Part shown: one piece after another, positions 1 through 64,000 of the stretch
Numbering within the stretch: the stretch's first letter is position 1
Layout of the letters: every line of letters begins with the position of its first letter
NCBI GenBank assembly: GCA_024679065.1
Contig: JAGIQG010000019.1
Coordinates: forward strand, 16,678,001-16,742,000
Reading direction: 5' to 3'
Origin: Sphyrna mokarran
Lineage: Eukaryota
Length of the DNA stretch: 64,000 bases
Notes under the pieces: model-generated
Told to the model about the DNA's origin: nothing
Database searches by the model: none
The model's input: the letters and a program-made list of their open reading frames with translations, nothing else
Program-made: the position numbers and the translations under genes

Positions 1-73
1 TAAATCTCACAGTAAAACAGTGTTAGCTTTATGTTGTCCAGCAGTGAAGTTGATTGTGTTTCTTGTTCTTCAG

Positions 74-133
74 AAGTCATCACGACAACAGTGAAACCAA
101 CGACAACCAGTTCCACTATCATCCCCCCACCAG
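74..133 (+). CDS. Exon A (EVITTTVKPTTTSSTIIPPP)
   Basis: ttcttcag|...CCAG|gtgagt, 60 nt. Confidence 0.85.
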
Positions 134-3100
134 GTGAGTGAAATCTCTTTTTAGGCAATAGCAAAACCGGTGTTGCAAACTGTTCATTTTCAGCAATTTC
201 CAGGCCGTGGAAAGACACTTTTTCACACTTATTTCTAGTTAGTGCCTAACTTCCCAACTGAATGTATTGATAGCACACTGATTCAAATGAAGCTGGATGA
301 GAACGTGTACATAAGAAGAAATGTTTTCTCTGTGTTTCTGTGTGTACTGTTGTCTCCTAGAATCTACTCACTCAACAATATTTCCTGAACCCGTTCCTAA
401 ATATCGCCTGACATTGGAATAATTTCTGAAGTCTGCATTACACGATGCTGCTGATATGCAGCATCTTTGTCAAAGTTCAGCAGTTTCCATATCATATCTT
501 ATCAATGGATCTTTCCCTTAGCATGATGTGATTGTTAAAATTCTTCCATTTTCTTCTCTCGCTCAGTAATTTAGAATATTTTTGAAACAATTACAAAGTT
601 GTAAATGTGGACGCGCCTTTGTTGTGTTTAGCTTTGCTCCTTCATTCTCCAACTTAGTTGAGCTCGTTAGTAGCTGTAGACAGTATGTTCCTCATTCTTA
701 TTGCCTTACTGTGAATTAAATCAGCTAATGTTGGAAGTCTATTAATACAGCTGTATTTCCAGTCAGAGTGCTGTGGTTTTGAATAATTGTCTTTTCCTGT
801 AGAACTGACAACTAGAACAAAAGGAACAACAATTCCAACAACAATAGTGATTGAGATTTTCCTTCAATATTGGAATCTCCCTCTGAGACACTCCCGTGGT
901 TTCGATGACGACTTCCTTCCATTAGGGATCATGGGATGGCAGAAGAGTCCAATGGACAATCTGCACATTCTGCCGCATGCCGGACAGACTTTGCTTCGAG
1001 AATAATTTAGATAACGTGCTTGGGGATTTGTCTGCTCGTTCTGATATCTCAAATTTATCTGTGAGACAGTGTTTCTCGGTGTGTTTCCACTTTGGTTATT
1101 CAGAGGCCGAGCACTCCCATGAATTGATGGGAATGTTTGGTATCATCAGGAATCCTTCAAGACAGCCCTGAAATGTTTCTTCTGTCCCACGGGTATTTCC
1201 TTCTCCCACTGCATTCTGGGCAATGCTGTTGCTTTGAGAATCTGGTTTCAGGAAATCAAATGTCATCTGCCCAGCCGAAGTGGTTACGTATAATTGTTGA
1301 CTCACTGCTGAATATGTTGTCTTGGGAGAGGATGCTGGCTGTTGGAAAGCATTTCTTGCAATAGATTAGGAGGACCTTGCAAAGACATGTGTGTTACAAT
1401 TCTTTGAGGTGTATGAAGTCCAATTTGACAAAGAAGAAAAGAGTGTGGTGCTGTGTGCTGTGCGATAAAGCAAAATCTTAGCGTCTTGTTGTAGAACAGG
1501 TCCGCAATCATCTTTTCAAATCCTCTTCCAAGCACATCTTAATCAACAGTGGCTCAGACAATTCCAGTCCGTCAATTAAGCCCTTTAGTTTGATCCAATT
1601 CCTTTGGGATGGAGTTATTTGTAAAGTTTAGTAGTCTCAATCTGCAATCAGTGACATTTCCTCATTCACAAAAACGGTGTTGTGACAAGCTCTCCCTTGG
1701 GAGGTTTCTCTATTGGAAAATCAGATTTTTAATGTTTCAACAGTTTCATCTGTAAGTTTGATCCTTTCATCCCATTTTGTGTCCTTTTGTGGCTGCTGAT
1801 TCTATTAAAATTTTCGGAAAAATTTTCACTCCTGTTTGTAAATGTACACTTCGTTCTTCATGCTGGTGGTCTCAGCCTGCAGACATTTGAATTCCAAAAT
1901 AATTTTTTCCAGCTGTTGTCAATGTTGCTGTCGTGATAGAGTGCTGATTTTGAAAGGTCTTTCTTTGTCTGCAGTACCAACGACAACAACAACAACACAG
2001 GAAACAACACCCACACCTGGGAAACCTACTACAACAGGTTAGTGCTGTTTCCTTTCAATATTCACCAGCATGGCTTTTCACAGTGGTGTGCTTATCTGTT
2101 TCAGTGTCTGTTCATTTGGTCAGTCTTGCCCACACCTCGTGTTCGAAAGAAATGGTTGAAAATTTACTCAAATTTGAAACATCAATTGGATTTGTGAACC
2201 TCATTTTGACACCACGATCTCTATGATGGTTTTCTGGTCAAAGTGGACAGGAATACAATGGTGTTGACATTGTGGTGAATTGGTTTCATTCTTTCTTTTC
2301 TCCTTCAGAAAGGGTCACTACAACGGTGAAACCATCTACCATTGGGCCCCCTCCAGGCTCCACATCAGGTGAGTAACGGCTTCTTTTCTTCAACAGCAGC
2401 GAGAGCTGGAAACGAGTGAAATAAAAACAAATGGTTCTGCAAATATTCATCAATGCTAACAACACCTGCTGAGCATTTGGAGCACTTTCTGTTTGCATAT
2501 CAGATTTGCAGCAAGCACAGCATTTTACATTTTATTCAGTGAAAAAGTGAGATATAGTCCAAGAAGCCAAACTCCCGGTCCCATTGAGGTCATTACAAGG
2601 TCCATTCTTATAGCTGGTTGTGTGCCTTCTTGCTTGTGTTTCTTCCAATATTAACACGAATGCCTCCCCCAAAGTGTACCAATGCCTCCCCAAATCATTT
2701 CCAGCTTTCAGGATGCTGTGTTTCTTTTTGGTCTGTCTATAACTGCTAATCTTGTTATTGAGTTTCCCATCCTGTGATAAACCTTGTAAAATGTTTGCCC
2801 ATTCACAACAATAACAAAGTAAATCGCACGGTAAAACAGTGTTAGCTTTATGTTGTCCAACAGTGAAGTTGATTGTGTTTCTTGTTCTTCAGAAGTCATC
2901 ACTACAACAGTGAAACCAACGACAACCAGTTCCACTATCATTCCCCCACCTGGTGAGCGAAATCTCCTTTTGTTATACAATAGCAAAACTGGTGTCGCAA
3001 ACTGTTCATTTGGGGCAATTTCCAGGCAGTAGAAAGACACTGCTTCAGACTTATTTCTAGTTAGTGCCTACCTTCCCAAGTGAACGTATTGATAAAGAAC

Positions 3101-6100
3101 TGATTCAGATGAAGCTGGATGAGAACATGTACATGAGATAAAATGTTTTCTCTGTGTTCCTGTGTGTACTGTTCTCTCCTAGAATCTACTCACTCAACAA
3201 TATTTCCTGAACCTGTTCCTAAATATCGCCTGACATTGGAATAATTTCTGCAGTCTACATTACATGATGATGCTGATATGCAGCATTTTGTCAAAGTTCA
3301 GAAGTTTCCATAACATATCTTATCAATGGATCTTCCCCTTAGCATGATGTGATTCTTAAAATTCTTCCAATTTCTTCTCTCGCTCAGTAATTTAGAATAT
3401 TTTTGAAACAATTACTAATTTGAAAATGTGGACTTGTCTTTCTTCTGTTCAGCTTTGCTCTTTTATTCTCCAATTTAGTTCATCTCGTTGGTATCTGTAG
3501 ACAGTGTGTTCCTCATTCTTGTTGCCTTACTGTGAATTAAATCAGCTAATGTTGGAAGTCTACTAATACAGCTGTATTTCCAGTCAGAGTGGAGTGGTTT
3601 TGAATAATTCTCTTTTCCTGTAGAAGTGACTACTACAACAAAAGGAACACCAATTCCAACGACAACAGGTAATTGAGATTTTCCTTCAATATTGGAATCT
3701 CCCTATGAGACACCCCCTCAGTTTCGATGATGACTTCTTTCCATTAGGGATCATGGGATGGCAGATGAGTCCAATGGACAATCTGCACATTCTGCTGCAT
3801 GCCGGACAGACTTTGCTTCGAGAATAATTTAGATAACGTGCTTGGGGATTTGTCTGCTCATTCCGATATCTTAAATTTGTCTGTGAGACAGTGTTTCTTG
3901 GTGTGTTTCCATTTGGGTCAGTCAGAGGCCAAAAACTCCCATGAATTGATGGGGATGTTTGGTGTCATCAGGAACCCTTCAGGACAGCCCTGAAGTGTTT
4001 CTTCTGTCCCACGGGTGTCTCCTTCTACCAGTGCATTCTGGGCAAAGACGTTGGTTTTGGAGTCTGATATCAGGCAATCAAATGTCATCTGCTGCCCAGC
4101 AGAAGTGGTTACGTGTAATTGTTGACTCACTGCTGAATATGTTGTCTTGGGAGCGGGTGCTGGCTGTTGGAAAGCTTTTCTTGCCATAGATTAGGAGGAT
4201 CTTGCAAATACACTCGTGTTACAATTCACCAGTGTTTTGAAGTGGCTGCTATAAGTTCTCCAATTTGACAAAGTAGAAAAGAGTGTGGTGCTCTGTGCTG
4301 TGCGATAAAGCAAAACCTTAGCCTCTTGTTTGTAGTACAGGACCGCAATAATCTTTTCAAATCCTCTTCCAAGTGCATCTTAATCAACATTGGCTCAGAC
4401 AATTCCAGTCGGTCAATTCAGTCCTTTAGTTTGATCGAATTCCTTTGGGATGGAGTTATTTGTAAAGTGCAGATTGAGAATACTGAAATCAGTGACGTTT
4501 TCACACTCACAAAAACGGTGTTGTGACAAGCTCTCCCTTGGGAGGTTTCTATATCGGAAAGTCAGATTGTTAATGTTTCAACAGTTTGATCTGTGAGTTT
4601 CATCCTTTCATCCGATTCTGTGTCATTTTGTGGATCCTTATTCTAATGAAATGTTCGGCAAAATTTTCATTCCTGTTCGTAAATGTACAGTTTGTTCTTC
4701 ATGCTGGTGGTCACAATCTGCAGACATTTCAATTCCAAAAGAGTTATTTCCAGATGTTGTCAATGTTGCTGTCTTGATAGAGTACTGATTTTGAAAGGTC
4801 TTTCTTTGTCTGCAGTACCAACGACAACAACAACAACACAGGAAACAACAACCACACCTGGGAAACCTACTACAACAGGTTAGTGCTGTTTCCTTTCAAT
4901 ATTCACCAGCATGGCTTTTCACAGTGGTGTGCTTATCTGCTTCAGTGTCTGTTCATTTGTTCAGTCTTGCTCACACCTCCTGTTCGAAGGAAATGGTTGA
5001 CAATTTACTCAAATTTGAATCATCAATTGGATTTGTGAACCTCATTTTGACACCAAGATCTATATGATAGTCAATATGATGGTTTTCTGGTCAGAATGGA
5101 CAGGAATACAATGGTGTTGACATTGTGGTGAATTGGTTTCATTCTTTCTTTTCTCCTTCAGAAAGGGTCACTACAACAGTGAAACCATCTACCATTGGGC
5201 CCCCTCCAGGCTCCACATCAGGTGAGTAACGGCTTCTTTGCTTCAACCGCAGCAAGAGCTGGAAACAAGTGAAATAAACACAGATAGTGGTGGAAATATT
5301 CAGCAACGCTGACAACACCTGCTGAGTATTTGCAGCACTTTCTGTTTGCATATCAGATTTCCATCAAGCACAGCATTTCACATTTTGTTCAGTGAAAAAG
5401 GGACCTCGTTTCAGCACGAATGATAAATTCATCCTTTCACCATGGGGACGCGCTGTGACTATATTATCGAAAGGGAAATGGTATTTTTACTGCCTGAATA
5501 AAGGTAGATCTGAGGTGGGAGCTGAGGGGAAATGCTGTGTGCATAAATGTTCACACCAGTGCACTCTTCTCAAATTCCCCTTTTAGACACCGCCCGTCCA
5601 TTCAGTCAGACTTATCAACATTTCCTTATGGAGTGTTTCAAATCGTCTGAATCCATATTTACTATTGCAAACAACACAATTGCGACAAAGCCAGCTGTCA
5701 CAAAGCTGGCTGATGTTAACTGCGAGAATGTCCCAACTGGGAAACACCAATTCATGGAGTGTGCACTTTTGTCTGCTGGAACAGTGAAATGGACCACGTG
5801 TAATTCCCACAGAGAACAGTAACCAGCCGAATCATTGTATCACACTCATTAAATGTCTATTTCCTACAATGAAGAAAAGATAAATATACACACAAACAGG
5901 ATTATAAGACATTTATGAATAAGACTAGTAAACCCACCCCCATAGTTTAATAAGGAATTAATCTTCAGATCAAAAGCAGGTTTACGAGATCTGAACTCTT
6001 TCAGGACTTCCTCCTGTCCCAATAACATCCAATTCAACAGATATATAAATAAAGGCCAGCTTACAGTTAACACACTGTTTACAATTGAATCATTATTCTG

Positions 6101-9100
6101 GGGAACGTCTCTTGTGGGTTCAGCGAAGACATGGGTATTATCTGCCTCTATAAAGGTTTCTGCATTCTTGCTTCTGATCTCTAACCAGCAGCATCTTACA
6201 TGCTGCTAGCTGGATTCTGTTGTTCAGGGTGCGAAATGAATGCTGCCTCCTGCTTCCACAAAAAAGTTGCCAAGTATATAATTGTTTAGCTTTGAAGATT
6301 GAAATATCTCCTCAGAGGATGGTGTCTCTTCACCAGATTCCCATTATTTACAATCTTATCTCCACTTATAAGAGAGCGTCAGGATCAAAGTCAAAATTCA
6401 GAATGTCAGCAACCCTGACACTACCATTTGTATATACAATTCAGACTCCCTGATTGGTGGGCAATTATTAGCTCAATCAGGGAGCTTATAGTGCAAGAAG
6501 CCAAACTCCTGGCATCATTGAGGTCATTACAAGATCCATTCTTATAGCTGGCTCTATGCCTTCTTGCTTGTGTTACTTCCAATATTAACATGAATGTCTT
6601 CCCCAAATTGTACCAATGACTCCCCAAATTATTTCTAATTTGCAGGATGCTGTGTTTCTTTTTGGTCTGTCTACAACTGCTAATCTTGTTATTGAGTTTC
6701 CCATCCTGTGATACACCTTGTAAAATGTGGGCCCATTCACGACGGTAATAAAGTAAATCTCACAGTAAAACAGTGTTAGTTTTATGTTGTCCAGCAGTGA
6801 AGTTGATTGTGTTTCTTGGTCTTCAGAAGTCATCACTACAACAGTGAAACCAACGACAAGCAGTTCCACCACCATCCCCCCACCAGGTGAGTGAAATCTT
6901 TTGTTACACAATAGCAAAACCGTTGTCGCAAACTGTTTATTTGCTGCAATTTCCAGGCAGTGGAAAGACACTGCTTCACACTTATTTCTAGTTAGTGCCT
7001 AACTTCCCAAGTGAACTGATTGATAACAGACTGATTCAGATGAAGCTGGATGAAAATGTGTACACGAGAAGAAATGTGTGTTCCTATGTGTACTGTTCTC
7101 TCCTAGAATCTACTCGCTCAACAATATTTCCTGAACCTGATCCTAAATATCGCCTGACATTGGAATAATTTCTGCAGTCTGCATTTCTCGATGATGCTGA
7201 ATATTTTTAAAACAATAACAAATTTGTAAATGTGGACTTGTCTTTCTCCTGTTCAGCTTTGCTCCTTTATTCTCCATGTTAGTTGAGCTCGTTAGTAGCT
7301 GTAGACAGTATGTTCCTCATTCTTGTTGCCTTACTGTGAATTAAATCAGCTAATGTTGGAAGTCTATTAATACAGCTGGATTTCCAGTCAGAGTGCAGTG
7401 GTTTTGAATAATTCTCTTTTCCTGTAGAAGTGACAACTACAACAAAAGGAACACCAATTCCGACAACAACAGGTAATTGAGATTTTCCTTCAATATTGAA
7501 ATCTCCCTATTAGACACTCCCTCAGTTTCGATGATGACTTCCTTCCATTTGGGATCATGGGATGGCAGATGAGTCCAATGGACATTCTACACATTCTGCC
7601 GCATTCGGGAGTGATTTTGCTTTGAGAATAATTTAGATAACGTGCTTGGGGATTTGTGTGCTCGTTCCGATATCTCAAATTTATCTGTGAGACAATGTTT
7701 CTCGGTGTGTTTCCATTTGGGTCAGTCAGAGGCCGAGCACTCCCATGAATTGATGGGGATGTTTGGTGTCATCAGGAATCCTTCAGGACAGCCCTGAAGT
7801 GTTTCTTCTGTCCCATGGGTGTCTCCTTCTACCACCACCTTCTGGGCCAAGCTTTGGGAATCTGGTTTCAGGCAATCAAATGTCATCTTCTGCCCAGCCG
7901 AAGTGGTTACGTGTAATTGTTGACTCACTGCTGAATATGTTGTCTTGGGAGAGGACGCTGGCTGTTGGAAAGCCTTTCTTGCCATAGATTAGGAGGACCT
8001 TGCAAAGACACGTGTGTTACAGTTCTTTGAGGTGTAAGTTGTCCATTTTGACAAAGCAGAAAAGAGTGTGGTGCTCTGTGTGTGCCATAAAGCAAAACCT
8101 TAAACTCTTGTTTATCGTACAGGACCTCAATCATCATTTCAAATCCTCTTCCAAGTGCATCTGTTAACAAACGAAAACTAAACATACAAAACTACAATTA
8201 CAGAGATAAAGTTAGATATACACCATTGCTCAAAATATTTATATTTTAAGCTTAAAGGCTTAAAGTTTATTTATTTATCACAAGTAGTCTTACATTAGCA
8301 CTGCAATGAAGTTACTGTGAAAATCCACCAGTCGCCACACCCTGGCACCCGTTTAGGTGCACTGAGGGAGAATTTAGCATGGCCAGTGCACCTATTCAGC
8401 ATGTCTTTCAGACTATAGGAGGAAACTGGAGTAACCAGAGAAAACCCATGCAGACATCGGGAGAAAATACAAACTCCACACAGACAGTGACCCAAACCAG
8501 GAATTGAATCCGGGTCCTGGCTCTGTGAGGCATCGTGTGCTATTTTGCCACCCAGTCATGCCATCTACTTGGCTACACTCATAAATTAACACCCTTTTTT
8601 AGGCAACAGTCCCTATAGATACTAAATGTATAAAAATTGCAATGCTATTATCCCAAGTCATCTACTGTTTCTATAGTAGAAGTACTTCATTGAACTTCTC
8701 TCTTCTTCTCAATTGACAATGGAAATCAAAGGCTTGTAACAAAACCTTGCCTTCTGGAACAAACAGACACTTCTCCAGGGTAGCTACAGTCTGCTTGTGA
8801 AGCAAGCAGACTGTCCTGGCACAGCACACTTTTCAAGATGTCACATCACCGCTCCTCCCAATACATATTTCAATATTTCCTTAAACATTTTTTTCTCTTT
8901 CGTCTTCAAATCCATTATTTTCAACCTTCTTTGGGAGTTAGTTTTACCAAATGTAAAAAATGTTTCTTGTCTTCATGGCTATTACTCTCAGCAAAATAAT
9001 GGTAATAAAATCTTCTTTCTGCTTCTTTTGAAATTCTACACCTACAAATTCAACTCCTCACTTATCTCTTAAGGCAAATCCCCATTCATATTGCACTTAC

Positions 9101-12100
9101 TTGAATTCACCTACGTTTCCACTAATCTGCCGGATACAGCTTATCTGTTTTACCATTACCCCTTGACCAGAAAGCCCCACATTTCTGATCTCCATAATAA
9201 TGTCTACTCTCCATTTCCAATCCCTCCATAACTACTCTTCTTATCTCCCTAAATCCTGCCTCTGGTTTCCCTATAACCTTTAATCTCCCAGGAATTTGCT
9301 TTATAATCCAATTAGCTTATGCTTTGCCCTTTCCAATCTTTCCTGACTACAATCGTTCTCTCACTGGGATTTCCCCTCTTTGCCCGCTCCCCACACTATG
9401 ACCCTCCCAATTTCCCTGCCTTTCCCATTATATCCAGTCGTATTGAGTATTGTTCTCTGCCAATGTCTGGTGTGAAGGTCTAAAACTCATCTGTGGCTAG
9501 TCTCTCCAACTGGCTAACTGGCTATCTCTTGTGGGGTTAGGGAGAAACAATTGCACTCAGGTCCTCTCATTAATTTCAGCAGGTTCTACGGAAAGTCCGT
9601 TCTGCCTCTATAAATAGCAATAATTTTCTTTCATCCAGTATATTGAAATAGAATTTTTTGAATCAATTATGCAAATGTTGTCTTGCCACTTTCATATTTG
9701 TTAATCTTTCTGTTCAGAAATGACAACTTCGGCAGAAACACAAAAAACCACGGTCCGAATATATGAACATACTACAACACGTAAGTTGTGTCTTCCTTCA
9801 TTATCTTCCAGCAAGTCTCTTCACACGTTTTTCAAATTCACTTTTCAGGCAATGTCAGTCCATTACTTTAGTCTTATAGAAACTTTGTTTTGGGTGTAAA
9901 CGGTTGAACACAAGACCACGGGAGTGTTAATGACAGTTTTAAAGATTAAAGAAGGTGCTGATAGTGATATAAAGACAAAATAGCAGACTCTGTTTATAAT
10001 AAAACAAAGGTGAATCCTCTGTGATAGCAAAACTCAAGAACAAGTGACAGATGGCCCTTTGGGACTTTGAGGGAGAGGTGGTTATTGGGAGAAAAACAAA
10101 AATGCATTTTTGAAAAAGGGTCAATATAGAGAGGTGAGTGCATGGTATGAAGTTGCTAAACTCAATATAAATTTCAGAAGACTGGAAAGTGCCTCATCGG
10201 AAGATGGCGCGGATGATATTCTTACCTTTATGCCACCATTATCACCTTTAACGCGATCATTAACAGTCCCTGTGTGTTCTATGACATTGTTGTCGAGCCT
10301 CTCCTGATTCCATCTACCCCTGACCGTCTAGTTTCTTCTACCTACTCTATTCTCTTTTAAACAGGATAAAATCCATCACACTTCTCTGTCTCTCATTAGC
10401 TCTGTAGAAGAAGCTACCAAATCAATTGACAGCAACTAGAAATAATTCCAATAACAACTCCTCCCGTTGTGACTGATGGTTTCTTGTGATATACAGTAAC
10501 AAGGCACAGTCATATTTTTGCACAAGATCCTGGGCAGTAGAAGGACATTATTCATACTTGTAATTTTTTTAGCTCATTCCTTCCAGAGCGTGTTTTTTTA
10601 AATTGTAATTATTTTAATCAAATGAGATCAAAGTCTGTGGCTGAGGAGCTATGTTCACATGTGTGAATGTCTCTATATCATTTAGAAACTACATGCTTAG
10701 CAGCAATTAAATTTATTTATTAGTGCCACAAGTAGGCTTACATTAACACTGCAGTGCAGTTACTGTGAAAATCCCTGCGTTGCTACACTCCAACACCTAT
10801 TCGGGTACACTGAGGAAGAATTTAGCATGTCTTTTGGACTGTGGGAGAACATTGGAGCACTCAGAGGAAACCCACGCAGATATGTGTAAACTCCGCACAG
10901 ACAATGAACCAAGCCGGAAATCAAACCCCGGTTCCTGGCACTGAGCAACAGTGTTAACCACTGCGCCACCATGTCATCTTTCATTTTTGGATTGATGTGC
11001 TGTTAATTGCACAAAATATAAAGTTTACATTTCACGTCGATGGTGAAATTTTGTGTATTTTCAAATATCAATAAATCATTGTAATATACAGTCAAACGAT
11101 GATCCCATTGACCCTGTAATTCTTTACATTCTTTCCATTTTTTCTTTCGTCTATTAGATTGAGATGATTCTTTTGAAACACAATCAATTGTGTAACTATT
11201 GTTGTGTTTATCCTATGTTTGTGCTTACTGTTATTATTTGACAGACAGAAATAATGTTGTTCTTATTGTTGGAGGACAATCCCTTTCCTCATCCTATGTA
11301 CTTTGGTCTCAGTATAATACCACTTGATGAATTGCTCAATGCTGTAGGATTTGAATTTCGGACTCAGTAGTTTTATTTTCTTTTCTTGTGTTGCAGCTGT
11401 CACTGAAAAACTGGTAAAGGAATCTACAACAGGTAAGCGATTTCTTCTTTCAATACTCATCAATAAGTCTGTTCATACCAGGGGCAGTTTTCTCAAATTC
11501 AAGCTTCAGGCAATGTCAGTTCACCAGCTCAGCCAAGATGACACTGAACTTATGGGTAGAAATGGAAAGCTCAGAGGCATCTGAATCTGTGGACAATTTT
11601 TTCAACACCTCTGAAACCTAATCCATATGTAGATGTGTTCCATGTTCATCTGTCTGTTGTCATTTCTGCTTTGGTTCTCAACCTTATTGTTGAAATCATA
11701 TCAGGCCATGTGAAAGCATTGGAAGATTTCTGTTACTTGTCAATAGTGAGATTTTGTATGTTGTCAAATTTGGCAGATTTTTACTTGCTAAGGGGCGTGA
11801 TTGGGGCCAGATGAATTGACAGTGTGGATGGGGTGGTTAATATGTCCAACATTGACTTGTAGATCTTTTTACTAATGATGAACACAGCCAGCTGTGTCCA
11901 CGTCCATCTTGATTTGCTTACAATCGATCATGACTGTATTAAAAATAGGCAGTGATTGTGCCTCATTCATATTAAACATTGCCTATTCTAAGCTGTCTAG
12001 ATGATGTGTCATTGGTTGAGGTTTCATCACATTTAAATTTTCTTGCTCAGCCTTCACCTTGCTGATTCCATTTCTTCACAAAATTCCCTTTCTTATTGCA

Positions 12101-15100
12101 CTGGTGACAAATAGCATCCATAAATTTGATTTGCCCACTATACCTAAAACATTCCTCTGTTTTCACCTCCTTGTTTGCACCTACTTGTTCATTTGCTGCA
12201 GCATCAACCTTAGCCTTCTGAATATCCATTTCTTCCATGTGCGTGGAAATAATTGAATATTTGAAGACCACCGAATTCAGAAGTTATTTTATAAATAAAA
12301 GCAAAATACTGGAGATGCTGGAAATTCTGATTTAAAGATAATGCTGGATGAGTTCAGCAGGTCAGCGGCATCTGAAGAGAGAAACAGAGTTAAGGCATGG
12401 CTGCACTTGTCCCGAAAATGGAAAATCCCACCAGTGTCAGTGGATCTTTCCATTGTCCGCATCTCTCCAGCTTTCAATCACAAGGCAGGCAGAACAAGAA
12501 AATTTGCACCAGTATTAGATGACTCTTCCACAGATCCTTCTGCAGAAAGATTAGTTAGATCTGAAACATTAAATCATTTTCTCTCCAGAAGTACTAGTAG
12601 ATCTGCTGAGGATATCCACCATTTTCTATTTTATGGTCTAATCACAACAGCATGTTTGTAGGAAAGCCAACTAAATAAACTTTGCAGTCACACATTGCTA
12701 GATTTATGTTGCCTTGCCAGAGATTTGATCGCGTTTCTTGTTCTCCAAAAGAAACCAGAAAACCAGTTATGTTGTACTACAGTGAAGTTGATTGTGTTTC
12801 TTGTTCCCCAGAAGGGACCAGTAAACCAATAATATCAAGTACCAGCAGTTACACTATCGGGCATCTGGTGTCAGGCAATCAAATGTTATCTCCTGCCCAG
12901 CCGAAGTGGTTACGTGTAATTGTTGACTCACTGCTGAATATGTTGTCTTGGGAGAGGATGCTAGCTGTTGGGAAGTGTTTCTTGCCATAGATTAGGATTA
13001 CCTTGCAAAGACACTTGTGTTACAATTCTCCAGTGTTTTGAGGTGGCTGCTATAAGTTGTCCAATTTGACAAAGCAGAAAAGAGTGTGGTGCTCTGTGCT
13101 GTGCGATAAAGGAAAACCTTAGCCTCTTGTTGTAGGACAGGGCCACAATCATCTTTCCAAATCCTCTTCCAAGTGCATCTGAATCAACATTGGCTCAGAC
13201 AACTCCAGTCCATCAATTCAGTCCTTTAGTTTCATCCAATTCCTTTGGGATGGAGTTATTTGTAAAGTTCAGTATTCTCAGTCTGCAATCAGTGACATTT
13301 TCACATTCACAAAAACGGTGTTGTGACAAGCTCTCTCTTGGGAGGTTTCTCTATCGGAAAATCAGATGGTTAATGTTTCAATAGTTTCATCTGTAAGTTT
13401 GATCCTTTCATCCCATTTTGTGTCCTCTTGTGGCTGCTTATTACAATAAAATTTTCGGCAAAATTTTAACTCCTGTTCGTAAACGTACAGTTTGTTCTTC
13501 ATGCTGGTGCTCACAATCTGCAGACATTTCAATTCCAAAAGAGTTATTTCCAGATGTTGTCAATGTTGCTGTCTTGATAGAGTGCTGATTTTGAAAGGTC
13601 TTTCTTTGTCTGCAGTACCAATGACAACAACAACAACACAGGAAACAACGACCACAACTCGAAAACCTACTACAACAGGTTAGTGCTGTTTCCTTTGAAT
13701 ATTCACCAGCAAGTCTGTTCACAGAGATGTGCTTATTAGTTTCAGTGTCTGTTCAATCGGTCGGCTTTGCCCACACCTCCTATTCGAAAGAAATGGTTGA
13801 AAATTTACTCAAATTTGAATCATCAATTCGATTTGTGAACCTCATTTTGACACCAAGATCTATATGATGTTTTCTGGTAAACTGGACAGGAATACAATGG
13901 TGTTGACATGGTGGTGAATTGGGTTCATTCATTTTCTTCCCTTTCAGAAAGGGTCACTGTGACAGTAAAACTATCGGGTTTCAGCGCGAATTATAAATTT
14001 ATAATTTCAACATGGGGATGCGCTGTGACTATACTTTCCAAAGGGAAATGGTATTTTTACTGCTTGAATAAAGGTAGATCTGAGGTGGGAGCTCAGGGGA
14101 AATGCTGTGTGCATAAATGTTCATACCAGTGCACTCTTCTCAAATTTCCCTTATAGATATTATTCAGGGGAATGTCTCTTGTAGATTCAGTGAAAAAATA
14201 GGTTTTATCTGCCTCCACAAAGGTTTCTGCACTCTTCTTCTGCTCTGCTAACCTTACATGCTACTAGCTGGATTTTGTGCCTCAGGCTGCTAAATGGATG
14301 CTGCCTCCTGCTCCCACAAAAAAGTTGCCAAATATATAATTGTTTAGCTTTGAAGATTAAATATCTCCTCAGAGGATGGTGTCTCTTCACCAGATTCCCA
14401 TTATTTACAATCTTATCTCCACTTATAAAAGTGCGTCAGGATCAATGTCAAAATTCATAGTGTCAGCAGCCCTGACTCTCCCATTTCTATAAACAATTCA
14501 GACTCCCTGATTGGTGGGCAATTATTAGCTCAATCAGGGTGCTTATAGTGCAAGAAGCCAAACTCCTGACCTCATTGAGGTCATTACAAGATCCATTCTT
14601 ATAGCTGGCTCTATGCCTTTTGCTTGTGTTACTTCCAATATTAACATGAATGTCTTCCCCAAATTGTACCAATGCCTCCCCAAATTATTTCCAATTTGCA
14701 GGATGCTGTCTTCCTTTTTGGTCTGTCTACAACTGCTAATCTTGTTACTGCTTTTGCCATCCTGTGATACACCTTGTAAAATGTGGACCATTCAAGACAG
14801 CAACAAAGTAAATCTCACATTGAAACACTGTTAGCTTGATGTTGTCCAGCAGTGAAGTTGATTGTGTTTCTTGTTTTTCAGAAGTCATCACTGAAACAGT
14901 GAAACCAACGACAACCAGTTCCACTACCATCCCCCCTCCAGGTGAGTGAAATCTTCTTTCGTTACACAATAGCAAAACCGGTGTCGCAAACTGTTCATTT
15001 GGAGCAATTTCCAGGCAGTGGAAAGACACTGCTTCACACTTATTTCTAGTTAGTCCCTAACTTCCCAAGTGAACTCATCGATAACCGTGTGATTCAGATG

Positions 15101-18100
15101 AAGTTCAATGAGAACATATACATGAGAAGAAATGTTTTCTCTGTGTTTCTGTGTGTACTGTTCTCTCCTAGAATCGACTCGCTCAACAATATTTCCTGAA
15201 CCTATTCCGAAATATAGCCTGAGATTGGAATAATTTCTGCAGTCTCCATTACACAACGATGCTGATATGCAGCATCTTTGTCAAAGTTCAGTAGCTTCCA
15301 CAACAGCTGAATTAAATAAGCTAATGTTGGAAGTCTATTAACACATTTGGATTTCCAGTAGAGTGAAGTGGTTTTGAATAATTCTCTTTTCTGTAGAAGT
15401 GACAACTACAACAAAAGGAACACCAATTCCGACGACAACAGGTAATTGAGATTTTCCTTCAATATTGGAATCTCCCTATTAGACACTCCCTCGGTTTCCA
15501 TGATGACCTCTTTGAATTAGGGATCATGGGATGGCAGATGAGTCCAATGGATAATCTGCACGTTCTGCCACATGGGGGACAGACTTTGCTTCAAGAATAA
15601 TTTAGATAACGTGCTTGGGGATTTGTCTGCTCGTTCTGATATCTCAAATTTATCTGTGAGACAATGTTTCTTCGTGTGTTTCCATTTGGGTCAGTCAGAG
15701 GCCGAGCACTCCCATGAATTGACGGGGAAATTTGGAGTCATCAGGAATCGTTCAAAACAGCCCTGAAGTGCTTCTTCTGTCCCACGGGTATCTCCTTCTA
15801 TCAGTTCAGTATTCTCAAACTACAATCAGTGACATTTTCACATTCATAAAAACGGTGTTGTGACAAGCTCTCCCTTGGGAGGATTCTCCATTGGAAAATC
15901 GGATCGTTAATGTTTCAACGGTTTCATCTGTAAATTTGATCGTTTCATCCCATTCTGTGTCCCTTTGTGGCTGCTTATTCTAATACAATTTTCGGGAAAA
16001 TCTTCACTCCTGTTCGTAAATGTACACTTTGTACTTCAATGCTGGTGCTCACAGTCTACAGACATTTCAATTCCAAAAGAGTTATCTCCAGATGTTGTCA
16101 ATGTTGCTGTCTTGATAGAGTGCTGATTTTGAAAGATCTTTCTTTGTCTGCAGTACCAACGACAACAACAACAACACAGGAAACACCAACCACACCTGGG
16201 AAACCGACTACAACAGGTTAGTGCTGTTTCCTTTCAATATTCACCAGCATGGCTTTTCACAGTGGTGTGCTTATCTGCTTCAGTGTCTGTTCATTTGTTC
16301 AGTCTTGCCCACACCTCTTGTTCGAAAGAAACGGTTGAAAATTTACTCAAATTTGAATCATCAATTGGATTTGTGAACCTCATTTTGACACCAAGATCTA
16401 TATGATAGTCGATATGATGGTTTTCTGGTCAAAGGGGAGAGGAGTACAATGGTGTTGACATTGTGGTGAATTGGTTTCATTCTTTCTTTTCTCCTTCAGA
16501 AAGGGTCACTACAACAGTGAAACCATCTACCATTGGGCCCCCTCCAGGCTCCACATCAGGTGAGTAACGGCTTCTTTGCTTCAACCGCAGCAAGAGCTGG
16601 AAACAAGTGAAATAAACACAGATAGTGGTGGAAATATTCAGCAACGCTGACAACACCTGCTGAGTATGTGCAGCACTTTCTGTTTGCATATCAGATTTCC
16701 AGCAAGCACAGCATTTCACATTTTGTTCAATGCAAAAGGGACCTCATTTCATCGCAAATGACAAATTCATCATTTCACCATGGGGACGCGCTGTGACTGT
16801 ATTATCGAAAGGGAAATGGCATTTTTACTGCCTGAATAAAGGTAGATCTGAGGTGGGAGCTGAGGGGAAATGCTGTGTGCATAAATGTTCACACCAGTCA
16901 CTCTTCTCAAATTCCCCTTTTAGACAATGCCCGTCCATTCAGTCAGACTTATCAACATTTTCTTATGGAGTGTTTCAAATCGTCTGAATCCAGATTTACT
17001 AGTGCAAACAAGACAATTGCAACAAAGCCAGCTGTCACAAAGCTGGCTGATGTTAACTGCGAGAATGTCCCAATTGGGAAACACCAATTCATGGAGTGTG
17101 CACTTTTGTCTGCTGGAACAGTGAAAGGGACCACGTGTAATTCCCACAGAGAACAATAACCAGCCAAATCATTGTATAATACTTATTAATATCTGTTTAT
17201 TACAATGAAGAAAAGACACATTTACACACAAACAGGAGTATAAAACATTTATAAATAAGACTAGTAAACCCACCCACCACCAGTTTAATAAGGAATTACC
17301 GTTCTGATCCAAAGCAGGTTTAAAAGATCTGAACTATTTCAGGACTTCCCTCTTTCGCAATAGCATCCAATTCAACAGATATATAAATAAAGGCCAGCTT
17401 ACATTTAACACTGTATCATTATTCTGGGAAACTTCTCTTGTAGGTTCAGCGAAGCAATGGGTTTTATCTGCTTCCACAAAGGTTTCTGCACTCTTGCTTC
17501 TGCTCTGCTAACCAGCAGCACCTTACATGTTGCTAGCTGTATATTGTGCCTCAGGCTACTAAATGGATGCTGCCTCCTGCTTCCACAAAAAAGTTGCCAA
17601 GTATATAATTGTTTAGCTTTGAAGATTGAAATATCTCCTCAGAGGATGGTGTCTCTTCACCAGATTCCTATTATTTACAATCTTATCTCCACTTACAAGA
17701 CTGCGTCAGGATCAAAGTCAAAATTCAGAATGTCAGCAACCCTGACACTACCATTTGTATATACAATTCAGACTCCCTGGTTGGTGGGCAATTATTAGCT
17801 CAATCAGGGAGCTTACAGTGCAATAAGACAAACTTCTGGCCTCATTGACGTCATTACAAGATCCATTCTTATAGCTGGCTCTATACCTTCATGCTTGTGT
17901 TACTTCCAATATTAACATGAATGTGTTCCCCAAATTGTACCAATGCCTCCCCAAATTATTTCCAATTTGCAGGATGCTGTGTTTCTTTTTGGTCTGTCTA
18001 CAACTGCTAATCTTGTTATTGAGTTTCCCATCCTGTGATACACCTTGTTAAGTGTTTGCGCATTTCTGACAATAATAAAGTAAATCTCACAGTAAAACAG

Positions 18101-21100
18101 TGTTAGTTTTATGTTGTCCAGCAGTGAAGTTAATTGTGTTTCTTGTTCTTCAGAAGTCATCACTACAACAGTGAAACCAACAACAAGCAGTTCCACTACC
18201 ATCCCCCCACCAGGTGAGTGAAATCTCTTTTCTTACACAATAGTAAAACCGGTGTCACAAACTGTTCATTTGCAGTAATTTCCAGGCAGTGGAAAGACAC
18301 TGCTTCACACTTATTTCTAGTTAGTTCCTAACTTCCCAACTGAACGTATTGATAACGGACTGATTCAAATGAAGCTGGATGAGAACATGTACATGAGAAG
18401 AAATGTTTTCTCTGTGTTTCTGTGTGTACTGTTCTCTCCTAGAATCCACTCACTCAACAATATTTCCTGAACCTGTTCCTAAATATCACCTGACATTGGA
18501 ATAATTTCTGCAGTCTGCATTACACAATGATGCTGATATGCAGCATCTTTGTCAAAGTTCAGTAGTTTCCACAACAGCTGAATTAAATAAGCTAATGTTG
18601 GAAGTCTATTAACACAGTTGGATTTCCAGTAGAGTGAAGTGGTTTTGAATAATTCTCTTTTCTGTAGAAGTGACAACTACAACAAAAGGAACACCAATTC
18701 CGACGACAACAGGTAATTGAGATTTTCCTTCAATATTGGAATCTCCCTATTAGACACTCCCTCAGTTTCCATGATGACTTCTTTCCATTTGGGATCATGG
18801 GATGGCAGATGAGTCCAATGGATAATCTGCACGTTCTGCCACATGGGGGACAGACTTGCTTCGAGAATAATTTAGATAACGTGCTTGGGGATTTGTGTGC
18901 CCGTTCTGATATCTCAAATTTATCTGTGAGACAATGTTTCTTCGTGTGTTTCCATTTGGGTCAGTCAGAGGCCGAGCACTCCCATGAATTGACGGGGAAA
19001 TTTGGAGTCATCAGGAATCGTTCAAGACAGCCCTGAAGTGCTTCTTCTGTCTCACGGGTATCTCCTTCTATCAGCGCACTCTGGGCAAAGCCGTTGTCTT
19101 GGGAGTCTGGTGTCAGGCAATCAAATGTCATCTTCTGCCCAGCCGAAGTAGTTACGTGTAATTGTTGACTCACTGCTGAATATTTTGTCATGGGAGAGCT
19201 TGCTGGCTGTTGGAAAGCCTTTCTTGCCATAGATTAGAAGGACCTTGCAAAGACGCTCGTGTTACAATTTTCCAGTGTTTTGAGATGGCTGCTATAAGTT
19301 GTCCAATTTGACAAAGCAGAAAAGAGTGTGGTGCTCTGTGCTGTGCGATAAAGGAAAACATGAGCCTCTTGTTGTAGTACAGGGCCACAATCATCTTTTC
19401 AAATCCTCTTCCAAATGCATCTTAATCAACATTGGCTCAGACAACTCCAGTCCATCAATTCAGTCCTTTAGTTTCATCCAATTCCTTTGGGATGGAGTTA
19501 TTTGTAAAGTTCAGTATTCTCAATCTGCAATCAGTGACGTTTTCACATTCACAAAAACTGTGTTGTGACAAGCTCTCCCTTGGGAGATTTCTCGATCGGA
19601 AAATCAGATTGTTAATGTTTCAACAGTTTCATTTGTAAGTTTGATCCTTTCATCCCATTTATGTCCTTTTGTGGCTGCTTATTCTAATACAATTTTCGGG
19701 AAAATCTTCACTCCTGTTCGTAAATGTACACTTTGTACTTCAATGCTGGTGCTCACAGTCTACAGACATTTCAATTCCAAAAGAGTTATCTCCAGATGTT
19801 GTCAATGTTGCTGTCTTGATAGAGTGCTGATTTTGAAAGATCTTTCTTTGTCTGCAGTACCAACGACAACAACAACAACACAGGAAACACCAACCACACC
19901 TGGGAAACCGACTACAACAGGTTAGTGCTGTTTCCTTTCAATATTCACCAGCATGGCTTTTCACAGTGGTGTGCTTATCTGCTTCAGTGTCTGTTCATTT
20001 GTTCAGTCTTGCCCACACCTCTTGTTCGAAAGAAACGGTTGAAAATTTACTCAAATTTGAATCATCAATTGGATTTGTGAACCTCATTTTGACACCAAGA
20101 TCTATATGATAGTCGATATGATGGTTTTCTGGTCAAAGGGGAGAGGAGTACAATGGTGTTGACATTGTGGTGAATTGGTTTCATTCTTTCTTTTCTCCTT
20201 CAGAAAGGGTCACTACAACAGTGAAACCATCTACCATTGGGCCCCCTCCAGGCTCCACATCAGGTGAGTAACAGCTTCTTTTCTTCAACAGCAGCAAGAG
20301 CTGGAAACAAGTGAAATAAACACAGATAGTGGTGGAAATATTCAGCAACGCTGACAACACCTGCTGAGTATTTGCAGCACTTTCTGTTTGCATATCAGAT
20401 TTCCAGCAAGCACAGCATTTCACATTTTGTTCAGTGCAAAAGGGACCTCATTTCATCGCAAATGATAAATTCATCATTTCACCATGGGGACGCGCTGTGA
20501 CTGTATTATCGAAAGGGAAATGGCATTTTTACTGCCTGAATAAAGGTAGATCTGAGGTGGGAGCTGAGGGGAAATGCTGTGTGCATAAATGTTCACACCA
20601 GTGCACTCTTCTCAAATTCCCCTTTTAGACAACGCCCGTCCATTCAGTCAGACTTATCAACATTTTCTTATGGAGTGTTTCAAATCGTCTGAATCCAGAT
20701 TTACTATTGCAAACAACACAATTGCAACAAAGCCAGCTGTCACAAAGCTGGCTGATGTTAACTGCGAGAATGTCCCAATTGGGAAACACCAATTCATGGA
20801 GTGTGCACTTTTGTCTGCTGGAACAGTGAAAGGGACCACGTGTAATTCCCACAGAGAACAATAACCAGCCAAATCATTGTATAATACTTATTAATATCTG
20901 TTTATTACAATGAAGAAAAGACACATATACACACAAACAGAGTATAAAACTTTATAATAAGACTATAAACCCACCCAGCGCCCCGGCCCGTTTAATAGGA
21001 ATTAACCGTTCTGTCAAAGCAGGTTTAAAATATCTGAACTATTTCTGTTGGAAGTCTATTAATACAGCTGGACTTCCAGTCAGAGTGCAGTGGTTTTGAA

Positions 21101-24100
21101 TAATTTTCTTTTCCTGTAGCAGTGACAACTACAACAAAAGGAACACCAATTCCGACGACAACAGGTAATTGAGTTTTTCCTTCAATATTGGAATCTCCTC
21201 ATTAGACACTCCCTCGGTTTCAATGGTAACTTCTTTCCATTAGGGATCATGTGATGGCAGATGAGTCCAATGGACAATCTACACGTTCTGCCACATGCCG
21301 GACAGACTTGCTTCAAAAATAATTTAGATATCGTGCTTGGGGATTTGTGTGCTCGTTCCCATATCTCAAATTTATCTGTGAGACAGTGTTTCTCAGGTCA
21401 GTCAGAGGCCAAGCACTCCCATGAATTGACGGGGAAGTTTGGTGTCATCAGGAATCATTCAAGACAGCCCTGGAGTGCTTCTTCTGTCCCACGGGTATCT
21501 CCTTCTATCAGCGCTCTCTGGACAAAGCCGTTGTCTTGGGAGTCTGGTGTCAGGCAATCAAGTGTCATTTTCTGCCCAGCCAAAGTGGTTACATGTAATT
21601 GTTGACTCACTGCTGAATATGTTGTCTTGGGAGAGGATGCTGGCTGTAGGAAAGCCTTCCTTGCCATAGATTAGAAGGACCTTGCAAAGACACTCGTGTT
21701 ACAATTCTCCAGTGTTTTGAGGTGGCTGCTGTCAGTTGTCCAATTTGACAAAGCAGAAAAGAGTGTGGTGCTCTGTGCTGTGCGATAAAGGAAAACCTTA
21801 GCCTCTTGTTGTAGTACAGGACCACAATCATCTTTTCAAATCCTCTTTCAAGTGCATCTCAATCAACATTGGCTCAGACAACTCCAATCCATCAATTCAG
21901 CCCTTTGTTTCATCCAATTCCATTGGGATGGAGTTATTTGTAATGTTCAGTATTCTCAATCTGTAATCAGTGATGTTTTCACATTCACAAAAACGGTGTT
22001 GTGACAAGCTCTCGCTTGGGAGGTTTCTCGATCGGAAAATCAGATTGTTAATGTTTCAGCAGTTTCATTTGTAAGTTTGATCCTTTCATCCCATTTATGT
22101 CCTTTTGTGGCTGCTTATTCTAATAAAATTTTCGGCAAAATTTTCACTCCTGTTCGTAAATGTACACTTTGTACTTCATGCAGGTGCTCACAGTCTACAG
22201 ACATTTCAATTCCAAAAGAGTTATTTCCAGATGTTGTCAATGTTGCTGTCTTGATAGAGTGCTGATTTTGAAAGGTCTTTCTTTGTCTGCAGTACCAACG
22301 ACAACAACAACAACACAGGAAACACCAACCACACCTGGGAAACCGACTACAACAGGTTAGTGCTGTTTCCTTTCAATATTCACCAGCATGGCTTTTCACA
22401 GTGGTGTGCTTATCTGCTTCAGTGTCTGTTCATTTGTTCAGTCTTGCCCACACCTCTTGTTCGAAAGAAACGGTTGAAAATTTACTCAAATTTGAATCAT
22501 CAATTGGATTTGTGAACCTCATTTTGACACCAAGATCTATATGATAGTCGATATGATGGTTTTCTGGTCAAAGGGGAGAGGAGTACAATGGTGTTGACAT
22601 TGTGGTGAATTGGTTTCATTCTTTCTTTTCTCCTTCAGAAAGGGTCACTACAACAGTGAAACCATCTACCATTGGGCCCCCTCCAGGCTCCACATCAGGT
22701 GAGTAATGGCTTCTTTTCTTAAACAGCAGCAAGAGCTGGAAACAAGTGAAATAAACACAGATAGTGGTGGAAATATTCAGCAACGCTGACAACACCTGCT
22801 GAGTATGTGCAGCACTTTCTGTTTGCATATCAGATTTCCAGCAAGCACAGCATTTCACATTTTGTTCAATGCAAAAGGGACCTCATTTCATCGCAAATGA
22901 CAAATTTATCATTTCACCATGGGGACGCGCTGTGACTGTATTATCGAAAGGGAAGTGGTATTTTTACTGCCTGAATAAAGTTAGATCTGAGGTGGGAGCT
23001 GAGGGGAAATGCTGAGTGCATAAATGTTGACACTAGTGCACTCTTCTCAAATTCCAATTTTAGACAACGCCATCCATTCAATCAGTCTTGTCAACATTAC
23101 CATATGGAGTGTTTCAAATTGTCTGAATCCAGATTTACTATTGCAAACAACACAATTGCAACGACAGCTGTCACAAAACTGTCTGATGTTAACTGCGAGA
23201 ATGTCCCAATTGGGAAACACCAGTTCATGGAGTGTGCACTTTTGTCTGCTGGAACAGTGAAAGGGACCATATGTAATTCCCACAGAGAACAATAACCAGC
23301 CGAATCATTGTATAACACTTACTAATGTCTATTTTTTACAATGAAGACAAAATACACACAAACAGGATTAGAAGACATTTATGCATAAGACTAGTAAACC
23401 CACCCACACAGTTAACAAGGAATTACCATTCTGATCCAAAGCAGGTTTACAAGATCTGAAATATTTCAGGACTTCCTTCTTTCGCAATAGCATCCAATTC
23501 AACAGATAGATAAATGAAGGCCAGCTTACAGTTGACACTGCATCATTATTCTGGGAAACGTCTCTTGTAGGTTCAGCGAAGCAATGGGTTTTATAGCTTC
23601 CACAAAGGTTTCTGCGCTCTTGCTTCTGCTCTGCTAACCAGCAGCACCTTACATGTTGCTAGCTGTATATTGTGCCTCAGGCTACTAAATGGATGCTGCC
23701 TCCTGCTTCCACAAAAAAGTTGCCAAGTATATAATTGTTTAGCTTTGAAGATTGAAATATCTCCTCAGAGGATGGTGTCTCTTCACCAGATTCCCATTAT
23801 TTACAATCTTATCTCGACTTATTAGAGTGCGTCAGGATCAAAGTCAAAATTCAGAGTGTCAGCAACGCTGAGAATTATTAGCTCAATCAGGGAGCTTATA
23901 GTGCAAGAAGCCAAACTTCTGGCCTCATTGAGGTCATTACAAGATCCATTCTTATAGCTGGCTCTATGTCTTCTTGCTTGTGTTACTTCCAATATTAACA
24001 TGAATGTCTTCCCTAAAGTGTACCAATGCCTCCCCAAATTATTTCCAATTTGCAGGATGCTGTGTTTCTTTTTGGTCTGTCTACAACTGCTAATCTTGTT

Positions 24101-27100
24101 ATTGAGTTTCCCATCCTGTGATACATCTTGTTAAGTGTTTGCGCATTTACGACAATAATAAAGTAAATCTCACAGTAAAACAGTGTTAGCTTTATGTTGT
24201 CCAGCAGTGAAGTTGACTGTGTTTCTTGTTCTTCAGAAGTCATCACTACAACAGTGAAACCAACGACAACCAGTTCCACCACCATCCCCCCACCAGGTGA
24301 GTGAAAGCTTCTTTTGTTACACAATAGCAAAACCTTGTGTCATAAACTGTTCATTTGCACCAATTTCCAGGCAGTGGAAAGACACTGCTTCACACTGATT
24401 TCTAGTTAGTTCCTAACTTCCCAACTGAACGTATTGATAACGGACTGATTCAGATGAAGCTGGATGAGAACATGTACATGAGAAGAAATGTTTTCTCTGT
24501 GTTTCTGTGTGTACTGTTCTCTCCTAGAATCCACTCACTCAACAATATTTCCTGAACCTGTTCCTAAATATCACCTGACATTGGAATAATTTCTGCAGTC
24601 TGCATTACACAATGATGCTGATATGCAGCATCTTTGTCAAAGTTCAGTAGTTTCCACAACAGCTGAATTAAATAAGCTAATGTTGGAAGTCTATTAACAC
24701 AGTTGGATTTCCAGTAGAGTGAAGTGGTTTTGAATAATTCTCTTTTCTGTAGAAGTGACAACTACAACAAAAGGAACACCAATTCCGACGACAACAGGTA
24801 ATTGAGATTTTCCTTCAATATTGGAATCTCCCTATTAGACACTCCCTCGGTTTCCATGATGACTTCTTTGAATTAGGGATCATGGGATGGCAGATGAGTC
24901 CAATGGATAATCTGCACGTTCTGCCACATGGGGGACAGACTTTGCTTCGAGAATAATTTAGATAACGTGCTTGGGGATTTGTCTGCTCGTTCTGATATCT
25001 CAAATTTATCTGTGAGACAATGTTTCTTCGTGTGTTTCCATTTGGGTCAGTCAGAGGCCGAGCACTCCCATGAATTGACGGGGAAATTTGGAGTCATCAG
25101 GAATCGTTCAAGACAGCCCTGAAGTGCTTCTTCTGTCTCACGGGTATCTCCTTCTATCAGCGCACTCTGGGCAAAGCCGTTGTCTTGGGAGTCTGGTGTC
25201 AGGCAATCAAATGTCATCTTCTGCCCAGCCGAAGTAGTTACGTGTAATTGTTGACTCACTGCTGAATATTTTGTCATGGGAGAGCTTGCTGGCTGTTGGA
25301 AAGCCTTTCTTGCCATAGATTAGAAGGACCTTGCAAAGACGCTCGTGTTACAATTTTCCAGTGTTTTGAGATGGCTGCTATAAGTTGTCCAATTTGACAA
25401 AGCAGAAAAGAGTGTGGTGCTCTGTGCTGTGCGATAAAGGAAAACATGAGCCTCTTGTTGTAGTACAGGGCCACAATCATCTTTTCAAATCCTCTTCCAA
25501 ATGCATCTTAATCAACATTGGCTCAGACAACTCCAGTCCATCAATTCAGTCCTTTAGTTTCATCCAATTCCTTTGGGATGGAGTTATTTGTAAAGTTCAG
25601 TATTCTCAATCTGCAATCAGTGACGTTTTCACATTCACAAAAACTGTGTTGTGACAAGCTCTCCCTTGGGAGATTTCTCGATCGGAAAATCAGATTGTTA
25701 ATGTTTCAACAGTTTCATTTGTAAGTTTGATCCTTTCATCCCATTTATGTCCTTTTGTGGCTGCTTATTCTAATACAATTTTCGGGAAAATCTTCACTCC
25801 TGTTCGTAAATGTACACTTTGTACTTCAATGCTGGTGCTCACAGTCTACAGACATTTCAATTCCAAAAGAGTTATCTCCAGATGTTGTCAATGTTGCTGT
25901 CTTGATAGAGTGCTGATTTTGAAAGATCTTTCTTTGTCTGCAGTACCAACGACAACAACAACAACACAGGAAACACCAACCACACCTGGGAAACCGACTA
26001 CAACAGGTTAGTGCTGTTTCCTTTCAATATTCACCAGCATGGCTTTTCACAGTGGTGTGCTTATCTGCTTCAGTGTCTGTTCATTTGTTCAGTCTTGCCC
26101 ACACCTCTTGTTCGAAAGAAACGGTTGAAAATTTACTCAAATTTGAATCATCAATTGGATTTGTGAACCTCATTTTGACACCAAGATCTATATGATAGTC
26201 GATATGATGGTTTTCTGGTCAAAGGGGAGAGGAGTACAATGGTGTTGACATTGTGGTGAATTGGTTTCATTCTTTCTTTTCTCCTTCAGAAAGGGTCACT
26301 ACAACAGTGAAACCATCTACCATTGGGCCCCCTCCAGGCTCCACATCAGGTGAGTAACAGCTTCTTTGCTTCAACAGCAGCAAGAGCTGGAAACAAGTGA
26401 AATAAACACAGATAGTGGTGGAAATATTCAGCAACGCTGACAACACCTGCTGAGTATGTGCAGCACTTTCTGTTTGCATATCAGATTTCCAGCAAGCACA
26501 GCATTTCACATTTTGTTCAATGCAAAAGGGACCTCATTTCATCGCAAATGACAAATTCATCATTTCACCATGGGGACGCGCTGTGACTGTATTATCGAAA
26601 GGGAAATGGCATTTTTACTGCCTGAATAAAGGTAGATCTGAGGTGGGAGCTGAGGGGAAATGCTGTGTGCATAAATGTTCACACCAGTCACTCTTCTCAA
26701 ATTCCCCTTTTAGACAATGCCCGTCCATTCAGTCAGACTTATCAACATTTTCTTATGGAGTGTTTCAAATCGTCTGAATCCAGATTTACTAGTGCAAACA
26801 AGACAATTGCAACAAAGCCAGCTGTCACAAAGCTGGCTGATGTTAACTGCGAGAATGTCCCAATTGGGAAACACCAATTCATGGAGTGTGCACTTTTGTC
26901 TGCTGGAACAGTGAAAGGGACCACGTGTAATTCCCACAGAGAACAATAACCAGCCAAATCATTGTATAATACTTATTAATATCTGTTTATTACAATGAAG
27001 AAAAGACACATATACACACAAACAGGAGTATAAAACATTTATAAATAAGACTAGTAAACCCACCCACCACCAGTTTAATAAGGAATTACCGTTCTGATCC

Positions 27101-30100
27101 AAAGCAGGTTTAAAAGATCTGAACTATTTCAGGACTTCCCTCTTTCGCAATAGCATCCAATTCAACAGATATATAAATAAAGGCCAGCTTACATTTAACA
27201 CTGTATCATTATTCTGGGAAACTTCTCTTGTAGGTTCAGCGAAGCAATGGGTTTTATCTGCTTCCACAAAGGTTTCTGCACTCTTGCTTCTGCTCTGCTA
27301 ACCAGCAGCACCTTACATGTTGCTAGCTGTATATTGTGCCTCAGGCTACTAAATGGATGCTGCTTCCTGCTTCCACAAAAAAGTTGCCAAGTATATAATT
27401 GTTTAGCTTTGAAGATTGAAATATCTCCTCAGAGGATGGTGTCTCTTCACCAGATTCCCATTATTTACAATCTTATCTCCACTTATAAGTGTGCGTCAGG
27501 ATCAAAGTCAAAATTCAGAATGTCAGCAACCGTGACACTACCATTTTTATATACAATTCAGACTCTCTGATTGGTGGGCAATTATTAGCTCAATCAGGGA
27601 GCTTATACTGCAAGAAGCCAAAATCCTGGCCTCATTGACGTTATTATTATTCTTATAGCTGGCTCTATGCCTTCTTGCTTGTGTTACTTCCAATATTAAC
27701 ATGAATGTCTTCCCCAAATTGTACCAATGTCTCCCCAAATTATTTCCAATTTGCAGGATGCTGTGTTTCTTTTTGGTGCGTCTACAACTGCTAATCTTGT
27801 TATTGAGTTTCCCATTCTGTGATACACCTTGTTAAGTGTTTGCGCATTTATGACAATAATAAAGTAAATCTCACAGTAAAACAGTGTTAGCTTTATGTTG
27901 TCCAACAGTGAAGTTGATTGTGTTTCTTGTTCTTCAGAAGTCATCACTACAACAGTGAAACCAACGACAACCAGTTCCACTACCGTCCCCACTCCAGGTG
28001 AGTGAAAGCTTCTTTTGTTACAGAATAGCAAAACGTTGTGTCGCAAACTGTTCATATTCAGCAATTTCCAGGCAGTGGAAAGACACTGTTTCACACTTAT
28101 TTCTAGTTAGTTCCTAACTTCCCAACTGAATGTATTGATAACGGACTGATTCAAATGAAGCTGGATGAGAACATTTACATGAGAAGAAATGTTTTCTCTG
28201 TGTTTCTGTGTGTACTGTTCTCTCCTAGAATCTACTCACTCAACAATATTTCCTGAACCTGTTCCTAAATATCGCCTGACATTGGAATAATTTCTGCAGT
28301 CTGCATTACACAATGATGCTGATATGCAGCATCTTTGTCAAAGTTCAGTAGTTTCCATAACATATCTTATCAATGGATCTTGCTCTAATCAGCTAATGTT
28401 GAAAGTCTATTAATACAGCTGGATTTCCAGTCAGAGTGCAGTGGGTTTGAATAATTCTCTTTTCCTGTAGAAGTGACAACTACAACAAAAGGAACACCAA
28501 TTCCGAAGACAACAGGTAATTGAGATTTTCCTTCAATATTGGAACCTCCCTATTAGACACTCCCTCAGTTTCCATGATGACTTCTTTCCATTAGGGATCA
28601 TGGGATGGCAGATGATTCCAATGGACAATCTGCACGTTCTGCGGCATGCCGGACAGACTTTGCTTCGAGAATAATTTAGATAATGTGCTTGGGGATTTGT
28701 CTGCTCGTTCCGATATCTCAAATTTATCTGTGAGACAGTGTTTCTTCGTGTGTTTCCATTTGGGTCAGTCAGAGGCCAAGCACTCCTATGATTTGTTGGC
28801 GACATTTGGTGTCATCAGGAATCCTTCAGGACAGTCCTGAACTGTTTCTTCTGTCCCATGGGTGTCTCCTTCTACCAGTGCATTCTGGGCAAAGCCGTTG
28901 CTTTGGGAGTCTGGTGTCAGGCAATCAAACGTCATCTGCTGCCCAGCCGAAGTGGTTACGTATAATTGTTGACTCACTGCTGAATTTGTTGTCTTGGGAG
29001 CGGGTGCTGGCTGTTGGAAAGCCTTTCTTGCCACAGATTAGGAGGATTTTGCAAAGACACTCGTGTTTCAATTCTCCAGTATTTTGAGATGGCTGCTATA
29101 AGTTGTCCAATTTGACAAAGTAGAAAAGAGTGTGGTGCTCTGTGCTGTGCGATAAAGCAAAACCTTAGCCTCTTGTTTGCAGTACAGGGCCACAATCATC
29201 TTTTCAAATCCTCTTCCAAGTGCAACTTAATTCAACATTGGCTTAGACAATTCCAGTCCGTCAATTCAGTCCTTTAGTTTGATCGAATTCCTTTGGGATG
29301 GAGTTATTTGTAAAGTGCAGATTGAGAATACTGAAATCAGTGACGTTTTCACATTCACAAAAACGGTGTTGTGACAAGCTCTCCCTTGGGAGATTTCTCG
29401 ATCGGAAAATCAGATTGTTAATGTTTCAACAGTCTGATCTGTGAGTTTGATCCTTTCCTCCCATTCTGTGTCCTTTTGTGGCTGCTTATTCTAATACAAT
29501 TTTCCGCAAAATCTTCACTCCTGTTCGTAAATGTACACTTTGTACTTCAATGCTGGTGCTCACAGTCTGCAGACATTTCAATTCCAAAAGAGTTATTTCC
29601 AGATGTTGTCAATGTTGCTGTCTTGATAGAGTGCTGATTTTGAAAGGTCTTTCTTTGTCTGCAGTACCAACGACAACAACAACAACACAGGAAACACCAA
29701 CCACACCTGGGAAACCTACTACAACAGGTTAGTGCTGTTTCCTTTCAATATTCACCAGCATGGCTTTTCACAGTGGTGTGCTTATCTGTTTCAATGTCTG
29801 TTCATTTGTTCAGTCTTGCCCACACTTCTTCTTCGAAAGAAATGGTTGAAAATTTACTGAAATTTGAATCATCAATTGGATTTATGAACCTCATTTTGAC
29901 ACCAAGATCTACATGATAGTCGATATGATGGTTTTCTGGTCAAAGGGGAGAGGAGTACAATGGTGTTGACATTGTGGTGAATTGGTTTCATTCTTTCTTT
30001 TCTCTTTCAGAAAGGGTCACTACAACAGTGAAACCATCTACCATTGGGCCCCCTCCAGGCTCCACATCAGGTGAGTAACGGCTTCTTTTCTTCAACAGCA

Positions 30101-33100
30101 GCAAGAGCTGGAAACAAGTGAAATAAACACAGATAGTGGTGGAAATTATCAGCAACGCTGACAACACCTGCTGAGTATTTGCAGCACTTTCTGTTTGCAT
30201 ATCAGATTTCCAGCAAGCACAGCATTTCACATTTTGTTCAGTGAAAAAGGGACCTCGTTTCAGCGCGAATGATAAATTCATCATTTCCCCAAGGGGACGC
30301 GCTGTGACTGTATTATCGAAAGGGAAATGGCATTTTTACTGCCTGAATAAAGGTAGATCTGAGGTGGGAGCTGAGGGGAAATGCTGTGTGCATAAATCTT
30401 CACACCAGTGCACTCTTCTCAAATTCCCCTTTTAGACACCGCCCGTCCATTCAGTCAGACTTATCAACATTTTCTTATGGAGTGTTTCAAATCGTCTGAA
30501 TCCAGATTTACTATTGCAAACAACACAATTGCGACAAAGCCAGCTGTCACAAAGCTGGCTGATGTTAACTACGAGAATGTCCCAACTGGGAAACACCAAT
30601 TCATGGAGTGTGCACTTTTGTCTGCTGAAACAGTGAAAGGGACCACGTGTAATTCCCACAGAGAACAATAACCAGCCAAATCATTGTATAACACTTACTA
30701 ATATCTATTTTTTACAATGAAGACAAAATTCACACAAACAGGATTATAAGACATTTATGAATAAGACTAGTAAACTCACCCACACAGTTTAGTAAGGAAT
30801 TACCCTACTGATCCAAAGCAGGTTTACAAGATCTGAACTATTTCAGGACTTCTCTCTGTCGCAATGGCATCGAAGTCAACAGATATATAAATAAAGGCCA
30901 GCTTACAGTTGACACTGCATCATTATTCTGGGGAACGTCTCTTGTAGGTTCAGCGAAGCAATGGGTTTTATCTGCCTCGACAAAGGTTTCTGCGCTTTTG
31001 CTTCTGCTCTGCTAACCAGCAGCACCTTACATGCTGCTATCTGTCTTTTGTGCCTCAGGCTACTAAATGGATGCTGCCTCCTATTTCCACAAAAAGGTTG
31101 CCAAGTATATAATTGTTTAGCTTTGAAGATTGAAATATCTCCTCAGAGGATGGTGTCTCTTCACCAGATTCCCATTATTTACCATCTTATCTCCACTTAT
31201 AAGTGTGCATCAGGATCAACGTCAAAATTCAGAATGTCAGCAACCCTGACACTCCCATTTTTACATACAATTCAGTCTCTCTGATTGGTGGGCAATTATT
31301 AGCTCAATCAGGGAGCTTATACTGCAATAAGCCAAAATCCTGGCCTCATTGACGTTATTATTATTCTTATAGCTGGCTCAATACCTTCTTGCTTGTGTTA
31401 CGTCCAATATTAACATGAATGTCTTCCCCAAATTGTACCAATGTCTCCCTAAATTATTTCCAATTTGCAGGATGCTGTGTTTCTTTTTGGTGCGTCTACA
31501 ACTGCTAATCTTGTTATTGAGTTTCGTATTCTCTGATACACCTTGTTAAGTGTTTGCGCTTTTATGACAATAATAAAGTAAATCTCACAGTAAAACAGTG
31601 TTAGCTTTATGTTGTCCAACAGTGAAGTTAATTGTGTTTCTTGTTCTTCAGAAGTCATCACTACAACAGTGAAACCAACGACAAGCAGTTCCACTACCAT
31701 CCCCCCACCAGGTGAGTGAAATTTTCTTTTGTTACACAATAGCAAAACCTTCTGTCGTAAACTGTTCATTTGCAGCAATTTCCAGGCAGTGGAAAGACAC
31801 TTCTTCGCACTTATTTCTAGTTAGTCCCTAACTTCCCCACTGAACGTATTGGTAACAGACTGATTCAGATGAAGCTGGATGAGAACGTGTACATGAGAAG
31901 AAATGTTTTCTCTGTGTTTCTGTGTGTACTGTTCTCTCCTAGAATTTACTCACTCAACAATATTTCCTGAACCTGTTCCTAAATATCGCCTGACATTGGA
32001 ATAATTTCTGCAGTCTGCATTACACGATGCTACTGATATGCAGCATCTTTGTCAAAGTTCAGCAGTTTTCATAACATATCTTATCAATGGAACTTCCGCT
32101 TAGCATGATGTGATTGTTAAAATTCTTCCATTTTCTTCTCTCGCTCAGTAATTTAGAATACTTTTGAAACAATTACAAATTTTAAAGTGGACGTGCCTTT
32201 CTTGTGTTTAGCTTTGCTCCTTTATTCTCCAACTTAGTTGAGCTCGTTAGTAGCTGTAGACAGTATGTTCCTCATTCTTATTGCCTTACTGTGAATTAAA
32301 TCAGCTAATGTTGGAAGTCTATTAATACAGCTGGATTTCCAGTCAGAGTGCAGTGGGTTTGAATAATTCTCTTTTCCTGTAGAAGTGACAACTACGACAA
32401 AAGGAACACCAATTCCAACGACAACATGTAATTGAGATTTTCCTTCAATATTGGAATCTCCCTATTAGACAATCCCTCGGTTTCGATGACGACTTCCTTC
32501 CATTAGGGATCATGGGATGGCAGATGAGTCCAATGGACAATCTGCACGTTCTGCCAATTGCCGGACAGACTTTACTTCGAGAATAATTTAGATAACGTGG
32601 TTGGGGATTTGTGTGCTCGTTCCGATATCTCAAATTTATCTGTGAGACAGTATTTCTCACGTCAGTCAGAGGCCAAGCACTCCCATGAATTGACGGGGAA
32701 GTTTGGCGTCATCAGGAATCGTTTAAGACAGCCCTGAAGTGCTTCTTCTGTCTCACGGGTATCTCCTTCTATCAGCGCACTCTGGGCAAAGCCGTTGTCT
32801 TGGGAGTCTGGTGTCAGGCAATCAAATGTCATCTTCTGCCCAGCCAAAGTGGTTACGTGTAATTGTTGACTCACTGCTGAATATTTTGTCATGGGAGAGC
32901 TTGCTGGCTGTTGGAAAGCCTTTCTTGCCATAGATTAGAAGGACCTTGCAAAGACGCTTGTTTTTTTTTTATTAAGCAACACAGCACGGGAAACAGGCCC
33001 TTCGGCCCAACGAGCCCACGCCGCCGTCATACCTTATACATTATCCTATTTTAATATTCCTATATAATAATATATATATTATTCCTAATATGGAAAATTT

Positions 33101-36100
33101 TCACCATAGGGACAATTTGTTTCCCAATCAGCCTAAGAGCGAATTTTTGGGTTGTGGGAGGAAACCGGAGTGCCCGGAGAAAACCCACGCAACCACGGGG
33201 AGAACGCGCAAACTCCCGCAGACACCGGCCCAATTCCAAGTGTCTGCACAGCCACATCGATAGTCTCTGAGCTGTCATGGTGCCCTTCAGGTGGTCCACA
33301 TAAAGCACTCATATACGACATGAGGTACCAGGCAACCCATGAATCAACATCCAAGAGCTGTACCCGCACCACCTGCCGAATGCGTGCTCAAATTATGGAC
33401 CGAATTACCTGTGGAAAAAAAGCCGTAGTTAAACAGTCCTAATATATCCCTCTATCTGCATACTGCTCATGTGGCTGTCCAAGAGACCCTTAAACAGCCC
33501 CAGTGTGCCTGCTCCCACCACCTTACTCGGCAGTGCATTCCACACCCCCACTACCCTTTGTGTGAACAACTGCCCTCTAATATTCGTCCTATACATAGCC
33601 CCCCTCACCCTATGGCCATGACCTCTCGTCCTATCCATTTCTAAAGGTGGAAAAAGTTTACCTCCATTTCCTCTATCTATACCCCTTATAATCTTATACA
33701 CCTCTATGAGATCCCCTCTAGGCCGACGTCTTTCAAGGGAAAACAACCCCAGTCTATCTAATCGTTCCTCATAGGACAGTCCTTCCATACCAGGCAGCAT
33801 CCTGGTAAACCTCCTATGCACTCTCTCCAAGGACTCCACATCCTTCCGATAGTACGGAGACCAGAACTGGGCGCAGTATTCCAAGTGAGGCCTAACCAAA
33901 GTTGTATACAACTGCAACATCAAAATCCTACTCTTGTATTCTATACCCTTTTCTATGAAAGCTAACATACTATACGCCTTCTTTATCACCTTCTCCACCT
34001 GTGAGGACACCTTCAGAGACTTGTGAACCTGCACCCCCAAGTCTCTCTGCGTCTCTATGCTCCGTATAGTTTTACTTTTATCCTATAATTCTCTTCTACA
34101 TTTTTCCGGCCAAAATGCATCACCTCGCATTTTTCCGGATTAAATTCCATTTGCCATTTATCTGCCCAATCTACCAACCTGTCTATGTCCTGTTGTATTG
34201 CCTGACACTGCTCTTCTGTACCCGCCAATCCAAGCATCTTGGTGTCACCAGCAAATTTGCTGATCTCACCACCTACCCCTACTTCCAAGTCGTTTATGTA
34301 GACCACAAATAGAAGAGGACCTAGTACTGAGCCTTGTGGCACTCCACTAGTGACAGGCTTCCAGCTGGAAAAAGAGCCTTCCACTACTACCCTCTGTCTC
34401 CTCCTTCCGAGCCAGTTTTAGATCCATCTACATACCCGACCCTGTATCCCATGCGCCTTCACCTTCTCTATCAGTCTACCATGAGGAACCTTGTCAAACG
34501 CCTTACTGAAATCCATGTAGACGACATCAACAGCCTGTCCTTCATCAACTGTTTTTGTCACTTCTTCAAAAAAATTCCACCAGATTCGTAAGACAAGACT
34601 TCCCCTTGACGAAGCCATGCTGCGTATCCCTGATCAGATCGCAGCGCTCCAGATGCTCATACATCCTGTCCCTAAGGATCCTCTCCATTAGCTTACCTAT
34701 AACTGAAGTCAAGCTCACCGGCCTATAGTTCCCTGGGTGATCCCTCTGACCTTTTTTTAAACAACGGTACTACGTTTGCTATCCTCCAGTCCTCTGGGAC
34801 CTCACCTGTTTCCAAGGAAGAGACAAAGATTTGCGTCAGAGGCCCAGCTAGGTCTTCCCTCAACTCCCTTAGCAGCCTGGGGTAAATGCCATCAGGCCCT
34901 GGAGCTTTATGTGTCTTTAAGCTGCCTAACAGCCCCAACACCTCTTTCCTCGTAATCCTTATTTCCCTCAACCAATCTTCAACTTTGTCAACATCAGGCA
35001 CAGACATCTGTCCCGTCTCCTGCGTGAATACCGACGCAAAGTATTCATTCAGGATCTCCCCCATTCCCTCAGGCTCTAAGCATAGATCCCCTCCACTGTC
35101 CCTAAGAGGTCCAATCTTGCCTCTAACCATCCTTTTGCTCCTTACATAGGTGTAAAATGCCTTTGGATTTTCCTTAATCCTACCTGCCAGAGCCACCTCG
35201 TGGCCCTTTTTTGCCTTTCTAATACCCCTTTTAAGATCCCGTCTACACTCTCTATAAGCTTCCAGCGCTATCTCAGTCCCTAGTTGCCTAGATCTAATGT
35301 AAGCCTCTCTCTTTTTCTTGATCAAGTCCTCAATCTCCATGGTAAGCCAAGGTTCTCTAATCCTACCTTTCCCATCCTTCCTCCTTGCCGGCACATATCT
35401 TTCCTGCAGAGAGTTTAGTTTTCCCTTGAAAAACTCCCACATGTACCTCGTCGACCTGCCCTCAAAAAGCTTATCCCAATCCGTATCTTTAAGATCTTGC
35501 CTAATCTGGCCGTATCTAGCCCTCCCCCAGTTAAATACCCTCCCTTTTGGGCCAGTCTCATCCTTTTCCATTAATATACTAAAGCAGACAGAGTTGTGAT
35601 CACTATTTGACACCTGCTCTCCTACCTCGACGTCAACCACCTGGCCTGGCTCATTCCCCAGAACCAAATCCAGTATAGCCCCCTCTCTAGTCGGGCCATC
35701 CACTGTGTTGTGTTACAATTTTCCAGTGTTTTGAGATGGCTGCTATAAGTTGTCCAATTTGACAAAGCAGAAAAGAGTGTGGTGCTGTGTGCTGTGCAAT
35801 AAAGGAAAACCTTAGCCTCTTATTTGTAGTACAGGGCCACAATCATCCTTTCAAATCCTCTCCCAAATGCATCTTAATCAACATTGGCTCAGACAATTCC
35901 AGTCCATCAATTCAGTCCTTGGGTTTCATCCAATTCCTTTGGGATGGAGTTGTTTGTAGAGTTCAGTATTCTCAAACTACAATCAGTGACGTTTTCACAT
36001 TCATAAAAACGGTGTTGTGACAAGCTCTCCCTTGGGAGGTTACTCCATTGGAAAATCGGATCGTTAATGTTTCAACGATTTCATCTGTAAGTTTGATCCT

Positions 36101-39100
36101 TTCATTCCATTCTGTGTCCTTTTGTGGCTGCTTATTCTAATACAATTTTCGGCAAAATTTTCACTCCTGTTTGTCAATGTACAGTTTGATCTTCATGCTG
36201 GTGCTCACAGCCTGCAGACATTTCAATTCCAAAAGAGTTATTTCCAGATGTTGTCAATGTTGCTGTCTTGATAGAGTGCTGATTTTGAAAGGTCTTTCTT
36301 TGTCTGCAGTACCAACGACAACAACAACAACACAGGAAACACCAACCACACCTGGGAAACCGACTACAACAGGTTAGTGCTGTTTCCTTTCAATATTCAC
36401 CAGCATGGCTTTTCACAGTGGTGTGCTTATCTGCTTCAGTGTCTGTTCATTTGTTCAGTCTTGCCCACACCTCCTGTTTGAAAGAAACGGTTGAAAATTT
36501 ACTCAAATCTGAATCATCAATTGGATTTGTGAACCTCATTTTGACACCAAGATCTATATGATAGCCTATATGATGGTTTTCTGGTCAAAGGGGAGAGGAG
36601 TACAATGGTGTTGACATTGTGGTGAATTGGTTTCATTCTTTTTTTTCTCCTTCAGAAAGGGTCACTACAACAGTGAAACCATCTACCATTGGGCCCCCTC
36701 CAGGCTCCACATCAGGTGAGTAACGGCTTCTTTTCTTAAACAGCAGCAAGAGCTGGAAACAAGTGAAATAAACACAGATAGTGGTGGAAATATTCAGCAA
36801 CGCTGACAACACCTGCTGAGTATTTGCAGCACTTTCTGTTTGCATATCAGATTTCCATCAAGCACAGCATTTTACATTTTATTCTGTGAAAAAGGGACCT
36901 CGTTTCAGCATGAATGATAAATTCATCATTTCACCATGGTGACGCGCTGTGACTGTATTATCGAAAGGGAAATGGTGTTTTTACTGCCTGAATAAAGGTA
37001 GATCTGAGGTGGGAGCTGAGGGAAAATGCTGAGTGCATAAATGTTGACACTAGTGCACTCTTCTCAAATTCCAATTTTAGACAACGCCATCCATTCAGTC
37101 AGTCTTGTCAACATTACCATATGGAGTGTTTCAAATTGTCTGAATCCAGATTTACTATTGCAAACAACACAATTGCAACGACAGCTGTCACAAAACTGTC
37201 TGATGTTAACTGCGAGAATGTCCCAATTGGGAAACACCAGTTCATGGAGTGTGCACTTTTGTCTGCTGGAACAGTGAAAGGGACCATTTGTAATTCCCAC
37301 AGAGAACAATAACCAGCCGAATCATTGTATAACACTTACTAATGTCTATTTTTTACAATGAAGACAAAATACACACAAACAGGATTAGAAGACATTTATG
37401 AATAAGACTAGTAAACCCACCCACACAGTTAACAAGGAATTACCGTTCTGATCCAAAGCAGGTTTACAAGATCTGAAATATTTCAGGACTTCCTTCTGTC
37501 GCAATAGCATCCAATTCAACAGATAGATAAATGAAGGCCAGCTTACAGTTGACACTGCATCATTATTCTGGGGAACGTCTCTTGTTGGTTCAGCGAAGCA
37601 ATGGGTTTTATAGCTTCCACAAAGGTTTCTGCGCTCTTGCTTCTGCTCTGCTAACCAGCAGCACCTTACATGCTGCTATCTGTCTTTTGTGCCTCAGGCT
37701 ACTATATGGATGCTGCCTCCGGCTTCCACAAAAAAGTTGCCAAGTATATAATTGTTTAGCTTTGAAGATTGAAATATCTCCTCAGAGGATGGTGTCTCTT
37801 CACCAGATTCCCATTATTTACAATCTTATCTCGACTTATTAGAGTGCGTCAGGATCAAAGTCAAAATTCAGAGTGTCAGCAACGCTGAGAATTATTAGCT
37901 CAATCAGGGAGCTTATAGTGCAAGAAGCCAAACTTCTGGCCTCATTGAGGTCATTACAAGATCCATTCTTATAGCTGGCCCTGTCGTCTTGCTTGTGTTA
38001 CTTCCAATATTAACATGAATGTCTTCCCTAAAGTGTACCAATGCCTCCCCAAATTATTTCCAATTTGCAGGATCCTGTGTTTCTTTTTGGTCTGTCTACA
38101 ACTGCTAATCTTGTTATTGAGTTTCCCATCCTGTGATACATCTTGTAAAACCTTTGCGCATTTACGACAATAATAAAGTAAATCTCAAGTAATACAGTGT
38201 TAGCTTTATGTTGTCCAGCAGTGAAGTTGACTGTGTTTCTTGTTCTTCAGAAGTCATCACTACATCAGTGAAACCAACGACAACCAGTTCCACCACCATC
38301 CCCCCACCAGGTGAGTGAAAGCTTCTTTTCTTACACAATAGCAAAACCTTGTGTCATAAACTGTTCATTTGCACCAATTTCCAGGCAGTGGAAAGACACT
38401 GCTTCACACTGATTTCTAGTTAGTTCCTAACTTCCCAACTGAACGTATTGATAACGGACTGATTCAGATGAAGCTGGATGAGAACATGTACATGAGAAGA
38501 AATGTTTTCTCTGTGTTTCTGTGTGTACTGTTCTCTCCTAGAATCCACTCACTCAACAATATTTCCTGAACCTGTTCCTAAATATCACCTGACATTGGAA
38601 TAATTTCTGCAGTCTGCATTACACGATGATGCTGATATGCAGCATCTTTGTCAAAGTTCAGCAGTTTCCATAACATATCTTATCAATGGATCTTCAACTT
38701 AGCATGATGTGATTGTTAAAATTCTTCCATTTTCTTCTCTTGCTCAATAATTAAGAATAATTTTGAAACAATTACAAATTTTAAAGTGGACGTGCCTTTT
38801 TGTATTTAGCTTTGCTCCTTTATTCTCCAACTTAGTTGAGCTCGTTAGTAGCTGTACACAGTATGTTCCTCATTCTTGTTGCCTTGCTGTGAATAAAATC
38901 AGTGAATGTTTGAAGTCTATTAATACAGCTGGATTTCCAGTCAGAGTGCAGTGGGTTTGAATAATTCTCTTTTCCTGTAGCAGTGACAACTACAACAAAA
39001 GGAACACCAATTCCAACGACAACATGTAATTGAGATTTTCCTTCAATATTGGAATCTCCCTATTAGTCACTCCCTCGGTTTCAATGATGACTTCTTTCCA

Positions 39101-42100
39101 TTAGGGATCATGGGATGGCAGATGAGTCCAATGGACAATCTGCACGTTCTGCCGCATGCCGGACAGACTTTGCTTCGAGAATAATTTAGATAATGTGCTT
39201 GGGGATTTGTCTGCTCGTTCCGATATCTCAAATTTATCTGTGAGACAGTGTTTCTTCGTGTGTTTCCATTTGGGTCAGTCAGAGGCCAAGCACTCCCATG
39301 ATTTGTTGGGGACATTTGGTGTCATCAGGAATCCTTCAGGACAGTCCTGAACTGTTTCTTCTGTCCCATGGGTGTCTCCTTCTACCAGTGCATTCTGGGC
39401 AAAGCCGTTGCTTTGGGAGTCTGGTGTCAGGCAATCAAACGTCATCTGCTGCCCAGCCGAAGTGGTTACGTATAATTGTTGACTCACTGCTGAATTTGTT
39501 GTCTTGGGAGCGGGTGCTGGCTGTTGGAAAGCCTTTCTTGCCATAGATTAGGAGGATTTTGCAAAGACACTCGTGTTACAATTCTCCAGTATTTTGAAGT
39601 GGCTGCTGTAAGTTGTCCAATTTGACAAAGCAGAAAAGAGTGTGGTGCTCTGTGCTGTGCGATAAAGGAAAACATGAGCCTCTTGTTGTAGTACAGGGCC
39701 ACAATCATCTTTTCAAATCCTCTTCGAAGTGCATCTTAATCAACATTGGCTCAGACAACTCCAGTCCATCAATTCAGTCCTTTAGTTTCATCCAATTCCT
39801 TTGGGATGGAGTTATTTGTAAAGTTCAGTATTCTCAATCTGCAATCAGTGACGTTTTCACATTCACAAAAACGGTGTTGTGACAAGCTCTCCCTTGGGAG
39901 ATTTCTCGATCGGAAAATCAGATTGTTAATGTTTCAACAGTTTCATTTGTAAGTTTGATCCTTTCGTCCCATTTATGTCCTTTTGTGGCTGCTTATTCTA
40001 ATACAATTTTCGGGAAAATCTTCACTCCTGTTCGTAAATGTACACTTTGTACTTCAATGCTGGTGCTCACAGTCTGCAGACATTTCAATTCCAAAACAGT
40101 TATCTCCAGATGTTGTCAATGTTGCTGTCTTGATAGAGTGCTGATTTTGAAAGATCTTTCTTTGTCTGCAGTACCAACGACAGCAACAACAACACAGGAA
40201 ACACCAACCACACCTGGGAAACCGACTACAACAGGTTAGTGCTGTTTCCTTTCAATATTCACCAGCATGGCTTTTCACAGTGGTGTGCTTATCTGTTTCA
40301 ATGTCTGTTCATTTGTTCAGTCTTGCCCACACCTCTTGTTCGAAAGAAACGGTTGAAAATTTACTCAAATTTGAATCATCAATTGGATTTGTGAACCTCA
40401 TTTTGACACCAAGATCTATATGATAGTCGATATGATGGTTTTCTGGTCAAAGGGGAGAGGAGTACAATGGTGTTGACATTGTGGTGAATTGGTTTCATTC
40501 TTTCTTTTCTCCTTCAGAAAGGGTCACTACAACAGTGAAACCATCTACCATTGGGCCCCCTCCAGGCTCCACATCAGGTGAGTAACGGCTTCTTTTCTTC
40601 AACAGCAGCAAGAGCTGGAAACAAGTGAAATAAACACAGATAGTGGTGGAAATTATCAGCAACGCTGACAACACCTGCTGAGTATTTGCAGCACTTTCTG
40701 TTTGCATATCAGATTTCCAGCAAGCACAGCATTTTACATTTTGTTCAGTGCAAAAGGGACCTCATTTCATCGCAAATGATGAATTTATCATTTCACAATG
40801 GGGACGCGCTGTGACTGTATTATCGAAAGGGAAATGGCATTTTTACTGCTTGAATAAAGGTAGATCTGAGGTGGGAGCTGAGGGGAAATGCTGTGTGCAT
40901 AAATGTTCACACCAGTGCACTCTTCTCAAATTCCCCTTTTAGACAACAGCCGTTCAGTCAGACTTATCAGCATTTTCTTATGGATTGTTTCAAATCGTCT
41001 GAATCCAGGTTTATTATTGCAAACAACACAATTGCAACAAAGCCAGCTGTCACAAAGCTGGCTGATGTTAACTACGAGAATGTCCCAATTGGGAAACACC
41101 AGTTCATGGAGTGTGCACTTTTATCTGCTGGAACAGTGAAAGGGACCACATGTAATTCCCACAGAGAACAATAACCAGTCGAATCATTGTAATAAATAGA
41201 TATTAATAAATGTTATACAATGAACAAAAGACACATATACACGCACAAACAGGATTATAAGACATTTATAAATATGACTAGTAAACCCACCCACACAGTT
41301 TAATAAGGAATTACCGTTCTGATCCAAAGCAGGTTTACAAGATCTGAACTATTTCAGGACTTCCCTCTGTCGCAATACCATCCAATTCAACAGATATATA
41401 AATAAAGGCCAGCTTACATTTAACACTGTATCATTATTCCCGGAAACTTCTCTTGTAGGTTCAGCGAAGCAATGGGTTTTATCTGCCTCCACAAAGGTTT
41501 CTGCACTCTTGCTTCTGCTCTGCTAACCAGCAGCACCTTACATGCTGCTAGCTGTATATTGTGCCTCAGGCTACAAAATGGATGCTGTCTCCTGCTTCCA
41601 CAAAAAAGTTGCCAAGTATATAATTGTTTAGCTTTGAAGATTGAAATATCTCCTCAGAGGATGGTGTCTCTTCACCAGATTCCCATTATTTACAATCTTA
41701 TCTCCACTTATAAGAGTGCGTCAGGATCAAAGTCAAAATTCAGAATATCAGCAACCCTGACACTACCATTTGTACAATTCAGACTCCTGATTGGTGGGCA
41801 ATTATTAGCTCAATCAGGGAGCTTATAGTGCAATAAGACAAACTTCTGGCCTCATTGACGTCATTACAAGATCCATTCTTATAGCTGGCTCTATTCCTTC
41901 TTACTTGTCTTACTTCCAATATTAACATGAATGTCTTCCCCAAATTGTACCAGTGTCTCCCCAAATTATTTCCAATTTGCAGGATGCTGTGTTTCTTTTT
42001 GGTGCATCTACAACTGGTAATCTTGTTATTGAGTTTTGTATTCTGTGATACACCTTGTTAAGTGTTTGTGCATTTATGACAATAATAAAGTAAATCTCAC

Positions 42101-45100
42101 AGTAAAACAGTGTTAGTTTTATGTTGTCCAGCAGTGAAGTATATTGTGTTTCTTGTTCTTCAGAAGTCATCACTACAACAGTGAAACCAACGACAACCAG
42201 TTCCACGACCATCCCCCCACCAGGTGAGTGAAATCTCCTTTTGTTACACAATAGCAAAACCTTGTGTCGCAAACTGTTCATTTGCAGGAATTTCCAGGCA
42301 GTGGAAAGACAATTCTTAACACTTATTTCTAATTAGTGCCTACCTTCCCAAGTGAACGTATTGATAACGGACTGATTCAGATGAAGCTGGATGAGAATGT
42401 GTACATGAGAAGAAAACTTCTGTGTTCCTGTGTACTGTTCTCTCCTCGCATCTACTCACTCAACAATATTTCCTGAACCTGTTCCTATATATCGCCTGAC
42501 ATTGTAATAATTTCTGCAGTCTACATTACATGATGATGCTGATATGCAGCATCTTTGTCAAAGTTCAGCAGTTTCCATAACATTTCTTATCAATGGATCT
42601 TCCCCTTAGCATGATGTGATTGTTAATATTCTTCAGAGACAATAAACAGCCAGATCATGATAAAATACTATTGGAATATGGTTCTTACAATGAAGAAAGA
42701 CACAAATACACACAAACAGAGATAAACAACATTTTATAAAGTAAGGAATAGTAAACCACCCATCCACCAGTTTAATAAGGAATGTACCAGTTCTGATCCA
42801 AAGCAGGGTTTAAAGATCTGATAGTTATCCTAGGGACATGACTACTCTCTTCAGCAAATAGATACCCAATCAAACAGATTATTTAAATAAGCCCAGCGTA
42901 CATTATACCACGTATCATATTCTGGGAACTTCTCTGTAGGTTTCAGCGAAGCAATGGTTTATTCTGCTTACCACAAGGTTTCTCGCACTCTTGCTCTGCT
43001 CTGACTAACAGCAGCACCTTACATGTTGCTAGCTGTATATTGTGCTCAGGCACTAAATGGGATGCGCCTCTGCTTCACAAAAAGTCGCCAAGTATATAAT
43101 GGTTTAGCTTGAATATGATTGAAATACTCTGCCTCAGAGGATGGGTCTCTTCACCAGATTCTATTATTACAATCTATCTCCACTTACAAGACTGCGTCAG
43201 GATCAAAGTCAAAATTCAGAATGTCAGCAACCCTGACACTACCATTTGTATATACAATTCAGACTCCCTGGTTGGTGGGCAATTATTAGCTCAATCAGGG
43301 AGCTTACAGTGCAATAAGACAAACTTCTGGCCTCATTGACGTCATTACAAGATCCATTCTTATAGCTGGCTCTATACCTTCATGCTTGTGTTACTTCCAA
43401 TATTAACATGAATGTGTTCCCCAAATTGTACCAATGCCTCCCCAAATTATTTCCAATTTGCAGGATGCTGTGTTTCTTTTTGGTCTGTCTACAACTGCTA
43501 ATCTTGTTATTGAGTTTCCCATCCTGTGATACACCTTGTTAAGTGTTTGCGCATTTCTGACAATAATAAAGTAAATCTCACAGTAAAACAGTGTTAGTTT
43601 TATGTTGTCCAGCAGTGAAGTTAATTGTGTTTCTTGTTCTTCAGAAGTCATCACTACAACAGTGAAACCAACAACAAGCAGTTCCACTACCATCCCCCCA
43701 CCAGGTGAGTGAAATCTCTTTTCTTACACAATAGTAAAACCGGTGTCACAAACTGTTCATTTGCAGTAATTTCCAGGCAGTGGAAAGACACTGCTTCACA
43801 CTTATTTCTAGTTAGTTCCTAACTTCCCAACTGAACGTATTGATAACGGACTGATTCAAATGAAGCTGGATGAGAACATGTACATGAGAAGAAATGTTTT
43901 CTCTGTGTTTCTGTGTGTACTGTTCTCTCCTAGAATCCACTCACTCAACAATATTTCCTGAACCTGTTCCTAAATATCACCTGACATTGGAATAATTTCT
44001 GCAGTCTGCATTACACAATGATGCTGATATGCAGCATCTTTGTCAAAGTTCAGTAGTTTCCACAACAGCTGAATTAAATAAGCTAATGTTGGAAGTCTAT
44101 TAACACAGTTGGATTTCCAGTAGAGTGAAGTGGTTTTGAATAATTCTCTTTTCTGTAGAAGTGACAACTACAACAAAAGGAACACCAATTCCGACGACAA
44201 CAGGTAATTGAGATTTTCCTTCAATATTGGAATCTCCCTATTAGACACTCCCTCAGTTTCCATGATGACTTCTTTCCATTTGGGATCATGGGATGGCAGA
44301 TGAGTCCAATGGATAATCTGCACGTTCTGCCACATGGGGGACAGACTTGCTTCGAGAATAATTTAGATAACGTGCTTGGGGATTTGTGTGCCCGTTCTGA
44401 TATCTCAAATTTATCTGTGAGACAATGTTTCTTCGTGTGTTTCCATTTGGGTCAGTCAGAGGCCGAGCACTCCCATGAATTGACGGGGAAATTTGGAGTC
44501 ATCAGGAATCGTTCAAGACAGCCCTGAAGTGCTTCTTCTGTCTCACGGGTATCTCCTTCTATCAGCGCACTCTGGGCAAAGCCGTTGTCTTGGGAGTCTG
44601 GTGTCAGGCAATCAAATGTCATCTTCTGCCCAGCCGAAGTAGTTACGTGTAATTGTTGACTCACTGCTGAATATTTTGTCATGGGAGAGCTTGCTGGCTG
44701 TTGGAAAGCCTTTCTTGCCATAGATTAGAAGGACCTTGCAAAGACGCTCGTGTTACAATTTTCCAGTGTTTTGAGATGGCTGCTATAAGTTGTCCAATTT
44801 GACAAAGCAGAAAAGAGTGTGGTGCTCTGTGCTGTGCGATAAAGGAAAACATGAGCCTCTTGTTGTAGTACAGGGCCACAATCATCTTTTCAAATCCTCT
44901 TCCAAATGCATCTTAATCAACATTGGCTCAGACAACTCCAGTCCATCAATTCAGTCCTTTAGTTTCATCCAATTCCTTTGGGATGGAGTTATTTGTAAAG
45001 TTCAGTATTCTCAATCTGCAATCAGTGACGTTTTCACATTCACAAAAACTGTGTTGTGACAAGCTCTCCCTTGGGAGATTTCTCGATCGGAAAATCAGAT

Positions 45101-48100
45101 TGTTAATGTTTCAACAGTTTCATTTGTAAGTTTGATCCTTTCATCCCATTTATGTCCTTTTGTGGCTGCTTATTCTAATACAATTTTCGGGAAAATCTTC
45201 ACTCCTGTTCGTAAATGTACACTTTGTACTTCAATGCTGGTGCTCACAGTCTACAGACATTTCAATTCCAAAAGAGTTATCTCCAGATGTTGTCAATGTT
45301 GCTGTCTTGATAGAGTGCTGATTTTGAAAGATCTTTCTTTGTCTGCAGTACCAACGACAACAACAACAACACAGGAAACACCAACCACACCTGGGAAACC
45401 GACTACAACAGGTTAGTGCTGTTTCCTTTCAATATTCACCAGCATGGCTTTTCACAGTGGTGTGCTTATCTGCTTCAGTGTCTGTTCATTTGTTCAGTCT
45501 TGCCCACACCTCTTGTTCGAAAGAAACGGTTGAAAATTTACTCAAATTTGAATCATCAATTGGATTTGTGAACCTCATTTTGACACCAAGATCTATATGA
45601 TAGTCGATATGATGGTTTTCTGGTCAAAGGGGAGAGGAGTACAATGGTGTTGACATTGTGGTGAATTGGTTTCATTCTTTCTTTTCTCCTTCAGAAAGGG
45701 TCACTACAACAGTGAAACCATCTACCATTGGGCCCCCTCCAGGCTCCACATCAGGTGAGTAACGGCTTCTTTTCTTCAACAGCAGCAAGAGCTGGAAACA
45801 AGTGAAATAAACACAGATAGTGGTGGAAATATTCAGCAACGCTGACAACACCTGCTGAGTATTTGCAGCACTTTCTGTTTGCATATCAGATTTCCAGCAA
45901 GCACAGCATTTCACATTTTGTTCAATGCAAAAGGGACCTCATTTCATCGCAAATGACAAATTCATCATTTCACCATGGGGACGCGCTGTGACTGTATTAT
46001 CGAAAGGGAAATGGCATTTTTACTGCCTGAATAAAGGTAGATCTGAGGTGGGAGCTGAGGGGAAATGCTGTGTGCATAAATGTTCACACCAGTCACTCTT
46101 CTCAAATTCCCCTTTTAGACAATGCCCGTCCATTCAGTCAGACTTATCAACATTTTCTTATGGAGTGTTTCAAATCGTCTGAATCCAGATTTACTAGTGC
46201 AAACAAGACAATTGCAACAAAGCCAGCTGTCACAAAGCTGGCTGATGTTAACTGCGAGAATGTCCCAATTGGGAAACACCAATTCATGGAGTGTGCACTT
46301 TTGTCTGCTGGAACAGTGAAAGGGACCACGTGTAATTCCCACAGAGAACAATAACCAGCCAAATCATTGTATAATACTTATTAATATCTGTTTATTACAA
46401 TGAAGAAAAGACACATTTACACACAAACAGGAGTATAAAACATTTATAAATAAGACTAGTAAACCCACCCACCACCAGTTTAATAAGGAATTACCGTTCT
46501 GATCCAAAGCAGGTTTAAAAGATCTGAACTATTTCAGGACTTCCCTCTTTCGCAATAGCATCCAATTCAACAGATATATAAATAAAGGCCAGCTTACATT
46601 TAACACTGTATCATTATTCTGGGAAACTTCTCTTGTAGGTTCAGCGAAGCAATGGGTTTTATCTGCTTCCACAAAGGTTTCTGCACTCTTGCTTCTGCTC
46701 TGCTAACCAGCAGCACCTTACATGTTGCTAGCTGTATATTGTGCCTCAGGCTACTAAATGGATGCTGCCTCCTGCTTCCACAAAAAAGTTGCCAAGTATA
46801 TAATTGTTTAGCTTTGAAGATTGAAATATCTCCTCAGAGGATGGTGTCTCTTCACCAGATTCCTATTATTTACAATCTTATCTCCACTTACAAGACTGCG
46901 TCAGGATCAAAGTCAAAATTCAGAATGTCAGCAACCCTGACACTACCATTTGTATATACAATTCAGACTCCCTGGTTGGTGGGCAATTATTAGCTCAATC
47001 AGGGAGCTTACAGTGCAATAAGACAAACTTCTGGCCTCATTGACGTCATTACAAGATCCATTCTTATAGCTGGCTCTATACCTTCATGCTTGTGTTACTT
47101 CCAATATTAACATGAATGTGTTCCCCAAATTGTACCAATGCCTCCCCAAATTATTTCCAATTTGCAGGATGCTGTGTTTCTTTTTGGTCTGTCTACAACT
47201 GCTAATCTTGTTATTGAGTTTCCCATCCTGTGATACACCTTGTTAAGTGTTTGCGCATTTCTGACAATAATAAAGTAAATCTCACAGTAAAACAGTGTTA
47301 GTTTTATGTTGTCCAGCAGTGAAGTTAATTGTGTTTCTTGTTCTTCAGAAGTCATCACTACAACAGTGAAACCAACAACAAGCAGTTCCACTACCATCCC
47401 CCCACCAGGTGAGTGAAATCTCTTTTCTTACACAATAGTAAAACCGGTGTCACAAACTGTTCATTTGCAGTAATTTCCAGGCAGTGGAAAGACACTGCTT
47501 CACACTTATTTCTAGTTAGTTCCTAACTTCCCAACTGAACGTATTGATAACGGACTGATTCAAATGAAGCTGGATGAGAACATGTACATGAGAAGAAATG
47601 TTTTCTCTGTGTTTCTGTGTGTACTGTTCTCTCCTAGAATCCACTCACTCAACAATATTTCCTGAACCTGTTCCTAAATATCACCTGACATTGGAATAAT
47701 TTCTGCAGTCTGCATTACACAATGATGCTGATATGCAGCATCTTTGTCAAAGTTCAGTAGTTTCCACAACAGCTGAATTAAATAAGCTAATGTTGGAAGT
47801 CTATTAACACAGTTGGATTTCCAGTAGAGTGAAGTGGTTTTGAATAATTCTCTTTTCTGTAGAAGTGACAACTACAACAAAAGGAACACCAATTCCGACG
47901 ACAACAGGTAATTGAGATTTTCCTTCAATATTGGAATCTCCCTATTAGACACTCCCTCAGTTTCCATGATGACTTCTTTCCATTTGGGATCATGGGATGG
48001 CAGATGAGTCCAATGGATAATCTGCACGTTCTGCCACATGGGGGACAGACTTGCTTCGAGAATAATTTAGATAACGTGCTTGGGGATTTGTCTGCCCGTT

Positions 48101-51100
48101 CTGATATCTCAAATTTATCTGTGAGACAATGTTTCTTCGTGTGTTTCCATTTGGGTCAGTCAGAGGCCGAGCACTCCCATGAATTGACGGGGAAATTTGG
48201 AGTCATCAGGAATCGTTCAAGACAGCCCTGAAGTGCTTCTTCTGTCTCACGGGTATCTCCTTCTATCAGCGCACTCTGGGCAAAGCCGTTGTCTTGGGAG
48301 TCTGGTGTCAGGCAATCAAATGTCATCTTCTGCCCAGCCGAAGTAGTTACGTGTAATTGTTGACTCACTGCTGAATATTTTGTCATGGGAGAGCTTGCTG
48401 GCTGTTGGAAAGCCTTTCTTGCCATAGATTAGAAGGACCTTGCAAAGACGCTCGTGTTACAATTTTCCAGTGTTTTGAGATGGCTGCTATAAGTTGTCCA
48501 ATTTGACAAAGCAGAAAAGAGTGTGGTGCTCTGTGCTGTGCGATAAAGGAAAACATGAGCCTCTTGTTGTAGTACAGGGCCACAATCATCTTTTCAAATC
48601 CTCTTCCAAATGCATCTTAATCAACATTGGCTCAGACAACTCCAGTCCATCAATTCAGTCCTTTAGTTTCATCCAATTCCTTTGGGATGGAGTTATTTGT
48701 AAAGTTCAGTATTCTCAATCTGCAATCAGTGACGTTTTCACATTCACAAAAACTGTGTTGTGACAAGCTCTCCCTTGGGAGATTTCTCGATCGGAAAATC
48801 AGATTGTTAATGTTTCAACAGTTTCATTTGTAAGTTTGATCCTTTCATCCCATTTATGTCCTTTTGTGGCTGCTTATTCTAATACAATTTTCGGGAAAAT
48901 CTTCACTCCTGTTCGTAAATGTACACTTTGTACTTCAATGCTGGTGCTCACAGTCTGCAGACATTTCAATTCCAAAAGAGTTATCTCCAGATGTTGTCAA
49001 TGTTGCTGTCTTGATAGAGTGCTGATTTTGAAAGATCTTTCTTTGTCTGCAGTACCAACGACAACAACAACAACACAGGAAACACCAACCACACCTGGGA
49101 AACCGACTACAACAGGTTAGTGCTGTTTCCTTTCAATATTCACCAGCATGGCTTTTCACAGTGGTGTGCTTATCTGCTTCAGTGTCTGTTCATTTGTTCA
49201 GTCTTGCCCACACCTCTTGTTCGAAAGAAACGGTTGAAAATTTACTCAAATTTGAATCATCAATTGGATTTGTGAACCTCATTTTGACACCAAGATCTAT
49301 ATGATAGTCGATATGATGGTTTTCTGGTCAAAGGGGAGAGGAGTACAATGGTGTTGACATTGTGGTGAATTGGTTTCATTCTTTCTTTTCTCCTTCAGAA
49401 AGGGTCACTACAACAGTGAAACCATCTACCATTGGGCCCCCTCCAGGCTCCACATCAGGTGAGTAACGGCTTCTTTTCTTCAACAGCAGCAAGAGCTGGA
49501 AACAAGTGAAATAAACACAGATAGTGGTGGAAATATTCAGCAACGCTGACAACACCTGCTGAGTATTTGCAGCACTTTCTGTTTGCATATCAGATTTCCA
49601 GCAAGCACAGCATTTCACATTTTGTTCAGTGCAAAAGGGACCTCATTTCATCGCAAATGATAAATTCATCATTTCACCATGGGGACGCGCTGTGACTGTA
49701 TTATCGAAAGGGAAATGGCATTTTTACTGCCTGAATAAAGGTAGATCTGAGGTGGGAGCTGAGGGGAAATGCTGTGTGCATAAATGTTCACACCAGTGCA
49801 CTCTTCTCAAATTCCCCTTTTAGACAACGCCCGTCCATTCAGTCAGACTTATCAACATTTTCTTATGGAGTGTTTCAAATCGTCTGAATCCAGATTTACT
49901 ATTGCAAACAACACAATTGCAACAAAGCCAGCTGTCACAAAGCTGGCTGATGTTAACTGCGAGAATGTCCCAATTGGGAAACACCAGTTCATGGAGTGTG
50001 CACTTTTGTCTGCTGGAACAGTGAAAGGGACCACATGTAATTCCCACAGAGAACAATAACCAGCCGAATCATTGTATAACACTTATTAATATCTGTTTAT
50101 TACAATGAAGAAAAGACACATATACACACAAACAGGATTATAAGACATTTATAAATAAGACTAGTAAACCCACCCACACAGTTTAATAAGGAATTACCGT
50201 TCTGATCCAAAGCAGGTTTACAAGATCTGAACTATTTCAGGACTTCCCTCTGTCGCAATAGCATCCAATTCAACAGATATATAAATAAAGGCCAGCTTAC
50301 ATTTAACACTGTATCATTATTCTGGGAAACTTCTCTTGTAGGTTCAGCGAAGCAATGGGTTTTATCTGCCTCCACAAAGGTTTCTGCACTCTTGCTTCTG
50401 CTCTGCTAACCAGCAGCACCTTACATGCTGCTAGCTGTATATTGTGCCTCAGGCTACTAAATGGATGCTGCCTCCTGCTTCCACAAAAAAGTTGCCAAGT
50501 ATATAATTGTTTAGCTTTGAAGATTGAAATATCTCCTCAGAGGATGGTGTCTCTTCACCAGATTCCCATTATTTACAATCTTATCTCCACTTATAAGAGT
50601 GCGTCAGGATCAAAGTCAAAATTCAGAATGTCAGCAACCCTGACACTACCATTTGTACAATTCAGACTCCTGATTGGTGGGCAATTATTAGCTCAATCAG
50701 GGAGCTTATAGTGCAATAAGACAAACTTCTGGCCTCATTGACGTCATTACAAGATCCATTCTTATAGCTGGCTCTATTCCTTCTTACTTGTCTTACTTCC
50801 AATATTAACATGAATGTCTTCCCCAAATTGTACCAGTGTCTCCCCAAATTATTTCCAATTTGCAGGATGCTGTGTTTCTTTTTGGTGCATCTACAACTGG
50901 TAATCTTGTTATTGAGTTTTGTATTCTGTGATACACCTTGTTAAGTGTTTGTGCATTTATGACAATAATAAAGTAAATCTCACAGTAAAACAGTGTTAGT
51001 TTTATGTTGTCCAGCAGTGAAGTATATTGTGTTTCTTGTTCTTCAGAAGTCATCACTACAACAGTGAAACCAACGACAACCAGTTCCACGACCATCCCCC

Positions 51101-54100
51101 CACCAGGTGAGTGAAATCTCCTTTTGTTACACAATAGCAAAACCTTGTGTCGCAAACTGTTCATTTGCAGGAATTTCCAGGCAGTGGAAAGACAATTCTT
51201 AACACTTATTTCTAATTAGTGCCTACCTTCCCAAGTGAACGTATTGATAACGGACTGATTCAGATGAAGCTGGATGAGAATGTGTACATGAGAAGAAAAC
51301 TTCTGTGTTCCTTGTGTACTGTTCTCTCCTCGCATCTACTCACTCAACAATATTTCCTGAACCTGTTCCTATATATCGCCTGACATTGTAATAATTTCTG
51401 CAGTCTACATTACATGATGATGCTGATATGCAGCATCTTTGTCAAAGTTCAGCAGTTTCCATAACATTTCTTATCAATGGATCTTCCCCTTAGCATGATG
51501 TGATTGTTAATATTCTTCCATTTTCTTCTCTCGCTCAGTAATTTAGAATACTTTTGAAACAATAACAAATTTGTAAATGCGGACATGCCTTTCTTCTGTT
51601 CAGCTTTGCTCCTTTATCCTCCAAGTTAGTTGAGCTCGTTAGTAGCTGTGGACAGTATGTTCCTCACTCTTGTTGCCTTGCTGTGAATTAAATCAGCTAA
51701 TGTTGGAAGTCTTTTAGTACAGCTGGATTTCCAGTCAGATTGCAGTGGTTTTGAATAATTCTCTTTTCTTGTAGAAGTGACAACTACAACAAAAGGAACA
51801 ACAATTCCAACAACAATAGTGATTGAGATTTTCTTTCAATATTGTAATCTCCCTATGAGACACTCCCTCGGTTTCGATGATGACTTCTTTCCATTAGGGA
51901 TCATGGGATGGCAGATGAGTCCAATGGACAATCTGCACGTTCTGCCGCATGCCGGACAGGCTTTGCTTCGAGAATAATTTAGATAACGTGCTTGGGGATT
52001 TCTCTGCTCGTTCCGATATGTCAAATTTATCTGTGAGACAGTGTTTCTCGCTGTGATTCCATTTGGGTCAGTCAGAGGCCAAGCACTCCCATGAATTGAT
52101 GGGGATGTTTGGTATCATCAGGAATCCTTCAAGACAGCCCTGAAGTATTTCTTCTGTCCCCCTGGTATCTCCTGCTATCATTGCATTCTGAGCAATGCTG
52201 TTGCTTTGGGAATGTGGTTTCAGGCAATCAAATGTCATCTGCTGCCCAGCCGAAGTGGTTACGTGTAATTGTTGACTCCCTGCTGAATATGTTGTCTTGG
52301 GACAGCATCCTGGCTGTTGGAAAGCCTTTCTTGCAATAGATTAGGAGGACCTTGAAAAGACACGTGTGTTACAATTCTTTGAGGTGTAAGTTGTCCAATT
52401 TGACAAAGCAGAAAAGAGTGTGGTGCTCTGTGCTGTGCGATAAAGCAAAATCTTAGCCTCTTGTTGTAGAACAGGACTGCAATCATCTTTTCAAATCCTC
52501 TTCCATGTGCATCTTCATCAACATTGGCTCAGACAATTGCAGTCCGTCAATTAAGACCTTTAGTTTGATCCAATTCCTTAGGGATGGAGTTATTTGTAAA
52601 GTTCAGTATTCTCAATCTGCAATCAGTAACGTTTTCACATTCACAAAAACGGTGTTGCGATAAGCTCTCCCTTGGGAGGTTTCTCTATCGGAAAATCAGA
52701 TTGTTAATGTTTCAACAGTTTCATCTGTAAGTTTGATCCTTTCATCCCATTCTGTGTCCCTTTGTGGCTGCTTATTCTAATACAACTTTCGGGAAAATCT
52801 TCACTCCTGTTCGTAAACGTACAGTTTATTCTTCATGCTGGTGCTCACAGTCTGCAGACATTTCAATTCCAAGAGTTATTTCCAGATGTTGTCAATGTTG
52901 CTGTCTTGATAGAGTACTGATTTTGAAAGGTCTTTCTTTGTCTGCAGTACCAACGAACAACACAGGAAACACCAACCACACCTGGGAAACCTACTACAAC
53001 AGGTTAGTGCTGTTTCCTTTCAATATTCACCAGCATGGCTTTTCACAGTGGTGTGCTTATCTGCTTCAGTGTCTGTTCATTTGTTCAGTCTTGCCCACAC
53101 CTCGTGTTCAAAGGAAATGGTTGAAAACTTACTCTAATTTGAAACATCAATTGGATTTGTGAACCTCATTTTGACACCACAATCTATATGATGGTTTTCT
53201 GGTCAAAGTGGACAGGAATACAATGGTGTTGACATTGTGGTGAATTGATTTCATTCTTTCTTTTCTCCTTCAGAAAGGGTCACTACAACAGTGAAACCAT
53301 CTACCACTGGGCCCCGTCCGGGCTCCACATCGGGTGAGTAACGGCTTCTGTTCTTCAACAGCAGCAAGAGCCGGAAACCAGTCAAATAAAAACAAATGGT
53401 GCTGGAAATATTCATCAATGCTAACACCTGTTGAGTATTTGGAGCACTTTCTGTTTGCATATCAGATTTGCAGCAAGCACAGCATTTTACATTTTATTCA
53501 ATGAAAAAGTCAGCTTATAGTCCAAGAAGCCAAACTCCTGGTCTGATTGAGGTCGTTACATGATCCATTCTTATAGTTCTTGCTTGTGTTACTTCCAATA
53601 TTAACATGAATGTCTCCCCCAAAGTGTACCAATGCCTCCCCAAATCATTTCCAGCTTTCAGGATGCTGTGTTTCTTTTTGATCTGTGTACACCTGCTAAT
53701 CTTGTTCTTGAGTTTCCCATCCTGTGATAAACCTTGTAAAATATTTGCCCATTCACAACAATAACAAAGTAAATCTCACAGTAAAACAGTGTTAGCTTTA
53801 TGTTGTCCAACAGTGAAGTTGATTGTGTTTCTTGTTCTTCAGAAGTCATCACTACAACAGTGAAACCAACGACAACCAGTTCCACTATCATCCCCCCACC
53901 GGGTGAGTGACATCTTCTTTCGTTACACAATAGCAAAACCGGTGTCGCAAACTGTTCATCTGGGGCAATTTCCAGGCAGTGGAAAGACAGTGGTTCTCAC
54001 TTAATTTCTAGTTAGTTCCTAACTTCCCAACTGAATGTATTGATAACGGACTGATTCAGATGAAGCTGGATGAGAATGTGTACATGAGAAGAAATGTTTT

Positions 54101-57100
54101 CTGTGTTTCTGTGTGTACTGTTCTCTCCTAGAATCTACTCACTCAACAATATTTCCTGAACCTGTTCCTAAATATCGCCTGACATTGGAATAATTTCTGA
54201 AGTCTGTATTACACGATGATGCTGATATGCAGCATCTTTGTCAAAGTTCAGTAGTTTTCATAACATATCTTATCAATGGATCTTCCCCTCAGCATGATGT
54301 AATTGTTAAAATTCTTCCATTTTCTTCTCTCGCTCAGTAATTTAGAATACTTTTGAAACAATTACAAATTTTAAAGTGGACGTGCCTTTCTTGTGTTTAG
54401 CTTTGCTCCTTTATTCTCCAACTTAGTTGAGCTCGTTAGTAGCTGTAGACAGTATGTTCCTCATTCTTGTTGCCTTGCTGTGAATAAAATCAGCTAATGT
54501 TGGAAGTCTATTAATACAGCTGGATTTCCAGTCAGAGTGCAGTGGGTTTGAATAATTCTCTTTTCCTGTAGAAGTGACAACTACAACAAAAGGAACAACA
54601 ATTCCAACAACAACAACAGGTAATTGAGATTTTCCTTCAATATTGGAATCTATGAGACACTAGCACGGTTTCGATGATGACTTCCTTCCATTAGGGATCA
54701 TGGGATGGCAAATGAGTCCAATGGACAATCTGCATGTTCTGCCTCATGCCGGAAGGATTTTGCCTCGAGAATAATTTAGATAACGTGCTTGGGGATTTGT
54801 TTGCTTGTTCCGATATCTCAAACGTATTTGTGAGACAGTGTTTTTCGGTGTGTTTCCATTTGGGTCAGTCAGAGGCCAAGAACACCCATGAATTGACAGG
54901 AAACTTTGCTGTCATCAGGAGTCGTTCAAGACAGCCCTAAAGTGCTTCTTCTGTCCCACGGGTATCTCCTACTATCAGCTCACCCTGGGCAAAGCTGTTG
55001 TGTTGGGAGTCTGGTGTCAGGCAATCAAATGTCATCTGCTGCCCAGCCGAAGTGGTTACATGTAATCGTTGACTCACTGCTGAATATGTTGTCTTGGGAG
55101 AGGATGCTGGCTTTTGGAAAGCCTTTCTTGCCATAAATTAGGATTACCTTGCAAAGACACTTGTGTTACAATTCTCCAGTGTTTTGAGGTGGCTGCTATA
55201 AGTTGTCCAATTTGACAAAGCAGAAAAGAGTGTGGTGCTCTGTGCTGTGCGTTAAAGGAAAACATGAGCCTCTTGTTGTAGTACAGGGCCACAATCATCT
55301 TTTCAAATTCTCTTCCAAGTCCATCTGAATCAACATTGGCTCAGACAACTCCAGTCCATCAATTCAGTCCTTTAGTTTCATCCAATTCCTTTGGGATGGA
55401 GTTATTTGTAAAGTTCAGTATTCTCAATCTGCAATCAGTGACGTTTTCACGTTCACAAAAACAGTGTTGTGACAAGCTCTACCTTGGGAGATTTCTCTAT
55501 CGGAAAATCAGATTGTTAATGTTTCAACAGTTTCATTTGTAAGTTTGATCCTTTCGTCCCACTCTGTGTCCTTTTGTGGCTGCTTATTCTCATAAAGTTT
55601 TCGGCAAAATTTTCACTCCTGTTCGTAAGTGTACAGTTTTTTCTTCATCCTGGTGCTCACAGTCTGCAGACATTTCGATTCTAAAAGACTTATTTCCCGA
55701 TGTTGTCAATGTTGCTGTCTTGATAGAGTGTTGACTTTGAAAGGTCTCTCTTTGTCTACAGTACCAACGACAACAACAACAACACCGGAAACAACAACCA
55801 CACCTGGGAAACCTACTACAACAGGTTAGTGCTGTTTCCTTATTATGAAATATTACAAAAATTACAAAACGACTACTAAACCCACCCACACAGTTTAATA
55901 AGGAATTACCCTTCTGATCCAAAGTAGGTTTACAAGATCTGAACTATTTCAGGACTTCCCTCTGTCCCACTAGCATCCAATTCAACAGATATATAAATAA
56001 AGGCCAACTTACAGTTAACACCATATCATTATTCTGGGGAACTTCTCTTGTAGATTCAGTGAAGAAATGGGTTTTATCTGCTTCCACAAAGGTTTCTGCG
56101 CTCTTGCTTCTGCTCTGCTAACCAGCAGCACCTTACATGCTGCTGGCTGGATTTTGTGCCTCAGGCTACTAAATGGATGCTGCCTCCTGCTTCCACAAAA
56201 AAGTTGCCAAGTATATAATTGTTTAGCTTTGAAGATTGAAATATCTCCTCAGAGGATGGTGTCTCTTCACCAGATTCTCATTATTTAGTCTTATCTCCAG
56301 GATAAGTGCATCAGGATCAAAGTCAAAATTGAGAATGTCAACAACCCTGACACTCCCATTTTTATATACAATTCAGACTCCCTGATTGTGCTAATAATTG
56401 CCCACCAATCACGAAGCTTGTAGTGCAACAAGCCAAACTCCTGGCCTCATTGAGGTCATTACAAGATCCATTCTTATAGCTGGCTCTATGCCTTCTTGCT
56501 TGTGTTACTTCCAATATTAACATGAATGTGTTCCCCAAATTGTACCAATGCCTCCCCAAATTATTTCCAATTTGCAGGATGCTGTATTTCTTTTTGGGGT
56601 GTCTACAACTGCTAATCTTGTTATTGAGTTTCCCATCCTGTGATACACCTTGTTAAGTGTTTGCACATTTCTGACAATAATAAAGTAAATCTCACAGTAA
56701 AACAGTGTTAGTTTTATGTTGTCCAGCAGTGAAGTTGATTGTGTTTCTTGTTCTTCAGAAGTCATCACTACAACAGTGAAACCAATGACAACCAGTTCCA
56801 CTACCGTCCCCCCTCCAGGTGAGTGAAATCTCTTTTGTTACACAATAGCAAAACTGGTGTCGCAAACTGTTCATTTGCAGCAATTTCCAGGCAGTGGAAA
56901 GACACTGCTTCACACTTATTTCTAGTTCGCGCCTAACTTCCGAAGTGAACTGATTATTAACCGTCTGATTCAGATGATGTTCAATGAGAACATGCAGATG
57001 AGAAGAAATGTTTTCTCTGCGTTTCTGTGTGTATTGTCCTCTCGTAGATTCGACTCACTCAACAATATTTCCTGAACCTGTTCCTAAATATCGCCTGACG

Positions 57101-60100
57101 TTTGAATAATTTCTGCAGTTTGCATTACATGATGATGCTGATATGCAGCATCTTTGTCAAAGTTTAACAGTTTCCATAACATATCTTATCAATGGATCTT
57201 CCCCTTAGCATGATGTGATTGTTAAAATTCTTCCATTTTCTTCTCTCGCTCAGTAATTTAGAATATTTTTGAAACAATTACAAATTTGTAAATGTGGACT
57301 TGGTTTCCTCCCGTCCAGCTTTGCTCCTTTATTCTCCAAGTTAGTTGAGCTCATTAGTAGCTGTAGACAATATGTTCCTCATTCTTGTTGCCTTGCTGTG
57401 AATTAAATCAGCTAATGTTGGAAGTCTATTAATACAGCTGGATTTCCAGTCAGAGTGCAGTGGGTTTGAATAGTTCTCTTTTCCTGTAGAAGTGACAACT
57501 ACAACAAAAGGAACAACAATTCCAACGACAACAGGTAATTGAGATTTTCCTTCAATATTGGAATCTCCCTATGAGACACTCCCTCGGTTTCGATGCTGAT
57601 TTCTTTCCATTAGGGATCATGGGATGGCAGATGAGTCCAATGGACAATCTGCATGTTCTGCCGCATGCCGGACAGACTTTACTTCGAGAATAATTTAGAT
57701 AACGTGCTTTGGGATTTGTCTGCTTGTTCCACTATGTCAAATTTATCTGTGAGACAGTGTTTCTCGGTGTGTTTCCATTTGGGTCAGTCAGAGGCCGAGC
57801 ACTCCCATGAATTGACGGGGACGTTTGGTGTCATCAGGTGTCATTCAAGATAGCCCTAAAGTACTTCTTCTGTCCCACGGGTATCTCCTTCTATCAGCTC
57901 ACCCTGGGCAAAGCCGTTGTCTTGGGACTCTGGTGTCAGGCAATCAAATGTCACCTGCTGCCCAGCCGAATTGGTTACGTGTAATTGTTGACTCGCTGCT
58001 GAATATGTTGTCTTGGGAGAGGATGTTGGAAAGCCTTTCTTGCCATACATTAACAGGTTCTTTCAAAGACACTTGTGTTACAATTCTCCAGTGTTTTGAG
58101 GTGGCTGTTATAAGTTGTCCAATTTGACAAAGCAGAAAAGAGTGTGGTGCTGTGTGCTGTGCTATAAAGTAAAACCTTAGCCTCTTGTTGTAGTACAGGG
58201 CCACAATCATCTTTTCAAATCCTCTTCCAAATGCATCTTAATCAACATTGGGTCGGACAACTCCAGTCCATCAATTCAGTCCTTTAGTTTCACCCAATTC
58301 CATTGGGATGGAGTTATTTGTAAAGTTCAGAATTCTCAATCTGCAATCAGTGACGTTTTCACATTCACAAAAACGGTGTTGTGACAAGCTCTCCCTTGGG
58401 AGATTTCTCTATCGGAAAATCAGATTGTTAATGTTTCAACAGTTTCATCTGTAAGTTTGATCCTTTCCTCCCATTCTGTGTCCCTTTGTGGCTGCTTATT
58501 CCAATAAAATTTTTGGCAAAATTTTCACTCCTGTTCGTAAATGTACACTTTGTACTTCATGCTGGTGCTCACAGTCTGCAGACATTTCAATTCCAAAAGA
58601 GTTGTTTCCAGCTGTTGTCAATGTTGCTGTCTTGATAGAGTGCTGATTTTGAAAGGTCTTTCTTTGTCTGCAGTACCAACGACAACAACAACAACACAGG
58701 AAACACCAACCACACCTGGGAAACCTACTACAACAGGTTAGTGCTGTTTCCTTATTATGAAATATTACAAAAATTACAAAAGTAGTACAAAACCCACCCA
58801 CACAGTTTGATAAGAAATTACCCTTCTGATCCAAAGCAGGTTTACAAGATCTTAACTATTTCAGGACTTCCCTCTGTCCCAATAACATCCAATTCAACAG
58901 ATATATAAATAAAGGCCAACTTACAGTTAACACTGTATCATTATTCTGGGGAACTTCTCTTGTCGGTTCAGTGAAGAAATGGGTTTTATCTGCCTCCACA
59001 AAGGTTTCTGCACTCTTGCTTCTGCTCTGCTAACCAGCAGCACCTTACATGCTGCAGGCTGGATTTTGTGCCTCAGGCTGCTAAATAGATGCCGCCTCCT
59101 GCTACCACAAAAAAGTTGCCAAGTATATAATTGTTTAGCTTTGAAGATTGAAATATCTCCTCAGAAATGGTGTCTTTTCATCAGATTCCTATTATTTACA
59201 ATCTTATCTCCACTTAACAGTGCGTCAGGATCAAAGTCAAAATTTAGAGTGTCAGCAACACTGACATTCCCTTTTTTGTATACAATTCAGTCTCCCTGAT
59301 TGGTGGACAATTATTAGTTCAATCAGGGAGCTTATAGTGCAAGAAGCCAAACTCCTGGCCTCATTGAGGTCATTACAAGATCCATTCTTATAGCTGGCTC
59401 TATGCCTTCTTGGTTGTGTTATTTCCAATATTAACATGAATGTCTTCCCCAAATTGTACCAATGCCTCCCCAAATTATTTCCAATTTGCAGGATGCTGTA
59501 TTTCTTTTTGGTCTGTCTACAACTGCTAATCTTGTTATTGAGCTTCCCATCCTGTGATACACCTTGTAAAATATTTGCCCATTCACAACAATAACAAAGT
59601 AAATCTCACAGTAAAACAGTGTTAGCTTTATGTTGTCAAACAGTGAAGTTAATTGTGTTTCTTGTTCTTCAGAAGTCATCACTACAACAGTGAAACCAAC
59701 GACAACCAGTTCCACTACCATCCCCCCACCAGGTGAGTGAAAGCTTCATTTGTGACACAATAGCAAAACTGGTGTCGCAAACTGTTCTTTTGCAGCTGTT
59801 TCCGAGCAGTGGAAAGACACTGCTTCACACTTATTTCTAGGTAGTGCCTAACTTCACTAAGTGAACTCATCGATAACCGTGTGATTCAGATGAAGTTCGA
59901 TGAGAACATGCAGATGAGAAGAAATGGTTTCACCGCGTTTCTGCGTATACTTTCCTCTCTTAGACTCTACTCACTCAACAATATTTCCTGAACCTGTTCC
60001 GAAATATCGCCTGACATTGGAATAATTTCTGCAGTCTGCATTACACGATGATGCTGATATGCAGCATCTTTGTCAAAGTTCTGCAGTTTCCATAACATAT

Positions 60101-63100
60101 CTTATCAACGGATCTTCCCCTTAGCATGATGTGATTGTTAAAATTCTTCCATTTTCTTCTCTCACTCAGTAAGATAGAATATTTTTGAAACAAGAATAAA
60201 TTTGTAAATGTGGACTTGTCTTCCTCCCGTCCAGCTTTGCTCCTTTATTCTCCAAGTTAGTTGAGTTCATTAGTAGCTGTAGACAGTATGTTCCTCATTC
60301 TTGTTGCCTTACTGTGAATTAAATCAGCTAATGTTGGAAGTCTATTAATACAGCTGGATTTCCAGTCAGAGTGCAGTGGTTTTGAATAATTCTCTTTCCC
60401 TGTAGAAGTGACAACTACAACAAAAGGAACACCAATTCCGACGACAACATGTAATTGAGATTTTCCTTCAATATTGGAATCTCCCTATTAGACAATCCCT
60501 CGGTTTCGATGATGATTTCCTTCCATTAGGGATCATGGGATGGCAAATGAGTCCAATGGACAATCTGCACGTTCTGCCACATTCCAGAAGGATTTTCCTC
60601 TGAGAATAGTTTAGATAACGTGCTTGGGGATTTGTCTGCTCGTTCCGATATCTCAAATTTATCTGTGAGACAGTATTTCTCGGTGTGTTTCCATTTGGGT
60701 CAGTCAGAAGCCGAGCACTCCCATGAATTGACGGGGACGTTTGGTGACATCAGGAGTCGTTCAAGACAGCCCTGAAGTGCTTCTTCTGTCCCACGGGTAT
60801 CTCCTTCTATCAGCGCACTCTGGGCAAAGCCATCGTCTTGGGAGTCTGCTGTCAGGCAATCAAATGTCATCTGCTGCCCAGCCGAATTGGTTATGTGTAA
60901 TTGTTGACTCACTGCTGAATATGTTGTCTTGGGAGAGGATGTTGGAAAGCCTTTCTTACCATACATTAGGAGGTCCTTTCAAAGACACTTGTGTTACGAT
61001 TCTCCAGTGTTTTGAGATGGCTGCTGTGAGTTGTCCAATTTGACAAAGCAGAAAAGAGTGTGGTGCTCTGTGCTGTGCGATAAAGGAAAACCTTAGCCTC
61101 TTGTTGTAGTACAGGGCCACAATCATCTTTTCAAATCCTCTTCCAAATGCATCTTAATCAACATTGGCTCAGACAACTCCAGTCCATCAATTCAGTCCTT
61201 TAGTTTCATCCAATTCCTTTGAGATGGAGTTATTTGTAAAGTTCAGTATTCTCAATCTGCAATCAGTGACATTTTCACATTCACAAAAACGATGTTGTGA
61301 CAAGCTCTACCTTGGGAGGTTTCTCTGTCGGAAAATCAGATTGTTAATGTTTCAACAGTTTCATCTGTAAGTTTGATCCTTTCATCCCATTCTGTGTCCT
61401 TTTGTGGCTCCTTATTCTCATAAAATTTTCGGCAAAATTTTCACTCCTGTTCGTAAGTGTACAGTTTGTTCTTCATGCTCACAGTCTGCAGACATTTCAA
61501 TTCTAAAAGACTTATTTCCCGATGTTGTCAATGTTGCTGTCTTGATAGAGTGTTGACTTTGAAAGGTCTCTCTTTGTCTACAGTACCAACGACAACAACA
61601 ACAACACCGGAAACAACAACCACACCTGGGAAACCTACTACAACAGGTTAGTGCTGTTTCCTTATTATGAAATATTACAAAAATTACAGAACGACTACTA
61701 AACTCACCCACACAGTTTAGTAAGGAATTACCCGTCTGATCCAAAGCAGGTTTACAAGATCTTAACTATTTCAGGACTTCCCTCTGTCCCAGTAACATCC
61801 AATTCAACAGATATATAAATAAAGGCCAACTTACAGTTAACACCATATCATTATTCTGGGGAACTTCTCTTGTAGGTTCAGCGAAGCAATGGGTTTTATC
61901 TGCCTCGACAAAAGTTTCTGCACTCTTGCTTCTGCTCTGCTCACCAGCAGCACCTTACATGATGCTAGCTATATTTTGTGCCTCAGGCTACTAAATGGAT
62001 GCTGCCTCCTGCTTCCACAAAAAAGTTGCCAAGTATATAATTGTTTAGCTTTGAAGATTGAAATATCTCCTCAGAGGATGGTGTCTCTTCAGCAGATTCC
62101 CATTATTTACAATCTTATCTCCTGTGTCAGGATCAAAGTCAAAATTCAGAATGTCACCAACCCTGACACTCCCATTTGTATATACAATTCAGACTCCCTG
62201 ATTGGTGGGCAATTATTAGCACAATCACGAGGCTTATAGTGCAAGAAGCCAAACTCCTGGCCTCATTGAAGTCATTACAAGATCCATTCTTATAGCTGGC
62301 TCTATGCCTTCTTGCTTGTGTAATTTCCAATGTTAACATGAATGTCTTCCCCAAATTGTACCAATGCCTCCCCAAAATATTTCCAATTTGCAAGATGCTG
62401 TATTTCTTTTTGGTCTGTCTATAACTGCTAATCTTATTATTGAGTTTCCCATCCTGTGATACACCTTGTAAAATGTGGACCCATTAACGACAATAACAAA
62501 GTAAATCTCACAGTGAAACAGTGTTAGCTTTATGTTGTCCAACAGTGAGGTTGATTGTGTTTCTTGTTCTTCAGAAGTCATCACTACAACAGTGAAACCA
62601 ACGACAACCAGTTCCACTACCATCCCCCTACCAGATGAGTGAAAGCTTCGTTTGTGACACAATAGTAAAACTGGTGTCATAAACTGTTCATTTGCAGCAA
62701 TTTCCAGGCAGTGGAAAGACACTGCTTCACACTTATTTCTAGTTAGCGACTAACTTCCCAAGTGAACTGATTGATAAACCGTCTGATTCAGATGAAATTC
62801 GATGAGAACGTGCAGATGAGAAGAAATGGTTTCACCGCGTTTCTGTGTGTACTGTCCTCTCGTAGATTCTACTCACTCAACAATATTTCCTGAACCTGTT
62901 CTGAAATATCCCCTGACATTGGAATAATTTCTGCAGTCTGCATTACACGATGATGCTGATATGCAGCATCTTTGTCAAAGTTCTGCAGTTTCCATAACAT
63001 ATCTTATCAATGGATCTTCCTCTTAGCATGATGTGATTGTTAAAAATCTTCCATTTTCTTCTCTCGCTCAGTAATTTAGAATATTTTTGAAACAAGAACA

Positions 63101-63352
63101 AATTTGTAAATGTGGACTTGTTTTCCTCCTGTCCAGCTTTGCTCCTTTATTCTCCAAGTTAGTTGAGCTCGTTAGTAGCTGTAGACAATATGTTCCTCAT
63201 TCTTGTTGCCTTGCTGTGAATTAAATCAGCTAATGTTGGAAGTCTATTAATACAGCTGGATTTCCAGTCAGAGTGCAGTGGTTTTGAATAGTTCTCTTTT
63301 CCTGTAGAAGTGACAACTACAACAAAAGGAACACCAATTCCAACGACAACAG
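74..63352 (+). CDS. Internal part of a multi-exon mucin-like (PTS-domain) gene; about 60 intact phase 1-1 microexons, about 1134 codons; 5' and 3' ends lie outside the window
   Basis: Repeated polypyrimidine+YAG acceptors and GT(R/T)A donors flank 36-63 nt 3n exons that splice into one stop-free frame. The A-B-C-D unit is 76 aa with 33 Thr, 14 Pro, 5 Ser and no Cys or Asn. Confidence 0.88.
803..846 (+). pseudogene. Exon B copy with damaged donor (44 nt, ATA|gtgatt)
   Basis: 1 nt shorter than the consensus ACAG|gtaatt; would shift the frame if used. Confidence 0.6.
880..1545 (-). mobile_element. Degraded 3' fragment of an RTE-clade LINE ORF2; present in every B-C intron, partly deleted in some copies
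   Basis: Minus-strand remnants SILSQDNI, FPETRFSKQ, GQKKHF..LKDS, NIPINSWE and CPACGRMCRLSIGLFCH (plus WTTYSSHLKTLE in other copies) resemble the RTE C-terminus. Boundaries approximate. Confidence 0.75.
1975..2037 (+). CDS. Exon C (VPTTTTTTQETTPTPGKPTTT)
   Basis: tctgcag|...ACAG|gttagt, 63 nt. Confidence 0.85.
2309..2368 (+). CDS. Exon D (ERVTTTVKPSTIGPPPGSTS)
   Basis: ttctccttcag|...TCAG|gtgagt, 60 nt. Confidence 0.85.
2893..2952 (+). CDS. Exon A
   Basis: AG/GT, 60 nt. Confidence 0.8.
3624..3668 (+). CDS. Exon B (EVTTTTKGTPIPTTT)
   Basis: ttttcctgtag|...ACAG|gtaatt, 45 nt. Confidence 0.85.
4816..4878 (+). CDS. Exon C
   Basis: AG/GT, 63 nt. Confidence 0.85.
5162..5221 (+). CDS. Exon D
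   Basis: AG/GT, 60 nt. Confidence 0.85.
6827..6886 (+). CDS. Exon A
   Basis: AG/GT, 60 nt. Confidence 0.85.
7428..7472 (+). CDS. Exon B
   Basis: AG/GT, 45 nt. Confidence 0.85.
8162..8845 (-). mobile_element. Possible 3' LTR of an LTR retrotransposon that interrupts the array (with a nested SINE)
   Basis: Array homology ends near 8162. The minus strand shows purine-rich GGGAGGAGCGGTGA, then TGTGAC (8845), ending in GTTAACA (8162): TG..CA termini with a PPT-like tract. Confidence 0.4.
8263..8553 (-). mobile_element. tRNA-derived V-SINE
   Basis: V-domain-like GGAGGAAACTGGAG..GAAAACCCATGCAGAC..CAAACTCCACACAGAC, B-box-like GGATTCAATTCC on the minus strand, (TAAA)n tail. Confidence 0.8.
9718..9780 (+). 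CDS. Unique divergent exon E (EMTTSAETQKTTVRIYEHTTT)
   Basis: ctttctgttcag|...ACAC|gtaagt, 63 nt, phase 1-1, Thr-rich, open frame. Confidence 0.75.
10709..10973 (-). mobile_element. tRNA-derived V-SINE (same family as 8263-8553)
   Basis: Minus-strand A-box TGGCGCAGTGG, B-box-like GGTTTGATTTCC, V-domain and the same tail. Confidence 0.8.
11397..11432 (+). CDS. Unique exon F (xVTEKLVKESTT)
   Basis: tttcttttcttgtgttgcag|...ACAG|gtaagc, 36 nt, phase 1-1. Confidence 0.7.
11880..12280 (-). mobile_element. Degraded Gypsy-type gag-protease fragment
   Basis: Minus strand: decayed zinc knuckle CFR...KFMDAICHQCNKKGN followed by the aspartic-protease-like PIFNTVMIDCKQIKMDVDTA. Confidence 0.65.
12292..12633. 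mobile_element. Inverted-repeat relic resembling the Penelope-like element ends common in shark/ray genomes
   Basis: ATGCTGGATGAGTTCAGCAGGTCAGCGGCATCTGAAGAGAGAAACAGAGTTAA has an imperfect reverse complement at about 12560-12630. Family assignment is from recall. Confidence 0.55.
12812..12862 (+). pseudogene. Truncated A-like exon relic (EGTSKPIISSTSSYTIG), donor deleted
   Basis: A-type acceptor context (agtgaagttgattgtgtttcttgttccccag), then fused directly to B-C intron sequence. Confidence 0.6.
13616..13678 (+). CDS. Exon C variant (VPMTTTTTQETTTTTRKPTTT)
   Basis: AG/GT, 63 nt. Confidence 0.8.
13948..13977 (+). pseudogene. Truncated exon D (ERVTVTVKLS); original donor deleted, only a weak in-phase G|gtttca remains
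   Basis: Acceptor intact; the 3' half of the exon and the intron start are missing. Confidence 0.6.
14882..14941 (+). CDS. Exon A
   Basis: AG/GT, 60 nt. Confidence 0.85.
15397..15441 (+). CDS. Exon B
   Basis: AG/GT, 45 nt. Confidence 0.85.
16154..16216 (+). CDS. Exon C
   Basis: AG/GT, 63 nt. Confidence 0.85.
16500..16559 (+). CDS. Exon D
   Basis: AG/GT, 60 nt. Confidence 0.85.
18154..18213 (+). CDS. Exon A
   Basis: AG/GT, 60 nt. Confidence 0.85.
18668..18712 (+). CDS. Exon B
   Basis: AG/GT, 45 nt. Confidence 0.85.
19858..19920 (+). CDS. Exon C
   Basis: AG/GT, 63 nt. Confidence 0.85.
20204..20263 (+). CDS. Exon D
   Basis: AG/GT, 60 nt. Confidence 0.85.
21120..21164 (+). CDS. Exon B (starts Ala; TAGCAG acceptor)
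   Basis: AG/GT, 45 nt. Confidence 0.8.
22293..22355 (+). CDS. Exon C
   Basis: AG/GT, 63 nt. Confidence 0.85.
22639..22698 (+). CDS. Exon D
   Basis: AG/GT, 60 nt. Confidence 0.85.
24237..24296 (+). CDS. Exon A
   Basis: AG/GT, 60 nt. Confidence 0.85.
24753..24797 (+). CDS. Exon B
   Basis: AG/GT, 45 nt. Confidence 0.85.
25944..26006 (+). CDS. Exon C
   Basis: AG/GT, 63 nt. Confidence 0.85.
26290..26349 (+). CDS. Exon D
   Basis: AG/GT, 60 nt. Confidence 0.85.
27938..27997 (+). CDS. Exon A (ends STTVPTP)
   Basis: AG/GT, 60 nt. Confidence 0.85.
28471..28515 (+). CDS. Exon B
   Basis: AG/GT, 45 nt. Confidence 0.85.
29665..29727 (+). CDS. Exon C
   Basis: AG/GT, 63 nt. Confidence 0.85.
30011..30070 (+). 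CDS. Exon D
   Basis: AG/GT, 60 nt. Confidence 0.85.
31652..31711 (+). CDS. Exon A
   Basis: AG/GT, 60 nt. Confidence 0.85.
32383..32427 (+). CDS. Exon B (last base T; weaker donor CAT|gtaatt)
   Basis: AG/GT, 45 nt. Confidence 0.7.
32962..35707 (-). mobile_element. 5'-truncated CR1-clade LINE inserted antisense in a B-C intron
   Basis: CR1-type ORF2, CR1 3' motif GGGCCGAAGGGCCTGTTTCC, short poly(A), candidate 4-bp TSD TTGT (32958-32961 / 35708-35711). Array sequence resumes exactly after it. Confidence 0.95.
33429..35703 (-). pseudogene. CR1 ORF2 (endonuclease C-terminus + reverse transcriptase), frameshifted
   Basis: PTREGAILDLVL, KAPGPDGIYPRLL, DVVYMDFSKAFDKVPH, GVPQGSVLGPLLF, FAGDTK (normally FADDTK), YTTLVRPHLEYC; split over 4 ORF pieces. 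Confidence 0.92.
36310..36372 (+). CDS. Exon C
   Basis: AG/GT, 63 nt. Confidence 0.85.
36656..36715 (+). CDS. Exon D
   Basis: AG/GT, 60 nt. Confidence 0.85.
38251..38310 (+). CDS. Exon A
   Basis: AG/GT, 60 nt. Confidence 0.85.
38981..39025 (+). CDS. Exon B (TAGCAG acceptor, last base T)
   Basis: AG/GT, 45 nt. Confidence 0.7.
40172..40234 (+). CDS. Exon C
   Basis: AG/GT, 63 nt. Confidence 0.85.
40518..40577 (+). CDS. Exon D
   Basis: AG/GT, 60 nt. Confidence 0.85.
42164..42223 (+). CDS. Exon A
   Basis: AG/GT, 60 nt. Confidence 0.8.
43645..43704 (+). CDS. Exon A
   Basis: AG/GT, 60 nt; follows a noisy junction. Confidence 0.78.
44159..44203 (+). CDS. Exon B
   Basis: AG/GT, 45 nt. Confidence 0.8.
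45349..45411 (+). CDS. Exon C
   Basis: AG/GT, 63 nt. Confidence 0.8.
45695..45754 (+). CDS. Exon D
   Basis: AG/GT, 60 nt. Confidence 0.8.
47349..47408 (+). CDS. Exon A
   Basis: AG/GT, 60 nt. Confidence 0.8.
47863..47907 (+). CDS. Exon B
   Basis: AG/GT, 45 nt. Confidence 0.8.
49053..49115 (+). CDS. Exon C
   Basis: AG/GT, 63 nt. Confidence 0.8.
49399..49458 (+). CDS. Exon D
   Basis: AG/GT, 60 nt. Confidence 0.8.
51047..51106 (+). CDS. Exon A
   Basis: AG/GT, 60 nt. Confidence 0.82.
51775..51818 (+). pseudogene. Exon B copy with damaged donor (44 nt, ATA|gtgatt)
   Basis: Same lesion as 803-846. Confidence 0.6.
52948..53002 (+). pseudogene. Exon C copy with an 8-nt deletion (55 nt)
   Basis: Splice sites intact; the ACA run is shortened by 8 nt. 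Confidence 0.6.
53274..53333 (+). CDS. Exon D variant (ERVTTTVKPSTTGPRPGSTS)
   Basis: AG/GT, 60 nt. Confidence 0.8.
53843..53902 (+). CDS. Exon A
   Basis: AG/GT, 60 nt. Confidence 0.85.
54572..54619 (+). CDS. Exon B with one extra Thr codon (48 nt)
   Basis: AG/GT, in-frame +3 indel. Confidence 0.85.
55762..55824 (+). CDS. Exon C (VPTTTTTTPETTTTPGKPTTT)
   Basis: AG/GT, 63 nt. Confidence 0.85.
56759..56818 (+). CDS. Exon A
   Basis: AG/GT, 60 nt. Confidence 0.85.
57490..57534 (+). CDS. Exon B
   Basis: AG/GT, 45 nt. Confidence 0.85.
58674..58736 (+). CDS. Exon C
   Basis: AG/GT, 63 nt. Confidence 0.85.
59673..59732 (+). CDS. Exon A
   Basis: AG/GT, 60 nt. Confidence 0.85.
60406..60450 (+). 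CDS. Exon B (last base T)
   Basis: AG/GT, 45 nt. Confidence 0.7.
61584..61646 (+). CDS. Exon C
   Basis: AG/GT, 63 nt. Confidence 0.85.
62575..62634 (+). pseudogene. Exon A copy with a dead donor (CCAG|atgagt)
   Basis: +1 G>A relative to the other 16 copies. Confidence 0.65.
63308..63352 (+). CDS. Exon B
   Basis: AG/GT, 45 nt. Confidence 0.85.
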
Positions 63353-63889
63353 GTAATTGAGATTTTCCTTCAATATTGGAATCTCCCTATTAGTCACTCC
63401 CTCGGTTTCGATGATGATTTCCTTCCATTAGGGATCATGGGATGGCAGATGAGTCCAATGGACAATCTGCACGTTCTGCCACATTCCAGAAGGATTTCCC
63501 TCCGAGAATAGTTTAGATAACGTGCTTGGGGATTTGTGTGCTCGTTCCGATATCTCAAATTTATCTGTGAGACAGTGTTTCTCGGGTCAGTCAGAGGCCA
63601 AGCACTCCCATGAATTGATGGGGATGTTTGGTGTCATCAGGAATCCTTCAAGACAGCCCTGAGGTGTTTCTTCTGTCTCACGGGGGTCTCCTTCTACCAC
63701 GGCATTCTGGGCAAAGCCGTTGCTTTGGGAATTTGTTATCAGGCAAACGTCATCTGCTGCCTCAAATAGTGGTTACGTGTAATTGTTGACTCACTGCTGA
63801 ATATGTTGTCTTGGGAGAGGATGCTGTTGTTGGAAAGCCTTTCTTGCCATAGATTAGGAGGACCTTGCAAAGACACTCATGTTACAATT

Positions 63890-64000
63890 ACATAGAACAT
63901 CGAACATAGAACAATACAGCACAAACAGGCCCTTCGGCCCACGAGTTGCGCCGATCACATCTAACCAATCCACTGACCTATCTATAATCCCCTATCATAT
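63890..64000 (-). mobile_element. 3' end of a second CR1-type element (LINE or CR1-tailed SINE), running off the window
   Basis: (CATAGAA)n-like tail, i.e. (TTCTATG)n on the minus strand, followed by ACAGGCCCTTCGGCCC. Confidence 0.8.

Follow-up and report, generated by a model that had tools for sequence, protein, structure and literature searches.

The window, the whole 64,000-nucleotide stretch of Sphyrna mokarran DNA that we analysed, very probably represents the central P/T/S region of a gel-forming shark mucin from the Muc19/spiggin clade. The region comprises about 100 small phase-1 exons, which were likely multiplied by unequal crossing-over of exon–intron blocks, and splicing likely joins these exons into a rod of ∼1940 residues that is predicted to be O-glycosylated. 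In MUC2, MUC5 and VWF the ends of the protein form disulfide-linked polymers, while the Thr-rich middle turns into a bottle-brush of glycans and gives rise to the gel.

Within the window, the PTS array of small exons runs along the plus strand from 74 to 63352. Recounting its copies gave the same numbers as the earlier note: 65 in the 64 kb, comprising 17 A, 17 B, 16 C and 13 D copies and the single-copy exons E (63 nt; 9718–9780) and F (36 nt; 11397–11432), both of phase 1-1. All lie on the plus strand. Exon A (60 nt, with a NAGNAG acceptor, spanning 74–62634) starts at 74, 2893, 6827, 14882, 18154, 24237, 27938, 31652, 38251, 42164, 43645, 47349, 51047, 53843, 56759, 59673 and 62575; exon B (45 nt, 803–63352) at 803 (44 nt), 3624, 7428, 15397, 18668, 21120, 24753, 28471, 32383, 38981, 44159, 47863, 51775 (44 nt), 54572 (48 nt), 57490, 60406 and 63308; exon C (63 nt, 1975–61646) at 1975, 4816, 13616, 16154, 19858, 22293, 25944, 29665, 36310, 40172, 45349, 49053, 52948 (55 nt), 55762, 58674 and 61584; and exon D (60 nt, 2309–53333) at 2309, 5162, 16500, 20204, 22639, 26290, 30011, 36656, 40518, 45695, 49399 and 53274. 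Exon D is missing from the 2.9 kb units beyond 53.8 kb. One B–C intron carries a minus-strand insertion (32900–35712, ends approximate) with broken reverse-transcriptase-like frames, which we take, from its motifs, to be a LINE-like retrotransposon.

A copy was called intact if it had AG/GT sites, a length of 3n and phase 1-1; 60 of the 65 qualify (16 A, 15 B, 15 C, 12 D, E and F), every one of them with 3n length and phase 1 at both ends, and the canonical splice sites claimed for intact copies are borne out. Joining these 60 exons gives 1134 residues with no stop (43.7% Thr, 17.3% Pro and 6.7% Ser; 68% P/T/S) from 5.4% of the window, in agreement with the stop-free frame of about 1134 residues, 68% P/T/S, 43% Thr and about 5% coding that had been described; the two alternative frames of the same join contain 47 and four stops. 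The repeat unit comprises four exons (A-B-C-D) and 76 residues. The 3.7 kb unit of the earlier note is indeed repeated, but its length is not uniform, with A-to-A spacings of 1481–8055 (mostly 2.8–4.6 kb). Similarly, the exons are as tiny as claimed, but at 36–63 nt they are longer than microexons strictly defined (no more than about 30 nt). The array escapes Tandem Repeats Finder, whose period limit of 500 is too short for it.

As a chance control, a filter on splice score and P/T/S content was applied by phase and strand in 20 kb bins. The three bins at 16.68–16.74 Mb contain 55 filter-passing exons in phase 1 and none on the minus strand or in either of the other phases; across 1.144 Mb, the plus strand has 212 in phase 1, 0 in phase 0 and 8 in phase 2. 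Chance splice sites as the origin of the exon pattern were rejected on this control, and a reading of the array as pure satellite was also rejected.

The span 74–63352 given previously is correct for the part in the window but not for the full extent: the array begins 40.6 kb before the window and ends 6.3 kb after it, totalling 111 kb with about 102 intact exons and about 1940 residues. Its PTS domain is 67.5% P/T/S over 1884 residues from 99 exons, with three further exons in addition. A 111 kb ‘satellite’ can be coding, and repeat masking would hide such an array.

The flanks encode a secreted gel-forming mucin, as the claim of a mucin would have it. Exons for a signal peptide and D1-D2-D′-D3 lie 92–48 kb before the window, and those for CysD, VWD4-C8 and a cystine knot lie 9.5–23.5 kb after it. 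The spliced models (342 + 859 residues at the N-terminal end, 596 at the C-terminal end) have canonical sites and no stops. For the single-copy PTS exon boundaries, the Mustelus-guided model was unreliable beyond the fourth exon (one stop, forced sites) and was not used there. Pfam scans, run on single exons, place VWD, TIL and Mucin2_WxxW above the cut-off and, together with the stop-free model, give three N-terminal VWD-C8-TIL units; an 80%-identical orthologue carries four VWD domains (Pfam). The predicted signal peptide was assigned by visual inspection and on 59% identity to the orthologue. The terminal cystine-knot exons have 60% identity to the orthologue, and Pfam Cys_knot on the last exon alone (E = 0.0013, 19.4 versus 24 bits) is below the cut-off. 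A search of the flanks for the domains that the earlier note had listed found signal peptide, VWD, CysD and cystine knot, with no SEA or TM in the gene model, which ends in the cystine knot; the alternative of a membrane stalk protein is excluded by these flanks. O-glycosylation, polymerization and expression of the mucin are predictions from sequence, to which orthologue isoforms lend indirect support.

These orthologues, XP_038667154.1 from Scyliorhinus canicula and XP_078090733.1 from Mustelus asterias, are 80–85% identical over D1–D3. Against the Mustelus orthologue, exon A and six of the seven upstream single-copy exons match at 14–19 of 17–20 residues, which none of 200 shuffles equalled; exons B, C, E and F, as well as one upstream exon, match it no better than shuffles (9–182 of 200). 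The orthologues share exon-sized peptides homologous to array exons, and the suggestion of a shark or ray resolves to a shark, but the block that is amplified is lineage-specific: the catshark repeats contain CysD and the S. mokarran array contains none. In the catshark, 16 RefSeq isoforms differ from isoform X2 by central blocks of 1–440 residues, with identical ends in 15 of the 16, and all six single-residue differences fall at the starts of blocks homologous to array exons; the isoform numbering reaches X39. Large RefSeq skips within near-identical repeats may be mapping artefacts.

In the mechanism that we propose, unequal crossing-over would multiply whole exon–intron blocks and the small phase-1 exons would be spliced into the predicted O-glycosylated rod of roughly 1940 residues. 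Because the intact exons have phase 1 at both ends and a length of 3n, the reading frame would survive the gain, loss or skipping of any one of them, and dead copies would therefore be tolerated; splicing would likely yield several rod lengths in one animal. Dead or shifted copies make up 11 of the 113 examined. In the window, the five non-intact copies include a truncated D remnant (13948, plus strand), and a truncated A-like remnant fused to intron sequence (12812–12867, plus strand) is additional to the 65. The A copy at 62575–62634 (plus strand) has its donor GT changed to AT and is predicted to be skipped in frame. B803 and B51775 are 44 nt each, having lost 1 nt at a weak donor, and C52948 is 55 nt, 8 nt fewer than other C copies, with perfect AG/GT sites. 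B51775 and C52948 form a pair (51775–53002, plus strand) of which either alone shifts the frame and both together keep it. Splicing would have to leave out the frameshifting copies or else join B51775 to C52948.

The gene could be real but its assembled allele null or truncated. C52948 retains wild-type splice sites while 8 nt short, its inclusion alone leads to a stop in the CysD exon (residue 361 of 481), which would see the message degraded, and the loss could be covered by five paralogues. Rescue by B51775 requires its weak donor, and use of any of the other five 44 nt B copies would lead to a truncated protein. Against this, every flanking exon is stop-free with canonical sites, and C52948 is the sole frameshifted C among 27, with a frame-restoring 44 nt B directly before it, a coincidence that we put at roughly 1 in 10 (5/27 × 1/2). 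The 8 nt deletion may stem from a mistake in the assembly or be heterozygous, and we consider a null allele improbable.

Growth by duplication of whole exon–intron blocks, as had been proposed, agrees with the presence of 5–9 kb blocks duplicated at 95–99% identity, introns included. Variant alleles per site number 0.364 in exons, 0.298 in splice flanks and 0.489 in introns (exon versus intron, p = 0.04; four exons against 57 windows). These values replace a first comparison (0.35 versus 0.71) that was probably inflated by non-homologous flanks. The anticipated excess of exon over intron conservation is thus modest within the array (0.36 versus 0.49) and clear across species. Within the array pN/pS is 0.62 (p = 0.07), a modest constraint. 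Indels of 3n length make up four of five in exons versus 22 of 153 in introns, a comparison confounded by an ACA microsatellite. Dead B copies have more exon changes (p = 0.0007) and also more intron changes; this was rejected as a sign of relaxed selection, as the intron control moves likewise and the difference may be one of ancestry.

The weak exon constraint and its pN/pS would also suit an expressed mucin whose array is mostly passively spread intronic satellite with few copies spliced in; young copies (90–99% identical) look intact by youth alone, and the dead or shifted copies fit as well. This we hold to be very improbable: the splice sites of intact copies are strong and near-identical, with no visible basis for selective skipping, the splice flanks vary less than the introns, three other paralogues have phase-1 arrays of their own with different peptides, and orthologue models of other sharks include repeated blocks.

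The assignment of the gene to the Muc19/spiggin clade, a judgement from sequence, rests on its best matches, a quick tree and synteny with LRRK2. Among the best 120 of 881 matches, with unnamed or uninformative labels set aside, every named non-chondrichthyan protein down to 981 bits is mucin-19 or mucin-19-like, and the first MUC5AC is the last of the 120 (980 bits). In a 22-row tree (the gene and a selection of 21 out of 157 proteins; quick search, midpoint root, no MUC2 or MUC6 rows), the gene groups with the MUC19 rows against a MUC5-type trio (SH-aLRT 100), and the longest inner branch parts it from the MUC5AC row; it does not group with MUC2/MUC5, represented there by MUC5-type rows only. 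The LRRK2 β-propeller exons (C760:15.833–15.846 Mb) precede VWD1 of the first cluster mucin (15.867 Mb) on the same strand, the LRRK2 3′ exons lying 21 kb before that mucin. LRRK2 was located by an LRRK2-specific family search; a COR-A search gave LRRK1 on another contig and missed LRRK2. In human, MUC19, LRRK2 and SLC2A13 lie within one 742 kb region, according to a figure legend of PMC10557577. Searches for α-adaptin and CUE, as markers of the AP2A2-MUC6-MUC2-MUC5-TOLLIP cluster, gave no C760 match, although few candidates were scored and the separate mucin cluster was not marked either. That the gene is instead of Muc2/Muc5 type is the least probable reading and can hardly be right: the MUC2/MUC5-type features CysD and VWD4 are both present, CysD being characteristic of MUC2/MUC5 and mammalian Muc19 having no VWD4 (PMC4948705, in its available portion), and automatic annotation names the orthologues ‘mucin-2-like’ or ‘mucin-6-like’, but the match ranking, the tree and the LRRK2 adjacency favour Muc19, a separate five-gene mucin cluster lies on another contig, spiggins with a fourth VWD exist (same portion of PMC4948705) and CysD occurs in two bichir-family mucin-19-like proteins (P0073 and P0119).

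The Muc19-clade gene is one of six tandem paralogues, four with small-exon arrays (the other three encoding different peptide sequences) and two with long exons. A further region (C1437:64.53–64.73 Mb) holds a VWD1 exon only, with no D3 end and no PTS. The locus is a large, gap-free case of a many-exon PTS region in cartilaginous fish, with small- and long-exon designs in one cluster. Annotation is corrected as well: the shark ‘mucin-2/6-like’ genes next to LRRK2 seem to form an expanded Muc19 clade in which CysD and the fourth VWD are retained, which suggests that mammalian MUC19 lost these modules. It is possible, but doubtful, that sharks hold an unrecognized six-gene Muc19 cluster whose paralogues alternated repeatedly between two states, one giant PTS exon or an array of as many as about 100 exons that can be skipped. 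On this reading the arrays would act as a splicing dial, tuning in a single animal the length of the mucin and its glycan load, and the C52948 frameshift would be rescued by recruiting the otherwise dead B51775.

The contrast drawn previously between one large PTS exon in mammals and multi-exon regions elsewhere is overdrawn: the MUC19 RefSeq isoforms of dog and otter also differ by PTS blocks of 11–90 residues. Many-exon human and mouse MUC19 were reportedly described by Zhu 2011 and Culp 2004. The literature searched yielded no published precedent for the scale of the array, its four-exon unit or the mixed cluster; the Muc19 synteny figure and C. milii models in the supplement of PMC4948705, and the supplement of PMC5789918, lie outside that search and may bear on novelty. 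As claimed for some birds and frogs, and as far as the available portions of the cited papers go, the multi-exon PTS design is already known on a smaller scale. Chicken Muc13 has a PTS region of at least 12 near-identical 20-residue exons (Lang et al., 2006; PMC1552070), on separate in-frame exons as in the shark array, but it is a transmembrane SEA mucin with one exon per repeat, whereas the shark gene is secreted with a four-exon, 76-residue unit and ∼100 exons spread across 111 kb. In the proposal of Lang et al. (2006), many-exon PTS regions are the ancestral vertebrate design, with length controlled by splicing; the array copies carry enough SNPs to be separated in long reads, and this idea is therefore directly testable. 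Chicken MUC2 (69-residue repeats over exons 32–45, cDNA-supported, with one splice variant; PMC3549977) and Xenopus Otogl/MucXS (PMC5789918) are, like the shark gene, gel-forming with a multi-exon PTS region, but belong to other clades, and chicken has far fewer PTS exons. The closest clade by sequence and tree is that of mammalian MUC19 and stickleback spiggin (PMC4948705, PMC2180178, PMC4989455 and PMC10557577): MUC19 shares the LRRK2 neighbour and sticklebacks share the tandem gene expansion. In the same partial sources, mammalian MUC19 is a single-copy gene with no VWD4, and the human gene contains a VNTR exon of ∼12 kb, whereas the shark gene has CysD, VWD4 and no large PTS exon, and its repeat is T/P-rich rather than G/T/S-rich.

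Four exon-like motifs recur in the window, A (60 nt), B (45 nt), C (63 nt) and D (60 nt), with a sum of 228 nt or 76 codons. The copy numbers claimed in the earlier note (17 A, 17 B, 16 C and 13 D-type copies with single-copy E and F) were found again in the window, and 60 of the 65 copies have AG/GT sites, a length divisible by three and phase 1 at both ends. Joined, these 60 exons give the claimed stop-free peptide of 1134 aa; it is 43.7% Thr and 67.6% Pro/Thr/Ser (PTS; 68% had been claimed), the coding share of the span is 5.4% and the alternative frames contain 47 and four stops. A chance control, using a splice-score and composition filter across 1.144 Mb, returned 212 phase 1, no phase 0 and eight phase 2 exons on the plus strand and 21, two and one, respectively, on the minus strand, where 18 of the 21 lie within an inverted paralogue. 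The phase 1 small-exon pattern is thus beyond chance. The A and B acceptors in the window (for example at 74 and 3624) are tandem NAGNAG motifs, at which a single residue could be gained or lost, comparable to the catshark isoforms discussed below.

All 28 matches of a C–D probe lie inside 16.647–16.747 Mb of contig C760, which carries the window at 16,678,001–16,742,000. With 200 kb examined on either side, the PTS exons span −40,614 to +70,258 (window-relative), and the whole array holds about 102 intact PTS exons encoding 1943 aa (99 intact, 1884 aa, among 113 examined, plus three single-copy exons). Spliced alignment places a signal peptide and D1-D2-D′-D3 upstream (−91,996 to −47,958; 342 and 859 aa, no stops); this model was guided by the catshark (Scyliorhinus canicula) orthologue and is not reliable for three tiny exons near its start. 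On the downstream side are a CysD (73,500–73,876), VWD4-C8 (76,590–85,071) and a cystine knot (86,356 to a stop near 87,486), which together give 596 aa with no stops and canonical splice sites. Pfam searches of individual exons confirmed VWD, TIL and Mucin2_WxxW; the final exon taken by itself scored under the Cys_knot cut-off.

The closest proteins are those of sharks (Mustelus asterias 85% and S. canicula 80% identity over 1143 aa), which points to a carcharhiniform shark as the likely source. When the Mustelus orthologue was searched, the named proteins from outside the Chondrichthyes among the best 120 of 881 matches carried mucin-19 or mucin-19-like names, save for unnamed or uninformative labels; the Latimeria mucin-19 type scores 1179 bits and mammals about 990–1100 bits, and the first MUC5AC is the last of these 120 (980 bits). 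A tree from a quick search (22 rows, midpoint root, MUC2 and MUC6 rows absent) groups every shark paralogue with MUC19 against the MUC5-type trio (SH-aLRT 100). The LRRK2 3′ exons lie 21 kb ahead of the first C760 mucin, and human MUC19 is described as adjoining LRRK2 (PMC10557577). Published work describes a fourth VWD in spiggins and counts three Muc19 paralogues for elephant shark (PMC4948705). We assign the window gene to the Muc19/spiggin clade and consider it highly probable that a genuine coding region of a gel-forming mucin of this clade lies in the window, hidden until now. It was kept out of the mammalian MUC19 architecture because it possesses VWD4 and CysD, features that set it apart from that architecture.

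Six tandem gel-forming mucin genes, five on the plus strand and one inverted, stand beside LRRK2 at 15.87–17.02 Mb of C760. VWD1 exons number six on C760 (15.87–17.01 Mb) and five on C1437, another contig of the same genome, where the five, of mucin type, form a second cluster at 63.9–65.2 Mb. Phase 1 small-exon arrays occur in four of the six C760 paralogues, with peptides that differ between arrays; the exon counts come from a crude filter and are lower bounds. The first paralogue (15.93–16.12 Mb) has at least 36 small exons, mostly of 57 nt, over about 185 kb; a scan gave no match to VWD4 in it, and it is closer to the mammalian MUC19 layout. Another array has at least about 70 exons over 85 kb, the window gene at least about 99 by the same filter, and the inverted paralogue at least 18, with five CysD. 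The two other paralogues have long PTS frames of about 1060 and 685 codons, with one and two small exons. In the second paralogue (16,276,500–16,282,000) long T/S-rich frames overlap in all three phases, possibly through frameshifts or assembly errors. On C1437, one mucin shows long PTS frames and lacks small exons, and no match to CysD or VWD4 lies within 120 kb of it; a second region there (64.53–64.73 Mb) yielded only a VWD1 exon, with neither a D3 end nor PTS.

Self-BLAST of the window gave direct repeats of 2.5–9 kb (90–99% identical) and no minus-strand matches at the same threshold. The tandem repeat of the earlier note is present, though not as a uniform 3.7-kb unit: A-to-A distances are mostly 2.8–4.6 kb. 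Its proposal of growth by duplication of whole exon–intron blocks is borne out: 15803–21045 matches 44999–50238 (99.0%) and 23873–32955 matches 43281–52361 (95.2%), introns included. The probable mechanism is unequal crossing-over. Units past 53.8 kb lack D and have a common new junction behind the C donor. A and D are 76–78% similar across 50 nt around the acceptor, and B and C have donor-side sequence in common, so that the four-exon unit is likely to have arisen when a unit of two exons doubled at an earlier time. The mostly single-copy island at 7500–14800, which holds E, F and the truncated remnants of two exons at 12812 and 13948, is probably a stretch of older sequence that stayed in place between two blocks that were amplified. 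A broken LINE-like insertion (32900–35712, minus strand) in a B–C intron lengthens only that unit of the window array.

Within-array constraint is modest. Variant alleles per site number 0.364 for exons, 0.298 for splice flanks and 0.489 for introns (exon versus intron p = 0.04, from four exons against 57 windows), and pN/pS is 0.62 (p = 0.07). Indels are multiples of three in four of five exonic and 22 of 153 intronic cases, although ACA slippage favours such lengths anyway. The greater conservation of exons than introns, which the earlier note had named as a test of its reading, holds modestly within the array and is clearer across species, but not for every exon: against Mustelus, 14–19 of 17–20 residues agree in exon A and in six of the seven single-copy exons upstream (0/200 shuffles), and 11/20 agree in exon D (1/200), whereas the remaining upstream exon and B, C, E and F do no better than shuffles. 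Transcript alignments underlie RefSeq isoforms, in which large skips within repeats can be mapping artefacts. The catshark isoforms are numbered up to X39; of 16 compared with X2, 15 have identical ends, and the differences are central blocks of 1–440 aa. All six single-residue differences fall at the starts of blocks homologous to window-gene exons, as would be expected from alternative NAGNAG acceptors. Splicing of the array exons in Sphyrna mokarran is predicted.

Six B copies in the array, two of them in the window, are 44 nt long because a base is missing at the donor; splicing in five of these would end the protein early, so they are predicted to be skipped. Four array copies have an AT donor, and in-frame skipping is possible. 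C52948, a C copy of 55 nt, has perfect splice sites; if it alone is included, translation stops in the CysD exon. Immediately before it stands the 44-nt copy B51775, and with both included the frame is regained through to CysD, a coincidence whose chance probability is about 1 in 10. Candidate explanations are frame compensation by B51775, skipping of C52948 in splicing, a null allele or a fault in the assembly.

The S. canicula (P0023), Carcharodon (P0006) and Pristiophorus (P0001) orthologues have CysD inside the repeated block, whereas the block lacks it in the window gene and the examined part of the Mustelus model; different lineages thus amplified different blocks. Mammalian MUC19 is many-exon, and six of eight isoform comparisons in dog and otter show differences of 11–90-aa PTS blocks. 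Gel-forming mucins were found in shark skin mucus by mass spectrometry (PMC10707392). In searches of openly accessible papers, none listed describes how shark PTS domains are divided into exons, or a shark Muc19 expansion this large. One exon is used in human MUC2, MUC5AC, MUC5B and MUC6 (PMC9712336). In chicken Muc13 every 20-aa repeat has an exon of its own, a design for which splicing-based length control and an ancestral origin were proposed (PMC1552070), chicken MUC2 has 69-aa repeats over exons 32–45 (PMC3549977), the mucin domain of Xenopus Otogl/MucXS is multi-exon (PMC5789918) and FIM-C.1 is polymorphic through alternative splicing (PMC7177656). The many-exon PTS design is already known in principle; new here are the scale, the repeat unit of four exons, the different architectures side by side within one cluster and the candidate compensating frameshifts.

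Follow-up and report, generated by a model that had tools for sequence, protein, structure and literature searches.

The 64,000-nt stretch of Sphyrna mokarran DNA analysed here (the window) lies within the PTS domain of an apparently intact shark gel-forming mucin gene. The gene belongs to the Muc19/spiggin locus, and, with a probability of roughly 0.7, its PTS domain is built from duplicated phase 1-1 micro-exons of which most are spliced in by default, the length of the domain being set mainly by duplication, deletion and splice-site loss in the DNA. The layout of a PTS domain in micro-exons is a known mucin design, and this locus offers a well-assembled case of it within a poorly annotated gene family. 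The predicted product is a polymeric mucin of large size, O-glycosylated and with a PTS domain of about 1,900 residues, encoded by an mRNA predicted to measure about 11-12 kb. No published account of this array was found in the literature searched, most of it freely accessible.

Structure of the Micro-Exon Array

The amplified array begins about 29.6 kb before the window, ends about 7 kb after it, and comprises 107 exon copies, 95 intact and 12 damaged. Together the intact exons supply 1808 codons, 68% of them P/T/S, with zero in-frame stops, in keeping with the mucin identity proposed in the initial annotation. The repeat unit contains four exon classes in the order A-B-C-D and is about 2.8-3.9 kb long. 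The main features in the window are as follows.

74..63352, + strand: central part of the PTS-domain micro-exon array (homology search and alignment)
74..133, + strand: 60-nt exon of class A in phase 1-1, VITTTVKPTTTSSTIIPPP; the window has 16 intact ones
1975..2037, + strand: 63-nt exon of class C in phase 1-1; the window has 15 intact ones
2309..2368, + strand: 60-nt exon of class D in phase 1-1; the window has 12 intact ones
3624..3668, + strand: 45-nt exon of class B in phase 1-1; the window has 15 intact ones
9718..9780, + strand: exon E, single-copy, 63 nt, phase 1-1, donor CAC/GTAAGT
11397..11432, + strand: exon F, single-copy, 36 nt, phase 1-1
32965..35710 (ends approximate), - strand: retroelement insertion of about 2.7 kb in a B-C intron, with an RVT_1 match at 34058-34417
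54572-54619, + strand: 48-nt class B copy, counted among the 15 intact B exons

Sixty-six exon-like copies fall in the window (18 A, 17 B, 16 C, 13 D and the single E and F), and 60 of these are intact, with AG...GT ends, a length divisible by three and phase 1-1. Their lengths are 60 nt (28 exons), 63 nt (16), 45 nt (14), 48 nt (1) and 36 nt (1), the same set of lengths that had been listed earlier. The accompanying statement that all exons are symmetric goes too far: phase 1-1 and lengths of 3n hold for the 60 intact copies and not for every copy, and a 55-nt class C exon with normal splice sites (52948-53002) contradicts it directly. Class D distantly resembles class A (about 70-80% across part of the length), and exon E sits in a non-amplified spacer separating two amplified blocks. 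Introns between successive intact exons measure 271-3882 nt. Unchanged class-consensus CAG/GT donors are present in 52/60 intact window exons; splice-site scores were taken from a rough weight table, not MaxEnt, and used for ranking only.

Multi-kb blocks in the window are nearly identical to one another (up to 99% over 5.2 kb), indicating recent amplification at the DNA level. Partial-unit losses include those of A, B-C-D and D, along with donor deaths, and units without D after 55.8 kb, as first described, were found again, the C exons at 55762, 58674 and 61584 each being immediately followed by A. The model of the Mustelus orthologue repeats a different exon set. Tandem Repeats Finder reported only one 14-bp repeat and missed the array because the unit is longer than its period limit.

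The Mucin Gene and Its Locus

The gene encodes, in order, a signal peptide, D1-D2-D'-D3, the PTS array, one CysD, D4 and a cystine knot. Searches by tblastn with shark and ray homologues recovered the flanking exons in order, with aligned exon cores free of stops. The signal peptide and three N-terminal VWD-C8-TIL assemblies lie on the mucin contig at C760:16,586,004 to about 16,628,400, and the Pfam matches are to VWD, Mucin2_WxxW and VWD. The cystine knot is 50% identical to that of a homologue; Pfam Cys_knot matched its second exon only, at E 9e-4, below the curated cut-off. The best protein matches are to sharks and rays (up to 93%), followed by the mucin-19 proteins of bat and bichir (61-65%), and mucin-19 ranks above MUC2/5 by identity. 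A tree of an 82-residue D3 exon (16 rows, the cluster's first gene omitted) did not resolve a Muc19 clade.

Six mucin paralogues are found downstream of an LRRK2-like gene, at C760 15.87-17.01 Mb, and the present gene is the fourth. It and its two neighbouring paralogues contain 75-100 PTS micro-exons each. Database models of relatives mostly appear truncated in the PTS region. Exons for LRR, Roc, COR-B and kinase domains, located by a Roc probe and an ORF scan (150/385 long ORFs), occupy C760:15.795-15.83 Mb directly upstream of the mucin cluster, with an ABCD-type gene 0.4 Mb further upstream (15.38-15.40 Mb), LRRK2 and the ABCD2 region being the neighbours that mark a Muc19/spiggin locus. 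From its position, the LRR-Roc-COR-kinase gene is probably LRRK2 rather than LRRK1; a separate COR-A match lies on C883. The human MUC19 and LRRK2 genes are found together as well (PMC10557577). Synteny probes for COR-A and alpha-adaptin gave no match on the mucin contig, alpha-adaptin having one match elsewhere, and the scanned downstream ORFs held no contactin domain, laminin-N/EGF domains being found there instead.

Origin of the Exon Phase

Exon symmetry had been read as a pointer to a splicing rheostat. A frame-agnostic exon scan (all three frames, 24-199 nt) returned array hits almost solely in phase 1-1, with 1 hit on the minus strand of the window. The same phase is found in the non-amplified upstream exons, in 75/75 and 101/103 scan hits of the two neighbouring paralogues, whose repeat sequences are different, and in 14/15, 2/2 and 1/1 hits of three further paralogues. 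Phase 1-1 thus predates the array and, as inherited family architecture, is uninformative on regulation, leaving the earlier argument from symmetry unsupported; nor do the 60 intact exons count as independent observations, since they are duplicates of few ancestors. Without such symmetry, moreover, no coding exon would survive being duplicated. The phase probably became fixed a single time, in an ancestral PTS exon from which the others inherited it, and unequal exchange would have amplified the four-exon unit. Symmetry would then render losses and occasional mis-splicing harmless, and exons of 36-63 nt with a few weak donors could, with no dedicated regulation, give rise to a tail of in-frame transcripts of reduced length.

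Selection, Decay, and Exceptional Copies

Copy-to-copy diversity amounts to 0.050 for exons and 0.038 for splice signals, compared with 0.082 for introns (p of about 0.013 by block permutation, p-values being indicative only because the copies are non-independent). Exons are under moderate purifying selection, and purifying selection acts on the splice signals too. Indel events divisible by three make up 4/6 of those in exons vs. 26/201 of those in introns, a bias that slippage in runs of the ACA triplet could also produce. Damaged or otherwise exceptional copies in the window are listed here.

803..846, + strand: 44-nt B copy, damaged donor ATA/GTGATT (weak)
12812..12860 (end approximate), + strand: truncated A copy that retains the acceptor but lacks the donor and the 3' part
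13948..13985 (end approximate), + strand: truncated D copy, acceptor kept, donor gone
32383..32427, + strand: B copy ending in T, weak donor CAT/GTAATT
51775..51818, + strand: 44-nt B copy, damaged donor, directly 5' of the 55-nt C copy
52948..53002, + strand: 55-nt C copy, 8-nt deletion, splice sites intact
62575..62634, + strand: A copy, donor GT changed to AT (dead)

Dead copies had been noted from the outset and are represented by A 62575, A 12812, D 13948, B 803 and B 51775. Measured against the consensus of intact copies, 25/252 exon positions are changed in dead B copies and 20/882 in intact ones, with equal intron divergence in the two groups (46/720 vs. 152/2516). Donor-damaged copies therefore decay like intron DNA and are not retained as optional exons. 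Both 44-nt B copies have lost a single base at the donor, which leaves the weak ATA/GTGATT. The copy at 803..846 is decaying and likely a pseudo-exon; if included, it leads to a stop 41 codons further.

The 55-nt C copy retains an unchanged CAG acceptor and CAG/GTTAGT donor. Included alone it shifts the frame, with a stop after 340 codons, inside the CysD exon; together with the 44-nt B copy at 51775 it is in frame, the two offsetting each other exactly. Under strict default inclusion with B 51775 skipped, the allele would be frameshifted, so that one has to assume a degree of skipping, joint inclusion of the two exons, a null allele or a miscalled base. A simple sequencing error is less likely because the deletion measures 8 nt against the sister copies of this exon (clade support 100/100). 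Derivation from a 54-nt variant by a one-base error was rejected as the simple reading, the two copies not being sisters; an independent 9-nt slip combined with a one-base error is possible.

Three B copies end in T and have a weak donor (32383, 38981 and 60406). Joined to the next C exon they form TTA, and joined to an exon beginning with AA, as 42 intact window exons do, they form a TAA stop. The earlier view that exons can be lost without changing the frame stands for the losses seen, but free combination of exons does not follow, as these three copies can give TAA.

Splicing of the Array

Most of the micro-exons are likely included by default. All 6/6 isoform pairs compared (predicted models of related paralogues from four species) differ only by in-frame PTS segments of 12-74 residues; if real, these differences would fit cassette skipping and would count against pure default inclusion. 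Inclusion by default, accompanied by a degree of leaky skipping, is more probable than regulation of the kind first proposed, in which varying subsets of intact exons are skipped to yield a tissue-tuned ladder of mucin lengths atop allelic variation. Such a rheostat, which would let a single gene adjust its glycan load and the mesh of the mucus from tissue to tissue, is unlikely, although the 60 intact window exons are all short and frame-neutral, and predicted database isoforms of shark, ray and bichir differ by short in-frame PTS segments, the Hemitrygon segment being non-repetitive and, at 20 residues, the size of a 60-nt exon. FIM-C.1 is characterised as highly polymorphic through alternative splicing (PMC7177656), and the 55-nt exon suggests that intact sites do not guarantee inclusion. 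These points are set against a symmetry that is ancestral and family-wide, donors that mostly match the class consensus, stops that would arise from skipping only C after any of the three T-ending B exons, and damaged copies that decay without persisting as optional exons. A diversity profile in 50-nt windows, which has low power, gave no clear sign of a longer conserved stretch in the introns next to the exons. Frog Otogl, which is multi-exonic, yielded one dominant long-range RT-PCR product (PMC5789918), and a deliberate search in chicken MUC2 found only one PTS splicing event (PMC3549977). An elaboration that makes the roughly 100-exon cassette ladder a per-molecule length dial, with inclusion coordinated between neighbours and the -1, donor-shifted exon at 51775 and the -8 exon at 52948 forming, as a trace of splicing-level epistasis, a frame-preserving 99-nt pair that is obligately co-included or co-skipped, is quite unlikely.

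The exact compensation of the 44-nt exon by the 55-nt exon that follows it also weighs against a frameshifted null allele or incipient gene decay, in which the 55-nt exon alone is included, translation stops prematurely in CysD and the five paralogues buffer the loss. Distinctly improbable as a whole, this explanation draws on the class-consensus splice sites of C 52948, on the stop that its sole inclusion would bring, on the donor damage that neighbouring B 51775 shares with decaying B copies and on the proportion of damaged copies in the array, whereas the flanking domain exons appear intact and conservation is higher in exons than in introns. Its other form, an assembly error in the 55-nt exon, is opposed by the 8-nt deletion relative to well-supported sisters, which is no one-base slip from the 54-nt variant. 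Mutually exclusive or block-wise choice by RNA pairing, as in Dscam, with few units per transcript, is a very remote prospect. Many near-identical tandem cassettes do lie within one intron-rich span, but self-comparison of the window gave no inverted match at E<1e-10, and with no long inverted repeats in the window the pairing model was rejected; a 20-nt stretch locally inverted in one copy accounts for the sole short inverted match that recurs. The intron lengths imply no steric exclusion, and the joining of successive exons in the Mustelus model is a further point against such choice.

Relation to Known Mucins

The shark gene resembles Muc19/spiggin in adjoining an LRRK2-like gene, in its three N-terminal VWD assemblies, PTS domain and cystine knot, and in its best non-chondrichthyan matches, which are named mucin-19. 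Mammalian MUC19 may likewise encode part of its PTS domain in numerous short exons, for which the literature searched gave no confirmation; it is single-copy, whereas the shark gene is one of six paralogues. The tandem repeat of human MUC19 occupies a ~12-kb exon (PMC10557577), and no long PTS exon was found in the shark gene. Stickleback spiggin is likewise a lineage-specific tandem expansion (PMC2180178). PMC4948705 describes three Muc19 paralogues in Callorhinchus and a fourth VWD in some spiggins, and gives mammalian Muc19 as being without it, unlike the shark gene, which has D4 and CysD. The first gene of the shark cluster has no D4 match and is the better candidate for a mammal-like MUC19.

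The earlier comparison with frog integumentary mucins is a fair one. FIM-C.1, FIM-B.1 and Otogl/MucXS of Xenopus are also secreted and have a repeat-built mucin domain. The repeats of FIM-B.1 undergo cassette splicing. FIM-C.1 differs in having trefoil modules and no VWD, and the Xenopus skin mucins are supported by cDNA, the shark array by genomic DNA. Titin PEVK shares many short symmetric exons encoding a low-complexity extended region, and inclusion of its exons is regulated in muscle. The mucin domain of Xenopus Otogl is multi-exonic as well (PMC5789918). In chicken Muc13, control of PTS length by recombination and alternative splicing was proposed by Lang et al. (2006; PMC1552070), so that the hypothesis of the initial annotation had already been published. 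Muc13 has one short repeat (20 aa) per exon (PMC1552070), but it belongs to the transmembrane SEA mucins and counts at least 12 repeats, in contrast to a secreted polymeric mucin with about 100 exons and a four-exon unit. The 2006 proposal is directly testable at the shark locus because many copies bear diagnostic SNPs; some recent near-identical copies could not be distinguished in this way.

The domain order D1-D2-D'-D3-PTS/CysD-D4-CK is shared with MUC2/MUC5-type mucins, which occupy another locus, that of MUC6-MUC2-MUC5, and carry the PTS domain in one or a few giant exons, unlike the micro-exons of the array. In a second mucin cluster of the same genome, on C1437, the D3 exon of one gene scores best to MUC2/MUC5B, and a third stretch (60 kb) contained no PTS exon of either the micro or the long kind. 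Long PTS open frames of 3022 and 2649 codons are present in one C1437 gene, with 2 micro-exon hits, and a PTS open frame of 600 codons in a second, with 1 micro-exon scan hit. A single genome thus holds PTS domains in micro-exons, in three genes of the Muc19 locus, and in giant exons, in two genes of C1437.

Exon Copies in the Window

Exons were called by a de novo scan, followed by homology search and alignment for each class. The window holds 66 exon-like copies, comprising 18 of class A, 17 of B, 16 of C and 13 of D, the repeated micro-exons of a Pro/Thr/Ser (PTS) array, together with the single exons E and F. The initial annotation described all exons as symmetric phase 1-1 cassettes of 36, 45, 48, 60 or 63 nt. 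Such lengths and phase, between AG and GT bounds, are borne out by 60 of the 66; the cassettes are thus real and mostly rightly described, but "all" fails for six deviating copies.

Single exons and deviating copies (class letter with exon start in the window)
9718-9780, single exon E
11397-11432, single exon F
A 12812, truncated A copy
D 13948, truncated D copy
A 62575, A copy with donor GT changed to AT
B 803 and B 51775, 44-nt B copies with weak donor ATA|GTGATT
52948-53002, 55-nt C copy (C 52948) with normal splice sites

Tolerance of losses, also proposed earlier, is confirmed by units lacking D beyond 55.8 kb, an A missing at 20.2-21.1 kb, B-C-D missing at 42.2-43.6 kb, and the dead copies. 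The class-consensus donor is unchanged in 52 of the 60 intact exons and variant in 8. One B-C intron carries a retroelement insertion absent from other units (reverse-transcriptase fragment, minus strand, 32965-35710), and one intron copy differs from at least 10 others by a 20-nt micro-inversion (4468-4487).

Gene Structure and Family Assignment

The window spans positions 16,678,001-16,742,000 of its contig. Flanking sequence places a signal peptide 92 kb upstream of the window, followed by exons encoding D1-D2-D'-D3 and by seven or more phase 1-1 PTS exons, each in single copy. Next comes the amplified array, in which 107 copies (95 intact) encode 1808 codons, 68% P/T/S, without an in-frame stop; downstream of it lie a single CysD exon (Mucin2_WxxW, E 1e-15), then D4 and the cystine knot. 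One of the two off-frames has just 4 stops in 1808 codons, so that a +1 frameshift would stay open over a long distance, yielding a chain rich in Asn, His and Tyr; the prevalence of ACA/ACC codons probably accounts for this as a side effect. A GT donor is missing from two single-copy PTS exons, one ~34.0 kb before the window (CAG|GCAAGT, a possible GC donor; apparently 50 nt, not a multiple of three) and one ~32.4 kb before it (CAG|ATGAGT); units resembling both occur in the Mustelus orthologue model.

With one D3 exon as query, 55 of 59 candidate proteins matched at E<=0.001, with shark and ray mucins at the top (Mustelus 93%) and bat, bichir and bowfin mucin-19 next (57-65%); a tree of this single exon gave no resolved Muc19 grouping. 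The gene is the fourth of six gel-forming mucin genes (five on the plus strand, one on the minus) at 15.87-17.01 Mb of the contig (15,866,000-17,012,000). The exons directly preceding this cluster encode the LRR, Roc, COR-B and kinase domains of an LRRK2-like gene, and an ABCD-type gene lies at 15.38-15.40 Mb. Human MUC19 and LRRK2 lie within one 742-kb region (PMC10557577). On synteny and hit ranking we file the gene as a putative Muc19/spiggin-locus paralogue; its D4 and CysD set it apart from mammalian MUC19. Spiggin is the Muc19 orthologue, expanded in tandem (PMC2180178), some spiggins have a fourth VWD, and Callorhinchus has three Muc19 paralogues (PMC4948705). Gene 1 of the cluster has no D4 match and at least 75 PTS micro-exons across ~200 kb; in gene 6, four CysD exons are scattered among PTS exons of 57-60 nt. 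Downstream of the cluster, laminin-N and laminin-EGF exons lie at 17.10-17.12 Mb, and no contactin domain occurs among the ORFs scanned.

Origin of the Phase 1-1 Array

A frame-agnostic scan, applied alike to the paralogues, whose repeats have other sequences, found phase 1-1 in 75/75 matches in gene 1, 101/103 in gene 3, 14/15 in gene 6, 2/2 in gene 5 and 1/1 in gene 2. On C1437, another contig of this genome with a second mucin cluster, MUC2/MUC5B is the best-scoring match of one D3 exon. There, two of three stretches examined encode PTS in long frames, of 3022 and 2649 codons in one and 600 codons in the other, with just 2 and 1 micro-exon matches, and the third has neither. Phase 1-1 micro-exons are therefore an inherited trait of the Muc19-locus cluster, and exon symmetry carries little information on splicing regulation. 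It is established that a duplicated coding exon has to be symmetric in order to persist, and that modules of secreted proteins usually have phase 1 boundaries. The Mustelus model shares the upstream single-copy units and repeats a different set, so the amplification is lineage-specific and occurred at the DNA level; it is also recent, since repeat blocks reach 99% identity over 5.2 kb.

The 3022- and 2649-codon frames (64.94-64.96 Mb) overlap within one gene, possibly reflecting a frameshift in a giant exon or an error of assembly there. In gene 3, ~186.7 kb before the window, an internal tandem repeat of six residues (SPATTV) has enlarged a micro-exon to 150 nt with phase 1-1 kept, which may be how a micro-exon begins to turn into a VNTR-type exon.

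Selection and Damaged Copies

With copies projected onto a single reference unit, diversity is highest in introns (0.082), lower in exons even with dead copies counted (0.050) and lowest at splice signals (0.038), with a block-permutation p of ~0.013. Multiples of three make up 4 of 6 distinct exonic indels and 26 of 201 intronic indels (binomial p 0.003), a contrast that slippage in ACA triplets confounds. Against the intact consensus, the six 44-nt B copies carry differences at 25/252 exon positions and 21 intact copies at 20/882, with comparable divergence in introns (46/720 and 152/2516). As the copies are related to one another, these tests are only indicative; the pattern fits translated exons turning into neutral DNA after donor damage.

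Any 44-nt B included alone leads to a stop within 20-41 codons; inclusion of C 52948 by itself causes a frameshift that runs into a stop after 340 codons, in the CysD exon. Joined, B 51775 and C 52948 give 99 nt without a stop, with three or four residues altered at the joint. C 52948 belongs to a clade of five units (support 100/100) and is not the sister of the 54-nt variant. Four of the five are preceded by a 44-nt B, so the B next to the 8-nt deletion was likely damaged before that deletion occurred. This single event may represent compensation, coincidence, a null allele or an assembly error; by chance alone, half of all indels that are not multiples of three would compensate for a -1.

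Exon Inclusion and Skipping

The sequence is best explained, at a probability of about 0.7, by default inclusion of exons, with length changing at the DNA level and leakiness adding a tail of forms that skip exons. Evidence on skipping is indirect: six database isoform pairs from four species, drawn from nine clusters looked up, differ solely in PTS segments, in frame and 12-74 residues long. These are models predicted for related paralogues, and several of the differences fall in repeats with ambiguous short-read support. A regulated splicing rheostat, as first proposed from the symmetric exons, is unlikely, given how little symmetry tells of regulation. Less likely again is a null allele or error, and exclusive exon choice is highly improbable. 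Three B exons end in T, giving TTA before C and a TAA stop before any of 42 exons starting with AA. That such exons are tolerated argues that B is joined to C by default, unless these copies, with their weak donors, are skipped themselves.

No published description of the shark array was found in a search largely outside the subscription literature, and PMC3056801, PMC10707392 and PMC8283412 contributed no information on exon structure. Among other mucins, FIM-C.1 is polymorphic via alternative splicing (PMC7177656), and chicken Muc13 has one PTS repeat per exon, with length control by splicing and recombination proposed (PMC1552070). Chicken MUC2 spreads its PTS domain over many exons with one splicing event detected (PMC3549977), and frog Otogl, whose mucin domain is multi-exonic, gave a single dominant product in long RT-PCR (PMC5789918).
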